Positions 1 through 64,000 of a DNA stretch of 64,000 nucleotides are shown here, piece after piece. Source of the DNA: Longimicrobiales bacterium (lineage in GTDB: Bacteria > Gemmatimonadota > Gemmatimonadetes > Longimicrobiales > Gaopeijiaceae); contig CBDFIQ010000001.1 of the NCBI GenBank assembly GCA_965248195.1, positions 1,248,001 to 1,312,000 of the forward strand, read 5' to 3'. Position 1 is the first letter of the stretch, and each line of letters begins with the position of its first letter. The position numbers and the translations under genes are program-made. Below the pieces are notes generated by a model, which ran no database searches, was not told the DNA's origin, and saw nothing but the letters and a program-made list of their open reading frames with translations.

Positions 1-1426
1 GGACGTCCGTTCCGAGGGTGAAGAGTTCGCCACATCAGGGTTGAGCACCGTGGGCGCAGCTGCAAGGGTCGACGCTTTCGAGGACGTGATTGAAAACGTG
101 ACCGTAGGCTTCTACGTCCAGGAGCAGTTCAGCTGGGAGGACCGACTCTTCCTGACGGGCGCCGTTCGCATCGACGAAAACAGTGCTTTCGGTACGGACT
201 TCGGCGCGCAGACCTACCCCAAGGTGAGCGGGGCCTGGGTGATCAGCGAGGAGTCGTTCTGGAACGTCGGCTTCCTGAATCCGCTCCGGCTGAGAGGGGC
301 GTGGGGACAAGCCGGGAGGCAGCCGGACACCTTCGCTTCTACGCAGATCTACCGTCCAGTGACGGGTACGGGTGGCCTACCCGCAGTGACCCCGAGAAAC
401 TTGGGCAACGCGAATCTAGGTCCGGAGAAGGGTCAGGAGCTCGAGGTCGGATTTGACGCCAGCTTCTGGGACGAGCGGATCTCGGTTGGGTTCACGCAGT
501 ACTGGAGGTCCACGAAAGACGCGATCGTGGCTGCACCAATAAGACCTTCCCTGGGGTTCCCGGGCACACAGTTCATCAACGTTGGCCAGATCGACAACTG
601 GGGCACCGAGGTCACTTTGGGCCTCCAAGTCCTGCGGGAGAACCCGTTGCGCTGGGATGTGGGCGTCACATTCGCGTACAATGACAACGAGATCGTCTCC
701 CTTGGGGACATCGACCGAATCCCGATACGGCGAGGCAGAGAGCACGTCGTGGGATATCCGCTGGCCGGGTTCCACGCTGTAAGGGTCGTCTCCGCAGACT
801 TCGTGTCGGGCACCAGCGGACCCGTGACCAACCGCATGTGCGATGCTGGGATCCCCTCCGGGGGAGGGTTCCTGCAGGGCGGGGCCACCGTCGACTGTGA
901 CGATGCCAATCGCGTCAATCGCGTCTATTGGGGTCCGACCCACTCTACGTGGACGGTCAACGCGACCTCGACGTGGACCGTGCTCGAGGACTGGAGGCTC
1001 TTCGTCTCTGTCACAGGTCAAGGCGGCGGATTGCTGCATGCAGACCAGGTCCCCGCGAAGCACACGAGTTGGAGGAACTCCCTGGCCATCCAGGAACAGA
1101 CCGATCCGATCTTCATGGGTCAGCTTGCCGAGATCCGAGATCCCACGGGATTGATCGATAATGGGTATCTCAACGTCCAGGAAGTGGGCCTCCAGTATCA
1201 GCTTCCACTCGCGTGGGCTGAGCGAATGGGCGCGTCACGGGCATCCATAGCTTTCGCCGCCAGAAACCTCGGCTTCCTCTGGCGCCAGGAGTGGAACACC
1301 AAAATCGGGGACGTGAGAGTGCCCGATGTCAGGCAGGGCCTCGGGAACCAGGAGTTTAGCGGACAGCAGGACTCGCAGGCCCCGCTGTCGTCGTCGGCTC
1401 TCATCAGGTTGAGGATCACTTTCTGA
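1..1426 (+). CDS. SusC/RagA-family TonB-dependent outer membrane receptor (5' truncated by window edge)
   Basis: Frame is open from base 2; motifs YVQEQFSWEDRLFLTGAVRIDENSAFG and LGPEKGQELEVGFDAS, C-terminal Phe; clear paralog of 11589..14609; followed by SusD-like gene. Confidence 0.92.
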   Translation, partial: DVRSEGEEFATSGLSTVGAAARVDAFEDVIENVTVGFYVQEQFSWEDRLFLTGAVRIDENSAFGTDFGAQTYPKVSGAWVISEESFWNVGFLNPLRLRGAWGQAGRQPDTFASTQIYRPVTGTGGLPAVTPRNLGNANLGPEKGQELEVGFDASFWDERISVGFTQYWRSTKDAIVAAPIRPSLGFPGTQFINVGQIDNWGTEVTLGLQVLRENPLRWDVGVTFAYNDNEIVSLGDIDRIPIRRGREHVVGYPLAGFHAVRVVSADFVSGTSGPVTNRMCDAGIPSGGGFLQGGATVDCDDANRVNRVYWGPTHSTWTVNATSTWTVLEDWRLFVSVTGQGGGLLHADQVPAKHTSWRNSLAIQEQTDPIFMGQLAEIRDPTGLIDNGYLNVQEVGLQYQLPLAWAERMGASRASIAFAARNLGFLWRQEWNTKIGDVRVPDVRQGLGNQEFSGQQDSQAPLSSSALIRLRITF

Positions 1427-1510
1427 TAAGCGGGCAGTGTGCGGTAATGACCGTGAAAATGCTGGAGGGAATCCGAAGGGCACCTGAAACGGCTACAGAC
1501 GAGGAAACTG

Positions 1511-2836
1511 ATGATAAACTTGAATAATACCTTGGATAAGAGAAGAAGCCGGGGCTGTCCCGCGGGTAGTCGGTGGCGTCGCGCCGGGACCTTGGGGGCA
1601 TGCGCGCTCGGGGTCTTCATGGTGGCGGCCTGTGACAGCCTGCTGGAAGTGGAGCTTCCTGGACAGTTAAAGTCGTCAGACCTGGACAATCCCCGGCTGG
1701 CAGACGTGCTGGTCAGGAGTGTCCAGTCCGACTTCGACTGTGCGCTGTCGACCTATGTCTGGGCCGGCGGTCTATGGGGCCACGACCTGTATCAGAGCGA
1801 CAATTTCAGCCGGGGCCGCTTGACCCAGCTTCGGTCCAACGAGGTCTTGACCTTCGAACAGGATGAGTGCAACGAATTCACCTTTCCGCAAATCTATCTT
1901 CCGTTCCAGATCGTGCGCTTTCAGGGAGAGGAAGCAGTGAGGCTGATCGAGGGCTTCCCCGACGGCGAAGTTGAAGACAAGGACTTCCTACTCGGCAAGG
2001 CGCACGCCTATACGGGCTATGCCTACGAGATCCTGGGCGAAACCATGTGCGAGATGGCGTTCGACGGTGGTCCGGTCGCAACGCGTCAATCCGCGATGGA
2101 GACCGCGAAGCTCCGGTTCACGTCGGCGATCGACCACGCGAGTCTGGTCACCTCCGGCCCGAACGTCGCCGAGGCTCTCGAGATCGTCAACATGGCGTTG
2201 GTCGGTCGGGCGAGGGCGAGCCTGAACCTAGGGGATGTTGCCGGAGTATTGGCGGACGCGGGCGCGGTGGACGCGGACTTCGTCCGATTCGCGGACATGG
2301 ACGATAGCGATAGTCGGCGTTACAACCAGGTGCACAACAGAAACGAGCGGGCTGGGGGAAACTCTACGGTGCACCCGAGCTACGGGAACCTGATGGTGGG
2401 CGGTGTGCCGGACCCCAGGGTGGACGTCGTGTTCCAGCCCAACGTAATCCCATTCGACGGGGTTTCGGAAGTCTGGTATCAATTCAAGTATCCGGATAGG
2501 AGTGCCGACATTCCATTTTCCTCCTGGCGCGAGGCCCAGCTCATGATCGCGGAGGTAGATCCGGTGCAGTCCGTGGCGATCATCAACAATCTCCGTTCGG
2601 CCCCTTGGGGTTTGCCTGCGTACACCGCCGGGACTGCGGCCGAGGTTTTCGCGCAGGTGTGGGAGGAGCGGCGGCGAGAGCTCTTCCTGCAAGGAACCAA
2701 GATCGGAGACATGCTGCGGCTCGACATTCCCGGAGTCTCGACGGATGACTTCGAGACTGGTGTAAACCAGCGAGGCAACCCGTACGGACCGCACACCTGC
2801 TATCCCTTGCCGGATCAGGAGACTCTCGCTTTGTGA
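1511..2836 (+). CDS. SusD/RagB-family lipoprotein
   Basis: Lipobox [14 protein letters not shown] and [11 protein letters not shown] motifs; directly downstream of SusC. Confidence 0.9.
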
Positions 2837-5064
2837 GTCCCAAAATGAAGGCTGATTGGAGGGCCGGGAGGGGCTGGAGCGCACTGCCCCTGGTGGGTGT
2901 CGCTGTCGTGGCGGGCTGGTTGACCTCGTGCTCGACGGCGGAAGTCCACGAGCCGCAACAGACTTCCTACACGGACGCCCAGGCCCGTGCGGGTGCGGCG
3001 GTGTACTTCACGACATGCGCGAGCTGTCACCTCACGAACTTTCAGGGATTCGGTGAAGCTCCGGCGTTGGCGGGCCCTGATTTCCTGAATACGTGGGGTC
3101 CCCGGCCGGTGGCCGAGCTCCTGGAGTTGGTCGGGGCGTCCATGCCTCCTACGGCTCCCCAGTCCCTTTCGGACGAGGAATACACGTCGGTGGTGGCTTA
3201 CCTGCTGAGCGTGAACGGAGTGGAGGCGTCCGGAACCCAGCTCACCTCATCGTCCTCCGGGCCGGTCTTTGCTGGGATGGAAGCCGCCGAAGAGGTCGGC
3301 CCCAGTAGGCCGCCGTCCCCAGGCACGCCCGGCAATGTGCCCTCGCCCAACGCTTTCGACCGGCCTCCGCCACCCTCCGGCGAGGTCACCGAGATCCCTA
3401 CAGGCCGCGTCGTGACCTATCGTCCCGTGGAGGAGTTCGCCCCGGTGTTGCCAGGCGATCTGACTTCCCCCCCCGACGCGGATTGGCTGCACTGGCGCCG
3501 AACCCTGGATGGCCAGGGCTACAGTCCCCTTTCCCAGATCAACGGGAGCAATGTCGACGACCTGCAGCTCGCATGGGCGTGGGGCATGGAGCCTGGAACG
3601 AGCCAGACTACACCCTTAGTCCGGGACGGAGTCCTCTACCTTGCCAGCCAAGGCAATGTGATCCAAGCCTTGGACGCGGCGGAAGGCACGCTGCTTTGGG
3701 AGTACCGTCGGCGATTCCCGGAGGGGAGAGGGGGTGGAGCCGACTCCCGGAGCGTGCGAAGTCTGGCGATCTTCGAAGACCTGATTATCCTCGCCACGAG
3801 GGACGCCGCCCTCGTTGCGTTGGACGCCCGTACCGGTAAGCCTCGGTGGGAGACCCAGGTGGCCGACTGGGAAGAGGGATTCAACTACACCTCCGGATCC
3901 ATCGTCGCCGACGGGAAGATCCTCAACGGAATGAGAGGGTGCAGGAGCTTCGGAAGTAGCTGTTTCATCACGGCCCACGATGCGAAAACGGGTGAAGAAC
4001 TCTGGCGCACGCATACGATCGCGCGCCCCGGCGAGCCGGGTGGGGACACGTGGGGCGATCTTCCCATGGAGCTCCGGGCGGGCGTGGACGTTTGGATCCC
4101 CGGGACTTACGACCCGGAATTGGGGTTGGTCTACTACGGCACCGCCCAATCCAAGCCATGGATGGCAGTAAGTAGGGGGCTCACGACGGCCGACTCCACC
4201 CTGTACGCGAACTCGACACTGGCCCTCGACATCGATACGGGCGAGATCGTCTGGTACTTCACACACGTGCCCGGAGAGTCTCTGGATCTGGACGAGGCCT
4301 ATGAGCGAGTGCTTGTCGACGTAGACGACCGCCCGGTGGTCCTCAGCATCGGAAAGAACGGAATCCTCTGGAAGCTGGACCGGAGGGACGGCGCCTTCCT
4401 AGATCTGAAAGAGACCGTCTACCAGGACATCTTCGAGGAGATCGACCGGCAAGAGGGGTGGGTGCGCTACAGGGAAGACATCCGGAACATGCAGTTCGAC
4501 GAGTGGCTCTCCGTCTGTCCTGGCACAGCTGGTGGGCATAACTGGCACTCGACCGCCTACCATCCCGGGGCGCAGTTGCTCGTGATCCCCCTGAGCCAGA
4601 GCTGTATGGACATGATTCCGCGGGAAGTGGCGCTCGAGGAGGGCCGAGGCGGCTCAGGGGGCACACGCATGTGGCGGGAGAGCCCGGTCACGGACCAGCT
4701 CGGGAAGCTCGCGGCTTACGACGTATCTACCATGGAGGAGGTCTGGAGCGTCGAGCAGCGTGCGCCTTTCCTCACCAGCGTGCTGACCACCGGAGGAGGG
4801 CTCGCCTTTGCGGGCGACTACGACCGCCGTTTCCGGGCGTACGACGTCGAGACGGGCCAGGTGCTCTGGGAAACTCGCCTCGCCAGATCCGCGGAAGGGT
4901 TTCCGATCAGCTACGAGGTCGACGGCGTGCAGTACGTGGCCGTTCCCGCGGGGCAAGGAGGCGGAAGCCCTTGGCGGATCCCGACTTTCCTCGGCGCCGA
5001 GATGATCCAGCCCGAGGGAGACGGGCACAACGCGCTCTATGTTTTCCGGCTCCCGACCCGGTGA
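2833..5064 (+). CDS. PQQ-dependent dehydrogenase with N-terminal c-type cytochrome domain
   Basis: Signal/lipobox LTSC, CASCH heme motif, Pro-rich linker, PQQ propeller repeats ([22 protein letters not shown]), [14 protein letters not shown]; start could be ATG 2845. Confidence 0.9.
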
Positions 5065-5123
5065 GCGCGCGGAGCAGTCCCGGCCTCGCCGGGGTTGAGG
5101 TAGGAGTGGAGCGGACACGCCTC

Positions 5124-5170
5124 TTGTGAATCACACTTAAGAGGGGCTTCGGCCGATTGTGAATCACACT
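5124..5170. promoter_or_regulatory. Two copies of TTGTGAATCACACT (internal palindrome TGTGA-A-TCACA), 33 bp apart; candidate operator
   Basis: Exact 14-nt direct repeat at 5124-5137 and 5157-5170 upstream of the flavoprotein RBS. Confidence 0.5.
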
Positions 5171-5202
5171 CGAGAGAGCTTCGACCGAGGAGAATAGGCG
5201 CT

Positions 5203-6861
5203 TTGGACAAGCACAAGCACGGTGACGGGCGAATTAGCCGAGGGGACTTCCTGAAGAAGGGTTCGACCCTGGGTGTAGGCGCGGCAGCCTTAGGTGGGTT
5301 GGACGGGGGAGACCTGGGAGCCCAGGAGGTCGTATGGGATCGGGAGGCCGATTTCGTCACAGTCGGGGCGGGCACCGCGGGACTCGCCGCTGCCGTCTCG
5401 GCGCTCGATCACGGAGCGTCGGTGATCATGGTTGAGGCGAACACGGACATCGGTGGCCATGGGTTGGTGAGCGGGGGGAATGTTCACCTGGGTGGTGGGA
5501 CCAGTAATCAGCGAAAATTCGGAGTCGAGGATTCGGCGGACCGGGTCTTCGAGGACTGGGTGAGCCCCGACCATGTATTGAGCCGTTACAGCGACAGGGA
5601 CCTGGTACGTGCGTTTGCCGATGAAAACGCCGCCACCTTCGAATTCCTTATCGAGAACGGCGTCCAGTTTCAGGACCACTTGACCGGTCCCGATCGCGCT
5701 TCGACGGTGCGCCGACAGCAACGAACGGTACAATGGCCCATCGCAAGCGAGCGTGTCACGCACAATGCGACCCGAGTCGGCTCCGGTCTCATCAGGGCGC
5801 TGGAGAAGAGCGCGAGAGCGAAAGGTGTGGAGATCCTCTTGGAACACCGCATGACCGGGATCATCCGCGAGAACCCGTTCTCAGGGAGGGTTCTGGGCGT
5901 CACTGCGATGCACCGGGGCGTAAGCGTGAACATCCGTGCGACGAAGGGCGTCTTGGTTGCGACGGGGGGCAGCAGAAGCAACGTCGCCCTTCGCAGGACC
6001 TTCGACCCGAGACTCACCGAGGAGTATCAGGTCGCGGGGGAGCCCTGGTCCAAACAGAGTGGGGACGGAGAACTGGCGGGGATGGCGATCGGAGCGGCGC
6101 TATGGAGCACCGCGAATCAGACTGCCGAGGACATCAGGATAATCTCGAAGACGGCTCGCATCGGGTGTAAGTGGGGCTATGCCAGTCTCATTTGGGAGCC
6201 CGATAGCATGATGTTCCCTCGTGCACGCGCCTCGGGCCTCACCATTCGGGGTTGGCAAGACGCGATCATGGTGAAGCAGACCGGCCGGAGGTTCTGGAAC
6301 GAGATGGACGGAGGGTTCGATTTTTACGCGGCGGCTATGGCGTATAGTGGAGATGATTCTAAGAGGAATGGAGGCGGACCCATCTGGGCCATCTTCGATG
6401 CCGGCGCCGTGGAACGGCAGGGTTGGGATCCCAATCCTCCCTTCGTTGATCGCGACGGCTACTTCTTCAGTGGGGACACGATCGCGGAGCTCGCCGGCAG
6501 GATCGACAACGAGTACCAACTGGAGCCCATGCCGCCGAGGGCTCTCGAAGAAACGGTAGCGAGGTATAACTCCTTCGTGGATACGGGGACCGATCTGGAC
6601 TTCGGAAAGCCCACACCCATGCACAAGATCCAGACGCCGCCGTTCTACGCGGCCTGGTCCACACCGATTCTCCACGACTGCACGACCGGTCTGAGAACGA
6701 ACATGAAAGCCCAGGTCATGGACTACTACGGCCAGGTCATACCCGGCCTCTACTGCGCAGGCGAGTCGCAGGGGGGCTTCGCCCAGCACGGCCTCGGCCG
6801 ATGCCTCGTGTTCGGTCGCATCGCGGGAAGAGACGCGGCATTGAACAGTGGTGAGGCCTAA
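5203..6861 (+). CDS. FAD-dependent oxidoreductase (fumarate reductase flavoprotein / 3-ketosteroid dehydrogenase superfamily) with Tat-like signal
   Basis: VGAGTAGLAAA Rossmann motif, VLVATGG, IPGLYCAGE, GRCLVFGRIAG; N-terminal SRGDFLK; TTG start after GAGGAG. Confidence 0.88.
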   Translation: MDKHKHGDGRISRGDFLKKGSTLGVGAAALGGLDGGDLGAQEVVWDREADFVTVGAGTAGLAAAVSALDHGASVIMVEANTDIGGHGLVSGGNVHLGGGTSNQRKFGVEDSADRVFEDWVSPDHVLSRYSDRDLVRAFADENAATFEFLIENGVQFQDHLTGPDRASTVRRQQRTVQWPIASERVTHNATRVGSGLIRALEKSARAKGVEILLEHRMTGIIRENPFSGRVLGVTAMHRGVSVNIRATKGVLVATGGSRSNVALRRTFDPRLTEEYQVAGEPWSKQSGDGELAGMAIGAALWSTANQTAEDIRIISKTARIGCKWGYASLIWEPDSMMFPRARASGLTIRGWQDAIMVKQTGRRFWNEMDGGFDFYAAAMAYSGDDSKRNGGGPIWAIFDAGAVERQGWDPNPPFVDRDGYFFSGDTIAELAGRIDNEYQLEPMPPRALEETVARYNSFVDTGTDLDFGKPTPMHKIQTPPFYAAWSTPILHDCTTGLRTNMKAQVMDYYGQVIPGLYCAGESQGGFAQHGLGRCLVFGRIAGRDAALNSGEA

Positions 6862-6980
6862 GAAGTCAGAATCATTTCCCGTTTTGCGTTGGTGGAAATG
6901 GGTTAATACCTTTAGAGGTTTCGCCCCGAGGCCCTCGGTGAGGGTGTTGAGATAATGATGAAGCTCTTTCTAGGAGAGTC

Positions 6981-8384
6981 ATGATGTCCGTCGCAGAAAA
7001 CACGTACGTAGGGACCCGAAGAGGATTTCTGGTTCTGACAGTCGTCGGATTGGTGGGCCTTCCGGGCGTTGTTGCCGGCCAGGACATCACCTTCGCCTCG
7101 GACGTCGCTCCGATTCTACAGCAGAACTGTCAGATCTGTCACCGACCGGGGGCGATCGGCCCGATGCCTCTGCTCACGTACGAAGACGCCAGGAGTTATG
7201 GTTTTTTTATCAAGATGAAGGTGGAGAGCCGACTGATGCCGCCCTGGCAGATTGTACGCGGTGTCGGGATCCAGGATTTCAAGAACGACCGCTCGCTGAG
7301 CGACGAAGAGATCAGCACGCTCGTCCAGTGGGTCGATTCGGGCATGCCGGAGGGAAACCCGGCGGATCTTCCAGAGCCTATCGATTGGGCTGCGCGTGAC
7401 GTGCTGGGTTGGCAGCTCGAGGGACAGCTGGGGCGCCCGCCGGATATGATCGTGGCTTCACCGCCGTTCGACGTGGTTCCCAACGGTCAAGACCAGTGGT
7501 CGTTCCCGATAACGAGGCTGGACGATCTGAAGGAGCGGAGGGTGGTCATGGCCGCCGAGATCAGGCCCGGGAATGTCGAGGCACGATACGTTTTTCACCA
7601 CGGCAACAGTCGGTTGGCCGCTTCGGCTGCCGGAAAGGACTACGACGTCTACCCCGAAGATGGCGGGACGACGCTCGAGCCCGGTGAGGAAATCTCATGG
7701 AACCTGCACTTCTTTCCTATCGGGCAGGAAGTCAAAGACGCCTTCATCGAAACCGGCGTGTGGTTCTACCCGAAGGACCAGGAGCCGCAGTTCGAGTCCT
7801 ATTCTACCACGTTCTTGGCTGATCCCATCAACAACCGCAGCGTCATGCCATCGGGTAATCCGTGTTGGAAGCAGCCCGCGGAGGCTGACTTGGACAGCGA
7901 GGCATGTACGCGGCTGACCAGATCCAACAGCCTTCTGATACCGCCCAATGGCCAAGCGATGCTGCAGGGCGTGCACGTGCTCGATCGGCCCATGCGGCTC
8001 CACAGTATTCGGGGGCACATGCACATGCGCGGCAGGCATCATTCGCTGGAAGCGATCTATCCCGATGGTAGGCATGAAATCGTGAACAGGATCAACTTCG
8101 ACCAGAGATGGCATATCGCGCACATCTATGAAGATCACGCGCGGCCGCTCTTCCCGAAGGGGACGGTCCTCATCGTCAACTCGTACTACGACAATACGGC
8201 AGACAACCCGACCAATCCCGATCCCGAGCAGTGGGTTACGTTTGGCAGACGGAGTGCCAGCGAGATGTCACACCTGTGGGTTGGGGTGACCTATTTCGAC
8301 AACGAGGAAGACTTCCAGAAGTTGGTAGAGGAGCGCGAACAGCGCAGACGGACGCCTGCGAACGCAGTAGGAGGAGATGGCTAA
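6981..8384 (+). CDS. Heme c-fused copper type II monooxygenase (PHM/DBH-like)
   Basis: Signal peptide, CQICH, FHHG, NLHF, RGHMH, SEMSH = full CuH (H,H,H) and CuM (H,H,M) ligand pattern. Confidence 0.82.
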   Translation: MMSVAENTYVGTRRGFLVLTVVGLVGLPGVVAGQDITFASDVAPILQQNCQICHRPGAIGPMPLLTYEDARSYGFFIKMKVESRLMPPWQIVRGVGIQDFKNDRSLSDEEISTLVQWVDSGMPEGNPADLPEPIDWAARDVLGWQLEGQLGRPPDMIVASPPFDVVPNGQDQWSFPITRLDDLKERRVVMAAEIRPGNVEARYVFHHGNSRLAASAAGKDYDVYPEDGGTTLEPGEEISWNLHFFPIGQEVKDAFIETGVWFYPKDQEPQFESYSTTFLADPINNRSVMPSGNPCWKQPAEADLDSEACTRLTRSNSLLIPPNGQAMLQGVHVLDRPMRLHSIRGHMHMRGRHHSLEAIYPDGRHEIVNRINFDQRWHIAHIYEDHARPLFPKGTVLIVNSYYDNTADNPTNPDPEQWVTFGRRSASEMSHLWVGVTYFDNEEDFQKLVEEREQRRRTPANAVGGDG

Positions 8385-9276
8385 CCGCTGGGTAGTTGCT
8401 ACGCTTCTGACCATTAGTTGGACTCCCCTCGAGGGGCAGCAGCCCGGCTCCGCCGGTTATGACTTCATGCCGGGGACGTTTCTGCCGTCCGGTCAGCCCA
8501 TTGTACCGATTTTCGAGGGGTGGTATCCGAATCCGGACGGGACCTACGGGCTCTGTTTCGGATACTGGAGCGGCAACACCGAGGAAACGCTGAGCATCCC
8601 ACTGGGATCGGACAACGTCATCGAGCCGAGGCAGTATGACGGCAATCAGCCGACGCTATTCAGGCCAAGACCGAGAACGGGGTGGCGAAGGCATTACTGC
8701 ACCTTTGTGATCGACGTGCCGGCGGACTGGGGGAGCCAGGATGTGATCTGGACGGTCGGGAACCATGGGGAGACGTATGCGGCGGTAGGGCACCTGACGG
8801 TGCCTTCCTATATGCTCGACGAACCAGTGGCCGCGGGGCGTGCGTCCTCCATCCCCGAAGACGAACCGTGGGATTCGAGGGCGGGCTACGGGAGCTGGCA
8901 GGGCGCTGAGGCACCCCTGCTCCAATTCGTCGAGCCGGGCGGGCCGGAAGGGATCGGACGGAGTGGCGTGACTGCCGGACCGGTCACGGTCCGCGTCGGA
9001 CAGCCACTGACGCTGAGGGTCAGGGTGGGCACCCCCGACGGGAGGGACGCCCGCTGGTGGGTTGGATGGTGGGAGCACCAAGGTCCCGGGACCGTGACGA
9101 TCGGCCAGCGAGAGATGGAAGCCGACCCGACGACTGACTATTTGGCGACGACCACGGCAACGTTCAATGAACCGGGCGACTACGTTATCGCTTTGCAGGC
9201 GATCGAGAGCATTCAATCCTTCGAGCGCTTCTGCTGTTGGACCAACGGCTACGTGGAGGTCACCGTTACACGGTAA
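8377..9276 (+). CDS. Exported hypothetical protein with C-terminal Ig/PKD-like domain and CCWTNGY motif
   Basis: Overlaps upstream stop by 8 nt, AGGAGG RBS; paralog of 29177..30133 (FEGWYPN, QPTLF, TATF.EPG.Y, CCWTNGY). Confidence 0.85.
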   Translation: MANRWVVATLLTISWTPLEGQQPGSAGYDFMPGTFLPSGQPIVPIFEGWYPNPDGTYGLCFGYWSGNTEETLSIPLGSDNVIEPRQYDGNQPTLFRPRPRTGWRRHYCTFVIDVPADWGSQDVIWTVGNHGETYAAVGHLTVPSYMLDEPVAAGRASSIPEDEPWDSRAGYGSWQGAEAPLLQFVEPGGPEGIGRSGVTAGPVTVRVGQPLTLRVRVGTPDGRDARWWVGWWEHQGPGTVTIGQREMEADPTTDYLATTTATFNEPGDYVIALQAIESIQSFERFCCWTNGYVEVTVTR

Positions 9277-9379
9277 GGGGTGTAAATCGGTCTCCTCGTG
9301 ACCCCTTGCCTACTCCTGCTCACTTTCGTATCTCGACAAAGCGTGGACGCACGTCGCTAACGCTTTCAGGGAGATTGAG

Positions 9380-10441
9380 ATGAAGCATGCCAATCGGATC
9401 GGGTCGACATTCCTCGCCGTCTTCGCGGCGTTGGTCGTGATGTTGGCCGGGGATCTACACGCCCAAGGAGCCAACAATCCGTATCACGCCGAAGACGCTT
9501 GGGAGAACCTCCCGGAGGGGAGGGTCTTCGGAGCGCTCACTGGGGGCTTCCCTGATCCCGATGGCGAGCACCTGTGGATGTTGAACAGGTGTGGCGCAAA
9601 CATATGCGCGGATAGCGACCTGGACCCGATCCTCAAGTTCGACATGGACGGGAACGTGGTGGACAGCTTCGGCGGAGGCCTATTCGGGTTCCCTCACGGT
9701 TTCTTCCTGGACCACGACGGTTTTCTGTGGGTGACCGAGGGTGCGCCCGACGGAGACAATCGCGCAGAACCTGGCTACAGGCGTGGGTTGGGCCATCAGG
9801 TCCACAAACTCAACCAGCGGGGAGAGGTGGTGATGAGCCTGGGCGAGGCCGGAGTCCACGGGGACGATGAGGACCACTTCAATGGACCCGCTGATGTTCT
9901 GGTCGCTCCGAATGGTGATATCTGGGTCGCGGATGGGCATCGCGGCGGCAACAACCGCATCGTCAAATTCGACAGCGAGGGTCGATTCCTCCTGGCGGTG
10001 GGTGGTGGTGTCGGTTCAGAGAGCAAGGAAGCGGGCAGGTTTGATGATCCGCATGGTCTCGCGATGGATTCCAGAGGACGGCTCTTCGTCGCCGATCGGG
10101 GTAACAGTCGGATTCAGATCTTCGACCAGACGGGCGATCTCCTCGCGATTTGGACGCAGTTCGGAAAGCCGAGCGGTCTCTTCATCGACGGTGACGACAT
10201 CCTCTATGTGGTCGACGGGTTGTCGGGTCTGGAACGTCCCGCATGGCGGGACAACCCCGGATGGGAGCAGGGTATCCGGATCGGAGACGCTGAAACGGGG
10301 TGGGTGACGGCCTTCATTCCCAACGTTTCTGCGGCGGCCGGTGCCGGCATGGAGTTCCTTGCCGTGGATTTCGAGGGCAACATCTACGTCAACGACCTCT
10401 CCCGAGTGCGTTTGGCGAAGTACACGCAGTTCAGGCCGTAG
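9380..10441 (+). CDS. NHL-repeat beta-propeller, peptidyl-alpha-hydroxyglycine alpha-amidating lyase (PAL)-like
   Basis: Signal peptide; FPHG, FNGPADV, DPHGL, ADRGNSRIQIFD repeats. Confidence 0.88.
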   Translation: MKHANRIGSTFLAVFAALVVMLAGDLHAQGANNPYHAEDAWENLPEGRVFGALTGGFPDPDGEHLWMLNRCGANICADSDLDPILKFDMDGNVVDSFGGGLFGFPHGFFLDHDGFLWVTEGAPDGDNRAEPGYRRGLGHQVHKLNQRGEVVMSLGEAGVHGDDEDHFNGPADVLVAPNGDIWVADGHRGGNNRIVKFDSEGRFLLAVGGGVGSESKEAGRFDDPHGLAMDSRGRLFVADRGNSRIQIFDQTGDLLAIWTQFGKPSGLFIDGDDILYVVDGLSGLERPAWRDNPGWEQGIRIGDAETGWVTAFIPNVSAAAGAGMEFLAVDFEGNIYVNDLSRVRLAKYTQFRP

Positions 10442-10539
10442 GCCGCCCGACCGGGCCCGGGTAGCCCTTCTCCCTCACGGTCAGGCTCCACGCGCACGGG
10501 TGGTCCGTTCGCGGCCGGATCAGAGGGCTGGCGCGGATG

Positions 10540-11004
10540 CTACGCGCCGGCCGCCTCGATGTGTATGTCCTCGAGTGCGGACGCGTCGGCCGCCAGGTCC
10601 GCCTCGCCCGCCGGATAGCCGTTCTCCCTCAGTATGTAGCTGATGATGTCCGCATATTCCTCGGGGCTTAGACTGCCCGGATTACCTTCCGGCATTAACG
10701 TCGACGTCACCTGGAAGAAGTCCCCCACCGTGCGACCCACCCAAACCAACCTGAACCTGGCGCCGGTGAAGTCATTGATCCGGTGGCATGAGGTGCACAC
10801 TTGCTGAAACCTCGCCTGGCCCCGAGAGGCTTGCTGTGCCGTGAATACCCCGTCCAATACCGAGCTGCCAGCAGGTGTAGCGGCCTCCGGCTGTGACGGG
10901 CCGGCAGCAGGGGCAGTAGCCTCCGGCCGCTGGACCGACGCGCACGCCGTCAGGACCAATGCCGAGACCAGCGCGAGCACGACCGAAGCCAATGAATGCC
11001 TCAA
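10540..11004 (-). CDS. Monoheme cytochrome c lipoprotein
   Basis: Lipobox LTAC, CTSCH, distal MP; homologous to heme domain of 2833..5064. Confidence 0.88.
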   Translation of the reverse strand: MRHSLASVVLALVSALVLTACASVQRPEATAPAAGPSQPEAATPAGSSVLDGVFTAQQASRGQARFQQVCTSCHRINDFTGARFRLVWVGRTVGDFFQVTSTLMPEGNPGSLSPEEYADIISYILRENGYPAGEADLAADASALEDIHIEAAGA

Positions 11005-11348
11005 TTCTCACTGCCCATTTCAGACCTCCTGTATTGCTGGCGGGGATCCATCGTTGGTCGGGTCCTCCCGAGAGCGGCGGCCGTATAGACGAGCAGGCGA
11101 ACCGAACAGGCCGATGGATGCACCTCGAGGCGGTCAAAGTCAACCCATTACAACTGCTGAATCAACCTCGTTGAGTCGATCCACGCTTTCGGAGATGACG
11201 AAACCCACCCTGATATCGCGGCCTGACCTCTTCGCCAGATGAAGCGCCGGCCGATCCCGATCTGGGCGTTCCTGACCTGAAGGAAGTCCTGGTGTTCCTG
11301 ACCTCGTGGGGGTTCCCCCGCTGGAGTCCGAAGACTCGGAACATCGGG

Positions 11349-11377
11349 TTGACAAACCAGATTACGTCTCGTACTTA
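11349..11377 (+). promoter_or_regulatory. Candidate sigma70 promoter for SusC2 operon
   Basis: TTGACA-17 nt-TACTTA in AT-richer intergenic DNA; -10 imperfect. Confidence 0.45.
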
Positions 11378-11588
11378 TCATTGTGAAGTAGTGCCTTTTA
11401 CGGCATGGGAGGTGTCTTTTATCCCATTGGACGTGATCATCCCCGTCCGACACAACTGGTCAATGTCTAGTGTTCGATGTCTAGCATTGTTTGAGGAGTA
11501 GATCGGACCCGAGCAAAGGAGGGTTGGCATGATGAACAAATTGTTTGAAAAGCAGATGCAGATCGCGACCCAAAGAAGGAGGAGCGGC

Positions 11589-14500
11589 ATGATGAACAAA
11601 GTGCGAACGCTTTTCGTCGGTTTGGTCCTCTGGGCGGCTGTCGGTGCCGGCTCCGCGATGGCGCAGGAGGGCACGTTGACGGGCCTGGTGACGTCGGCCG
11701 CGACCGGCGGTCCTTTGGTCAGTGTGCAGGTCTTCATCGAGGGTACGGGGGTGGGCGGGCTCACGCAGGGGAGTGGTCGATTTTTGATCTTGAACGTGTC
11801 GCCGGGCACTTATTCGGTGACGGCGGATCGGATCGGCTACGCATCGGTGACGAGGCAGGTGTCGGTTATGGCCGGCGAGACCGCCGTGCTCGACTACGTG
11901 ATGGAAGAGGAGGCGCTCGCGCTCGACGAGATCATCGTGACGGGCACGGCGGGCGGCACGCAGAGGCGGGCCATCGGAAACCAGGTCGAGCGGCTGGACG
12001 TCGGCTCGGTCCTGGAGGTCAGTCCGGCAGCCAACATAGAGGAAGTGCTTACCGGCAGAATTCCGGGGCTCTACGTTACCCAAAGCGGCGGAAATGTGGG
12101 CTTCAATGGCTCTAAGGTTCGCATTCGGGGAGTGTCGAGCGTCGGCGTTCCTAATGATCCCATCGTCTACGTCGATGGGATCCGGGTCAACAGCGCCGTC
12201 ACCTCCTACGGTAGTCAGCAGGCGACCTCGAGGCTCAACGACATCAATCCCCAGGACATCGAGAGCATCGAGGTGATCAAGGGCCCGGCCGCGGCCACGC
12301 TGTACGGGACCGAAGCCTCGAACGGGGTGATCCAGATCATCACCAAGCGCGGGGTGTCGGGCGCGCCGTCCTACACGGGACGCCTCGAGTACGGGGCCAA
12401 CTGGTTCAACTCGCCTCGATCAACGATCGGGGACCGTTGGGACCGCGATCCAAATACCGGGGAGGTCATTGGCCCGCTTAGTCTCTATCAAATAGAAAGC
12501 GACCGTTTGGGTAGGGAGCTCTTCCAGAACGGGCCCATCGCGAAGGCCAGCCTCGCGGTCCGAGGCGGAACGGATTTTATTCGGTATTACGGGTCCTTCG
12601 ACCGATCCTACGAGGAAGGGTTCGTCGCTTGGAACCACGACACGCAGATGAGCGGGAGATTGAACGTTTCAGTCACTGCGAGCCCGTCGATTGAGTTCAC
12701 GTTCAACGGGTCGTTCAACAAGGGGAACACCCGGAGTGCCGGAGGTAATATCTGGGGGACCTTCATGAGACAGCAGCTCTCGACCGTAGGCGAGGACCCG
12801 GCGAGTTGTGAGCCAAAATGCCAGCGCGGATTCCAGATTCCGCCCGAAATATACGAGGAGTTCCAGTTTGAAACGTTCGAGCTTGAGCGCAACACGTGGA
12901 ACATAGAACTGAAGGTCAATCCACAGGGTTTGCCTTGGCTCCAGAATCGGTTGATCCTAGGAAGGGACAGAGCAACAGAGGACGAGATAGACCTCACCCG
13001 CAGGGAAGAGTTCGCACCCAACCACTGGTTCGGCAGCAGGGGTTTGGGGAGGAAGGAACTCGACGTCAAAGAGGTTACGATCAACACCTTCGACTTCTCG
13101 TCCACGGCGGCCTGGCAGGTTACGAGCAGTCTCGGGACCGCCACGTCCATAGGCGCGCAGTACTTTAAGACCACGACCTTGGACACCTTCCTGCGCGGTG
13201 ATGAGTTCGCTACGTTTGCTTTGACGACCGTCGGTGCCGCAGCCAGGACAGAGTCCGACGAAGACTTCCTCCAGAACATAACGATGGGCGCCTACGTCCA
13301 GGAGCAGTTCGACTGGGAGCAGCGACTCTTCCTCACCCTAGCCCTTCGTGTGGACGACAACAGTGCGTTCGGCACGAACTTCGATGTGGCGAAGTACCCC
13401 AAGGTGAGCGGGGCGTGGGTGGTGAGCGAGGAGTCGTTCTTCGACATCGGCTTCATCGAGCAGCTGCGGTTACGGTCCGCGTGGGGACAGGCGGGACAGC
13501 AGCCGGACGTGTTCGCTGCCACCCGGCTGTACACAACCCAACAAGGCCCGGGTGGCGTACCTATTTTGACGCCGTCCGCATTCGGTAACCCGGATCTGGG
13601 GCCCGAAAAGGGCCAAGAGTTGGAAGTCGGCTTCGAAGCCTCATTGTTTGGCGGGCGCGTGGGCATCGACTTCAGCCAGTATTGGAAGACTACGAAGAAC
13701 GCGATCGTTTCGCAGATCGTTTCCGAATCCTTCGGGTTCCCGGGTACTCAGTTCGTCAATGCCGGTGAGATCAGGAACTGGGGCACGGAGGTGGGGCTCC
13801 AGATAATGGCCCTAGACGCGGGTTTCCTGCGTTGGGACGTTGGCATCGCTGCCGCTCGTATGAAGAACGAAGCGACGACACTTGGCGACCAGCCGCGAAT
13901 CCTGATACAGGGACGATACGGGACTTACCACGTGGAAGGATTTCCGCTGGCGTCGCTCTGGGCCCCGCACGTCGTTTCGGCGGATTTCGTATCGGGTAAC
14001 AGCGGCCAGGTGGAAAACATCATGTGTGACAGCGGCATTGGTCCAGAAGGGTTCAAGCTCCCGGGTGGGCCACCCGTTCTGTGTTCCGAGTCCGCGCCCC
14101 TGCTTTACTACGGCCGCACTGGTGAGCCGACGTGGACCCTCAACATGAGTAACACGATCACCCTGGGTAATAACGTGCGGCTCTTCGCGAACATCGATGG
14201 TCGTGGCGGGCATGGGCGAGTGGATCAGGATATCGCCGCCGGGCTGACCAGTTGGGATAACCTGGAGGCGAGGGTCTTTGAGGACAACGCCATATTCCAA
14301 GCCCAACGCTCGATCGACCGGGTCCCAGCGGCGAGGTATAGGGCCGGATTCTTCTCCCTACGCGAGCTTGCGCTCCAGTACAACCTTCCCGCTTCGTTTG
14401 CGGACAGGGTGGGGGCCAGTCGCATCTCGGTGAAAGCGGCAGCCCACAACGTCGTTTACCTCTGGCGCGAACAGAGCCTGAGCGACATCGTCAACGTACC

Positions 14501-14609
14501 CGTTCCAAGCCCCGAGAGGGACAGCAGAGCAGCGGAATTCGGTGGAGGCACCCATACGGCGACGCCTCCGCTACAGAGGGCTGTCTTCACGGTGAACTTC
14601 ACGTTCTAA
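11589..14609 (+). CDS. SusC/RagA-family TonB-dependent outer membrane receptor
   Basis: Signal peptide, carboxypeptidase-regulatory-like N-domain, plug motif IESIEVIKGPAAATLYGTEASNGVIQIITK, C-terminal Phe; alternative in-frame ATG at 11529. Confidence 0.95.
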   Translation: MMNKVRTLFVGLVLWAAVGAGSAMAQEGTLTGLVTSAATGGPLVSVQVFIEGTGVGGLTQGSGRFLILNVSPGTYSVTADRIGYASVTRQVSVMAGETAVLDYVMEEEALALDEIIVTGTAGGTQRRAIGNQVERLDVGSVLEVSPAANIEEVLTGRIPGLYVTQSGGNVGFNGSKVRIRGVSSVGVPNDPIVYVDGIRVNSAVTSYGSQQATSRLNDINPQDIESIEVIKGPAAATLYGTEASNGVIQIITKRGVSGAPSYTGRLEYGANWFNSPRSTIGDRWDRDPNTGEVIGPLSLYQIESDRLGRELFQNGPIAKASLAVRGGTDFIRYYGSFDRSYEEGFVAWNHDTQMSGRLNVSVTASPSIEFTFNGSFNKGNTRSAGGNIWGTFMRQQLSTVGEDPASCEPKCQRGFQIPPEIYEEFQFETFELERNTWNIELKVNPQGLPWLQNRLILGRDRATEDEIDLTRREEFAPNHWFGSRGLGRKELDVKEVTINTFDFSSTAAWQVTSSLGTATSIGAQYFKTTTLDTFLRGDEFATFALTTVGAAARTESDEDFLQNITMGAYVQEQFDWEQRLFLTLALRVDDNSAFGTNFDVAKYPKVSGAWVVSEESFFDIGFIEQLRLRSAWGQAGQQPDVFAATRLYTTQQGPGGVPILTPSAFGNPDLGPEKGQELEVGFEASLFGGRVGIDFSQYWKTTKNAIVSQIVSESFGFPGTQFVNAGEIRNWGTEVGLQIMALDAGFLRWDVGIAAARMKNEATTLGDQPRILIQGRYGTYHVEGFPLASLWAPHVVSADFVSGNSGQVENIMCDSGIGPEGFKLPGGPPVLCSESAPLLYYGRTGEPTWTLNMSNTITLGNNVRLFANIDGRGGHGRVDQDIAAGLTSWDNLEARVFEDNAIFQAQRSIDRVPAARYRAGFFSLRELALQYNLPASFADRVGASRISVKAAAHNVVYLWREQSLSDIVNVPVPSPERDSRAAEFGGGTHTATPPLQRAVFTVNFTF

Positions 14610-14621
14610 GTCAAAAAACGT

Positions 14622-14654
14622 GGGCGCCGTCATCCGAGCGGGATGGCGGCGCCC
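14622..14654. terminator. Strong stem-loop between susC and susD
   Basis: GGGCGCCGTCATCC / GGATGGCGGCGCCC, 14-bp stem with one G-U; A-run on the 5' side rather than U-run on the 3' side. Confidence 0.6.
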
Positions 14655-14674
14655 CAGCTACCGCAAATGGAGGA

Positions 14675-16078
14675 ATGAAGATGTTTTACTCTGATACAGA
14701 GACGACGGTAGTTCGGCGGCTGGGAGGAGGGCTTCGACGGCACGCCAAGAATGTGGTGCTTGCGCTTGCCTTGATCCTCGTGTCGGCGGCATGCGAATCG
14801 CTCCTGGAAGTGGAGCTCCCGGGGAACCTTGTCGCCACGGATCTGGACGACCCGAAGCTGGCACGTACGCTGGCGCTAGGCGTGCAAGCCGACTTCGAGT
14901 GTACGTATGACAATTTCATTATGTCAATGACCCTGTGGACCACTGAAGGTAATAAGGTGGATAACGGCCGCCCGACTATCGAGACGAACCTGCGGGTAAA
15001 GGAACACTGGGACACCCGTTGGGGGAATGGGTCGTGCACGGAACCACGCCACACGTACATGGGCTTCCATATAGCCCGGGCCGGAGCAGACCTGGCTCAG
15101 GAATTGATCCCGGAGTTCGATGACGCTGACGTCGACGCCAACACCAAGAATTTCCTGCTCGGGTATACAGAAGTGTACGAGGGATGGGCCACTCAGCTCC
15201 TCGGGGAAGAGTACTGCGAGGTCACCTTCGACCAGGGAGCGCCGATAAGCCGAGAGGCTACGTACCAGCGTGCCTTGGACGCCTTCACGGATGCGGCCGG
15301 GCACTTAGCTGGGGTGACCGGGCCCGACGCCGCGCAGGCGAGAAACCTGTGGAACGCGGCGATGACCGGCAAAGCGCGAGCGAATCTCGCGATGGGCAAT
15401 CTTGGGCTGGTCGAAGCGGACGCCAGCCAGGTCGACGTGGACTTTATCTTCTGGGCGACCTACGCGGTTAGTCCCGACCGTCGCCGTAACGATTATTGGG
15501 AAGAGTTCAACGAAGACTTGGGTGCGTCGCTCAGCGAGTTTTACGTTCCCACTAATCACGGCAACAATGGCCTTCCGAACGATCCCAACAATACCTCGGG
15601 AGTCGATCCAAATTTCACGTTCCTGCATGCGTTTTTAGCGGATGGCGTGACGCCGGACCCGAGGGTGCCCGTCTTCCATGACGGTGAGGCGGTGGGCTTT
15701 GACAACTTCTCCGACGTCTGGACCCAGAGGAAGTACCCTGACGTTGACTCCCCCATGCGCATCACGAGCTGGCGTGAGGCGCAGCTCATGATCGCCGAGG
15801 TGAATCCGTCGTTGACCCTGGAGATTATCAACAAACTCCGTGCGGATTGGCCCGGCTTACCTGTGTACGCCGGCGGGACTGCAGCCGAGATTGCTGCTCA
15901 GCTGAGGGTCGAACGCATCAAGGAGTTGTTCATGGACGGCACTCGGATGATCGACAAGATTCGCTGGAACGAGCCGTGGAACATTCTTCTGAATCCGCGT
16001 GGCGAGCCATATAACCCCAATGTTACCGGGTGCGTGCCCCTGGGGCAGTTTGAGACGGGGACGAATCCCAACTTCTGA
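14675..16078 (+). CDS. SusD/RagB-family lipoprotein
   Basis: Lipobox [14 protein letters not shown] as in 1511..2836; [20 protein letters not shown]. Confidence 0.9.
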   Translation: MKMFYSDTETTVVRRLGGGLRRHAKNVVLALALILVSAACESLLEVELPGNLVATDLDDPKLARTLALGVQADFECTYDNFIMSMTLWTTEGNKVDNGRPTIETNLRVKEHWDTRWGNGSCTEPRHTYMGFHIARAGADLAQELIPEFDDADVDANTKNFLLGYTEVYEGWATQLLGEEYCEVTFDQGAPISREATYQRALDAFTDAAGHLAGVTGPDAAQARNLWNAAMTGKARANLAMGNLGLVEADASQVDVDFIFWATYAVSPDRRRNDYWEEFNEDLGASLSEFYVPTNHGNNGLPNDPNNTSGVDPNFTFLHAFLADGVTPDPRVPVFHDGEAVGFDNFSDVWTQRKYPDVDSPMRITSWREAQLMIAEVNPSLTLEIINKLRADWPGLPVYAGGTAAEIAAQLRVERIKELFMDGTRMIDKIRWNEPWNILLNPRGEPYNPNVTGCVPLGQFETGTNPNF

Positions 16079-16093
16079 GGTCTCTTGTGATGC

Positions 16094-16133
16094 AACCGCG
16101 GGGCCGGCCCCGGCCGGCCCCGTTCGGTTTTTT
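16094..16133 (+). terminator. Rho-independent terminator
   Basis: CGGGGCCGGC-loop-GCCGGCCCCG followed by TTCGGTTTTTT. Confidence 0.85.
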
Positions 16134-16147
16134 GGCCTTTGCGATGC

Positions 16148-16290
16148 GGGGGGATCGGCTCCGGCCAGATGGGCGGTGCGGTCGGCTTGAGGTGGGCGGA
16201 AGCCGGCCACGAGATTTTATTCTCGTCACGCAATCCTGATGAGCTGACGGGCCTCGTGCGCGAGGCCGGGCCCCGGGCCGGCGCCGGTAT
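16148..16290 (+). pseudogene. Fragment of NADP-binding oxidoreductase (F420:NADPH oxidoreductase-like N-terminus)
   Basis: GIGSGQMGGAVGLRWAEAGHEILFSSRNPDEL Rossmann start with no credible start codon and no remainder of the domain. Confidence 0.7.
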
Positions 16291-16380
16291 ACGTCAGAGC
16301 GTTTACGGCTGCCGAGCTGCGGAAGGCTCTCGGTCTTCCGTAAGGAAAAAGTGGGTCGCACTACCAATTCTCAGGAGTTT

Positions 16381-17445
16381 ATGATGTGGCATTCAAGTTC
16401 AATCGGTCGAGCTGGATTCACCGTCATGTTCGGCGTCGCCTCGATGGCTCTGATTTCGCCTGTGGCGTTGAACGCCCAGACCGTGGCGAACAATCCGTAT
16501 CACGCCCAGTACGGCTGGGCGAAAATGCCGGAGGGGATGCAGATCGGGGTGGCGAGTGGGGTATTCCCCGATCCTGATCGCAGGCACATCTGGGTGCTGT
16601 CGAGGTGTGGCGCGAATCACTGCGCGCTCGTACCTGACGTTGACCCGATCCTGAAATTCGACTTGGACGGGAATCTGGTGGACAGCTTTGGTGCGGGGAA
16701 GTTCTCTTGGCCCCACGGTTTCTTCTTGGATCACGAAGGATACTTGTGGGTGACCGAGGGCGCCCCGGTCGGCGACGGTCGACTGGTAGAAGGAACGAAG
16801 CGGGGCCTCGGACACCAGGTCTTCAAGCTCAGTAAGTCCGGAGAGGTGGTGATGACCTTGGGCGAGGCGGGAGTTGCCGGGGCCGATGAGAGTCATTTCA
16901 ACGGACCCGCAGACGTGGTGGTCGCTCCCAATGGCGACATCTGGGTCGCGGACGGGCACCGCGGCGGCAATAACCGCATCGTCAAATTTTCGAGCGACGG
17001 CACGTTCCTTCTTCAAGTAGGCGGTGGCCCGGAATCCGTCAGTGGAAATCCGGGCAGTTTCAACGATCCGCACGGCATTACGATGGACGCTCAAGGCAGG
17101 GTCATCGTAGCAGATCGAGGCAACAACCGGACCCAGGTCTTCGACCGAGATGGGAACCTCCTGAAGGTGTGGACGCAGCTCGGTAGGCCGAGCACAGTCT
17201 TCGTGGACCATAACGACGTTCTCTACGCGGGCGATGGAATGTCTAATGAGCAGAATAACCCTGGGTGGGAGAGGGGTATCCACATTACACCGGCGGCCTC
17301 GGGATGGGTGACGGCGTTCATCCCAGACCGGGAGGTGCCCACCGGTACTGGAGTCGAGTTCCTGGGCGTGGATTTGGATGGAAACATCTATTCCGGCGAG
17401 GTCGGCCGCCAACGGTTGGTAAAGTACATCCGGACTAGGCCGTAA
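16381..17445 (+). CDS. NHL-repeat PAL-like protein, close paralog of 9380..10441
   Basis: AGGAG RBS then ATG 16381; shared DPILKFD, PHGFFLDH, APNGDIWVADGHRGGNNRIVKF. Confidence 0.88.
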   Translation: MMWHSSSIGRAGFTVMFGVASMALISPVALNAQTVANNPYHAQYGWAKMPEGMQIGVASGVFPDPDRRHIWVLSRCGANHCALVPDVDPILKFDLDGNLVDSFGAGKFSWPHGFFLDHEGYLWVTEGAPVGDGRLVEGTKRGLGHQVFKLSKSGEVVMTLGEAGVAGADESHFNGPADVVVAPNGDIWVADGHRGGNNRIVKFSSDGTFLLQVGGGPESVSGNPGSFNDPHGITMDAQGRVIVADRGNNRTQVFDRDGNLLKVWTQLGRPSTVFVDHNDVLYAGDGMSNEQNNPGWERGIHITPAASGWVTAFIPDREVPTGTGVEFLGVDLDGNIYSGEVGRQRLVKYIRTRP

Positions 17446-17532
17446 AGACGGTATATCTCAATCTGATTCAGCCAGCTGGAGGTCCACGGCGCGCTGCCTT
17501 CGGTCACCCGAGAGAAAAAAAGGAGTCCTGTC

Positions 17533-18762
17533 ATGACGAAGTTCTTTTGGTTCAGGAGCGCATTGGTTGTTCCAGCATTTGCCGCCCTCCTCCTCCCCTC
17601 TGCGGCGGCGACGCAGCAGGTGCAGCTACTTGCTGGCGGTGACACCGAGTGGTCCCAGTTTCCGTACCAGCCTGCCGTCGCATACATACACGACGCCGGA
17701 GGCTTTCGGGTCCCCTACCTGAGGCTCGAGGAAAACTTGGACGCGATCCGCGACCGAATCGGGCCGGTGGAGTTCGACGTGACATACGCCCAGCGACACT
17801 TCCTCACCATCCAACATGATCTTGAATTCGCGACAGAGCAGGAGGAATGGCGCCACTCGTTCCAGCGCACGAGGGAGCTGATCCAGAGCGCTGACATCGC
17901 GTTCATAAATCTGGAGATGCCGATCTCGGACCGGGCCCAAATGCAGCAGACGTCGTCCGTGGGTGCGGTGGCCTACGCCGACGCTTTGGCTTGGGCCGGG
18001 TTCGATGTGATTTCTATTGCGAACAACCGCATGTTGGATGCCGAGATGATAGGGGTGCTTGACACCAGGGAGGCTCTTTCGCGTGCGGGCATCGGTGCGG
18101 TCGGTGGTGGCCGCAATCTGAAGGAGGCCCGTCTGCCGTACATCGTCGAGCGCAATGGATTGAGGGTCGCGTTTCTAGCCTACACGTCCGGGGTGAGCTG
18201 GTTTGGAGTGGACGGGTTCGCCCGCCCGGGCGGGGCGGGCGTGATGGCAATGGACCCGTTCCTGATCAAAGAGGACATCGAACGCGTGCGGGACGAGGTG
18301 GATTTCGTGGCCCTTTCCTTCCACTGGGGGGTGGGGTCCCGAGAGCCTCCGCAGGACATTCCCGAGGAGGCACGGAAATTCGCCCAAGAAATGATCGATG
18401 CGGGCGCCGACGTCATAATCGGTCACGGCTGCCACTGCTCCAAGGGTGTCGAGGTCTACAAGGGAGGGGTCATTCTCTACGCGACGGCCAACTACGCTTT
18501 TGGCCACAGCCACGACTACTTCGAGGACTACTATCTAACGCGCCTGACGCTGGAGCAGGGCTCGATTCCGCGGGTGGAGCTCCTGCCCACCGCTGGATTC
18601 GGGCTGGATGTTGTTCAGCCCTACACTCTCGAGGGTGAACGAGCCCAGAAGTTGCTTCGTAGGATTCAGGAGCTCAGCCGGCGATTGGATACGGAGCTGA
18701 CCATTGAAGGCGACATCGGTGTGATTCGGCCGGGTCCCTTGCGGATGAGCGGTACGCCGTGA
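17533..18762 (+). CDS. CapA (PGA_cap) family metallophosphatase-fold protein, exported
   Basis: AGGD, FINLEMP, SIANN, SFHWG, IDAGADVIIGH motifs; signal peptide. Confidence 0.85.
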   Translation: MTKFFWFRSALVVPAFAALLLPSAAATQQVQLLAGGDTEWSQFPYQPAVAYIHDAGGFRVPYLRLEENLDAIRDRIGPVEFDVTYAQRHFLTIQHDLEFATEQEEWRHSFQRTRELIQSADIAFINLEMPISDRAQMQQTSSVGAVAYADALAWAGFDVISIANNRMLDAEMIGVLDTREALSRAGIGAVGGGRNLKEARLPYIVERNGLRVAFLAYTSGVSWFGVDGFARPGGAGVMAMDPFLIKEDIERVRDEVDFVALSFHWGVGSREPPQDIPEEARKFAQEMIDAGADVIIGHGCHCSKGVEVYKGGVILYATANYAFGHSHDYFEDYYLTRLTLEQGSIPRVELLPTAGFGLDVVQPYTLEGERAQKLLRRIQELSRRLDTELTIEGDIGVIRPGPLRMSGTP

Positions 18763-18887
18763 TAGGCGGCTCCAACATTTGCCCCTGGTAGCGTGCCACG
18801 TTACGCTGCCACGATTCACCCAGGTACCGGGCGGACGTCAGGAGTCCGGACGGGAGATTCATCCTCTACCTCTTCGGAGGGCGTACT

Positions 18888-20393
18888 ATGAAGCAGCTCA
18901 ATTACGCAGTCATGGCCAGCCTACTGAGCATTGCGCTTACAGCCGCGTGCGCGGACTTGGGAGGTCGGGGAGCTGGAATGGAGGGTGAGGGAGACGCGGC
19001 GGCAGCTCTTGATAGGGTTGGCGCAATTGAGCGCTTGGCTGAACGGGGGATCCCCCGGATTCCTGCGAGCGGATCCGCCCCGAGCTTCGTCGTCGATCCG
19101 GGCTGGCCGAAGACCCTGCCGAACAACTGGCGAGTGAGCCAGATCGGCGGTCTGTTCGTCGATCAGCACGACAACATCTGGGTGTACCACCGGCCTCGGG
19201 CGCTTGACGCAAGCGCCGCCGCCGGCCTGGGCATCGCCGGCACAAACGAGGCCGGCGTCCCGGTGAGCGGCTTGGGGCATCCCAGGCCCTTTGGCGACCA
19301 ACGTGCCGGATGCTGCGTTCCTGCGCCCTCGGTCCTCAAGTTCGACCCGGAAGGGAATCTGCTGGACGCGTGGGGTGGCCCGGCCGATCCAGGCTTCCTC
19401 GAAGAGAATTGCCGCGAGGAGGACGGCTGCTACTGGCCGGCCCGTGAACATGGAATCTTCGTAGACCACAACGACTTCGTCTACATCTCCGGAAACGGAC
19501 AGAATTTCTTCGGCGAATTCCCGTGGGCGGCTACTTTCGGGGACGACTCGCAAGTCCTGAAGTTCACGACGGACGGCGAGTTTATTTACCAGATCGGGCA
19601 TGCCGGTATGGAAGGTCCGGACAGCGAGGATATCGATGGTGGCCCCAACGGGACTCCGCAGCCTTATCTGGTAGCGGACATGACGGTCGATCCGGAGACG
19701 AACCTCCTTTACATCGCGGATGGTTATGGAAATCGGCGCATTCTGATCGTCGACGCCGAGACGGGCCAGTACGTGGGTCACTTCGGCGCCTACGGGCAGA
19801 ACCCAGTGGACGATCCCGATGGCACGGATTTAGACCCCTATGACTCCGGCCCGTGGAGCGCCGATTATCTGGCCGGCAATATGAAGCCAATGTTTTTCCG
19901 GGGTCCGTTGCACTGTGCGAAGGTCAGTCTCGACGGATTGTTGTACGCCTGCGACCGGGGCAACAATCGCGTCCAGATATTCGACGTGAACCAGGTCGGT
20001 GGAGTGTGCAGCAACCCCAACGCGGAGCCCGGCGTGTGTGGTTTCGTGGGTGAGGTCCACATTGCTCCGCATACGGCGAGTGGCACTTCGGGGGCGGTGA
20101 ACTTCTCCACCGATCCTGCGCAGAGCTGCCTCTACGTCGAGGATCTGGCCAACGGCACCATCTACATCCTCAACCGGGAAAACCTGCACGAACTGGACCG
20201 TATCGGTCGGTCGGGTCGCCAGATCGGCGAGTTCCACTGGGTCCATGTCGTCAGCATCGATTCGCAGGGCAACCTCTACACTGGAGAGGTCGACACCGGC
20301 CAACGGATCCAGAAATTCCTGCGTTATGGGGAGGAGACCGGATGCAGTGGCACCGGTAGTGCGGATGTAGGTCTGTATAACCTGAATAGGTGA
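18888..20393 (+). CDS. NHL-repeat PAL-like lipoprotein, Cys-rich
   Basis: Lipobox TAAC; VDPGWPK, YHRP, REHGI, ADGYGNRR, CDRGNNRVQ, HWVH. Confidence 0.85.
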   Translation: MKQLNYAVMASLLSIALTAACADLGGRGAGMEGEGDAAAALDRVGAIERLAERGIPRIPASGSAPSFVVDPGWPKTLPNNWRVSQIGGLFVDQHDNIWVYHRPRALDASAAAGLGIAGTNEAGVPVSGLGHPRPFGDQRAGCCVPAPSVLKFDPEGNLLDAWGGPADPGFLEENCREEDGCYWPAREHGIFVDHNDFVYISGNGQNFFGEFPWAATFGDDSQVLKFTTDGEFIYQIGHAGMEGPDSEDIDGGPNGTPQPYLVADMTVDPETNLLYIADGYGNRRILIVDAETGQYVGHFGAYGQNPVDDPDGTDLDPYDSGPWSADYLAGNMKPMFFRGPLHCAKVSLDGLLYACDRGNNRVQIFDVNQVGGVCSNPNAEPGVCGFVGEVHIAPHTASGTSGAVNFSTDPAQSCLYVEDLANGTIYILNRENLHELDRIGRSGRQIGEFHWVHVVSIDSQGNLYTGEVDTGQRIQKFLRYGEETGCSGTGSADVGLYNLNR

Positions 20394-23173
20394 GCCTTCG
20401 TGACCGGCTCGCGGAATCGGGCCGTGGCGAGTTGAGGTCCTGTCGTGCACAAGCGAGTTACGCTGCGTCGTATCTCGTCTTGATCTTCTCAGCTTCGCTC
20501 GTATCGGCTTCGACCACAGCCGCCCAGGTGGGCTCCGTGGATGGCCGCAAGCAGGCGACGGTGGCCCGCGTGCCATCGAATTCGATCCGGGTCGACGGGC
20601 GTCTCGACGAAAGCGTGTGGGCCTTGGCTGCCCCGGTCGCCGACTTCGTCCAGAAGGAACCGATTGAAGGAGCGCCCCCCACCGAGCAGACCGAAATCCG
20701 GTTCGTCTACGACGACAACGCACTTTACGTCGGCGCCCGCATGTTCAGCAGCACGGGTCCATCGGGAATCCAGGCGCCGCTCGGCCGGCGAGATAGCCCG
20801 TATACTCCGCAGCGTCGATCCGGCGGCCAAGGTGGCGGCCGCGGTCGGGGCGGCGGGCGGGTCGTCTCGAGCAGCGACGGCAATGCTCAGCTCGCCGAGT
20901 ACATCCTCATCTCCCTGGATACCTACCTCGACCGTCGTACGGCGTACAGCTTTGGCGTGACGGCCTCGGGCGTGCGGCTCGACCACTATCACCTCTCCGA
21001 CAGCGAAGCGAGCATCGATCAGCGATTCGATCCGGTTTGGGAGGCGTCGGTGACGATCGATCAGGAGGGATGGACCGCTGAGATGTGGATTCCGTTCACC
21101 CAACTGCGTTTCATCGAGGGGCGCGAACAGACTTGGGGCTTGAACGTACACCGCTGGATCCCGTCGAAGAACGAAGACGACTACTGGGTGGCTGTGCCTC
21201 GAACGGAGGACTTTTGGGCTTCGCGCTTTGGCGAGCTCCGGGGAATCCGGGCTATCGACCAGAGCACCCGGCTCGAGGTGCTGCCCTACGTAACGGGCGG
21301 GTCAACAGTCCGGGGCAATACCGATCCTGCGAATCCATTTACCGACGCGCTCAACCTGGAGGGGCGGATCGGGGCAGACTTCAAGATGGGAGTGGGGCCC
21401 AATCTGACGCTGGATGCCACGGTGACACCGGACTTCGGGCAGGTGGAGGTGGATCCCGCCGTCGTCAACCTCAGCGACCGCGAGGTAATCTTTCCCGAGC
21501 GACGTCCATTCTTCACTGAGGGAAGCGCCCTGCTCAACGGTCCGACCACCAACTATTTCCATTCGCGGCGAATCGGAGCGACTCCGCAAGGGACGGCAGC
21601 GGGCGACTTCGTCGATTTCCCGGGCGTTGCGACCATCCTGGGAGCCGCGAAGCTGACCGGACGGCTCTCCACCGGCACGTCGGTGGGCGTCCTGGGAGCT
21701 GTCACGGGGGCGGAACACTCGCAAACCTTCGACCTCGCGTCCGGAACGTTCGACGAAGTACGTGTCGCACCTCGAACCGTTTACGGTGTGGTACGGATCC
21801 AACAGGAGTTCGGCGCGGCTGGATCGACGGCGAGCCTCATCGCGACCGGCGTTCAACGCGACCTCGAACCCCGTGATCCCCTGGCAGCACTGCTGCGTCG
21901 CCATGCGCTGATGGTGGGCGGCGAGGCCCTACTGCGGCTCGGTGGAGGTGCCTACGAGGTTTCAATCAGTGGAGGTCTCACTCGCGTCGATGGAGACAAG
22001 GAAGCCATCCTGCGCGCTCAGCGAGCGAGCGAGCGGTACTTTCAACGGCCCGACGCCACCCATGTGGAGGTGGACCCGAACAGACTCAGCATGACCGGGG
22101 GCAAGGCCACGGTGGACGCCCGAAAGGTCAGCGGCACCCACTGGCTTTGGGATACCTCAGTCGACTTCGAATCCCCCGACCTTGTCCTCAACGACGTGGG
22201 GCGTCTGGGCACGGGCGATGGGATCATGGCTCGGACGGGGCTGACCTATCGTGAGACCCAGCCTGGGGAACGGCTCAGAAGCTATCGTTTCAGGGTCGGT
22301 CAGACCTCCGAATGGAATTATGGTGGCGAGCGCCAATTCACGAGATTGAGCTCCGATGCCGCACTCACGTGGAGCAACTTCTGGACGACACGCGTATCGA
22401 CGCAATTCAGCACACGCGCCCAGGATCATCGCCTGACAAGGGGAGGTCCGTCGGTTGGAACGGCGCGAGGCTGGTCGTCGTCGATCGATCTCGAAAACAA
22501 CCCTACGGACCAGACCCGGTGGAGTGCCGCCCTGCAGTACGGACGGGACGAGTGGGGAGGGATGACCGGGGGCGTCGAAGGAAGCATCGCGATGGTTCCC
22601 GGGCCACGGTGGCAGCTGTCACTCCGACCCTCGTATGAACGCGAGGTGAATCCGAGACAGTACGTGACCGAGCTGAGCGGAGGGGCGCCGGCTACGTACG
22701 GCAACCGGTACATCTTCGGATTCATCGATCGCACCACGCTCGCCACGGAGGTACGCGTGAACTTCACCCTCATGCCCGACCTCAACCTGGATCTTTACGC
22801 CCAGCCCTTCGCGGCGAGCGGTCGTTATTACGACTTGGGCGAGCTACCTGAGCCACGCAGCCGGAATCTAAGGACCTACGGTACGGATGGAACGACCCTC
22901 GAGCGCCGCCCAGACGGAGATTACGAAGTCACCGACGGCGTGGATACGTTCCTTCTTACGAATCTGGATTTCAACGTGCGCTCTTTCCGCAGCACCAGTG
23001 TTCTCCGGTGGGAGTGGCGCCCCGGGAGCACGCTCTACGTCGTTTGGCAGCAGGATCGCTCGGGTCTCGAAGAAATCGGCGCACGCGCGGGTCCGGGCGA
23101 CTTGTTCGGGTCACTCACGGCTTCCGGCGACAACTTTTTCGCCGTCAAAGTGAGTTATTGGCTGGGCGTTTAA
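20390..23173 (+). CDS. DUF5916 outer-membrane protein with N-terminal CBM9-like domain
   Basis: IRVDGRLDE, GWTAEMWIPFTQLRF, PDFGQVEVDPAVVNL, LRWEWRPGSTLYVVWQQ, KVSYW. Confidence 0.88.
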   Translation: MSLRDRLAESGRGELRSCRAQASYAASYLVLIFSASLVSASTTAAQVGSVDGRKQATVARVPSNSIRVDGRLDESVWALAAPVADFVQKEPIEGAPPTEQTEIRFVYDDNALYVGARMFSSTGPSGIQAPLGRRDSPYTPQRRSGGQGGGRGRGGGRVVSSSDGNAQLAEYILISLDTYLDRRTAYSFGVTASGVRLDHYHLSDSEASIDQRFDPVWEASVTIDQEGWTAEMWIPFTQLRFIEGREQTWGLNVHRWIPSKNEDDYWVAVPRTEDFWASRFGELRGIRAIDQSTRLEVLPYVTGGSTVRGNTDPANPFTDALNLEGRIGADFKMGVGPNLTLDATVTPDFGQVEVDPAVVNLSDREVIFPERRPFFTEGSALLNGPTTNYFHSRRIGATPQGTAAGDFVDFPGVATILGAAKLTGRLSTGTSVGVLGAVTGAEHSQTFDLASGTFDEVRVAPRTVYGVVRIQQEFGAAGSTASLIATGVQRDLEPRDPLAALLRRHALMVGGEALLRLGGGAYEVSISGGLTRVDGDKEAILRAQRASERYFQRPDATHVEVDPNRLSMTGGKATVDARKVSGTHWLWDTSVDFESPDLVLNDVGRLGTGDGIMARTGLTYRETQPGERLRSYRFRVGQTSEWNYGGERQFTRLSSDAALTWSNFWTTRVSTQFSTRAQDHRLTRGGPSVGTARGWSSSIDLENNPTDQTRWSAALQYGRDEWGGMTGGVEGSIAMVPGPRWQLSLRPSYEREVNPRQYVTELSGGAPATYGNRYIFGFIDRTTLATEVRVNFTLMPDLNLDLYAQPFAASGRYYDLGELPEPRSRNLRTYGTDGTTLERRPDGDYEVTDGVDTFLLTNLDFNVRSFRSTSVLRWEWRPGSTLYVVWQQDRSGLEEIGARAGPGDLFGSLTASGDNFFAVKVSYWLGV

Positions 23174-23264
23174 ATCAATGGCCGCTGCTTTGCGGAAAAA
23201 AATGGTGTGACGTATTCTACCTTGGCGTCCACCATCGGGAGCGTTCTGGAAGGGAAGAGTTACG

Positions 23265-24332
23265 ATGTCACTACATACTTGCAAGAGACCGAGTCTCCTC
23301 CTGTCACTGATCATCGGTCTGATATCACTTTCGGCAGTGACAACCCACGCGCAGGGCCGAGTGGAGCCTATCAACGATCTCCCACATCCCTATGAAACCA
23401 CGAGAAATTGGGGCACGCTGGGGGGGGAAAGGGAATTGGGGTCGACGAGCGGGATTCACGTCGATCGTGACGGCAGGTCCATTTGGGCTTTCGAGAGGTG
23501 CGGTGGAGGTTCCTGCATCGGTTCTGGTGTGGATCCCATCCTCAAATTGGATGAGTCCGGAAACCTCCTTCGTTCCTTCGGCGCGGCGATGTTCGTATAC
23601 CCGCACGGCATCCATGTGGATCGGGACGGAAACGTGTGGGTGGCTGACGCCCGAGGCCCGAGTGAGCGAGAAATTGAGAGGTACCCGGACGCGAGACGGA
23701 AGGGCCAGCAGGTCGTCAAATTCAGTCCGGAAGGTGAGGTCCTCTTGATACTGGGAACGCCAGGCGTCACCGGAGACCCACCACGAGCCTTGACCGAGCC
23801 GACGGACGTTGTCACCGCTCCGAATGGCGACATCTTTGTCGCCGAAGGCCACGCCGGGACGGGGGTCGCACGTGTCTCGAAGTTTGCACCCGACGGGACG
23901 TTCATCAAGAGCTGGGGATCGTTGGGGTCCGACCGGGGCGAATTCAGGGTGACCCATAATCTTGCCATGGATTCGCAGGGCCGACTCTTCGTGGCCGATC
24001 GGCTGAACTACAGAGTCCAGATCTTCGATCAGGAGGGGAATCTCCTCGACGTGTGGAAGCAGTTCGGTCAACCGAGCGGGCTCTACATCGACGACAACGA
24101 CGTGCTTTACGTGGCCGACTCCCACTCCTGGGGGCCCAACAACAGGGGGTGGAGGAAGGGCATCAGGATCGGGAGCGTGCGCGACGGGACGGTTAAATAT
24201 TTTTTGCCCGATCTCGAGTCGACCACTCACGCCAACAGCGGAGCGGAGGGCGTCACGGCCGACGCACAGGGCAATGTGTATGGGGGGATCGTGCGCAGGC
24301 GAGGGATAGAGAAACACGTTCTACGCAATTAG
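23265..24332 (+). CDS. NHL-repeat PAL-like protein
   Basis: Signal peptide; YPHGIHVD, PTDVVTAPNGDIFVAEGH, ADRLNYRVQIFD. Confidence 0.88.
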   Translation: MSLHTCKRPSLLLSLIIGLISLSAVTTHAQGRVEPINDLPHPYETTRNWGTLGGERELGSTSGIHVDRDGRSIWAFERCGGGSCIGSGVDPILKLDESGNLLRSFGAAMFVYPHGIHVDRDGNVWVADARGPSEREIERYPDARRKGQQVVKFSPEGEVLLILGTPGVTGDPPRALTEPTDVVTAPNGDIFVAEGHAGTGVARVSKFAPDGTFIKSWGSLGSDRGEFRVTHNLAMDSQGRLFVADRLNYRVQIFDQEGNLLDVWKQFGQPSGLYIDDNDVLYVADSHSWGPNNRGWRKGIRIGSVRDGTVKYFLPDLESTTHANSGAEGVTADAQGNVYGGIVRRRGIEKHVLRN

Positions 24333-24346
24333 TCCGGAATCTTAAC

Positions 24347-26404
24347 ATGACGAGGAAAACCATGACTCCACTCCTGAACGGCTCCAGCCTCTCGCTTGTC
24401 CGGCTCGGCTCGATCACCGCTGTCTCGCTCATGTTGTTCTTGGGTGCGGGAAGTGTGGTCACCGCCCAGGAGCCCTACAACCCCCGTGGAGAGTGGCGGT
24501 ATTGGGGAGGGGGCCCATGGACCACTCGTTACTCGCCCTTGGACGAGATCAACGCTGACAACTTCGAGGATCTCGAGGTGGCCTGGCTCTGGAGGGGCGA
24601 CAACTTTGGCCCCAGTCCAGACTACGTTTTTCGGTCGACACCCATCTACGTCGACGGAAAGTTATTCACCGTGGCCGGAGCGCGCCGGACGGTGGTCGCT
24701 ATAGATCCCTCCACAGGCGAGACCCTGTGGAGCTTCCGGGAGCCCCACACGCTTCGCTACGACCGCTCGGAGCGGTACAACTACGGCAAGGGCGTGGCCT
24801 ACGCGGAAGTGGATGGCCGCGGTGTGATCTACGTGACCACGCCTGCGTTCTTCCTTCACGCTCTCGACGCTGAAACGGGCCGGCCACTGGAGGGCTTCGG
24901 AGCGAGGGTGCCGATCGACGGATTCCCCGAAACGGGCACGGTGGACCTCCTGGCGGACCTCGGCCATCCCTATGACCCGCATGAGGGAATCGACCGGCGC
25001 GTCGGCAACATCACCGCTTCTTCGCCGCCCATCGTTGTGAACGGCGTGGTGGTTATTGGAAACTCCTCCTCTCGAGGCCGCTACAACACCCGCATAGAAA
25101 ACGTGCCTGGGGATATTCTGGCTTATGACGCGCGGACCGGTGAACACCTATGGAAGTTCAAGACCATTCCTGGGCCCGGCGAATTCGGCCACGACACGTG
25201 GGAGAACGACGCTTGGTCCTGGACTGGCAACGTCAATGCTTGGCCCCCTCTGTCCGCCGACCCGGAGTTGGGCCTCGTCTACATTCCCACCGATGCGCCG
25301 ACAAACGACTACTACGGCGGGTTCCGCCCAGGCGACAACTTATTCGCCAACAGCATCGTCGCCCTGGACGTGCAGACTGGGGAACGGGTGTGGCACTTCC
25401 AGACGGTCCACCACGACGTATGGGACTGGGACCAGCCAGTGGCACCCAACTTGGTCGACGTCACGGTAAACGGGCGGAGGATCAGGGCATTGGTGCAGAC
25501 AACGAAACAAGCGTTCGCCTACGTACTGGATCGGGCGACGGGTGAGCCTGTGTGGCCAATCGTTGAGCGCCCCGTCACGCCGTCGGAGGTCCCCGGCGAG
25601 CAGCTCTCGCCGACGCAGCCGCACCCGACTCTACCGGCTGGCTACGAGCTTCAGGGAATTACAGAGGACGACCTCATCGATTTTACTCCTGAACTCCGGG
25701 AAATGGCACTCGAGATCGCGAGCGAGTTTCAGCTCGGACCGCTGTTCACACCGGCCTTGCCTGTGGACAATGCTGCCGGGCTCCGAGGGTCGGTCACTTG
25801 CCCGGGGAGTGGAGGTGGGACGAACATTGCTGGCGGTGCCGCGGTGGATCCAGAGACGGGAATCATGTATGTGGCATCCGTCAAGGGGTGCAGCGGTAGG
25901 GCCATGGTTCCGGGAACCGAGCGGGACGTTCCGGAGTCCATCTTCACCTTCGGTGAGACGGTCTCGGAATGGGCTGCGGGCGGTGGCGGCTTCGGCAATG
26001 TGGACGGTCTCCCGATCTTCAAGCCACCGTACGGCCGGATCACCGCCATCGATCTGAACACCGGCGAGCACCTCTGGTGGATCCCCAACGGAGACACTCC
26101 GGAACGGATCAGGAATCACCCCCGACTTCAGGGGATAGAGCTTCCGAATACCGGGCAGGGGAGTCATGCCACGGTACTGGTGACCGAGAGCCTCCTCATG
26201 TACGGAGAGGGCCGCGGGGGAGAGCCCCATTTCCACGCAGTGGACAAGCGCACGGGGGAGCGGCTTGGAACGATCGAGCTTCCGGCACCATCCAGTACTG
26301 CTCCCATGACGTTCTTGCACGAGGGTCGACAGTACATCGTCGTTCCGATCGCGTCGGGGCAGGCGGGGATTGCTGGGTCGCTTATTGCGGTACGGCTTCC
26401 GTGA
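24347..26404 (+). CDS. PQQ-dependent dehydrogenase (soluble, glucose/quinate dehydrogenase-like)
   Basis: RYSPLDEINADN, WHFQTVHHDVWDWD, KPPYGRITAIDLNTGEHLW, PMTFLHEGRQYIV. Confidence 0.9.
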   Translation: MTRKTMTPLLNGSSLSLVRLGSITAVSLMLFLGAGSVVTAQEPYNPRGEWRYWGGGPWTTRYSPLDEINADNFEDLEVAWLWRGDNFGPSPDYVFRSTPIYVDGKLFTVAGARRTVVAIDPSTGETLWSFREPHTLRYDRSERYNYGKGVAYAEVDGRGVIYVTTPAFFLHALDAETGRPLEGFGARVPIDGFPETGTVDLLADLGHPYDPHEGIDRRVGNITASSPPIVVNGVVVIGNSSSRGRYNTRIENVPGDILAYDARTGEHLWKFKTIPGPGEFGHDTWENDAWSWTGNVNAWPPLSADPELGLVYIPTDAPTNDYYGGFRPGDNLFANSIVALDVQTGERVWHFQTVHHDVWDWDQPVAPNLVDVTVNGRRIRALVQTTKQAFAYVLDRATGEPVWPIVERPVTPSEVPGEQLSPTQPHPTLPAGYELQGITEDDLIDFTPELREMALEIASEFQLGPLFTPALPVDNAAGLRGSVTCPGSGGGTNIAGGAAVDPETGIMYVASVKGCSGRAMVPGTERDVPESIFTFGETVSEWAAGGGGFGNVDGLPIFKPPYGRITAIDLNTGEHLWWIPNGDTPERIRNHPRLQGIELPNTGQGSHATVLVTESLLMYGEGRGGEPHFHAVDKRTGERLGTIELPAPSSTAPMTFLHEGRQYIVVPIASGQAGIAGSLIAVRLP

Positions 26405-26420
26405 CGGCGCCTGCTGGCCT

Positions 26421-27266
26421 CTATCTATTCCCGCCCGTGTTCGTTTCAATCAGGATCACCCCATTGGACGCATTCGCGAACTGGGCGCCGGCGGAAGGAC
26501 CCCGGAGGACGCGGATACGCGCTACTACACTCGCAGGAATGAGCTCTAAGACATGGAGAAAGGAGGATCCGGAGCGCCCGTCATACGCTAGAGCGCCATC
26601 GACATAAATGGCGGGATCATTCGTCAGGGATATCGAAGTCGCACCCCGGATTCGAATCTGGACCCCGCTGCCCAGTGCGCCATCTTGACCCCTGATCTCC
26701 AGGCCGGGGACCTTCTCGGCGAGGAGATCGGCCGCAGTATGCGAAAGGTCGGTGTCGCTAAGGACGACCTCCGCCACGGAAGACCCGGAGCGCCTCGACG
26801 CCCGCTGGGCGACCACCACAAGCTCTTCCAGAACCACCTCGACGCGGCCGAGACGGATCTGAACAAGGCCCACCTCGGCCGGCGTGACTTCAATTTTCTC
26901 TACCACCGAAGTGTAGCCGGGTAGCTCAGCCCGTAGAGTGATCTCACCTGCACTGAGATCGGAGACCAGGAACCCTCCGTTCTCGTCAGAGACCGTCTTG
27001 AAATCCGTATTGATCACCGAAACGACAGCGCCCGCAAGGGACGCACCGCTCGTTCCGTCCACGACAACGCCGACCAGGACACCACGAGCCTGGGCACCGA
27101 GAGGGAAGTTCGGAACGATGAGCAATGCCCCCAAAACGACGACGGCACGCAGGACCGGAACTTCTCGAACTGTGAAAATGACAGCCCCCCGTCGGATAAA
27201 GGTACGGAGCACTCGCAATGGCCCCGAATGGTGCTGGCTAGCCCGCGGGCCCCAGACTCTGTTCAT
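26421..27266 (-). CDS. Carboxypeptidase-regulatory-like domain + TonB plug domain, no beta-barrel (start uncertain)
   Basis: IRIRGATSI, DPAIYVDG, IRVLRGPSAGAQFANASNGVILIET then stop. Confidence 0.75.
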   Translation of the reverse strand: MNRVWGPRASQHHSGPLRVLRTFIRRGAVIFTVREVPVLRAVVVLGALLIVPNFPLGAQARGVLVGVVVDGTSGASLAGAVVSVINTDFKTVSDENGGFLVSDLSAGEITLRAELPGYTSVVEKIEVTPAEVGLVQIRLGRVEVVLEELVVVAQRASRRSGSSVAEVVLSDTDLSHTAADLLAEKVPGLEIRGQDGALGSGVQIRIRGATSISLTNDPAIYVDGALAYDGRSGSSFLHVLELIPASVVARIRVLRGPSAGAQFANASNGVILIETNTGGNR

Positions 27267-27409
27267 AAATCTGTACCCGGTGACGAAGCGAAAAGTGCCC
27301 CGCTGGCTCGTCCGGACTGCGTCTCTGGGGCCTCCTGATCCGACCGGATCGGCGACCCAGACCGTCAGCTCGCTGAAGGCCGAGTTAGAGGCATAGAAAC
27401 GAAGTAAGT

Positions 27410-27458
27410 GGAACCAAAAGGAGCCTCTCCATGGACATAGAGAGGCTCCTCTGGTCCC
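27410..27458 (-). terminator. Stem-loop terminator downstream of monooxygenase copy 1
   Basis: AGGAGCCTCTC / GAGAGGCTCCT core, extendable; U-rich tail on minus strand. Confidence 0.75.
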
Positions 27459-27501
27459 CACCGGCGTAAATACCAGTTAAGAAACCCAGTAAAGCTAGTC
27501 C

Positions 27502-28845
27502 TTAGCCACCGCCCTGCTGCGCGACCGTCTGGACCTCTCTTTCAGCCTTGAGCGTCTCGTAACCCTCATCGTCGAGGTGAGTTACGGCTATCCAGGCATG
27601 CGACATCTCGTCGGCCGTGCGGCTGCCCCGCCCGACCCAAACCTCCGGATCGGGGTTGTACGGATTGTTTTCCGTATTGTCATACCATGCGGTGAGAATC
27701 ATGACCGCACCGGTGGGCACCAACGGCGCCACATCCTCTTCGTACAGGTGGCTCAGGTGCCAATGCGCATTCCAATTGGAGATCATACTCACCATCTCCC
27801 GCTCGCCCGTCTCCGGGTAGAAGATCTCCAAGGACTTAGCGACCAGCCTCAGGTGCCCGTGTGGCTGGAAGCTGTCGATACGGACCGGGTGGTCCCACGT
27901 GTGGAACCCCTGGGTCATCGCAGTCCCGTGGGGAGCAATATCGAGGTCGCCCTCTAAGCGGTAATTGCGCAAACTCTGCTCATACTCGGGCTCATAACCC
28001 TCGGGATAAAGCCAGAAGGCGACCGACATCACGTCGTCCACGACCTCTTCGCCCATGGGGTAGAGGTGGATGCTCCAGCGCACATAGGAGTCGACAGGAA
28101 GCAGCCGCGCGGCGTCACTCGGGACAATCTCCCCGAGTTTTCCAAGCGCGTATTCGGTGAAACGACCACGCTGGCTCTTCAGCTCACCGTCTTCCATGAC
28201 GCTCATGGTGGTGTTGGCGTGGTGCACGACCTTATAACCCTCCAGGGACGGCTTGACCTCGATGGCCCTGATATACCGAGGCGTAGTGTTCCCGATGGGA
28301 ACGAGGGGCTCCCACCACAGGTCTTGGCCATCGGCCGGAACCGTAATGGGCTTCGACTCGACCACGATGTCCGGCTCTCCGTAGTCGTACTCGGCCGCCA
28401 GCCGCCACTCGCCGAGGTCAGGGAATCTCCGGGGGGGGGGCATGTCCGCCGGGTCGCCCTCGACGGCGCCCTGGTCGACCCACTGGGCGATCGTCTCGAT
28501 GTCTTCCGAAGACAGACGCTTGTCACTCTTCAGGGCCTGAACGCCCACATCGGTATCGTAGTGATACGGCGGCATTTGCTGCGTGGTCACCTTGAGCTTG
28601 ATCAGCGGTGCGTACAGCTTCGCCTGCTCGTAGGTAATCAGAGACATGGGCCCGATCGAGCCATCCCGATGGCACAGCTGACAGTTCTGCTGAAGAATCG
28701 GGGCTACGTCCCTCGTGAACGTGACGTGAGCCATCTCTTGGGAGAGGGCCTGTCCGTGAAAGGATGCGAGGGCGACGCTGACCACCGCGGGCACGCTAGC
28801 CCAGCCAACTCTCCGCCTCCATGAATCGGATCTCTTCTCTCTCAT
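27502..28845 (-). CDS. Heme c-fused copper type II monooxygenase (PHM/DBH-like), copy 1
   Basis: CQLCH, VVHHA, SIHLY, QPHGH, DEMSH; AGGAGAGG RBS. Confidence 0.85.
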   Translation of the reverse strand: MREKRSDSWRRRVGWASVPAVVSVALASFHGQALSQEMAHVTFTRDVAPILQQNCQLCHRDGSIGPMSLITYEQAKLYAPLIKLKVTTQQMPPYHYDTDVGVQALKSDKRLSSEDIETIAQWVDQGAVEGDPADMPPPRRFPDLGEWRLAAEYDYGEPDIVVESKPITVPADGQDLWWEPLVPIGNTTPRYIRAIEVKPSLEGYKVVHHANTTMSVMEDGELKSQRGRFTEYALGKLGEIVPSDAARLLPVDSYVRWSIHLYPMGEEVVDDVMSVAFWLYPEGYEPEYEQSLRNYRLEGDLDIAPHGTAMTQGFHTWDHPVRIDSFQPHGHLRLVAKSLEIFYPETGEREMVSMISNWNAHWHLSHLYEEDVAPLVPTGAVMILTAWYDNTENNPYNPDPEVWVGRGSRTADEMSHAWIAVTHLDDEGYETLKAEREVQTVAQQGGG

Positions 28846-29176
28846 CTTCCTCTCCTTTTATGCGGCAGGATCGTCACCGCAATGCAATTGCCCCCCCCAA
28901 AACACCACTCCAATATGATTCTCAGCGACGGAGCTTGCTCACGTCACTGGACTCGACAGCACTAAAACGAGGTAAATCCCGGTATCTCACCACACCATCA
29001 CACTACCTTCTGGCATTGTCAAGTGTTCCTAACCAAACAAACCTGAGGGCCCCGTTCGGGCCCCCGTAAGCGTACTTCGCCAACACCTCAGCCTCCTCTC
29101 CGGCTAAATATTGTGCCGTCAGGATCCGCCGCTGCCGGGCCGAAAACGACAGGGCCGCGTAGCGAGCGGTAGGCCG

Positions 29177-30133
29177 CTAAGGGGATACCGTTACGCGGAT
29201 GTACCCGTTCGTCCAGCAACATTGGTCGCCGGGGGAGCCTTCGAGGGGGTTAAAGCTATCGACGCGGACGCGCAGGATGTATGTGCCGGGTTCGCCGAAC
29301 GTCGCCGTCGTTGTGGCTTCACCATCTTCGTCGGGCTCCGGCTCCCCGCGTTCACCATCTTCGTCGGGCTCCGGCTCCTCGCCAAACTCTGCCGGACTAG
29401 GTCCCTGATGCGTGTACCATTTCACACCAGGAGTAATACGCTCTCGATCACTCCCTACCCCCCGGGCCTCCGGGTCAAACCGATCAGCGACCCAGACCGT
29501 CAGCGTCAGCGGTGTGCCGACGGACGCGGCCATGGGAAGGGGATTCCGAACGCTTCCAATCGGGCTCTCTCCCTCTAACGCCACTGGATCGGTAGCGGGA
29601 TTGCCGGATGTAGACATCGGGCCCCAGAGTTCGAGCCCATTCCGGCTCAACTTGAGCATCGGGGGCAGGGAGCCCATCGCCATCGCACCGTGACTGAGGG
29701 CATAGGCGCCTATCCCGATCCTTCCCGGGACTGAATGTGTCACGCCATGAGCGGTAATCGTCCAGACCACCCTGCCGCCGCTTTCCGCAAAATCCCCCGG
29801 CAAGGTGATGGTGAAGACACCATTATCCCGACGCGGCGAGAAGAGAGTAGGTTGTGTCCCATTGAACTCGGCTGGTTCGATAGAGTTGTCCGGCCCGACG
29901 GGGAGGCTCACTACCTCTTCCCGATTGCGGTTGAAGTATCCGAATGAGACCGTATAGGTGCCGTTCGCATTCGGGTACCATCCCTCAAAAAAAGGGGTTA
30001 CAGCGAGACCGTGGGTAGCCAAGTTTCGCTGCTGCGCTGACAGCGGCCTTCTATCCTGTGCGTCCAGGGGTGCCCAACTCAGAACGGCAAGCGCCAGTGC
30101 GAGGCATCCGACGCATACACGGTGCTTCATCAT
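29177..30133 (-). CDS. Exported hypothetical CCWTNGY protein, paralog of 8377..9276
   Basis: AAGGAG RBS before ATG 30133; FFEGWYPN, QPTLF, TATFGEPGTY, QCCWTNGY. Confidence 0.85.
   Translation of the reverse strand: MMKHRVCVGCLALALAVLSWAPLDAQDRRPLSAQQRNLATHGLAVTPFFEGWYPNANGTYTVSFGYFNRNREEVVSLPVGPDNSIEPAEFNGTQPTLFSPRRDNGVFTITLPGDFAESGGRVVWTITAHGVTHSVPGRIGIGAYALSHGAMAMGSLPPMLKLSRNGLELWGPMSTSGNPATDPVALEGESPIGSVRNPLPMAASVGTPLTLTVWVADRFDPEARGVGSDRERITPGVKWYTHQGPSPAEFGEEPEPDEDGERGEPEPDEDGEATTTATFGEPGTYILRVRVDSFNPLEGSPGDQCCWTNGYIRVTVSP
29318..29378. repeat. In-frame tandem duplication, 33-nt period (EPEPDEDGE x2)
   Basis: TTCACCATCTTCGTCGGGCTCCGGCTCC at 29318 and 29351. Confidence 0.9.
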
Positions 30134-30228
30134 CGACTCCTTATTCATCAATGTGGCTTTCACTCAACTCTACGGCGACACGCCCGCTCGCTGAAGGCCG
30201 AGTCCGGGGCGTAGAAACGAAATAAATG

Positions 30229-30275
30229 GGGACCAGAGGAGCCTCTCGATAAACATGAGAAGCTCCTCTGGTCCC
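30229..30275 (-). terminator. Stem-loop terminator downstream of monooxygenase copy 2
   Basis: GGGACCAGAGGAGC / GCTCCTCTGGTCCC stem, U-rich tail on minus strand. Confidence 0.8.
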
Positions 30276-30315
30276 TACCGGCGTAAAACGCTAGTACAAC
30301 AACACCTACCTACTC

Positions 30316-31659
30316 CTAGCCGCCGCCCTGCTGCGCGACCGTCTGGACCTCTCTTTCAGCCTTGAGCGTCTCGTAACCCTCATCGTCGAGGTGAGTTACG
30401 GCTATCCAGGCATGCGACATCTCGTCGGCCGTGCGGCTGCCCCGCCCGACCCAAACCTCCGGATCGGGGTTGTACGGATTGTTTTCCGTATTGTCATACC
30501 ATGCGGTGAGGATCATGACCGCACCCGCGGGCACCAACGGCGCCACATCCTCTTCGTACAGGTGGCTCAGGTGCCAATGTGCACTCCAATTGGAGATCAT
30601 ACTCACCATCTCCCGCTCGCCCGTCTCCGGGTAGAAGATCTCCAAGGACTTAGCGACCAGCCTCAGGTGCCCGTGTGGCTGGAAGCTGTCGATACGGACC
30701 GGGTGGTCCCACGTGTGGAACCCCTGGGTCATCGCAGTCCCGTGGGGGGCAATATCGAGGTCGCCCTGTAAGGCGTAACTGCGCAAACTCTGCTCATGCT
30801 CGGGCTCATAACCCTCGGGATAAAGCCAGAAGCCGACCGACATCACGTCGTCCACGACCTCTTCGCCCATGGGGTAGAGGTGGATGCTCCAGCGCACATA
30901 GGAGTCGACAGGAAGCAGCCGTGCGGCGTCACTCGGGACAATCTCCCCGAGTTTTCCAAGCGCGTATTCGGTGAAACGACCACGCTGGCTCTTCAACTCA
31001 CCGTCTTCCATGACGCTCATGGTGGTGTTGGCGTGGTGCACGACCTTACGGCCCTCCACGGAAGGCTTGACCTCGATGGCCCTGATATACCGAGGCGTAG
31101 TGTTCCCGATGGGAACGAGGGGCTCCCACCACAGGTCTTGGCCGTCGGCCGGAACCGTAATGGGCTTCGACTCGACCACGATGTCCGGCTCGCCGTAGTC
31201 GTACTCGGTCTTCAGCCGCCAATCGCCGAGGTCAGCGAACCTCCGGGGCGGGGGCAGGTCCGCCAGGTCGCCCTCGACGGCGCCCTGGTCGACCCACTGG
31301 GCGATCGTCTCGATATCTTCCGGAGACAGACGCATGTCACCCTTCAGGGCCTGAATGCCTACATCGGTATCGTAATGATACGGCGGCATTTGCTGCGTGG
31401 TCACCTTGAGCTTGATCAGCGGTGCGTACAGCTTCGCCTGCTCGTAGGTAATCAGAGACATGGGCCCGATCGAGCCATCCCGATGGCACAGCTGACAGTT
31501 CTGCTGAAGAATCGGGGCTACGTCCCTCGTGAACGTGACGTGAGCCATCTCTTGGGAGAGGGCCTGTCCGTGAAAGGATGCGAGGGCGACGCTGACCACC
31601 GCGGGCACGCTAGCCCAGCCAACTCTCCGCCTCCATGAATCGGATCTCTTCTCTCTCAT
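30316..31659 (-). CDS. Heme c-fused copper type II monooxygenase (PHM/DBH-like), copy 2
   Basis: Same motifs as copy 1; about 19 aa differences in 447 by manual comparison. Confidence 0.85.
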   Translation of the reverse strand: MREKRSDSWRRRVGWASVPAVVSVALASFHGQALSQEMAHVTFTRDVAPILQQNCQLCHRDGSIGPMSLITYEQAKLYAPLIKLKVTTQQMPPYHYDTDVGIQALKGDMRLSPEDIETIAQWVDQGAVEGDLADLPPPRRFADLGDWRLKTEYDYGEPDIVVESKPITVPADGQDLWWEPLVPIGNTTPRYIRAIEVKPSVEGRKVVHHANTTMSVMEDGELKSQRGRFTEYALGKLGEIVPSDAARLLPVDSYVRWSIHLYPMGEEVVDDVMSVGFWLYPEGYEPEHEQSLRSYALQGDLDIAPHGTAMTQGFHTWDHPVRIDSFQPHGHLRLVAKSLEIFYPETGEREMVSMISNWSAHWHLSHLYEEDVAPLVPAGAVMILTAWYDNTENNPYNPDPEVWVGRGSRTADEMSHAWIAVTHLDDEGYETLKAEREVQTVAQQGGG

Positions 31660-31715
31660 CTTCCTCTCCTTTTATGCGGCAGGATCGTCATTGCCGTCAG
31701 CATCCCAACTCGCGA

Positions 31716-33782
31716 TTACGGTAGCCGCAGTGCCACCAGCGCCGCAGGGGTCCGTCCGCCGGTCTGCACCACGATGAACTGTTTCCCTTCGTGCATGTAC
31801 GTCATCATGCCGTACTGGCCGGCGCCTGGCAGATCGATGGTCCCCAAGCGCTCACCCGTCAGCTTGTCCACGGCATGGAGACGCGCCTCACCACCCCCGC
31901 CCTCGGCCGTCAACAGCAGCGTCTTCGTGACCATCGTGATGGCCTTCGAGGTCTGGCCGGTGTTAGGCAGGTCCACCCCTTGCAGTGCCGGATGGTTCCT
32001 GATTCGCTCGGGCGTGTCCCCGTTGGGGATCCACCAAAGGTGCTCCCCCGTGTTCATGTCGATGGCCGTGATCCGGCCGTAAGGGGGCTTCATTATCGGA
32101 AGGCCTTGAGGGCCCCTGAAGTCTCCGCGATCGATGACGGCATATCCCGAGTATGTCGTGCCCGTGGTCATGAAGTTGTCGGGTTCATCGATGTCGCGGC
32201 CGGGGACGAGCCTTTCGGATCTGCACCCCTTGTTGGACGACACATAGAGGATCCCGGTCTCCGGATCAGCGGATGTCGGACCCGGGATGTTGGTCGCGCC
32301 CGACGGACAGCTGACGAACGAGCGTAGGCCGGATGGATGGCCCACCTGGATCGGCGGGTTAAAGATGGGTCCGATCCGGTAGTTCTGAATGATCCCAAGT
32401 GCATCTAGGCGGAGCTCGGGCGTGAAGTCGATCAGCTGGTCCTCGGTGAGCCCCTGCTCTTCGTACGCCAGCGGCCACGTGGGAAAAGGCTGGGTGAGAG
32501 ACAGTTGCTCACCGGGAACCTCAGACTGGGGCACCGGGCGTTCCTCGATGGGCCAAATCGGCTCGCCGGTCTCCCGGTTGAAGGTGTAGGCCCAGCCCTG
32601 CTTGGTGGTCTGGACCAGGATCGGCGTCGGCTCTCCGTCCACCGTGACGTCCAGCAGGACCGGGGCGGTGGGATTGTCGAAGTTCCAGATGTCGTGATGA
32701 ACGGTCTGGAAATGCCACACTCGCTCTCCAGTCTGGACGTCGAGGGCGATGACGCTTGTGCCGAACAGGTTGTCTCCCGGGCGGAAGCCGCCATAGAAGT
32801 CTATCGTGGGCGGGTTGGTGGGAACATACACAATGCCCAGCTCGGGGTCGGCCGACATGGGGGCCCACGACGAGACATCCCCAGTGGTCAGCCATGCGCC
32901 GTTCTCCCACGTGTCATGGCCGAATTCGCCCGGCCTCGGGATGACGTGGAATTTCCACAGGAACTCACCGGTCCGGGCATCGTAGCCCATGATGTCGCCT
33001 GGAACGTTCTCGGTTCGCGTCTGGTTGTACCCCTGTTCGTGGGAATTACCTACCACTATCACGTTGTTCACCACGATGGGCGGCGACGAACTGGTCACCA
33101 TCCCGATTTCCCGGGGGATTCCTGCGTAATGGTCGAGCGGCTGGCCGAGCTCCTCAAAGGGAAGCCAGTCCCTGACCAGATCTTCCAACGCGTCCACGAC
33201 CCCGGTCTCAGGAAAGCCCTCTATCGGTACGGGCCTTCCGAATCCCTCCAGGTGCTGGCCGGTCTTGGCGTCGAGTGCGTGGAGGAAGAAGCCGGGAGTC
33301 GTGATGTAGATCACCCCGCGGCCATCGACCTCGGCGTAGGTAACTCCCTTTCCATAGTTCTGCCGCATGGAGCGCTCAAACCGAAACGTGTTGGGCTCGC
33401 GGTATGTCCAAAGGATTTCACCCGTAGCAGCGTCCATGGCGACCAACTGTCGCCGCGAGCTGACAGCCGTGTAGAGGATGCCGTCGACGAAGGTTGGCGT
33501 GGACTTGGAGGCGAAGGTGACCGTGGGGGCAAAGTTGTCCGCTCGCCAGATCCAAGCGACCTCCAGATCCTCGAAGTTGCTGGCGTCGATCTGGTCCAGG
33601 GGCGAATACCGCGTATGGGCCGCGTCCCCACCCAGGTAGTGCCATTCTCCGTTCTCCGTCCCAGGTCCACCCTGCCCGACGAGGGAAGCCGGTGCTGCCA
33701 GCAGAACGCTGAATGCGAGGGCAAGATACAATCCATTTGTACTCTGTCTGAGCTGTGGCTGGTCTCCTCTGGACATCTTCAT
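31716..33782 (-). CDS. PQQ-dependent dehydrogenase, paralog of 24347..26404
   Basis: RYSPLDQIDASN, WHFQTVHHDIWNFD, KPPYGRITAIDMNTGEHLW; GAGGAG RBS. Confidence 0.9.
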   Translation of the reverse strand: MKMSRGDQPQLRQSTNGLYLALAFSVLLAAPASLVGQGGPGTENGEWHYLGGDAAHTRYSPLDQIDASNFEDLEVAWIWRADNFAPTVTFASKSTPTFVDGILYTAVSSRRQLVAMDAATGEILWTYREPNTFRFERSMRQNYGKGVTYAEVDGRGVIYITTPGFFLHALDAKTGQHLEGFGRPVPIEGFPETGVVDALEDLVRDWLPFEELGQPLDHYAGIPREIGMVTSSSPPIVVNNVIVVGNSHEQGYNQTRTENVPGDIMGYDARTGEFLWKFHVIPRPGEFGHDTWENGAWLTTGDVSSWAPMSADPELGIVYVPTNPPTIDFYGGFRPGDNLFGTSVIALDVQTGERVWHFQTVHHDIWNFDNPTAPVLLDVTVDGEPTPILVQTTKQGWAYTFNRETGEPIWPIEERPVPQSEVPGEQLSLTQPFPTWPLAYEEQGLTEDQLIDFTPELRLDALGIIQNYRIGPIFNPPIQVGHPSGLRSFVSCPSGATNIPGPTSADPETGILYVSSNKGCRSERLVPGRDIDEPDNFMTTGTTYSGYAVIDRGDFRGPQGLPIMKPPYGRITAIDMNTGEHLWWIPNGDTPERIRNHPALQGVDLPNTGQTSKAITMVTKTLLLTAEGGGGEARLHAVDKLTGERLGTIDLPGAGQYGMMTYMHEGKQFIVVQTGGRTPAALVALRLP

Positions 33783-33795
33783 TCGCTCCTCAACA

Positions 33796-33852
33796 GATTA
33801 GAAGGAACTCTTCCGGGCCGCGATTAGAAGGAACTCTTCCGGGCCGCGATTA
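33796..33852. repeat. 26-nt perfect tandem repeat x2 in predicted 5' UTR
   Basis: GATTAGAAGGAACTCTTCCGGGCCGC at 33796 and 33822, plus GATTA. Confidence 0.92.
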
Positions 33853-33855
33853 AGC

Positions 33856-33884
33856 AGAATACGAGCCCTACCAAAGGGCGTCAA
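33856..33884 (-). promoter_or_regulatory. Sigma70-type promoter for PQQ dehydrogenase / monooxygenase operon
   Basis: Minus strand TTGACG-17 nt-TATTCT. Confidence 0.7.
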
Positions 33885-33903
33885 GATAACATAGGGGTGT
33901 CCC

Positions 33904-33932
33904 TTGCCCCCTCCAGGAGCCGAGTGCATACT
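33904..33932 (+). promoter_or_regulatory. Divergent sigma70-type promoter candidate
   Basis: TTGCCC-17 nt-CATACT, back-to-back with the minus-strand promoter. Confidence 0.45.
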
Positions 33933-34067
33933 CTTCCAGTCGGGACGTCGCAGAGACGTCCAAACGTTCCACGCGCATGGACCCAGACGCAGGCACTTCC
34001 CGCCGTGGCTGACGTCATCGGCGAGTCCGCAGGACTATACTAAGCGCATTCAACAGGCAGGGACGAG

Positions 34068-34250
34068 ATGAAAGTCGATCGAGGACCGATCCTCGCCGCG
34101 GTGGTGACTGCGGTGGTTGTGAGCCTGGCAGCATGTGTCTCACCTTTTGAGCCCGAGAGTGAGCCGGAGGAGGTGCTAGAGGAAGACCAAACGGATTTTA
34201 GAGTGGTTCAAGTCTACTCCGGCAGGATACTGGTTCTCCTGCTCTCTTAG
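34068..34250 (+). CDS. Small putative lipoprotein (60 aa)
   Basis: Basic N-terminus, hydrophobic core, LAAC lipobox, acidic stretch. Confidence 0.55.
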   Translation: MKVDRGPILAAVVTAVVVSLAACVSPFEPESEPEEVLEEDQTDFRVVQVYSGRILVLLLS

Positions 34251-34297
34251 CACCACAGAATCTGCTGCGCTTCCGCCCCGCTTGCCCAGTACACATT

Positions 34298-34341
34298 TCG
34301 TGGACGCTTGTGCTGCGGCTCGTGGACGCTTGTGCTGCGGC
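34298..34341. repeat. 22-nt perfect tandem repeat x2
   Basis: TCGTGGACGCTTGTGCTGCGGC twice. Confidence 0.9.
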
Positions 34342-34403
34342 GGGCTCTTCGGAACAACTCACCTCCCTTGCTGCACCCTAATGCGCAACTCCACACCGAG
34401 TGG

Positions 34404-34437
34404 CGTGGACCGCGCCCGAGTTAGGGCGCGGTCCACG
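34404..34437. terminator. Perfect 14-bp hairpin with NHL gene stop codon in its loop
   Basis: CGTGGACCGCGCCC-GAGTTA-GGGCGCGGTCCACG. Confidence 0.6.
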
Positions 34438-35557
34438 GCAGGGCCAAGTGCGTGTGGTCAGCACCTGGTCGGGGCCGCATCTTTTGCGCACGGCCGGCGA
34501 ACGTCTCCGCCCAGTAGAGATTCCCTTCGGTATCCATGTGAAACCCGTGGATTCCCCAGTTGAACCCGGGCGCCAACCCGTACGTACCAAACGCGTAGAT
34601 CAGCTTCCCGGTGAGGTCGTACTTCAACATCTTGTTGGTCACCCCGTCGGCGACCCAGAGATACCCGTCCGAGGACATCTGGAGGACGTACGGCGAATTG
34701 ATGTCCGGCCACACATCCAGGAAGTTGCCATTCTCGTCAAAGACTTGAATTCGACTGTTTGAGCGGTCGGCGACATACACACGCCCGTTCTGGTCGGCGG
34801 CAATCCCGTGAGGCAGGTTGAACTGGCCAGGACCCGTGCCGGGCTCGCCCCAGGCCATGACGAAGTCGCCGTTCCCGTCAAACTTCACGACGCGGGTGTT
34901 CACGTACCCGTCGCTGACGAAAGTCGAGCCGTCGGGGAGGAAGGCGATAGCGGTCGGCCGGTTGAAGTGGGTGTCGTCGTTCCCGGGCTCCAGTCGCTGG
35001 CCGAGGGTGAGGACCAGCTCTTCACCGTCATTGGTGAACTTGAAAACCTGGTGGAGCTGGTCGTCCACCACCCAAACGTGTTTTTCGGGATCGTACGGGT
35101 TGATGGCCACCTGGTGCGGTCCACGCCCACCCGGGAATAAGTGGTCCCACTGCTCCCAGCTCTCTATGATCTTGCCGCTGGCATCGACGACGTAGATGCA
35201 GTTGACGAATCGATTGCCACCGATCGCACGGTTGCCAGGGGTTGCGGCGATGGCGTCCCAGCCTGGCTCGACCCCTTCCGGCCTGGGGAGCTCGCCCCGC
35301 TGCACCACGAAGATCCTGTCCGGCGACTCCGCGAAGATGCCCGTGGTGGCGCCCCAGACCCAGTCTTCATGACCGGGCAGCGGCTGCGGCCAGTTGGTCT
35401 GGACCTCGTAGGGACCGTTCAGGTACGGGTCTTCGCCCCCTTTCTCCTGTTCCCCAGCGGAGGTGTCCAGATTCGCGGCTGGCGAGTCACCGCCACACGC
35501 CGACAACGAACCAAGCAGTAGGACCACGGTGAACGTAATCATCGATGAGCGCGCCAT
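34421..35557 (-). CDS. NHL-repeat PAL-like lipoprotein with complete PAL-type catalytic set
   Basis: Lipobox LSAC; QRG, GPHQ, SDGYVNTR, LPHG, ADRSNSRIQ, GIHG; AAGGA RBS before ATG 35557. Confidence 0.88.
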   Translation of the reverse strand: MARSSMITFTVVLLLGSLSACGGDSPAANLDTSAGEQEKGGEDPYLNGPYEVQTNWPQPLPGHEDWVWGATTGIFAESPDRIFVVQRGELPRPEGVEPGWDAIAATPGNRAIGGNRFVNCIYVVDASGKIIESWEQWDHLFPGGRGPHQVAINPYDPEKHVWVVDDQLHQVFKFTNDGEELVLTLGQRLEPGNDDTHFNRPTAIAFLPDGSTFVSDGYVNTRVVKFDGNGDFVMAWGEPGTGPGQFNLPHGIAADQNGRVYVADRSNSRIQVFDENGNFLDVWPDINSPYVLQMSSDGYLWVADGVTNKMLKYDLTGKLIYAFGTYGLAPGFNWGIHGFHMDTEGNLYWAETFAGRAQKMRPRPGADHTHLALPWTAP

Positions 35558-35774
35558 GAGTGACATCCTTTCGCACGTGATCAGGCGACTTCGACCCCGT
35601 TCGTACTGAGCCCGATGGGTCATCAAGAACCAGCTCAATACTATCCTCGTGTGCTCGATAGGGATAGGCAAGATCGGGGCCGGTAGCGCACGCCGCGCTC
35701 CTGTGATGCCTATACGTAACTCCGAGTGCCCGTCGAGCGCCTTGGACCCCGCACCTCACTTCAAAAGACCGGGC

Positions 35775-37058
35775 TCACTCGTTGATGGAGCTCAGGATCA
35801 GCTCGATGAATTCGCTAAAATGCTGCCCTTCGATCCAACGGACCACGACCAGCAGGTCGTTCTCCTGGTCGACGTAGATCCGGTTTATTCCGGCGCCGGA
35901 GTGCCAAAACGCCGTCTCCGGCGCGGCTGGCACCGCGCGACGGCCGGTGTTCAGGCTGAAGTTCATGAAGCCGTAACCCGGATTCACTTGCCCCGGCGTG
36001 CGCGCCATGGCAAGCCACTCTTCGGAAATGATCTTGCGATCCTTCCAGTGTCCGTCACGCAGCGTCAAGTATCCGAAACGGGCCATATCCCGGGCGCTGA
36101 TCATCATGCCCCCGCCGTAATGCGCTCCGCCCGCCACGGACTGCATCTGCATCCCATCGATGACCACCCACGAGTTCTCATAGCCGAACCAGCGCCACGT
36201 GTTGGACGCACCGATCGGATCCATCACGTACTCCTTCAGCACCTGCGGAAGGGGGCGCCGCCACACTTGCAGTGTTGCTAACGCTAGAGCGTTCACCCGT
36301 ACATCGCTGTACTTGTAAACCGCTCCCGGCTCGTTCCTCGGGCGGTTGATCCATTCCTCGACCACCTGCAGACCTTCGCTTTCCTCGGGACGGTCCGCCC
36401 AGTCAGGGAGGTCCCACATGACTCCCTCCCAGTCGCTCGTCTGCCGTAGCATGTGGTCCCAGGTGATCTTCCGATTGTGCTGCGTATCGAACGGCGCCAA
36501 CGGACGGAGCTCGTCGATTCGGCTCCAGTTGCCTTGGACGGGGCGGGCCGGCAAAGCCCGAACGATCGGTGCCATATATTCGTGGACCGGGTCGTGGACA
36601 CTGCGGATCATGGCCCGATCATGCGCAAGGCCCACGACGGAGGAGAGGAAACTTTTCGTAACACTTTGGGTGATATCTACCCGCTCTGGCTCGCCCCACT
36701 CAGCGACGATGTACCCGTGCCGTACGATCATGCCCGTTGGCTCGCCCCGGTTCCCCATCGGGCCAACCAGCTGATATAGGGGCTGGTGGTTTCTGCGTGC
36801 CTGATAGAAAGGGAGATCCCTGCCTCTGCCTTCGTTGGCGGGATCGGTGGCAACGTCGATTGCTGCCCGGATCAGATCGGCATTCATCCCGACCTCCTCG
36901 GGACGCCGGGTTTCCCAGTCGGGTCCCGGCCCGGGAAAGTATACCGACTGTTGAGTTGCAGCCGACTTCGCCGTGATCAGGAGCGCTGCCACGGTCAAGA
37001 CCGGAGTCAGACCGGCCAGGAATCTCGTTGAGCGAAGGCATCTCGTATCTGCACTCAT
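35775..37058 (-). CDS. Serine hydrolase, beta-lactamase/AmpC-related family, exported
   Basis: SxxK (QSVTKS), YSD, HSGAG motifs; GGAGGAG RBS. Confidence 0.88.
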   Translation of the reverse strand: MSADTRCLRSTRFLAGLTPVLTVAALLITAKSAATQQSVYFPGPGPDWETRRPEEVGMNADLIRAAIDVATDPANEGRGRDLPFYQARRNHQPLYQLVGPMGNRGEPTGMIVRHGYIVAEWGEPERVDITQSVTKSFLSSVVGLAHDRAMIRSVHDPVHEYMAPIVRALPARPVQGNWSRIDELRPLAPFDTQHNRKITWDHMLRQTSDWEGVMWDLPDWADRPEESEGLQVVEEWINRPRNEPGAVYKYSDVRVNALALATLQVWRRPLPQVLKEYVMDPIGASNTWRWFGYENSWVVIDGMQMQSVAGGAHYGGGMMISARDMARFGYLTLRDGHWKDRKIISEEWLAMARTPGQVNPGYGFMNFSLNTGRRAVPAAPETAFWHSGAGINRIYVDQENDLLVVVRWIEGQHFSEFIELILSSINE

Positions 37059-37205
37059 GGGTCTCCTCCGTAAGTGTGGCTCTCCGAAAAATGCCGAACC
37101 GCTCCCGCGACGGGGGCTCGCAGCGAGAAGCGGGGAAAATGCCGATCTATAGCGCTGGCATCAGCCTGTGGTGGCGGCCATACGAGAGAGCGGGGCCGGC
37201 GTCCG

Positions 37206-37239
37206 GTGGGGGCTGGGTTCGTTCGAACCCAGCCCCCAC
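37206..37239. terminator. Perfect 16-bp inverted repeat
   Basis: GTGGGGGCTGGGTTCG-TT-CGAACCCAGCCCCCAC between two minus-strand genes. Confidence 0.65.
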
Positions 37240-37299
37240 GGTCGTGCGCCGGGATGTGGACCGACGCATCGATGCTGAACCCAGCTCCACCGGCCTCCG

Positions 37300-39084
37300 T
37301 TAGGGAGCCAGCGGCTCGATATGAACGATCTGGCCTTGGTGGTTCTTACCGACCCACAAGCTGCTGGGGAGCCCGTCTCTCTCGGGCTCCTGCACATAGA
37401 CGTGGCGCATGTTGGCTTCCCAGTGTTCGGGGTCCTTCGGGAGGCGGTAGAAGTTCCACTCTCCCGTCTCTTCATTCATCCGCCCGACATGGTCGGCGGA
37501 TTCCGAGTTCACCCAGACATAGCCGTCGTCCCCGCCCTGCGCCATGTAGGGATAAAACCAGGGCCTCGGCACGGGGAACAGCTCGATCGCCTTCTCGGCG
37601 GGCAGGCTCGGGTCGAGCTTTCCGATGTAGTTGCCGTCGTACCCAGCGAACCACGCGCGGTCCTGGCTATCGAAAAGGCCTCGCCGGCTGCCGCCCCCGA
37701 AGGCCGTTTCACCGCGGGGCTCCTCGGGGATCGGATAATAGGTGACTTCGAGGGTCTTAGCATCCACCCGCCAGAACTCCGTGCTTCCCCGGCCGGCACC
37801 GTACACGTTGTTCTTGGAGTCCGGGTAGAAATCATATGCAGATAGCCTCCTCTCCGTGGGCACGGGCGTCCCCGTCCACTCCCCATCCCCAAGGAGCTGC
37901 GCCTGTTGCAGCTGGCCCCCACTGTTGAACCAAACGTTGCCGTCCACGTGCATGGATTGGGGCGCCACGAAGGAACCGGTACCTGGATAGTACTCGAACG
38001 TCTCCGACTCCGTGTCGAAGACGACGAAGTACCCCGCTCCGCCCCTATAACCCGGGGGCGAAAGGTAGAATTTGCCCTGCCCATCGGGCTGTATGGTTCG
38101 ATTGCCGACGGGTACCATCGGCCCTTCCTCGGCCAGCTCTGGGAACAGATCCACCGGATCCGGGAGCGTCCACTCGACCGTTTCGCCAGTCTCGGGGTCC
38201 AGCTTCCCGATCACGTTGTCGTTGAAATCGTTGTAGTAGATCCATCCATCCGGCCCCATCTGCACATCGTGGGGCTTAGCCGCCACCCGAGGCAGGTCGT
38301 ACGTGGTGTAGATCACGTTCGTCTCGTCGCCGGTGGCTCGCGGAAACGACTTGAGGGGGTACTGCCAAGGACCGTTACTCAAATTGATCGCCGAAACGAC
38401 TTCGGCCTGCAGGCGCTCGAAGCCGGATGGCGGCCGCGCCATCACTCCGCCTTCTCTTCCCCAGTTGGCGACCTGGTTCCGTCGCATTTGGAAGGTCACC
38501 GGCGTAGTGCCGATCCAGTAGGTGTTGGGGGTCATTCGCTGCATGACATGCAGAAGCTGCTCCTCGTTAAATCTCGACATTGCCGGCTTCAGCTGCCCAT
38601 GACAACGGACACAATCCTTCATTGTAGTGAAGATCGTTTCGTCGGGTATTGGATAGCTCATCCACCATTCCGCGCTCGACATCTGCAGGGCCTTCTCCAG
38701 CTGCATGGCCTCCTCCAGGTGCAGATCCTTCACAGCCGAGGGAGCCTCCTCCGTTACCTCCACGACCCTCGTCGAGGGTCGGAGCACGTAACCCGCTGCC
38801 TGGATCTGGAGGGTGTACTCGCCCGGCTCCAGCCTGTCCCGGGGGAAACTGTAAACACCGGTGGCATCGCTCACGACGGTGACCGTGAAGCTGGAGTTCT
38901 CCCGTCTGGCATTTACGAGCACTCCCTCCATGCGACCTTCCGGGGACGAGGTCACCGACCCCGTCAGAGCGGGAGTCGTCGACTGAGCGTGGACGGCCTG
39001 GTGGCCCGGCCAGATCGCCAGTCCCGCCAAAATCGCTCCGATCATCCCCGTCGCAATCCCCTTGACTGGCTTCTTCGTAATCAC
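37300..39084 (-). CDS. Carboxypeptidase-regulatory-like + heme c + virginiamycin B lyase (Vgb)-like propeller fusion
   Basis: MEGVLVNAR, CVRCH, KPHDVQMGPDGWIYYND, IGKLDPETGETVEW repeats. Confidence 0.8.
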   Translation of the reverse strand: MITKKPVKGIATGMIGAILAGLAIWPGHQAVHAQSTTPALTGSVTSSPEGRMEGVLVNARRENSSFTVTVVSDATGVYSFPRDRLEPGEYTLQIQAAGYVLRPSTRVVEVTEEAPSAVKDLHLEEAMQLEKALQMSSAEWWMSYPIPDETIFTTMKDCVRCHGQLKPAMSRFNEEQLLHVMQRMTPNTYWIGTTPVTFQMRRNQVANWGREGGVMARPPSGFERLQAEVVSAINLSNGPWQYPLKSFPRATGDETNVIYTTYDLPRVAAKPHDVQMGPDGWIYYNDFNDNVIGKLDPETGETVEWTLPDPVDLFPELAEEGPMVPVGNRTIQPDGQGKFYLSPPGYRGGAGYFVVFDTESETFEYYPGTGSFVAPQSMHVDGNVWFNSGGQLQQAQLLGDGEWTGTPVPTERRLSAYDFYPDSKNNVYGAGRGSTEFWRVDAKTLEVTYYPIPEEPRGETAFGGGSRRGLFDSQDRAWFAGYDGNYIGKLDPSLPAEKAIELFPVPRPWFYPYMAQGGDDGYVWVNSESADHVGRMNEETGEWNFYRLPKDPEHWEANMRHVYVQEPERDGLPSSLWVGKNHQGQIVHIEPLAP

Positions 39085-39100
39085 GGCGACATCTCCTTGT

Positions 39101-39134
39101 TTGTGAGAAGCATCCTATATTGTGAGAAGCATCC
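39101..39134. repeat. 19-nt period tandem repeat just upstream of RBS
   Basis: TTGTGAGAAGCATCC at 39101 and 39120. Confidence 0.85.
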
Positions 39135-39178
39135 CCGGGGTGGTAGTTAGGAAGGTACGCGGGGGCTCTCGACTTGCG

Positions 39179-40931
39179 TTACCGAGCCAGCGGCTCGATA
39201 TGAACGATCCGGCCTTCGTGGTTCCCACCGATCCACGAGCTGGAGAGCCCGCCGCTCTCGGACCGCTGCACATGCATGTGGCGAATGTTAAATTCCGCCG
39301 GGAGGAGGTAGAAATTCCACTCTCCCGTCTCTTCGTTCATCCGTGCGACTTGGTCGGCAGAGATCGATCCCGTCCAGACATAGCCGGCGTCGTCGTTCAC
39401 GGCCATGTAGGGCTGAAACCAGGGCATCGGGATGGGGAACAGCTCGATTGCCTCCTTGGCGGGCAAGCTCGGGTCGAGCTTTCCGACGTAATTGCCGTCG
39501 AAACCACCAAACCACAGGCGGTCCTGAGCATCAAAATAGCCTCGCCGGCTGCCGCCCCCGAGGCCCGTTTCACCGCGGGGCTCTTCGGGGATCGGATAAT
39601 AGGTGATTTCGTGGGTCTCAGCATCCACCCGCCAGAACTGAGTGCTTCCCCGGCTGGCACCGTACGCGTTGTTCTTCGAGTCCACGTAGTGATCGTAGGC
39701 AGATAGGTTCCCAACGGGCGTCCCCTCCCACTTCCCGTCGTCAAGGAACTGCGCCTGATACAGCTGGCCGCCAGTGCGGAACCAAACGTTTCCATCCACG
39801 TGCTGGGAGTTGGCCGCCGTAAAATGACCGGTACCCGCATAGAACTCGAACGTCTCCGACTCCGTGTCGAAAACGGCGGTGTACCCGATTCCCCCCCTGA
39901 GACCCGGTGGAGCCAGGTAGAATTTGCCCTGCCCATCCGGCATCAGGACTCGATTGCCGACCGGTATCATCGACCCTTCCGCCGCCATCTCCGGGAGGAT
40001 ATCCACCAGGTCCGGGAACCTGTATTCGACAGTCTCGCCGGTCTTGGGGTTCAGCTTTCCGATCACGTTGTCGTTGAAATCGTCGTAGTAGATCCATCCA
40101 TCCGGCCCCATCTGCACATCGTGGGGCTTGGCGACCACCCGAGGAAGGTCGTACATCGTGTAGATCACGTTGGTGTTCTCGCCCGTGGGCCGCGGATACG
40201 TCTTCAGGGGATATTGCCAAGGACCTTTACTGAGATTGATCGCGGAAACGGCTTTGGACTGCAGGTCATGGAGGGGAGTGGGCGGGCGCGCCATTACTCC
40301 GTCTCCCCTTCCCCAGTCGACCGCCTGGGCCTAGTGGTATCTGGTAGGTCTCCGGCGTACTGCCGAGCCAGTAATACGACATTCGCTGCATGACATACGA
40401 GAGCTGCTGCTCGTTGAATCTAGACATTGCCACCCTCTGCTGGTCGTGACAACGGGCGCAGTCCCTCAGGGCGACGAAGGTCGTTTCCTCGGGTAGCGGA
40501 TAGCTCCACAGCCATTCCGCGCTGGAGAGTTGTAGGGCCTTCTCCAGTAGGGTGGCCTCCTCCAGGTGCAGATCCCACACAGAGGGAGCCTGCCCGGTTA
40601 CCTCCACGACGCTCGTCGAGGGCCGCAGCACGTAGCCCGCTGCCCGGACCCCGATGGTGTACTCGCCCGGCTCCAGTCTGTCGCTGGGGAAACTGTAAAC
40701 ACCGGCGGCATCGCTCACGACGGTGACCGTGATGTTGGAGCTCTCTCGTCTGGCACTTACGAGCACTCCCTCCATGCGGCCTTCCGGGAGCGAGGTCACC
40801 GAGCCCGTCAGAGCGGGAGTTGTCGACTGCAAAGCGTGTACGGCCTGGTGGCCCGGCCAGATTACCAGTCCCACCACGATGGCTCCGACCATCCCTGGCG
40901 CGATCCCCTTAACTGCCGTCTTCGTTTTCAC
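39179..40931 (-). pseudogene. Frameshifted paralog of the heme c/Vgb-like fusion (or sequencing error)
   Basis: ORFs 40266..40931 (CARCH) and 39179..40294 align with the two halves of 37300..39084; removing one base at 40330-40331 restores QIPLAQAVDWGRGDGVMARPP colinear with QMRRNQVANWGREGGVMARPP. Confidence 0.88.
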
Positions 40932-41348
40932 GGCGACCTCTCCTTGTTCGTGAAAAACGTGTCCGGGTCATCGGAACCGGCTCAACGATTCGAGCCGTCC
41001 GGAAGCGCGTTCGTCGCGGTGGTCCTGATAGGAGCCTCCATTGTTCACCCCGCAGAGATTGCTGCGGAAAGCGGCGCGGGGTGGGCGGCCGGTCAAGCCA
41101 CTGCGTAGCACTTCTTCGGCCGGATGTCAAACGAGTCACTGCACCGGTCCCGGTTTTCTGGTGTACGAGTTGAAAATGGTACTCGGGATTAGTGGATGAT
41201 TCCCTTTTTCTCCCCACAGGATTGCGAAAACCGGGGTCTCCCAGAAACCCCTCTCTTGTCGAGTTTTCCGTGAGCGATGCGCTCGCGGTCACAGAGATCC
41301 TTGAGGGCGAGCTCAAGCGAGACCCGGGCGAGGACACCGGCGCTTTGT

Positions 41349-42062
41349 TCAGCGACAGTGGGGGGCGGAGACCGTCACACCTTTGGCTTTCAGGGCAGTC
41401 ACGTCCGTGCAACTCACGCTCGTGTTCCAGAGATTGACCCCATCACCCGTTCCGAGCCCTGTGTTGGCCAGCAAAGGCTGAATGTCGGTGAGGTCGGGGT
41501 TATTGTCGAGCCGGAGGGAGCTAAGGCTCATGAGCCCGCTCAGCGCGCTAATGTCGGTAATCGAGTTGTTGTTGAGGCGGAGCCAGGTCAGGCTCGTGAG
41601 CCGGCTGAGCGCGCTCATGTCGCTGATCGAGCTGTCGCCAAGCCAGAGGTCCGACAGGCTGGTGAGACCACTCAGCACGCTGATGTCGGTGATCGAGTTG
41701 GAGGTGAGGTCGAGCTCCGTCAGGCTCGTGAGCCCGCTCAGCGCGCTGATGTCGGTAATGATTCCCCCAAGGTCCCCGATGCTGGAGGAGTTAGCAACTA
41801 ATGACGTCAGCCTAGATAACAGGTCGCAGGTAAGATCCTCCTGGGCACCGACCGAGAGTTGGTCCCTCACTGCCGCGTCCAAATGGCCATCCGAGAACGT
41901 CGTGATGGCCGACGATGGGTTGTCGGAGCAAAGCTCACTGGGCTGAAGGACCGGCGGTGGATCGGTAGGCTCGTCCACATTGAGAAGCCCCCCGTCGTTA
42001 GCTCCGCAGCCCAGCTGGAGAAGAAGCGAGCCGATAATGAGCGGCAGTACACGTCGCTTCAT
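41349..42062 (-). CDS. Internalin-like leucine-rich repeat lipoprotein
   Basis: Lipobox QLGC; 22-aa repeats ITDISALSGLTSLTELDLTSNS. Confidence 0.9.
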   Translation of the reverse strand: MKRRVLPLIIGSLLLQLGCGANDGGLLNVDEPTDPPPVLQPSELCSDNPSSAITTFSDGHLDAAVRDQLSVGAQEDLTCDLLSRLTSLVANSSSIGDLGGIITDISALSGLTSLTELDLTSNSITDISVLSGLTSLSDLWLGDSSISDMSALSRLTSLTWLRLNNNSITDISALSGLMSLSSLRLDNNPDLTDIQPLLANTGLGTGDGVNLWNTSVSCTDVTALKAKGVTVSAPHCR

Positions 42063-42388
42063 GCCTGAGTCCTCCTGCCAAGCGGCCTAGTAGTCCCGTC
42101 GTCGGGGCGGGCGCTCTAGGGGGCGTCTACTGCGGCGGCGGGACCCGAAGGCCCCATTTGTTCAAGATTTCATCATACGCTGCACGGATTCGTGTCGCCA
42201 TCAGCCGACAGCCGGTGCGGGCAGCGCGAGCCGATGCGTGAGCCCGAGCGAGTCGTCGCGCCGATAACGCGCCTCGGTTGTTCTACCCCTTTTCGCCGGA
42301 GTCGGACACTACTCGTACTTGACAAGGCTGGATTCAAGATCCGGTATAAGGTAAGATTTCGAAGTCACACCCGAGAGGGGGGGCGCCC

Positions 42389-42805
42389 ATGTCTTGCCGC
42401 CGCTGTGCATCGCTTGTCCTCGCCGTTTTGGCCTCCGCCTGCAGTGCGTCCGCCAATACGCCGCTCGGCCAGGAGTTCGAGACTGCGGCAGCGGCCACCC
42501 GGGGGACCGTGAATCTCATCGTCCGGGCCGAGCTTGAGCAAGCCGCGGGCCAGACCGCCTGGCAGGCGGTCGAGAACCTTCGCGGACGCTGGTTACAACC
42601 CGTGCGGGGCCGCAGCTTTGTCTCTGGACCTGCGTATGCTCGCATCGTGGTCGATCAAACCACCCGTGGTGATCTCCAACAACTCAGGTCGATGATCGTT
42701 GATGACGTCGAAACCATGCGGCGTCTCTCGCCCTCAGAGGCAACCACCAGGTACGGCACTGGATATCCTGGCGGGGTCATCGAAGTGACGACGAGGGGCC
42801 GCTGA
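42389..42805 (+). CDS. Small lipoprotein resembling a stand-alone TonB plug domain
   Basis: Lipobox ASAC; C-terminal ATTRYGTGYPGGVIEVTTR resembles plug AATLYG..GVIQIITK. Confidence 0.7.
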   Translation: MSCRRCASLVLAVLASACSASANTPLGQEFETAAAATRGTVNLIVRAELEQAAGQTAWQAVENLRGRWLQPVRGRSFVSGPAYARIVVDQTTRGDLQQLRSMIVDDVETMRRLSPSEATTRYGTGYPGGVIEVTTRGR

Positions 42806-42898
42806 GAAGCCCACCGCGGGCTCTGGGCTATGGGCTGGGTCTGACCGTGCCGGCGAGTGCGGGCTTCTGGAGTCCACTAAAAAGGGGGCGGGTAACTC

Positions 42899-43930
42899 AT
42901 GAGTCCTATCATCGATCGCCGGAGGTTTCTCCTTTCCCTCCCTGGCGTTGCCCTCGCGCCTCGGATCCTCGCGCAGATAGGTCGCCAGGCCCTCCCGGCT
43001 CTCGCGCTCAACCACGTCGCGCTCAGCGTCTCCGATCCGGGGCGGTCCGTCGAATTCTACCAGGGACTGTTCGGGATGCCGATCCAGGCTCGCCAGGGTG
43101 GAACGACCGTTCTTCGGATCGGCGATGGGCCCCAATTCATGGCGGTCGGTGTTGCGCCCAGGGGCCAAGCGCCCAGCATCAGCCGCCTCGGGCTCGCTGT
43201 GGAGGACTTCGATCCCGATCGGATCATCGAGACGCTTGCGGCATTTGGGGTCAGGCAAGCCGGACCCGGGATGCCGGCCGAACGTGCGATGAGGGTGTGG
43301 ACCGTGAGACGGGGAGCGGAGGAGGGGGGCGGCTCGGAGGGAACAGAGGAGCTGTACCTCGGCGACCCCGGCGGGCTCGTAGTACAGCTTCTGGATGCGG
43401 CGCACTGCGGGGGTACGGGACCACTGGGAACCGTCTGCGGAACTCCCGAACGGTCATCTGTCAGCGGCCTTCTCGCGGTGCGCGACCTCAACCACTGCTG
43501 CGTCAGGGTATCGGACCCTCAGGGCTGGAACCGGTTCTATCAGGATGCGTTCGGGCTGCCTGTGCAGGCCCTACAGGGAAGCACCCCGGCGCTCGGGCTT
43601 GGCGGCGGGCCGCAGTTCCTCATGGCCCCAGGCGGTGCTGGGGCTGGACCCCGGCCGGGCTATATCGACCACGCCTGTCTGACGGTCGAAGCGTTCGATA
43701 CGGAAGAGATCCTCGGGACGCTGAGTGACTTCGGTATTCAGCCGCCCGCCGAGGGCGGACGCCCCGTCGGTCCCTTGAGATCGTACATCAGTATGCGGAT
43801 GCCCAACCGGGGTGGTGTCGAAGGGGGCACGCCGGAGCTGTACTTCACCGATCCGGATGGGATTCGCATCCAGCTCCAGGACACAACCTATTGCGGAGGA
43901 GGTGGACCCTTGGGCGAAATTTGCGGCTAA
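42899..43930 (+). CDS. Tat-exported tandem VOC (glyoxalase-like) protein
   Basis: DRRRFLL; LNHVALSVSDP / LNHCCVRVSDP; YFTDPDGIRIQLQ. Confidence 0.88.
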   Translation: MSPIIDRRRFLLSLPGVALAPRILAQIGRQALPALALNHVALSVSDPGRSVEFYQGLFGMPIQARQGGTTVLRIGDGPQFMAVGVAPRGQAPSISRLGLAVEDFDPDRIIETLAAFGVRQAGPGMPAERAMRVWTVRRGAEEGGGSEGTEELYLGDPGGLVVQLLDAAHCGGTGPLGTVCGTPERSSVSGLLAVRDLNHCCVRVSDPQGWNRFYQDAFGLPVQALQGSTPALGLGGGPQFLMAPGGAGAGPRPGYIDHACLTVEAFDTEEILGTLSDFGIQPPAEGGRPVGPLRSYISMRMPNRGGVEGGTPELYFTDPDGIRIQLQDTTYCGGGGPLGEICG

Positions 43931-44059
43931 CTGCTGGGTCACCAGGCTTGATTTCCAACGACTTACGCATTCAGTTCTCTTCTCACCGGAAAGTGCCCTA
44001 AACGAAGCCTGCTGCGCTTTCCGCTGGCTTGCGGAGCCGTCTCCGCGCATGAGGAAATT

Positions 44060-44761
44060 ATGACAAGGCACGTCCGCAGAGTCGGTCTGGTGTCGGCCGC
44101 GTTGTTGGTCCTTTCGTCATCCGCGCTCGCTCAGCAGTACGCCCCATCATTTCCGCGAGACGGAGCGACAAAGCTCCTCGAGAACGAGTTTGTGACGATC
44201 TGGGATGTGACCTACGAAAAGGGCGAGTCCGCCACGATGCAGGAGCACCGATACGATCAAGTCTCTGTGACCCTGAGCGACGGGGCTGTCAAAGTGACTC
44301 GACCTGACAACACGTGGACCGTTGATCACAGCAGATTCGCCACGGTGCGCTTTGAACCAAAGGGGACGATCACTGCGGAAGAAGGTGTCAGCGACACACC
44401 CAGACGTGCGATCGTTGTCGAGTTGAAGGACTATGAGGTCCCCATGCTTGACCCGAACCTCGCCGCCGAGCTGCGGGCCCAAGGCATGCGCGGCCAGTTT
44501 CCACGGGAAGAAGCGACCAAGCTCCTTGAAACCGAGCGGGTGATCGTCTGGGACAACCAGTACAGGCTCGGCCAAGGAGCGCGGCACGCGCACTATAACC
44601 AGGTCGTCGGTGTGTGGATCGAGGCCGGCTCGCTCAACAACAGCCCGAGGACTGTCGGGCAGGTGAACTTTCGCGCGCCGGGCCCGCCTCATCAAGAAGA
44701 AGCACGAAATCCGCTTCCCCGGGCCATTTTCATTGAATACCAAAGGGGAAGTCGGTACTGA
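44060..44761 (+). CDS. Exported double cupin-like protein
   Basis: Signal peptide; internal repeat FPR..ATKLLE.E.V..WD; His motifs HRY, HAH, PHQEE. Confidence 0.72.
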   Translation: MTRHVRRVGLVSAALLVLSSSALAQQYAPSFPRDGATKLLENEFVTIWDVTYEKGESATMQEHRYDQVSVTLSDGAVKVTRPDNTWTVDHSRFATVRFEPKGTITAEEGVSDTPRRAIVVELKDYEVPMLDPNLAAELRAQGMRGQFPREEATKLLETERVIVWDNQYRLGQGARHAHYNQVVGVWIEAGSLNNSPRTVGQVNFRAPGPPHQEEARNPLPRAIFIEYQRGSRY

Positions 44762-44843
44762 GGTCCCGCGCCTCATTGAGTCGAGCGCGGGGTGATGCGG
44801 CCGCTAGCGGCCGCGGGGGAGCTAAGTCAACTGCGGGCCGTCA

Positions 44844-47654
44844 TCACGGGTTCAGCCAATAGTTGACCTTTATTAGAAAGATGTTGTCGGGACGGATGTC
44901 GAAGAGCTCGTCCGTGTCCCGACCCAGGTCGAACTGGCCGATCCGCCCCACTCTCTGGTCGGAGTCCCATGCGTTGACCCGTTGTGCACGGCTCTGCTGC
45001 CAGACCAGAAAAAGGGTCGAGCCCGCACGCCACTCCCACCGGAGCACCGCGTTCCCAAGGAGGCTCCTGGTGTTGAAGTCCCGGTTCGCCACCACGAATT
45101 CCTCGGCCGGGCCGTCCCCGTCCGGGTCTACCAGGAAGTGTCCGTCCCCCCGGTCGGTGAGCGTCCCGACGTCTTCACCGTAGCGGAGGAAGTCGAAGGT
45201 CCGGGGTGCTCGGAACTCCTTCAGATCGCTGAAGTCCCCACTGGCGAGGAAGGGCTGGGCATAGAGCTCGAAGGACAGGGTAGGTGAAAGCGTGACGTTC
45301 ATCCGAGCGTTGACAGACAGGGTCGTCTGCTTGAGGCCCGCGAAGATGTAGCGGTGCCCGAAGGTGGCGTTGGCCAGGGGGTCGGCTAGCGCGGTGACAT
45401 ACTGCGCGGACGTGTAACTCCGGGAGTATCGAGGACCGAGCTGGACCTCCCAGTTCTCGCGGATCCGGTATGTCAGATTCACGTTGACCGCGCTGTCCCG
45501 CGTCCGGTCCCTGTTTCTTACCCAGTTGTACGTGGCCCTGATGGAGTACGCCCGCCTGGTGTCCGAGTTGACGCTGAAGTTTCCGGAGAAGCCCGCTGGC
45601 GCCTTCGCCAGGGGGCCACCCCGGGTCAGGCGGTCGTCGTCGACGGTCGGGTTCATGCGGATTCGGGCCCCCACGCCCCAGTAGTTCAGCAGCTGCCAGC
45701 TGGCTACAAGGAGAAACCGGGCGTGGAGCAGATCGCCTCCATAGTTCCACATGGCGTCGGGCCCGCCCTCGAGGCTCCAGTTCCGGAAGACGTCGCCGGG
45801 TACGGTCTCTTGGAAAATGAAGTTCGTGTCCACGATGAGACGGTCCGTGCGGGGCTGAAAGCCCAGATCGTTTATCTCGTAGCCCGGGCTCTCTGCGGCG
45901 AGATCGACTTTCATCCGGTACGCTCCGGCGATCTTCGCCAGCTTGAGCATGGCGTAGTAGCCCGCGAGCGATGTCAGGTTCGGGTCGACCTCCAGATGAT
46001 CCGCGTCGGGCCGCTGGAAGTAGTGCGCCGAAGATCGCTGGGTCACGACGAGCGCGTCGGATGAGCCCAGGACCAGGCTCGACGTGAACGCTCCGGTGAG
46101 ACTCCAGCTCCGGTCTGTCCACTCGTGGTTGAAGTCCACGCCGGCCTGGTATGCGGCGGAGTGGAGGTTGGCCCGGAGCAGCGGTAGCGCGAAGCCGAGT
46201 CTCCGGTTCACCGCGCTGACCATCATCCCGAAACGGGTTTGGCCACCCAACATGTCTCGCCGTAGCCGGCCCACCAGGTAATTCGTCCTTGGCTCCGTCA
46301 CGGCCTCCGAGCGGAAGCCCGCCGCGTCGATCCAGGGCGCCGTCTCCCGCTGAGTCACGGCGCCGAGCAACCCCACCGACCACCCATCTCTGGTCCGGCC
46401 AGTGAGCTTCGCCGCTCCGAGGATCGTCGTCGCGCGCGGTTCGTCAGAATAGGCTACAGCCGACGGAACACTTCCCTGGGGTGGCCTCCCGATTCGCCTG
46501 GAGTAGAGGAACTCGGGCGGTCGCCCCGTCGACCCCCTGACTTCTTGCTCCGAGAACTGGAAGATATCCGCTCCTTCTACGAAGAACGGGCGCTTTTCTT
46601 GGAACCGGGTCTCGAAGGCGGTAAGATTGATCACCGCTGGGTCGACCTCGACCTGTCCGAAGTCCGGATTCACGGCAGCATCCAGCGTGAGGTTCGAGCT
46701 GACCCGGTATTTCAGGTCGAGACCTGTACTGGCGTAGTAGTCCGATCCGCTCCGAAAGGGGTTTCCGAAGCCCGCATCCGTTGCGTCCTCGAGCTGGAGG
46801 TACTCGGCTCGAACAACTGTATACGGGAGGAGTTCGAGCCTCCGGCCGGCCTCGACGTCGCGGATCCCGTCTAGGTGAGCGTAGCGGGCCACCCCGCCCC
46901 GCACGAGCTTCGGGACGAACGCGAATAGGACCTGCTCCTCCCGCCGTCGGATGGTCCGCTCGAGCTGGATCCCCCACTCCTGTGCCTCCTCCCGGCTGAA
47001 CCGCAGCTGGCTGAAGGGGATTCGCATCTCGACGCTCCACCCGTCATCGGTGACGTCCGTGGCCACGTCCCAAACCGGGTCCCATGAGGTGTCCTCGGAG
47101 CGACGCCGCCCACTAGCGCTGCCCCCCGTTCCGACGCCGCCCAGGTCGGAGACGATTTCGTCGCGCCTTTGGCCCGACGGATTCGTGGTGAACCGATATG
47201 CCATCAGGTGGTCGTGATAGCTGTCGATGTAGACCGCAAACAGGTCCGAGTCCGGGATCTGGGCATCCCTGCGGGCCAGGCGGGTCCGGACCTCGCCTGA
47301 GTCGTAGAGCATCGCCCCGACGTACAGGGCTTCGTCGTCGTAGACGATTCGCACCTCCGTCGGCTGGGTTGCCGGCTCCCCTTCCTCCGGATCGATCTGG
47401 GTGAAGTGGGTGATCGGTGGGGCGCTGACCCAGCCCACGTCATCCAGCCGCCCGTCGACCCGGATCGATCCGGGGATTCGGACGGCCGTGGCCCGTGGAG
47501 CGTCGGCATGGGGTTGAAGGGGACCGGAACCGGACCCCTCGGGCTCGCCGGAGCGCTGTCCCAGGAGCGATGAAGGAGCGAGAAAAGCGTACAGAGGGGC
47601 AAGCACACACAGGAGCTGCCGGGTGTCCCGACCTGCAGACCGGATCAGGAACAT
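44844..47654 (-). CDS. DUF5916 outer-membrane protein with CBM9-like domain
   Basis: IRVDGRLDD, GWSVEMRIPFSQLRF, NPDFGQVEVDPAVINL, LRWEWRAGSTLFLVWQQ, KVNYW. Confidence 0.88.
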   Translation of the reverse strand: MFLIRSAGRDTRQLLCVLAPLYAFLAPSSLLGQRSGEPEGSGSGPLQPHADAPRATAVRIPGSIRVDGRLDDVGWVSAPPITHFTQIDPEEGEPATQPTEVRIVYDDEALYVGAMLYDSGEVRTRLARRDAQIPDSDLFAVYIDSYHDHLMAYRFTTNPSGQRRDEIVSDLGGVGTGGSASGRRRSEDTSWDPVWDVATDVTDDGWSVEMRIPFSQLRFSREEAQEWGIQLERTIRRREEQVLFAFVPKLVRGGVARYAHLDGIRDVEAGRRLELLPYTVVRAEYLQLEDATDAGFGNPFRSGSDYYASTGLDLKYRVSSNLTLDAAVNPDFGQVEVDPAVINLTAFETRFQEKRPFFVEGADIFQFSEQEVRGSTGRPPEFLYSRRIGRPPQGSVPSAVAYSDEPRATTILGAAKLTGRTRDGWSVGLLGAVTQRETAPWIDAAGFRSEAVTEPRTNYLVGRLRRDMLGGQTRFGMMVSAVNRRLGFALPLLRANLHSAAYQAGVDFNHEWTDRSWSLTGAFTSSLVLGSSDALVVTQRSSAHYFQRPDADHLEVDPNLTSLAGYYAMLKLAKIAGAYRMKVDLAAESPGYEINDLGFQPRTDRLIVDTNFIFQETVPGDVFRNWSLEGGPDAMWNYGGDLLHARFLLVASWQLLNYWGVGARIRMNPTVDDDRLTRGGPLAKAPAGFSGNFSVNSDTRRAYSIRATYNWVRNRDRTRDSAVNVNLTYRIRENWEVQLGPRYSRSYTSAQYVTALADPLANATFGHRYIFAGLKQTTLSVNARMNVTLSPTLSFELYAQPFLASGDFSDLKEFRAPRTFDFLRYGEDVGTLTDRGDGHFLVDPDGDGPAEEFVVANRDFNTRSLLGNAVLRWEWRAGSTLFLVWQQSRAQRVNAWDSDQRVGRIGQFDLGRDTDELFDIRPDNIFLIKVNYWLNP

Positions 47655-47742
47655 CGAGGGCCGTCCATCTCGATGGCGACGGAGCAGGGTTGGCGGCGAC
47701 GTGAGGTACGGACGGTTCAGGCCGTAGGCCGCACGAGGGACG

Positions 47743-48318
47743 CTAGCGGTTCCTCAGATATTCTCTCGAATCCGCCTCGTCCTTCAACGGAACCACCTTG
47801 TCCGGATCGACCCGGATCATGACGTACCTGATATGATCATCGATCCTCGTGAACTGGTGGCCGGTACCGGCAGGGATGACAAGAATGTCACCCGCCGACA
47901 GCTGGTGGGTCGTGCCATTACGGATCTCAGTGGCGTTGTGACCCGGTCCGTTCAAGAACTGGACGGCACGGTTATTCGCCGGTCTCGGCACCGCATTGAC
48001 GAGCTCGGAGCCTGTCACGTTCGTCCCGGATCCGCTGATCACGTAATAGACTTCGGTGACGAGGTCGTGCTCGGCGACCCCCCCTGGTTGCTCCAATCTT
48101 CCCCGATGAGAAATGGCGATCTGCACTTGTGACTTGCCGATGTCCAGAGATCTAACCTGTTGATCGGCACTAGCGACCTCGAGATACTCTTGGATCTCCT
48201 CGGCGCTGACGTACGTGGACTCGCAGTCCTCGCAGAAGGTCTGTACCTCTTGCCCCACCGACCGACCGAGGACAAAGGTCCCCACAAAGGCCGGGACCAA
48301 TAGCATCGCTGTTTTCAT
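47743..48318 (-). CDS. Exported cupin-domain protein
   Basis: AEHDLVTEVYYVISGSG and GDILVIPAGTGHQF; AAGGAGAGG RBS before ATG 48318. Confidence 0.85.
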   Translation of the reverse strand: MKTAMLLVPAFVGTFVLGRSVGQEVQTFCEDCESTYVSAEEIQEYLEVASADQQVRSLDIGKSQVQIAISHRGRLEQPGGVAEHDLVTEVYYVISGSGTNVTGSELVNAVPRPANNRAVQFLNGPGHNATEIRNGTTHQLSAGDILVIPAGTGHQFTRIDDHIRYVMIRVDPDKVVPLKDEADSREYLRNR

Positions 48319-48519
48319 GACCTCTCCTTTAGCAGACGCCAAGAACTTTCCATTTCCCGCAGTGGGAGTCCATTCTGCTTCCGACGCGAATGGCGGGGCC
48401 TCTGGATCGCAACATGCAGGAACGATGTGAGCCGCGACAGGGGGAGGCCGCTTGGCGACCGACGCGCTCCTCCACTATTTTGTGCAGCTACCGCCGCTGG
48501 CCTGATGCGCTGGCCGCGG

Positions 48520-48541
48520 CTGTACTCCTTCAACAGCCTTC
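48520..48541. mobile_element. Solo end of the MITE at 51697..51999
   Basis: CTGTACTCCTTCAACAGCCTTC, 21/22 identical to MITE right TIR. Confidence 0.7.
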
Positions 48542-48560
48542 TTCAAGAACCGAGGAGCCC

Positions 48561-48977
48561 ATGCCGCGGGTGACCATCACCAGAGAGGTCCACTTCAGCG
48601 CGGCGCACCGCGTGTTCAATCCCGAGTGGAGCGACGAGCGCAACTTCGAGGTGTTCGGGCCGTGCGCCAATCCCAACTGGCACGGACACGATTATGTGCT
48701 CTATGTGGCGGTCGAGTCGGAGCTGGATCGGGACACGGGCTTTGTCATGGACTTCAAGGACTTGAAGTCGGTCGTGGAATCCCGCGTCGTGGAGGACATG
48801 GACCACAAGAACGTGAATCTCGACGTGCCGTGGATGGAAGGACTCATCGCGTCTGCCGAAAACATCGTCGTCGCGATCTGGGACCGGCTCGTAGACGGCC
48901 TGCCCGACGGTGTGAAGCTCGCAAAGCTCACCCTGTGGGAGACGCCCCGCCATTACGTGGAGTACTCCGGTGAGTAG
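48561..48977 (+). CDS. 6-pyruvoyl-tetrahydropterin synthase family (QueD/PTPS), CX5HGH type
   Basis: [49 protein letters not shown]. Confidence 0.92.
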
Positions 48978-49560
48978 CGACCTCTCAGGGGCGGCGTTCG
49001 AGGAGCTCGTGGCCGAGATGATCCGGCGGCTCGGGGATGACCCCGAGCGAGAAGGGCTCAAGCGGACACCCGAGCGCGTGGCGAAGAGCCTGGCGTTCCT
49101 CACGCAGGGCTACGGGATGAAGTTCGAGGACGTCGCCAACGGGGCGCTCTTCGAGGACTGCCACCGGAACATGGTTCTGGTGAAGGACATCGAGATGTAC
49201 TCGCTGTGCGAACACCATCTCCTGCCCTTCTTCGGCAAGGTGCACGTCGCCTACATCCCTAACGGCAAGATCGTGGGGCTGTCCAAAATCGCCCGCCTGG
49301 TCGAGGTCTATGCTCGCCGCCTTCAGGTGCAGGAGCGGATGACGGAGCAGGTGGCCCAAGCGATCTGGGAAGGGGTCGAGCCGGAGGGAGTGGGCGTCGT
49401 GGTGGAGGCCTACCACCTGTGCATGATGATGCGGGGCGTGCAGAAGCAAAACTCGAAAACGATCACCTCCGCCATGCGGGGGTCGTTTCTCAAAGACAAG
49501 ATGACGCGCGACGAGTTTCTGAGTCTCTGCATGACCGACCACAATCCTCTCTCGCAGTGA
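48970..49560 (+). CDS. folE: GTP cyclohydrolase I
   Basis: [49 protein letters not shown]. Confidence 0.97.
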
Positions 49561-49640
49561 GCGATCCACGGCCTGCGATTTCTCGGTGAGCGATCTACGG
49601 CCTGCGATTTCTCAGTGAGCGATCCACGGCCTGCGGATTT
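49557..49640 (+). repeat. 29-nt tandem repeat x3 spanning folE stop and SDR start
   Basis: GTGAGCGATC(C/T)ACGGCCTGCGATTTCTC(G/A) at 49557, 49586, 49615. Confidence 0.92.
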
Positions 49641-50343
49641 CCTCGAAGGTGTCACCGCCTTGGTGGTGGGTGCCAGCCGCGGCATCGGTGAAGCCACAGC
49701 CCGAGTCCTGGCGGCCGCTGGGGCGCGAGTCTACCTGGCGGCACGCTCGATGGAGCGGCTCGAGGCGCTCGCTGAGGAGATCGGGGGCGTGCCCCTCCCG
49801 CTGGATCTAGAAAACGTCGGGTCGGTGGGGGCCGTCCTGCAAGGACTCCTGTCCGAGCTTGGAGGGGCGCCCGACATCGTCGTCAACGCCGCCGGGGTGT
49901 TTTCCTTGACTCCGGCGGCGGACACTTCAGTCGAAACGTTCGAGCAGGCCCTCGCGGTCAACTTGGGTGGGCCGTTCGCGGTCATCCGGGCTGTGCTTCC
50001 GGCCATGATCGCCCGGGGCTCCGGTTCGGTAGTTACGGTTGGGTCGGTTGCGGGACGCAAGGGGTACCCCGGCAATGCAGCCTACTCGTCGGCGAAGTTC
50101 GGCCTACGGGGGCTACACGAGGTATTAGCGGCGGAGCTCCGCGGTACAGGCGTCCGCTGTTCCCTGATCGAGCCGGCGGCGACGGACACGAAGCTGTGGG
50201 ATGCCTTGGATCCCGATTCGGACCCCAAGCTCCCCGACCGATCACAGATGCTTCGCCCCGAGGACGTTGCCGAGTCGATTCTGTTCGTGTGCACCCGCCC
50301 CGAGGGCGTTCAGATTCCCGTCCTTGCCATCGAGCACGACTGA
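49615..50343 (+). CDS. SDR family oxidoreductase
   Basis: GASRGIG, VNAAG, GS, YSSAK. Confidence 0.93.
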   Translation: MSDPRPADFLEGVTALVVGASRGIGEATARVLAAAGARVYLAARSMERLEALAEEIGGVPLPLDLENVGSVGAVLQGLLSELGGAPDIVVNAAGVFSLTPAADTSVETFEQALAVNLGGPFAVIRAVLPAMIARGSGSVVTVGSVAGRKGYPGNAAYSSAKFGLRGLHEVLAAELRGTGVRCSLIEPAATDTKLWDALDPDSDPKLPDRSQMLRPEDVAESILFVCTRPEGVQIPVLAIEHD

Positions 50344-50356
50344 CCCGTCTCCTTCC

Positions 50357-51022
50357 GTGCACATCCTGCTTACTGACCGGCTGATTTGCCCCCGCTGTGG
50401 GCCGGGGTTCGGCCTGATCCTCATCGCCGACCGCCTGGAGAACAGGCGGGTGATCGACGGATCGCTGGGATGCCCGAACTGTCGCGACCGGTTTCCGGTC
50501 GAGGGGGGCTTCGGCGATTTGCGACCTCCGCCCCGGAGCACCCGGGACGACGCTCCCGAGCTCGGGCCTCCGGCTTCTCCGCCGGCGATGGAGGTAGCCG
50601 CGCTTCTGGGCCTCACCGACGGGCCGGGGAATGTGGCTTTGATCGGCGGCATGGCGGGGCACGCCACCACGCTCGCGGGGTTGGTTCCGGGCGTCGAGTT
50701 CGTTGGGATCGCTCCGGGCCTTCGTGGATGGGAAGAAGGAGAAGGCGTGAGTCGGATGACCACAGGAGCTTCTCTCCCGTTCAGCAGTGGGAGCTTGCGC
50801 GGCGTGGGGCTGTTTGCCGATGGAGAACCCTCGATAGCCGGCGAATTGGCTCGTGTACTGGCCCGCGACGGGCAGATCGCGGTGTGGGGTGCGGGGCAGG
50901 GTGGGGTGCCGGGTGGTGAGCAGGGTGCCGTGACGGAGTGGGAGAAGGCGCTGAGATCAGAGGGGCTCGATGTGCTCGCGTCCGATGGGAAGGCGGTGGT
51001 GGTCAAGCGAACGACCCCATGA
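50357..51022 (+). CDS. Trm112-like zinc-ribbon + degenerate methyltransferase-like domain protein
   Basis: LICPRC...GSLGCPNCRDRFPV; SLPFSSGSL; ELARVL. Confidence 0.7.
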   Translation: MHILLTDRLICPRCGPGFGLILIADRLENRRVIDGSLGCPNCRDRFPVEGGFGDLRPPPRSTRDDAPELGPPASPPAMEVAALLGLTDGPGNVALIGGMAGHATTLAGLVPGVEFVGIAPGLRGWEEGEGVSRMTTGASLPFSSGSLRGVGLFADGEPSIAGELARVLARDGQIAVWGAGQGGVPGGEQGAVTEWEKALRSEGLDVLASDGKAVVVKRTTP

Positions 51023-51185
51023 GGGCGCCGTTGCGCAGAGGACGCCGTTGCGCCTAAGGGCGTCGTTGCTCGTCGTTGCGCCGAATTTCGGGCCCCTCTA
51101 ACTTCGATCAGAACCGATACATGTGTTGCGGGACCGAGAAATGTCCCGTTTCGCCGCACTATTCTCGTGGCTGAGCTTCCTCTCC

Positions 51186-51677
51186 ATGGCGTGGTGGCAG
51201 AAGGTTTTCGGCGGCTCCGGTGAGGCTGAAAGGGTCGCATACTACGACGAGGGCCTCGCGCTCATCGCCGAGGACAAGATCCATGAAGCCCTCACGTCTT
51301 TTCGCCTGGCGCTGAAGACGTCCCCTGGTGATGTCGTGGTGCTTCAGCAAATCGCGATGGCCTACACGCGAATCGGGATGACGGACGAAGCAGAAAAGAC
51401 CTATCGGCACGTTCTCCAAAAAGACCCGCAAGCCGCAGGCGCCCACTATGGGGTGGCGTTCCTGCTCGTCCGGAGTCGCCGTGAAGCCGAGGCGGTTCCG
51501 CATTTGCGCGCATTCTTGGAAAACGCCCCGGCTGGGAAGGAAGCCTCCGAACATGTTTCGCATGCCCGCGAAACGCTTGCCGGTCTGACGGGGGAGGTGG
51601 GGAAGGGCGGTCAAAGCGGGCAGGCGGGGGGGTCCAAGTCCGAGAGCCTCGACCTGGGGCCGGATGAGCTCCTCTAG
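51186..51677 (+). CDS. Tetratricopeptide repeat protein
   Basis: TPR helices (EALTSFRLALKTSP, EAEKTYRHVLQKDP, AAGAHYGVA). Confidence 0.85.
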   Translation: MAWWQKVFGGSGEAERVAYYDEGLALIAEDKIHEALTSFRLALKTSPGDVVVLQQIAMAYTRIGMTDEAEKTYRHVLQKDPQAAGAHYGVAFLLVRSRREAEAVPHLRAFLENAPAGKEASEHVSHARETLAGLTGEVGKGGQSGQAGGSKSESLDLGPDELL

Positions 51678-51696
51678 GGCCGGATGAGTCCCTCTA
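51657..51696. repeat. 20-nt tandem duplication of TPR gene 3' end
   Basis: GGGCCGGATGAGCTCCTCTA / GGGCCGGATGAGTCCCTCTA. Confidence 0.8.
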
Positions 51697-51999
51697 GAAG
51701 GCTGTTGAAGGGGTACAGCGGGTCGCGCACATGGCGCTTGTGCGCGTTCAGACAAGGAACGACGACGAGGCGTAGCAGAGCTACTCCGAGGAGGAGAGAC
51801 GCAGGATCAACCGCACAACCGCCCTGTGCCCACGACCATGAATGACATGACCTTACACGTTGAAGGGTTGCGGTGGCACGGCCCCATCTCCGTTGTTGGA
51901 GTTCCTAGCCATAGCTACGGCTATGGCGTCGTCGCTCCGCCTAGGAGCTAGGACCGTGGCATCCGCAACGCGGCCCACTGTACCCCTTCAACAGCCTTC
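51697..51999. mobile_element. MITE (~300 bp, non-autonomous) with 22-bp perfect terminal inverted repeats
   Basis: GAAGGCTGTTGAAGGGGTACAG ... CTGTACCCCTTCAACAGCCTTC, imperfectly extendable to ~31 bp; CTAG at left end; internal hairpins; no transposase. Confidence 0.85.
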
Positions 52000-52402
52000 C
52001 AAGGAGGGAGTCCTCCGCTGGACTGGAGAGGGTCTGGCGTTTTCCGGCCGGATCGGATCCGGACCAACGGTAACGATCGACGGTGCTGCGAAGCTCGGCC
52101 CGTCGTCCACCGATTCGCTGCTCCTGGGTCTCATGACATGTATGAGCATCGACGTGCTGATGATTCTTCAGAAGGGACGGGTGACGGTGAACTCCTTCGA
52201 GACTCGAGTAGAGGCCGAGCGGGCTCCCGAGCCCCCGAAGCACTTCACGCGAGTGCGTCTCACGTTCGTACTCGACGGACCCTCGCCGGAGGAACGCCCG
52301 AAGGTGGACCGGGCCATCGAGCTCTCGGGCGAGAAGTACTGCAGCGTTCTCCACTCCCTTCGTTCGGATCTCGACTTCGACACGGTGGTCGAGGGCGTCT
52401 GA
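51956..52402 (+). CDS. OsmC/YhfA family protein (start uncertain, lies in MITE)
   Basis: LMTCMSIDVLMILQK and AIELSGEKYCSV two-Cys motifs. Confidence 0.85.
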   Translation: MASATRPTVPLQQPSKEGVLRWTGEGLAFSGRIGSGPTVTIDGAAKLGPSSTDSLLLGLMTCMSIDVLMILQKGRVTVNSFETRVEAERAPEPPKHFTRVRLTFVLDGPSPEERPKVDRAIELSGEKYCSVLHSLRSDLDFDTVVEGV

Positions 52403-52406
52403 CCGC

Positions 52407-54260
52407 ATGAGTCCGCTCGACCGCGCTTCCAACCCGGCAGATTTACCTTCCGGAACCCTGGTCGAGCTTTTTCTTACGGCCGTGGAAAAACATGGAGGCC
52501 ACCTGGCCTACCGGTATTTTCTTGACGAGGGGAACGGCCTGGTGGACATCACCTTCGACGAGGTCTACGAGGCGGTGTGCGCAGCTGCCGCAGGCCTCCA
52601 GGCGCTGGGCCTGACTCGTGGGGAGAGGGTGGCGATTCTATCGGAGAACTGCCTGGAGTGGGCGCTCGCCGATTTCGCCTGCCTGTGTGCGGGGATCCTC
52701 GACGTGCCGATCTACAGTACGCTGACGGCTCCCCAGGTCGCCTACATCCTGGAGAACTCTCAAGCGCAGCTGGTCTTCGTCTCGGATGCCAGGCAGGCGG
52801 AGAAGGCCCTGGCGGCGAGCCGGGAAATCGGGCGCGACGTCAGGGTGGTGATGTTCGACGCCACCGACCCGCCAGGGGAGGGCGTGCTGGTTTGGCGAGA
52901 TTTCCTGGAACATGGACGGAACGTTGCGGCGGACGGTGATCAGCGCTTCCGGGCCACGGCCCTGGAGGCCGGGCCGGAGGATGTGGCGACGATCCTCTAT
53001 ACGTCGGGGACCACGGGCAAACCCAAAGGGGTGATCCTTACGCACAACAACCTCTCGAGTAACGTGCGGGCGGTGCAGCGGGTTCTGCCGCCCGTATCGG
53101 ATGATACGTCCCTCGTGTTTCTCCCCCTGTCGCACGTGCTCCAGAGGATGGTTTCTTACGTCCACTTCTCCGATGGCTCAACCCAGGTGTTCGCCCATTC
53201 GATCGACACTGTGGCCGAGGACCTCAAAACCGTGCGTCCCAATATTGCCGTCTCGGTCCCACGCCTGTACGAGAAGGTGTTCAACGCGGTCATGGAGGTG
53301 CAGGGCATCAAGAAGAAGCTCGTGCAGTGGGCCCGGGAGGTGGGTGATGCGTGGGCGGACCAAAAGCTGGCGGGGCGGGAGCCATCAGGCGTCCTCAAGT
53401 TGGTGTACGCCGTGGCCGACGCTTTGGTTTTCCGGAAGATTCGATCGGCGATGGGTGGCCGAATTCGGTACTTCGTAAGCGGAGGGGCTCCCCTCTCTCC
53501 GGAGATCAACCGGTTCTTCTTCTCAGCCGGGATCCAGATCTTTGAGGGCTACGGACTCACCGAGACGAGCCCGGTCACCAACCTCAATACGCCGGAGCAC
53601 CTCAGGATTGGGACGGTCGGGAGGCCGGTCCCCGGCACCGAAATCCGAATTGTAGAAACCGGAGAAATCCTGATCCGTGGGCCGCAGGTGATGAAGGGCT
53701 ATTATGAGCTGCCGGAGGCGACAGCGGAGGTCATCGATGCGGAGGGCTGGTTCTCCACCGGGGATGTGGGGGAGATCGATGAGGATGGTTTTCTCAGCAT
53801 CACCGATCGCATCAAGGACATCATTGTTACGGCTGGTGGCAAGAACGTCGCGCCACAACCGATCGAGAACCGATTGAAGGGCGATGATTTTATCGAGCAG
53901 GCGGTCATGCTCGGTGATCGCGAGAGTTTTTGTGTTCTTCTTGTGGTGCCGAGCTTCCCCAACCTCGAGGCCTGGGCGCGAAGGAGCGGGATCGAGGCTC
54001 CGGACCGAAAGGCGTTGCTTGCGTCGAAGCAGGTGCAGGACCAGATGGAGGCAAGGGTAATGGCTCGCCTCGAGGACCTGGCCCGTTATGAGAGGCCCAA
54101 GAAGATCGGCCTGGTTGCGGCTACTTTCACGGTGGAGGGCGGCACGCTTACACCCACTCAAAAGGTCAAGAGAAGGGAGGTGGAGACCCAGTATCGGAAG
54201 CTCATCGACGCCTTCTACCAGAAAGAGAACTTTGACCAGACGGTCTTCGTGGAGGCATGA
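52407..54260 (+). CDS. fadD: Long-chain fatty acid-CoA ligase (AMP-binding)
   Basis: YTSGTTGKPKG, EGYGLTETSP, GWFSTGDVG, DRIKDIIVTAGGKNVAP. Confidence 0.93.
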   Translation: MSPLDRASNPADLPSGTLVELFLTAVEKHGGHLAYRYFLDEGNGLVDITFDEVYEAVCAAAAGLQALGLTRGERVAILSENCLEWALADFACLCAGILDVPIYSTLTAPQVAYILENSQAQLVFVSDARQAEKALAASREIGRDVRVVMFDATDPPGEGVLVWRDFLEHGRNVAADGDQRFRATALEAGPEDVATILYTSGTTGKPKGVILTHNNLSSNVRAVQRVLPPVSDDTSLVFLPLSHVLQRMVSYVHFSDGSTQVFAHSIDTVAEDLKTVRPNIAVSVPRLYEKVFNAVMEVQGIKKKLVQWAREVGDAWADQKLAGREPSGVLKLVYAVADALVFRKIRSAMGGRIRYFVSGGAPLSPEINRFFFSAGIQIFEGYGLTETSPVTNLNTPEHLRIGTVGRPVPGTEIRIVETGEILIRGPQVMKGYYELPEATAEVIDAEGWFSTGDVGEIDEDGFLSITDRIKDIIVTAGGKNVAPQPIENRLKGDDFIEQAVMLGDRESFCVLLVVPSFPNLEAWARRSGIEAPDRKALLASKQVQDQMEARVMARLEDLARYERPKKIGLVAATFTVEGGTLTPTQKVKRREVETQYRKLIDAFYQKENFDQTVFVEA

Positions 54261-54607
54261 TGTCAGGCACGGACGTGGTCATCGTCTTCGTGACGGCCCC
54301 GGGGAGGGAGTCGGCGCTCGAGTTGGCTCGCCAGGTCGTTGAGGAGTCACTCGCAGCGTGCGGCAACGTGATACCGAACGTCACGTCGGTCTTCCGATGG
54401 AGGAAAAAAGTTAGGGAGGAGGAGGAGGTTCTGCTTATCTTGAAGACTAGTGCTGGAAAGTGCCCGGCGCTCATCGCCCGGGTCGCGGAGCTTCATGCCT
54501 ACGAGGTCCCCGAGGTGTTGTCTCTTCGCGTCGAAAATGGATTCCGACCGTACCTCGACTGGGTGGGTGAATGCACCTCGATGGAGTCGCTTGATGGCCG
54601 AACATAG
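54257..54607 (+). CDS. cutA: Divalent-cation tolerance protein CutA
   Basis: LAACGNVIP.VTSVFRW, LHAYEVPEV, YLDWV. Confidence 0.95.
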   Translation: MMSGTDVVIVFVTAPGRESALELARQVVEESLAACGNVIPNVTSVFRWRKKVREEEEVLLILKTSAGKCPALIARVAELHAYEVPEVLSLRVENGFRPYLDWVGECTSMESLDGRT

Positions 54608-55283
54608 TCCGGAGCAGGAACAGCACTCCGAGCCGGAGGGCGTGTCCGAGGCCACAGGTTCCGACCTCCAAGGCGGCAACGCGCTCGCCGGGGCGTTCCG
54701 GAAGTTTCGAGAGGGCCGGGGCCGGGAGGCCGCCAACCTCTACCTCGACATCGTGAAGCCCCGCCAGACACCTGTGATGGCGCATATCGCGCGGGGCTTA
54801 GAGTACGATGAACTCGGTCGCCACGAGTTGGCGATCGAGGAGTTCCTCGCCGCGCATCAGTTGGACCCCAACAACGTCGAGGCTTTATCCTACCTAGCGG
54901 CGACGTACGGGGCGTTGGGCCGGCTCACGAAGGCGGACCGTGCGATCGAACGCGCCATTCGCATTGATCCCGTAAACGTGCAAGCGCGCGTTGGTGAGGC
55001 CATTCTCTCGTACCGAAAGGGCCTTTACAGCGAGGCGGAGGTACAACTTAAGGGAATTTGCGATCGGAACCCCTCACACGGACCGGCTCATTTTTATCGT
55101 GGCGAGGCCCTGAACCGGCTCGGTCGCGTCGATGAAGCGCTGAAAGCCATGGAACGGACCATCCAGCTACAGCCGCGGAACTGGCGTGCCTACCATACGC
55201 TCGGGAAGCTGTTCGACCGCAAGAAGGATCCGGAGCGGGCGTCGGAGATGTACCGGCAAGCGAGAGAGCTGAACCGTCCGTGA
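54594..55283 (+). CDS. Tetratricopeptide repeat protein
   Basis: Five TPR-like repeats; GGAG RBS before ATG 54594. Confidence 0.85.
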   Translation: MAEHSPEQEQHSEPEGVSEATGSDLQGGNALAGAFRKFREGRGREAANLYLDIVKPRQTPVMAHIARGLEYDELGRHELAIEEFLAAHQLDPNNVEALSYLAATYGALGRLTKADRAIERAIRIDPVNVQARVGEAILSYRKGLYSEAEVQLKGICDRNPSHGPAHFYRGEALNRLGRVDEALKAMERTIQLQPRNWRAYHTLGKLFDRKKDPERASEMYRQARELNRP

Positions 55284-55777
55284 TCGAAGTGCGCCAGGAG
55301 AATCTGGTCACGGCTGACGTCGAGTGTATTCTCCGCTCCGTTGGTTCGAGGCTGGAGCCACTTACCGCGATCGGGAGAGAGGTCGGGGCGGCCGCGGGCG
55401 AGGCGCTGATCGAACGCATCGAGCAGATGGGTGACCTCCCGGTGGGGGGGGCGGTGATCACGCCCGCAGGAGATCTGTCCGCGTCGTTCATCGTCTATGT
55501 GGCCCTGCAATCCCACGAAGAGCCGGTAAGCGCCGGTGGCCTTCGTAAGGCGCTTCTGAACGGACTGAGGCACGCCAGCAGGATGAGCATCGAGACGATG
55601 GCCATGCCACCGCTCGGCACGGGGGCCGGAAATCTCGATGCGGATGTGGCTGCGGACGTGATGTTCGAAGTGCTGCGCGGGCATATGGAGGATGAAGAGT
55701 ACCCGCGCGAGATCACCGTGATGGTTGCCACGGAGTACGAGCTTCAGCTGTTCGCTTCCCGCCTGTCCCAAGTTTAA
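55280..55777 (+). CDS. Macro domain protein
   Basis: GGAVITPAGDL, MAMPPLGTGAG. Confidence 0.85.
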   Translation: MIEVRQENLVTADVECILRSVGSRLEPLTAIGREVGAAAGEALIERIEQMGDLPVGGAVITPAGDLSASFIVYVALQSHEEPVSAGGLRKALLNGLRHASRMSIETMAMPPLGTGAGNLDADVAADVMFEVLRGHMEDEEYPREITVMVATEYELQLFASRLSQV

Positions 55778-55812
55778 GTACTGATCCCGCGGCGGTTGGA
55801 GTAGTATTAATC

Positions 55813-57369
55813 ATGAGACGGATACACGTGTCGGCCCTGGTTCTCGTGATTTGGTTTGGCATGATCGGATGGCAGGTCCGGCGCGAATACTTTCAGCCCG
55901 AACTCACCCGATTGGCCGAGGCGGCGCTGTCCCTGGCTCCGGGGATCAACTTCTACACGCTTCGCCTCGGCGACCGCACCGTCGGACAGGCCACGTCCCG
56001 CCTGGATACGGTTTCCTCGGGCTTCGAGCTCGAGGACGTGATGATCCTGGATCTGCCGGCGCTGGGTCAGACCGGATCCGCGGTCGTGCGGACGAGGGTC
56101 TCGCTGAGCGCCGCGCTGGTGATGGAGTCCTTTTTCTTTTCCCTCGACTCCGACGTCGGACGCTTCCAGGCCGACGGCGTCTTGGGCGCCGACTCCACGC
56201 TCCACGTTACGATGGATGCCGGGGGATCCGAGCAGGAGGTGTCCTATCGGCTCGCGGAGCCTCCGATTTTCTCAGCCGCGCTGCCCATCCGAATTGCGAT
56301 GGCGGGGGAGCTGAAGGTCGGGAACACGCTCCATCTTCCGGTCTTCGACCCCTCCACGCTCTCCACGAGGGCAGTGGAGATTCGCATCCTGGAGTACGAC
56401 ACCCTCGTGGTCGCCGACAGCGCTTCCTATGACGCCGGGTCGCAGCGATGGTCACCGAGTCGGTACGATTCGATACCGGCTTGGAAAATCGCCGAGATAC
56501 ATGGCGGCGTTCAGGTGGAGAGCTGGGTAGATGAGGATGGGCGGATTCTCCGTGCGTCGAGCGCGCTGGGCTTTACGATGGAGAAAACCGAGTACGAGCT
56601 GGCCCGCCAAGCGCAAGAAGACGCCTCCGGACAGGCCTTGCTGGCCATCGATGAGGATGTGATCCTCTCGACGGCGGTGCGAAGTAACGTCGATCTGGGA
56701 GCCGTCGAGGAGCACGACGTACTGCGCTTCCGGCTGACCGGTGTCGAGCTTTCGGGCTTCCAGCTCGCGGGTGGCCGCCAGACACTCAGCGGTGACACGC
56801 TCACCGTCCGACGCGAAAACTGGGACGCCGTTGAACCCGGCTTTTCCCTCCCATACAAATTGATGGATTTCCGTGAGACGCTCGAGGCGGAGCCGTTGAT
56901 CCAGAGCGACGATCCACGGATCCAGGAAGCAGCGCGCCGGGCCGTGGGGCGTTGGCTACGCAACCCCAAGGAGGCGGCGGGGCGCCTCACGACCCGGGTG
57001 GATCGTATGCTTTCCAAGAGCGTGACGTTCTCCATACCGAGCGCTCTGCAGGTTCTCGACTCGCGGCAGGGCGACTGCAACGAGCACACGGTCTTGTATG
57101 TGGCCATGGCCAGGGCGCTTGGGCTTCCGGCCCGTACCGCGGTGGGCCTCGTCTACCTCGACGGGTCCTTCTTCTATCACGCGTGGCCCGAGGTGTGGCT
57201 TGGGGAGTGGGTGGCGGTTGATCCCACGTTCGGCCAGTACCCTGCGGACGCCGCGCATATCCGATTCGTGGTCGGTGGCCTGGCCCAGCAGGTCGAGATT
57301 ATTCGTCTGATCGGACGGCTCAATATCGAGGTGTTGGAGTCCAACCCGGCCGACGGGGACCGAGCGTGA
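55813..57369 (+). CDS. Membrane-anchored transglutaminase-like domain protein
   Basis: GDCNEH, YHAWPEV, VDPT triad; N-terminal TM helix. Confidence 0.9.
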   Translation: MRRIHVSALVLVIWFGMIGWQVRREYFQPELTRLAEAALSLAPGINFYTLRLGDRTVGQATSRLDTVSSGFELEDVMILDLPALGQTGSAVVRTRVSLSAALVMESFFFSLDSDVGRFQADGVLGADSTLHVTMDAGGSEQEVSYRLAEPPIFSAALPIRIAMAGELKVGNTLHLPVFDPSTLSTRAVEIRILEYDTLVVADSASYDAGSQRWSPSRYDSIPAWKIAEIHGGVQVESWVDEDGRILRASSALGFTMEKTEYELARQAQEDASGQALLAIDEDVILSTAVRSNVDLGAVEEHDVLRFRLTGVELSGFQLAGGRQTLSGDTLTVRRENWDAVEPGFSLPYKLMDFRETLEAEPLIQSDDPRIQEAARRAVGRWLRNPKEAAGRLTTRVDRMLSKSVTFSIPSALQVLDSRQGDCNEHTVLYVAMARALGLPARTAVGLVYLDGSFFYHAWPEVWLGEWVAVDPTFGQYPADAAHIRFVVGGLAQQVEIIRLIGRLNIEVLESNPADGDRA

Positions 57370-58226
57370 GGCCGGAGTACGGAATGACCGAGTCGGTCCA
57401 GGAGCAACTGAGGCACCTGATGGACGGCGTCGGTCCAGGAGAGGACGCGACTCCGGACATGCTCGAGCTCGACGGCATCGTGAAGCGCTACGGGGATTTT
57501 GTGGCGGTCGACGGCCTCGATCTCAGGGTGCCTCGGGGTGAGATCTTCGGGTTCCTCGGACCGAACGGCGCCGGCAAGACCACGACCATTCGTATGGTGG
57601 CGGGCGTACTGGAGCCGACCGAGGGCGGCGTCGTGATCGGTGGATACGATCTCGCGACTCATCCTGTGGAGGCGAAGTCCCGGATCGGTTACATCCCGGA
57701 TCGGCCCTTCCTTTACGAAAAGCTTTCGGGTGGAGAGTTCCTTCGTTTTGTCTCAGGGTTATGGGGCAAGGATGAGCCCGACTCGGAAGACCGCGCGGAT
57801 GGCTTGTTGGAGATTTTCAACCTCCTGGAGTGGAAGAACGAGCTCATCGAAACCTACTCACACGGCATGCGCCAGAAGCTTCTCATCACATCCGCTCTGA
57901 TCCACCAGCCCGAACTCATCGTGGTCGATGAGCCGATGGTGGGGCTCGACCCGCGTTCGGCCCGCATTCTCAAGGATCTTTTCCGAGTGTTCGCCGAACG
58001 CGGGGGCACCGTCTTTCTTTCCAGCCACACCCTCGAGGTCGTGGAGGCGGTGTGCGACCGCATCGCCATCATTGCCGAGGGTGCGATCATAGCTCAGGGA
58101 ACGATGGACGACCTCCGGACGCAGGTGGACTCCGGTGGTGCCGATCTGGAGGAGATCTTTCTGCGGGTTACCGGAAACGACGACATGGCCGAGGTGGTGG
58201 CCGGTCTTCAGGAGTCACCCCTATGA
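57366..58226 (+). CDS. ABC transporter ATP-binding protein
   Basis: GPNGAGKTT, YSHGMRQK, VVDEP, SSH. Confidence 0.95.
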   Translation: MRPEYGMTESVQEQLRHLMDGVGPGEDATPDMLELDGIVKRYGDFVAVDGLDLRVPRGEIFGFLGPNGAGKTTTIRMVAGVLEPTEGGVVIGGYDLATHPVEAKSRIGYIPDRPFLYEKLSGGEFLRFVSGLWGKDEPDSEDRADGLLEIFNLLEWKNELIETYSHGMRQKLLITSALIHQPELIVVDEPMVGLDPRSARILKDLFRVFAERGGTVFLSSHTLEVVEAVCDRIAIIAEGAIIAQGTMDDLRTQVDSGGADLEEIFLRVTGNDDMAEVVAGLQESPL

Positions 58227-58257
58227 CGCCGGCGGAGAAGCTCGCTGGGCGGGCCGT

Positions 58258-59952
58258 TTGAACGGCGTCACCCACCCGAGCTCGGGTGTTCTCTGGCTTC
58301 TGGGCCCGAAGGTTCGATCCAAGCTAAACCGGAACAAGACCGACGAAGGCCGCCGCTTCAAGTGGGTCCTTTTGGGATTCGTCGCGATCTTCTTCTGGAC
58401 CTTCATCTTCGGCATCATCTTCCGGATGCTGCTGTACTTCAGGGGCACCCAGGGGATCGGCGACCTGCTAGCGGCCAAGCTGCTGGGAATCGCGCTCCTC
58501 ACGTTCCTTATGATCCTGCTCCTGTCCAACGTCATCACTGCCCTCTCGACCTTCTTCCTCTCCCAGGACATGGAACTCCTCGTAGCGGCTCCGGTGGATT
58601 CGGTGAAGCTGTACGGAGCCCGCTTCGTGGAGACGATCGTGGATTCGTCGTGGATGGTCGCGTTGTTGGCCATCCCGCTCCTGGCTGCTTACGGAGTCGT
58701 CTACGGCGCGAGTTGGCCTTTTTATGGATTGGCCGTAGCCACGATCATTCCGTACCTGGTTGTTCCCGCCGTGGTCGGATCGGCCTTGACGCTGATGCTG
58801 GTCAACGTATTTCCGGCACGGCGCACGCGGGATCTTCTGGCACTAATCGGTCTCTTCGCTGCTGTAGGCGTTGTGGTACTGTTCCGGTTCCTTCGCCCCG
58901 AGCGGCTGGTCCGTCCCGAGGAATTTCGCGATCTCGTGGACTTCATGGCGGTTCTGAGGACTCCGACGTCGCCCTGGCTTCCGAACGAGTGGGCGGCCCA
59001 ATCTCTCATGTCCCAGCTCACCGGAGGTTTCGACCCGTTTCCGTTCGCGCTCCTCTGGAGCACGGCTGCTGCGCTCTTCGTAATTGGGGCATGGCTGCAC
59101 GTTCGACTCTTCCGCACCGGTTTCACCCGTGCTCAGGAGGGGGCGGAGCTCCGAAAGGGAGAGGCACGTTCGAGGAGGTTGGAGCGGCTGGTGCGCGCGG
59201 CTCCGGCCACGCGTCAGCTGGTGGCCAAAGAGATTCGGGTGTTTTTCCGAGACACGACGCAGTGGTCGCAGTTGATTCTGCTAGCGGTCCTCGTGGTGGT
59301 GTACGTGTACAACATCAAGGTGCTACCGCTATACACGGGTGAGGAGGTCTCCTTTTTTCTGATCAACGTCATCTCCTTCCTGAACCTCGGGCTTGCGGGC
59401 TTCGTCGTGGCTGCCATCGCGGCGCGCTTCGTTTTTCCCGGCATGTCGCTCGAAGGGAGGATGATGTGGCTCTTGCGTTCTTCGCCGATGGACATACGCA
59501 CTCTGTTCCTGGCGAAATATTGGGTGGGGACGATACCTCTGCTGTTGATCGCTCTTCCGCTCATCGTCTTCACCAACATCATCCTCCGGGCTTCTCCGCT
59601 GATCCTGGGAATCACCACGGTATCCATGGTCGGCGTGACCCTTGCGATGACGGCGCTGGCGCTGGGCCTGGGTGCCATCTTCCCGAATTTCGAGACCGAT
59701 AACATGGCTGAGATCCCGACGTCTTTCGGGGGACTCATCTTCATGATGTCCGCGGTGACCTATCTCGCTGTGGTGGTCATCCTCCTGGCTTGGCCGGTGA
59801 ACGGATTCTTGCAGGCTCGCCTCGCCGACCCGAGTGGCGAGGCGGGAGTCATACAGCTGGCATTGGGCGTGGCCGGCGCGCTGTCGATCACGGTGGCGTG
59901 TGTGGTGGTCCCGCTTCGGGCGGGGATACGGAGGGTCCGCTCGCTGCAGTAG
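58258..59952 (+). CDS. Putative ABC-2 type permease (multi-TM)
   Basis: Many TM helices, KEIRVFFRD, SLEGRMMWLLRSSP; TTG start inferred. Confidence 0.85.
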   Translation: MNGVTHPSSGVLWLLGPKVRSKLNRNKTDEGRRFKWVLLGFVAIFFWTFIFGIIFRMLLYFRGTQGIGDLLAAKLLGIALLTFLMILLLSNVITALSTFFLSQDMELLVAAPVDSVKLYGARFVETIVDSSWMVALLAIPLLAAYGVVYGASWPFYGLAVATIIPYLVVPAVVGSALTLMLVNVFPARRTRDLLALIGLFAAVGVVVLFRFLRPERLVRPEEFRDLVDFMAVLRTPTSPWLPNEWAAQSLMSQLTGGFDPFPFALLWSTAAALFVIGAWLHVRLFRTGFTRAQEGAELRKGEARSRRLERLVRAAPATRQLVAKEIRVFFRDTTQWSQLILLAVLVVVYVYNIKVLPLYTGEEVSFFLINVISFLNLGLAGFVVAAIAARFVFPGMSLEGRMMWLLRSSPMDIRTLFLAKYWVGTIPLLLIALPLIVFTNIILRASPLILGITTVSMVGVTLAMTALALGLGAIFPNFETDNMAEIPTSFGGLIFMMSAVTYLAVVVILLAWPVNGFLQARLADPSGEAGVIQLALGVAGALSITVACVVVPLRAGIRRVRSLQ

Positions 59953-59970
59953 CTCGCCGCAGGGCCGAGG

Positions 59971-60010
59971 CCGCAACGCGGCTCACTGTACTCCTTCAAC
60001 AGCCTTCTAG
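59971..60010. mobile_element. Solo right end of the MITE
   Basis: CCGCAACGCGGCTCACTGTACTCCTTCAACAGCCTTCTAG, 2 mismatches to 51963..51999, ends in CTAG. Confidence 0.8.
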
Positions 60011-60042
60011 CAGAGACTCCCGTACGGCATTAGCATCACCCC

Positions 60043-60528
60043 ATGCTAGATGCCATCAAGTCTTTTTTCAGTGCCACGATGGAGCCGGAGTCACCGGAGC
60101 AGGAGGTGGCGGAGCCGGACGTGCGCCTGGCCGCTTGCGCCCTGCTGATCGAGATCGCGCACGCCGACGACGAATTCACGGAAGACGAGAGTCAGCATCT
60201 CTTGTCGGCTGTACGCCGGCAGTATGGGCTCGACGCGGGAAAGGCCGATAAACTCCTCGAATTGGCCGAGCGGGCTCGCGCGGACGCCGTCGATCTGTGG
60301 CAGTTCACGAAGCTGATCAAACAAAACTACTCCCTCGGCCAGAAGATGGTGCTGGTCGAGGTGATGTGGGGCCTGGTGTATTCGGACGGGGAGCTATCGA
60401 GTCACGAGGAGTCGCTGATGCGCAGGGTGTGCCATCTCCTCGACCTCGCGCCGGGTTACCTCGCCGAAGCTCGAAGAAAAGTGGAGGGCGGAGGGGATGA
60501 GTCCAACCAGGGGCCCGACCCATTGTAG
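60043..60528 (+). CDS. TerB family protein
   Basis: LAACALLIEIAHADDEF..E, DLWQFT, YSDGELSSHEE. Confidence 0.88.
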   Translation: MLDAIKSFFSATMEPESPEQEVAEPDVRLAACALLIEIAHADDEFTEDESQHLLSAVRRQYGLDAGKADKLLELAERARADAVDLWQFTKLIKQNYSLGQKMVLVEVMWGLVYSDGELSSHEESLMRRVCHLLDLAPGYLAEARRKVEGGGDESNQGPDPL

Positions 60529-60558
60529 ACCCGACAACCCCAATGCATATTGAGAGCC

Positions 60559-60705
60559 ATGGATCTTCTTCCAGGCGGTTACAACTTTATCCACGTCGTG
60601 TTCTGGGGCGTCATGGCCTTGGTCGCGGTGGGCACCAACGTCGTGGCCATCATTCTCGCAACGGGTCTTGTTTTGCTGTTCCTGGAGTCTGTGGGAAAGG
60701 CCTGA
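60559..60705 (+). CDS. Small hydrophobic membrane protein (48 aa, below ORF-track cutoff)
   Basis: MDLLPGGYNFIHVVFWGVMALVAVGTNVVAIILATGLVLLFLESVGKA; GC3-rich codons, GAGAG upstream. Confidence 0.6.
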   Translation: MDLLPGGYNFIHVVFWGVMALVAVGTNVVAIILATGLVLLFLESVGKA

Positions 60706-60722
60706 CGATCCTCGGTGATCGG

Positions 60723-60764
60723 CTTTCTATAATCCTCTTTCTGTAACCCTCTTTCTATGATCCT
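60723..60764. repeat. 14-nt tandem repeat x3; third unit holds the next ATG
   Basis: CTTTCTATAATCCT / CTTTCTGTAACCCT / CTTTCTATGATCCT. Confidence 0.8.
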
Positions 60765-61005
60765 CGTTCTGAAGATCCTCGGCGGCCTTGGTGCTGTCGC
60801 ACTCGGCATCTTTCTCGGGGCCGGCCGCTACACACAAACCCAGAAGGAGATCGAGGTGCGCCTCGGTGGCGGAATACCACGGAAGCCCAAGCGTCACTTC
60901 ATGTGGCTCGATCTTCTCAAGGCGCATGAGCGGGGGTCCGAACGCCGGCGCACCAGAGCGCACTTCAAGACGGCGGTGGCCCGCGACAAGAAGGATCGGG
61001 ACTAA
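60757..61005 (+). CDS. Small single-TM protein with basic tail
   Basis: N-terminal hydrophobic helix, GC3-biased codons. Confidence 0.65.
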   Translation: MILVLKILGGLGAVALGIFLGAGRYTQTQKEIEVRLGGGIPRKPKRHFMWLDLLKAHERGSERRRTRAHFKTAVARDKKDRD

Positions 61006-61017
61006 GGCGGCCAGGCG

Positions 61018-61072
61018 TTCAGCCAGAATCTGCTTCAGCCCAGAATCCGGTTCAGCCCAGAATCAGGTTCAG
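61018..61072. repeat. ~17-nt tandem repeat x3 copying the DUF445 stop region
   Basis: TTCAGCC(C)AGAATC at 61018, 61034, 61051. Confidence 0.85.
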
Positions 61073-62620
61073 TATTACGAGGGCCGTCCCGATAAATCCG
61101 CCCAATAGGTAGCCGAGCCGAACGATAATGCGGAGCTCCTTGTGGGTGACCTTCCGCACCAGCTCTTCCATCCTCGCCGGCGGAAAGTCGAGGACCTTCT
61201 GCTCGACCCGGCCTGCGATGTCGATCTGCTCGATGACCACCGGAACCTGGGTTTGGAGCCACTCCCAGACCGGGTCGCTCATTGCCTCCTCCAGCCTTCT
61301 CGCGGAGCCCTCGGGGAGCCAGTTCGCAGGCGTTCCAATGGGTCGATCCGGCAGGCTCGACGAGAGGCGGGTGGCCACCTCGCGGCACAGCGTTAATGCC
61401 GCCTCGCTCCGCGCTCCACTGACGAGCCACTCGGCCACGCGATCAGACGGCATTCTCTCCAGCACTTCGCCCCAGGTCCGGGCGCCCACGCCAGCCAGCG
61501 CCACCTCCAACTTTTCCACGAGAAATCCCCACGAGGTCGGATCCTGGGCGATATCGACGATCCATGCAGTGACCGTCCGCCGCGCCTCCACGACGCTCTT
61601 GTCTTCCTCATCTCCCAGGACGGATGTAACGGGCCTGCGTAGAAAATCCACGATCGCGTCGTTGATCCCCTTCGCCATGGCGTCTTGCATGGTTGGGTCC
61701 TGGAGGATTTCGGCCAGTCGCTCCGCGCCCTCCTCTTCGATCGTGCCAAGTACCTTGTCGACCGCCGATTCGGTGATGATGAGCTTTGCGACCACCCGTT
61801 GATGGAACTTGAGGTCTCCGAGGAAGCGGTGCAGAAGCTCATGAATGAAGACCTTGAATCTGTTTCGCGCCTGTTCGTCCTCCAGAGTCGATCCCACCCG
61901 GCGAATCGCCATCGGCAGGTACGCCGCAATGCCCTTCTCCACCGCCCCCACGACCCCGGTGGGGAGCACTTCCTCGAATGTACGGGTCGGCTCGAGGAGC
62001 CTGTGGGTAGTGCGGATGAGATATTGGTCGATGGCCGTGCTGAAATCTTCGCTCCCGACCGCACCGGTGAGCCACTCCTCGACGGCCTCGGATATGGCGC
62101 TTTCACGGGCCGGCGTCAGGATCCCGGCTATCGGCTCATCAGCGATCGACTGAACGATCTCCTCGGCGCGTTCCGCAAGCGTCTCGGCGAAACGATCGGA
62201 GTCCAGGTACTCCCGCAGGCGAGCCAGCCCGAATTCCGCAACCTCCTGGAGGATCTCCTCGGTCTGGTCGTGCATTCGGGCCGGAATCAAGTCCCGTAGC
62301 GATCCGCGTTCAGTATTCAGAACGGCGTCCAGAAATCCCGAAAGGTGTTCGTCGAACGCCCGCCGGACGGACGCGTCGCTGAAGGTCTTCCCCAGATCCT
62401 CGGGCGTGAGCAGGCGTGTGCCCACCGTCCGTCCGATCGCCGCCGCCAGGCGCGCCTGATTCTTCGGAATCGCCCCCTGGAGCATCTTCAAGGGCCGCTT
62501 ACCGAGACGGGGGGACTCGTAGGGGTGAAAGAGCATCCAGATGGCGATGGAATTGGTGAGGCCGCCCGCCATCGCACCGAAAAAGACGGTAATCGCGGCG
62601 CGGATCAGCTCTTCGCGCAC
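61052..62620 (-). CDS. DUF445 family membrane protein
   Basis: GGLTNSIAIWMLFHP, GAIPKNQ, KELRIIVRLGYLLGGFIG. Confidence 0.92.
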   Translation of the reverse strand: MREELIRAAITVFFGAMAGGLTNSIAIWMLFHPYESPRLGKRPLKMLQGAIPKNQARLAAAIGRTVGTRLLTPEDLGKTFSDASVRRAFDEHLSGFLDAVLNTERGSLRDLIPARMHDQTEEILQEVAEFGLARLREYLDSDRFAETLAERAEEIVQSIADEPIAGILTPARESAISEAVEEWLTGAVGSEDFSTAIDQYLIRTTHRLLEPTRTFEEVLPTGVVGAVEKGIAAYLPMAIRRVGSTLEDEQARNRFKVFIHELLHRFLGDLKFHQRVVAKLIITESAVDKVLGTIEEEGAERLAEILQDPTMQDAMAKGINDAIVDFLRRPVTSVLGDEEDKSVVEARRTVTAWIVDIAQDPTSWGFLVEKLEVALAGVGARTWGEVLERMPSDRVAEWLVSGARSEAALTLCREVATRLSSSLPDRPIGTPANWLPEGSARRLEEAMSDPVWEWLQTQVPVVIEQIDIAGRVEQKVLDFPPARMEELVRKVTHKELRIIVRLGYLLGGFIGTALVILNLILG

Positions 62621-62668
62621 GCCATCACCTCTTCGCGCACGCCGTCACCTCTTCGCGCAGGCCATCAC
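62609..62668. repeat. 20-nt tandem repeat x3 containing SD (GAGGTGA) and GTG start
   Basis: CTCTTCGCGCA(C/G)GCC(A/G)TCAC at 62609, 62629, 62649. Confidence 0.9.
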
Positions 62669-62694
62669 TTCCCCGGGAAACGGAGGCCCTTTCG

Positions 62695-63636
62695 TCAACG
62701 CTGAACGTGGCGCACGAGCCCCCGTACCTCGAGTGAGTCTCCGGCCAGGACCGCCCAACCGGTGACTTGGTAAAGCCCGTTGACCGGAAGGATCGGCCCG
62801 GCTCCCTCCTCCGCCCGGAGCTCCATGCCGGCACTGGCGAGCGTGAGCTGCACGCCGCCATCGATCGATCCGGTCGATCGGATATCCCACTCGACCGGCA
62901 CATCCCTGCGCGCCTCCTCGAACGACCTCACCGCGCTCCACTCCACCTGAACCTCCGGCCATCGAAAAGCCTCTTCTCCGATTCTGCCCCACGCGGTGTA
63001 GGCGGGTGAGCCTCCGGGAGACTCGACCACAATGACCAGGCGGCGTGGCCCGGTAAGGAACATCCACTCACCGGGCTCGGGACTCTCTCTCAGGCGCGCC
63101 CGATTCATGTCCAGCACGATGCCTTCGACCCGCTGGTCTCCGAAGAGGGCCGCGCCCTGATGTACACGGAAGGTTTCTCCGCGATTTCCATTCCAATCCG
63201 ACATCCACTCATCGATCACGACCTCGAGTTGCCTCTGTCCCTCCTCAAACAGGATCCGCTCCAAGTTTCCGCCCGCACCGATGACCAGATCCATGGGGCC
63301 TCGTGGTAGAATTCGGAACGGCGTTCGGCTCGGCTCGGAAATCCACTGATCGTGGAAGAAAGGTTCCCAGAGTCCCGCCCGGGCGAGCCAGCCCTCCGTC
63401 AACCGTTCCACACCAACCGCGGAGGAGGAAGTCCGGAAAAACCATGGCACCACGATGGCGCTGTCGGCGTCCACCGTCAGGAACACCACGTTCCGTTCGT
63501 AAAGGCCGTCCTCGAAGTTTCGCTCCGCGCTCTCGCTCGGCCGTAGGCCCGGCTCGGTGACCGGTGGCGCGGGGGCGTCGCCACCGCAGGCGTACAGGAG
63601 GACACAGAGCGCGAGGGAGGCAACCCCTTCCCGCAT
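62695..63636 (-). CDS. Hypothetical lipoprotein
   Basis: ATG overlapping upstream stop (TGATG); MREGVASLALCVLLYAC lipobox. Confidence 0.78.
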   Translation of the reverse strand: MREGVASLALCVLLYACGGDAPAPPVTEPGLRPSESAERNFEDGLYERNVVFLTVDADSAIVVPWFFRTSSSAVGVERLTEGWLARAGLWEPFFHDQWISEPSRTPFRILPRGPMDLVIGAGGNLERILFEEGQRQLEVVIDEWMSDWNGNRGETFRVHQGAALFGDQRVEGIVLDMNRARLRESPEPGEWMFLTGPRRLVIVVESPGGSPAYTAWGRIGEEAFRWPEVQVEWSAVRSFEEARRDVPVEWDIRSTGSIDGGVQLTLASAGMELRAEEGAGPILPVNGLYQVTGWAVLAGDSLEVRGLVRHVQR

Positions 63637-64000
63637 CAGGCCTGCCGGGTCAAGCGTGCGGTTTCGCGCGGATCGAGGATCTTTCCGGGCCCGGCGCCGA
63701 GCAACCGATCGAGCTTCTTGAAGAAGCGCCCGACGCGGCGGACGTTCATGCCCAGATCCATGCGACCCCTCAGGGAACCGGCTCGAATATCGACCCGCGT
63801 CAACGCGTGCTCGTCCAGCTTGATTCGAATTTCGAGATCGTCTTCGAAACGGAAGACCACCGTGGTGCACCGGACCCGAATGAAGCCCGTGAGATCATCC
63901 GCCTGGAGCAATCTCCAGTTGCCGCGCTCCTCGACGAATTTCATACAGGTGCGCCAGACCTGCTCAAACGGGATGGCATAGGTCCGCCCGCTCAGCCGCG
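63636..64000 (-). CDS. DUF1499-like protein (5' truncated by window edge)
   Basis: Frame open to window end (RLSGRTYAIPFEQVW); FRFEDDLEIRI, RVDIRAGS, DLGMNVRRV. Confidence 0.8.
   Translation of the reverse strand, partial: RLSGRTYAIPFEQVWRTCMKFVEERGNWRLLQADDLTGFIRVRCTTVVFRFEDDLEIRIKLDEHALTRVDIRAGSLRGRMDLGMNVRRVGRFFKKLDRLLGAGPGKILDPRETARLTRQA

Follow-up and report, generated by a model that had tools for sequence, protein, structure and literature searches.

The stretch of DNA analysed here (64,000 nt, hereafter the window) contains three heme c-fused homologs of copper monooxygenases (MO), proteins carrying a CCWTNGY motif (hereafter partners), PQQ-type dehydrogenases, a flavoprotein, a free cytochrome c, SusC/SusD-like genes and five PAL-like propellers, which we take to correspond to the CDD family NHL_PAL_like (Table 1). 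All genes listed in the original prediction, namely the three MOs, the five NHL propellers, three PF01011 proteins, the free cytochrome c and the SusC-like genes, were found, with the PF01011 propeller recognised in all three PQQ-type dehydrogenases (2833, 24347 and 31716). As to the two SusC/SusD importers that it named, the SusC-like genes are present (the 11529 protein scores 352.7 bits with TIGR04056, cut-off 368.25), whereas the SusD-like genes are so named from position only, a Pfam search of them giving no family match.

Table 1. Coordinates and assignment of the genes of the window.
Feature	Position	Strand	Role and evidence
SusC-like gene, cut by window edge	41-1426		
PQQ-type dehydrogenase, cytochrome c-fused	2833..5064	+	neighbour; PF01011, PF00034
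FAD flavoprotein, flavocytochrome c/fumarate reductase fold	5203..6861	+	neighbour; PF00890
MO, heme c-fused, PHM/DBH fold	6981..8384	+	core; six ligands and CxxCH; Arg at PHM Arg240 position
Partner protein (CCWTNGY), two Ig-like domains	8377..9276	+	core; 8-bp overlap with MO stop; family model and fold searches, pairing
PAL-like NHL propeller, His/Glu variant	9380..10441	+	neighbour; His for Tyr654, Glu for His786
Free monoheme cytochrome c, lipoprotein-like	10540..11004	-	neighbour; CxxCH, PF13442 above cut-off, lipobox-like
SusC-like TonB-dependent receptor	11529-14609	+	neighbour; TIGR04056
SusD-like gene	14675-16078	+	neighbour; called from position
PAL-like NHL propeller, His/Glu variant	16351..17445	+	neighbour
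PAL-like NHL propeller, full Arg/His/Tyr/His/Arg/His set	18888..20393	+	neighbour; nearest MO 7.1 kb away
PAL-like NHL propeller, His/Glu variant	23265..24332	+	neighbour
PQQ-type dehydrogenase	24347..26404	+	neighbour; PF01011
MO, recent duplicate of 30316 MO, without own partner gene	27502..28845	-	DNA and protein identity
Partner protein (CCWTNGY)	29177..30163	-	core; homolog search and predicted model
MO, heme c-fused, PHM/DBH fold	30316..31659	-	core; Gln at Arg240 position, as DBH; AF2 model
PQQ-type dehydrogenase	31716..33782	-	neighbour; 56 bp upstream of 30316 MO
PAL-like NHL propeller, full PAL set	34421..35671	-	neighbour; likely start near 35557

Each of the two MO/partner cassettes of the window is preceded by a same-strand PQQ gene and has an NHL gene at less than 3 kb, in keeping with the predicted order. 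The two PQQ-type dehydrogenase/MO/partner orders are real and are not copies of each other (MOs 39%, partners 35% and PQQ proteins 30% identical). Two of the three window MOs are a recent duplicate pair, the 1512-bp alignment of the 27502 and 30316 regions (27368-28876 with 30186-31690) being 95.4% identical as DNA and the two proteins 95.7%.

Each window MO begins with a hydrophobic, signal-like stretch and carries a fused CxxCH, the invariant methionine of an M-P-P motif and an HH...H...HxH...M pattern, which bears out the prediction of exported proteins with six copper ligands and a fused heme domain. In the HMM search proposed at the same time, Cu2_monooxygen and Cu2_monoox_C (PF01082/PF03712) matched none of the three at E≤0.01, so that their assignment to the PHM/DBH group requires profile or fold comparison; the PF03712 cut-off was passed by 4 of 30 long homologs scanned, and one paralogue also scores above the Pfam cut-off. 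A profile with the 6981 MO as first row (A5) gave E-values of 9e-9 with rat PHM and 1.2e-11 with DBH. The model of the 30316 MO (AF2 pLDDT 95.5) matched DBH (4zel) with Z 21.3, rmsd 3.6 and 305 residues aligned, and PHM entries with Z 15.7-20.3 (the highest for 5wja), the next fold scoring 7.9 (VIA-align), at 10-16% identity in the structural alignment. The two-domain fold was thus confirmed, and in sequence alignments the six ligands fall on those of rat PHM and human DBH. They are kept in all three window MOs, in 25 of the 26 paralogues of the genome and in 141 of 146 aligned homologs, and would form the CuH (three His) and CuM (two His and Met) sites described for these enzymes (PMC11234856). 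The heme Cys/Cys/His residues are at least 90% conserved and the M-P-P methionine is invariant in the MO alignment; cytochrome c assembly genes are present. The family is large, with 11,484 clusters at 50% identity (E≤0.001), and can attain 19-33 copies per genome in Gemmatimonadota, Acidobacteriota and Gammaproteobacteria; 16 of 30 long homologs scanned carry a fused redoxin.

Animals use the two-copper PHM/DBH core to make peptide hormones and noradrenaline. The DBH/tyramine beta-monooxygenase/MOXD group provides the best structural and profile match, and DBH, like two window MOs, has Gln two residues before the first CuM His; the MOs nevertheless carry a heme c domain where DBH has its DOMON domain, have Asn in place of the Glu that follows the CuH His pair, and lack a vesicular ascorbate system. 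With PHM, the catalytic core of PAM (1phm, 1opm, 5wja), the 6981 MO also shares Arg at position 240, but the bacterial proteins are 12% identical to it, have the fused heme and a fixed partner subunit, occur in 26 copies in one genome and are neither fused nor fixed to PAL. In PHM the peptidyl-Gly substrate is bound by Arg240, which holds the carboxylate, and by Asn316 and Tyr318; their positions were read from the alignment. They correspond to Arg/His/Trp in one window MO and to Gln/His/Trp in the other two, Arg being thus kept in one of three and the remaining two residues in none. Across the 26 paralogues the Arg240 position holds Arg in 11, Gln in 6, Glu in 6 and other residues in 3, and Asn316 and Tyr318 are kept in none and in one, respectively. 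The window MOs therefore do not carry the full peptidyl-Gly-binding set of PHM proper. Amidation of signal peptides finds no support here.

The conserved unit is the MO with its CCWTNGY protein, a member of an unnamed protein family. In this genome, 22 of 26 MOs have a partner gene at less than 500 bp, compared with 1.6% of background genes, and all 21 partner copies have a same-strand MO at less than 400 bp, in both gene orders (13 and 6 of 19). Distances within the two families co-vary (Mantel rho 0.84, a value reached in 0 of 2000 permutations), the partner is kept in 69 of 77 related GTDB loci (Gemmatimonadota, Acidobacteriota, Gammaproteobacteria), and four full MO-partner fusions occur in three arrangements, so that the predicted recurrence of this pair holds beyond chance. 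The family comprises 1267 homologs, with no Pfam domain among the 120 matches listed; C-C-W-T is invariant in 108 close homologs of the 29177 partner, whose model reached pLDDT 87.8. Of the 21 partners in this genome, 6 lack the motif, and Trp gives way to Phe or Tyr in 3 of the 15 that have Cys-Cys; the six without Cys-Cys go with the six Glu-type MOs. These counts do not agree with a CTQ/TTQ quinoprotein precursor, in which Trp and Cys should be invariant. Bacterial redoxin (AhpC/TSA)-cytochrome c-Cu2_monoox_C fusions, defined by domain annotation only, share the heme c and copper core but carry the redoxin and, where checked, have no CCWTNGY partner (one genome, G015, and 0 of 20 HupE loci). 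A literature search found no paper on a heme c-fused MO/partner system.

The remaining redox genes are less constant, the MO neighbours varying by locus among a fused redoxin, a NosR-like gene upstream (L002-L004), an FAD protein (at less than 1.5 kb in 3 of 23 cassettes, P 0.019 uncorrected) and a PQQ protein. The genome codes for 43 PQQ-type dehydrogenases. Like the acido-empty-quinoprotein group A (TIGR04528), the window proteins are PQQ-type propellers without a vicinal Cys pair in a genome without a found pqqC, but they are not members of that group, scoring 198-288 bits against a cut-off of 650, and no quinoprotein model of NCBIfam reaches its cut-off with the 2833 protein. A search for pqqC, which gave a match in 13 of 61 genomes of the phylum, found none in this genome and four relatives (G000, G005, G006, G011, G016); uptake of PQQ from outside is described as common (PMC12124388). 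The 31716 gene is probably co-transcribed with the 30316 MO, for which contigs from an RNA library of a relative, joining the 3' end of the PQQ gene to the MO, are weak evidence. The 2833 dehydrogenase is a possible, not dedicated, donor to its MO.

The five PAL-like propellers of the original prediction all exist and include true PAL relatives, but only 18888 and 34421 keep the equivalents of Arg533, His585, Tyr654, His690, Arg706 and His786, a set that we take to include the three metal-ligand histidines. The catalytic dyad of PAL is given as Tyr654/Arg706 (PMC10303134), and 34421 aligns directly to rat PAL (3fvz/5wm0) through Tyr654. The other three (9380, 16351 and 23265), with His at Tyr654 and Glu at His786, belong to a conserved subclass accounting for 17 of the 47 paralogues in the genome, 19 of which have the full set. 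In contrast to PAL, these propellers stand alone and occur without a found MO: full-set copies are present in four such genomes (G014, 97% complete, with 4; G017 with 6; G012 and G030 with 1 each), while G015 has an MO and no propeller match. Among 31 relatives, the MO and the 34421-type propeller have 16 of their 17 genomes in common, an overlap that may reflect lifestyle because PQQ genes (19 of 31 genomes) show a similar profile.

The proposal that PQQ-type dehydrogenase, MO, partner and NHL propeller recur together as one module was not upheld. Of 77 related loci, 3 have all four at no more than 5 kb from the cassette, 9 have a PQQ gene as immediate upstream neighbour in the same orientation, and 7 have an NHL gene no farther than 5 kb from the MO. 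The corresponding NHL counts are 7 of 26 MOs in this genome and 4 of 33 and 4 of 19 in two others. In a label-shuffle test, which allows for the clustering of co-expanded families, cassettes were no nearer to PAL-like propellers or PQQ-type dehydrogenases than expected (P 0.58 and 0.82), and the two other genomes were likewise null, although this null is conservative, since any true partnership between genes of an island would push up the expected value; against a uniform null, NHL genes were nearer MOs in those two genomes (P 0.022 and 0.006). Arg-type MOs more often have an NHL gene within 5 kb (5 of 11 vs 2 of 15 others, Fisher P 0.09). No MO-NHL or MO-PQQ fusion was found among 272 homologs, in which those of 784-1164 aa were represented by the best 150 matches. 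In this family, PHM and PAL are thus not kept as one system, and the PAL-like and quinoprotein genes beside the MO are neighbours, not fixed parts of one pathway.

We consider it about evenly balanced that MO and partner constitute a periplasmic two-subunit copper hydroxylase family acting on varied organic substrates and reduced through its own heme. In the large subunit, an N-terminal His/Met c-type heme would precede the two PHM/DBH domains with CuH and CuM. Single electrons would enter at the heme from any periplasmic donor (the cytochrome pool, flavoproteins or quinoproteins) and pass to the coppers, where activated O2 would serve in the hydroxylation of a C-H bond. The small subunit, with two predicted Ig-like domains and usually a vicinal Cys-Cys loop at its end, would be a fixed partner that most likely caps the substrate cleft or loads copper. 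The 26 paralogues, which differ at substrate-site positions, most likely serve the catabolism of a range of imported organic compounds, and PAL-like propellers and PQQ-type dehydrogenases would be members of this expanded periplasmic repertoire, sharing genomic islands without being dedicated partners. Of the suggestion that a quinoprotein > heme c > copper chain replaces ascorbate, the heme as electron entry, suggested by His/Met conservation, is retained, but a dedicated PQQ-type dehydrogenase is unsupported.

Other readings appear less probable. A loosely coupled, catabolic N-dealkylation is rather unlikely; here MOs, chiefly Arg-type such as 6981, would hydroxylate the carbon beside the amide N of N-acylglycine-like compounds, and propellers, wherever in the genome they are encoded, would cleave the carbinolamide to amide and glyoxylate or aldehyde, with no fixed operon. 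The many full-set and His/Glu propellers, the Arg240 equivalent in 11 MOs with its NHL trend, the shared genomes and a conserved HupE/PAL/MO cluster in another family, a bacterial precedent for pairing, speak for it, but full-set propellers occur without a found MO and the G015 MO without a propeller match, Asn316 and Tyr318 are kept in no window MO, and PQQ genes have a similar genome profile. That the copper core is a heme-fed reductase, oxidase or peroxygenase (of O2, H2O2, NO or nitrite) would suit an electron sink with fused heme c and redoxins, and nitrite, azide and CO are named as ligands in titles of PHM structures; a one-gas sink would nonetheless need neither 26-33 paralogues per genome with varied cleft residues nor co-varying partners, and we regard it as improbable.

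The dedicated PAM-like module originally proposed, in which electrons would pass from PQQ-type dehydrogenase through heme c to the MO and the substrates of MO and adjacent PAL would be TonB-imported peptides or signal peptides, draws on the gene order of both window cassettes and on one full-set PAL upstream of the second. It is largely refuted by its own co-occurrence criterion and is very unlikely. Against it stand the rarity of the four-part arrangement, the null shuffles, the lack of fusions among the 272 homologs and the failure to find pqqC; the cassette nearest a full PAL has Gln, downstream of the Arg-type one lies a variant propeller, and no peptide precursor was noticed. Least probable is that the partner is the MO's substrate, its Cys-Cys-Trp segment being oxidised to a CTQ/TTQ-like cofactor or its cysteines modified: one-to-one pairing and the invariant C-C-W of close homologs would fit, but the motif is altered or absent elsewhere, and fusions suit a subunit better than a maturase-substrate pair.

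A better PHM+PAL candidate than the window is the HupE/PAL/redoxin-heme-MO/CstA cluster of another lineage (the family of G091), where PAL and MO occur together in 15 of 20 HupE loci and the MOs keep both Arg240 and Tyr318 equivalents. It is conceivable, though doubtful, that bacteria run periplasmic PHM+PAL chemistry without ascorbate, heme c-fused MOs hydroxylating N-acylglycines or Gly-ended peptides and PAL-like lyases releasing glyoxylate. This would be a widespread way of breaking down dissolved organic nitrogen, from which eukaryotic PAM might have arisen; in the window, the Arg-type 6981 MO with its partner would then form a variant pair with propeller 9380 of the His/Glu type. PHM/DBH-type enzymes have been treated as eukaryotic (PMC8812541), and their electron delivery and open or closed copper mechanism are described as debated (PMC11234856). 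With its built-in heme c, this bacterial family would allow the delivery of single electrons to CuH/CuM to be followed by spectroscopy in the absence of ascorbate, and it should be simpler to express than its animal counterparts. Given its very large size and many copies per genome, and with the MO-rich genomes being those of uncultured Gemmatimonadota, Acidobacteriota and Gammaproteobacteria, this family may be an unrecognised route by which dissolved organic matter is hydroxylated at C-H bonds, and may also yield biocatalysts.

Open reading frame calling and translation of the window bore out the gene list of the original prediction in full: three genes for heme c-fused copper monooxygenases of the PHM/DBH fold (MOs), two for CCWTNGY proteins (the partners, each forming a cassette with the MO beside it), five for PAL-like NHL propellers and three for PF01011 (PQQ-type) proteins, together with a flavoprotein, a free cytochrome c and two SusC-like receptors. 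An N-terminal hydrophobic stretch was present in 19/19 window genes checked, by a crude test rather than a signal-peptide predictor, and a promoter and terminator scan remained at chance level. The two cassettes proved as independent of each other as had been claimed (identity 39% for the MO, 35% for the partner, 30% for the PQQ-type gene). The third MO duplicates 30316 at 95% identity, and because the flanks are common to both copies these are not separable in other sequencing runs. The signal of the 6981 MO carries a twin-arginine-like motif, which is unusual for a c-type cytochrome and may mean that the protein is exported already folded or bound to its partner. As a whole, the observation was confirmed and its interpretation was supported in part: the fold and ligands of the MO and its pairing with the partner stood, and the dedicated four-part module was not supported.

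Positions of the genes and clusters discussed in the text (L161 and L162 are loci of two other genomes, G090 and G091; G000 is the source genome)
Position	Strand	Feature
6981	+	MO
27502	-	MO, duplicate of 30316
30316	-	MO
8377		Partner
29177		Partner
18888, 34421		PAL-like propellers, full residue set
9380, 16351, 23265		PAL-like propellers, variant subclass
31716-33782	-	PQQ-type gene; W-D-x-D motif with Asn at the position of the Asp of 24347, as in 14/43 paralogues
26421-27461	-	N-terminal domain and plug of SusC-like type, barrel absent; adjoins the duplicated MO
37300-40931	-	Tandem genes, 81% identical: carboxypeptidase-regulatory-like + CxxCH + Vgb-lyase-like propeller proteins; second copy is two ORFs (39179-40294, 40266-40931)
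G000:C2:728072-730870		HupE-like permease divergent from full-set PAL-like propeller; no MO within 112 kb
L161:7329-10813 (G090)	one strand	Partner > MO > full-set PAL-like propeller
L162:1564-12053 (G091)		CstA-like transporter, two redoxin-heme-MOs, HupE-like gene, two full-set propellers
L002:5473-7698; also L003, L004		NosR-like gene (FMN_bind + 4Fe-4S) immediately upstream of MO cassette, flavoprotein downstream

Single-sequence searches of the window MOs against the PDB, Pfam and NCBIfam returned no copper domain (0/3); relatives in public sources are named hypothetical or cytochrome c, and PF03712 is already attached to some family members in databases. A profile of 146 homologs matched human DBH (E 2e-9), and a more diverse 41-row profile matched DBH at E 1.2e-11 and rat PHM at E 9e-9. 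In the latter alignments the ligand residues (His-His, His, His-x-His and Met) are in register. In the proposed structural check, the AF2 model (pLDDT 95.5) reached Z 21.3 to DBH and Z 15.7-20.3 to 25 PHM entries, the next fold scoring 7.9. All six copper ligands, claimed for the window MOs, are complete in 25 of the 26 MO paralogues of the source genome (4.86 Mb, two contigs, 91.8% complete) and in 141/146 homologs. Conservation extends to the heme motif and an M-P-P methionine, which would fit a His/Met electron-transfer heme. Arg240, Asn316 and Tyr318 are substrate-site residues of PHM, and these positions vary in the family: the first is Arg in 11, Gln in 6, Glu in 6 and another residue in 3 of the 26 paralogues, and equivalents of the other two occur in 0/26 and 1/26, respectively. 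Within the window, 6981 has Arg and the other two MOs have Gln, as does DBH. The family comprises 11,484 clusters at 50% identity, and a search for long fused forms (1165-3325 aa) found two proteins, with TPR and RND-type fusions. Four loci with the cassette (L001, L051, L069, L071) are labelled Nitrosomonas, Bifidobacteriaceae and Klebsiella, labels that may be binning or naming errors. PHM is described as widespread in eukaryotes (PMC8812541); our literature search found no publication on the bacterial heme c-fused family, and subscription papers or supplements on PAM evolution may mention bacterial homologs.

MO and partner recur as a pair: for the Gln-type subfamily, 77 GTDB loci were surveyed, most of them with labels from Gemmatimonadota, Vicinamibacterales and Gammaproteobacteria, and the partner is present in 69/77, and in 53/56 with full flanks. 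In the source genome each of the 21 partner copies lies less than or equal to 400 bp from an MO on its own strand, and 22/26 MOs have a partner within 500 bp, vs 1.6% of 2382 background genes. Among 19 unambiguous pairs, MO and partner distances co-vary (rho 0.84, reached in 0/2000 permutations), and 13 pairs are ordered one way and six the other, so that the pair survives rearrangement. Four full MO-partner fusions, and one further partial one, were found among 272 MO homologs, with the partner in front of the MO, behind it or split around it. The six partners lacking Cys-Cys belong with the six Glu-type MOs, and redoxin-fused MOs had no partner where checked. The predicted fold consists of two Ig-like domains; no match among solved sequences, no Pfam or NCBIfam family and, in its Atlas clusters, no common Pfam family was found, and fold searches gave Ig-like folds of a generic kind, the best at Z 9.5 across 110 residues and the rest at ≤7.5. 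Complex prediction gave a median of 0.82, but one unrelated control reached 0.72, and we weigh it neither for nor against a complex. We infer a fixed-subunit role for the partner, in which its variable Cys-Cys loop would cap the cleft or take part in copper handling. A CTQ/TTQ-type role was considered and rejected.

The PAL likeness proposed for the window propellers was supported for 34421: an 87-residue segment of it matches rat PAL best, the alignment runs through Tyr654, and His690, Arg706 and His786 are placed. For PAL-like NHL proteins a database family name already exists. Five such propellers had been proposed, of which two keep the full six-residue set (Arg533, His585, Tyr654, His690, Arg706 and His786 equivalents) and three are variants of a conserved subclass in which His replaces the catalytic Tyr, and Glu the third metal His. 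Tyr654 and Arg706 form the catalytic dyad of PAL (PMC10303134). The 47 paralogues of the source genome divide into 19 with the full set, 17 of the His/Glu subclass and 11 others; the subclass probably uses a different metal or performs a different reaction. By these residue sets, the window has an Arg-type MO followed by a variant propeller, and full PAL near Gln-type MOs.

The original prediction placed these genes in a dedicated periplasmic module, in which a PQQ dehydrogenase reduces the MO through heme c beside an adjacent PAL; we consider this very unlikely. The 26 MO, 47 NHL, 43 PQQ-type, 25 DUF5916 and 16 SusC-like genes of the source genome are clustered in islands. Within 5 kb of the MOs, NHL genes occur near seven and PQQ genes near eight (background 8.6% and 9.0%), and the control family DUF5916 also exceeds background (NHL near eight, PQQ near six of 25). 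When labels were shuffled among these genes, the claimed linkages did not exceed expectation: PQQ lay near 7/23 cassettes (null 6.97, P 0.58) and NHL near 6/23 (null 7.41, P 0.82). The same distance of 5 kb gave NHL near four and PQQ near two of 33 MOs in G090 (the genome of L006, for which the incomplete PQQ list covers 83 scored candidates out of 360), and NHL near four and PQQ near three of 19 in G091 (the genome of L066). NHL proximity exceeded a uniform null (P 0.022 and 0.006, respectively) but not label shuffling (P 0.32 and 0.27), and PQQ proximity exceeded neither; at 1.5 kb, PQQ in G091 (3/19) was above the uniform null (P 0.021). Nor did four-part co-occurrence hold across the 77 loci: at 5 kb, 19 had PQQ, seven had NHL and three had all four parts. 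Further recurring neighbours there (MoxR/vWA, methyltransferase, kinases) were set aside as lineage synteny, none occurring in more than eight loci. A metagenome survey with an Arg-type MO (54 redundant, short loci) found NHL in 9/54, five in one arrangement; 13 Arg-type metagenome loci had the partner in 13, PQQ in five and NHL in three.

In favour of a dedicated module, PQQ stands directly upstream of the MO in 9/77 loci, NHL lies near 5/11 Arg-type MOs vs 2/15 others (P 0.09), and RNA-library contigs of a ~93% identical relative (two runs, one study) cover the 3' end of 31716 together with all of the 30316 MO, which does not in itself show a transcript. Moreover, in a set of 31 relatives, the MO and the 34421-type propeller have 16 of their 17 genomes in common, but the PQQ query has a similar profile (19/31) and the relatives are kin, not independent. 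MO-PAL co-occurrence, suggested by a strict-threshold genome profile, was abandoned when profile searches found PAL-like genes in 5/15 genomes (14 MO-negative relatives and G015), namely G017 (11), G014 (9), G012 (3), G026 (1) and G030 (1), 12 of them with the full set, where the MO profile finds none; in G015 an MO is present and no propeller was matched. The PQQ biosynthesis gene pqqC was not found in the source genome or four relatives (two single-contig), and its search was positive in 13/61 phylum genomes (one, G086, unpublished). This weakens a quinoprotein donor but leaves room for one, since PQQ uptake from outside is described as common (PMC12124388). Other loci also put other redox genes beside the MO: a redoxin is fused in 16/30 long homologs, flavoproteins lie near 3/23 cassettes (P 0.019, uncorrected), and the NosR-like gene of three loci is a possible membrane electron donor.

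A better candidate than the window for bacterial PHM+PAL chemistry, and the best one, would be the HupE/PAL/MO/CstA cluster of G091, whose CstA and HupE labels at L162 come from inspecting the sequences rather than from a family scan. An orthologue of its HupE/UreJ-like permease was found in 20/30 other genomes searched in the family of G091 (L166-L185), flanked by a full-set propeller in 19, a redoxin-heme c-MO in 15 and a CstA-like transporter in 16, with the CCWTNGY partner and PQQ genes in none of the 20. Gene order varies, 10/20 have an MO in which Arg240 and Tyr318 both have equivalents, and the genomes being kin, the cluster counts as one lineage. No MO of this type occurs among the 26 of the source genome, and a search across the order for the MO of G091, which was too broad, gave 1/61. 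The HupE-propeller pair without an MO in the source genome suggests that the propeller depends on a metal supply of its own.

Loosely coupled PHM+PAL N-dealkylation is a tentative alternative, held with well under even confidence; that the copper core acts as a reductase or peroxygenase seems unlikely, and that the MO serves to mature its partner most improbable. The reading we favour, at about even confidence taken as a whole, is a family of periplasmic two-subunit copper hydroxylases, which would be reduced through their own heme by non-dedicated donors and would have diversified for many imported substrates.
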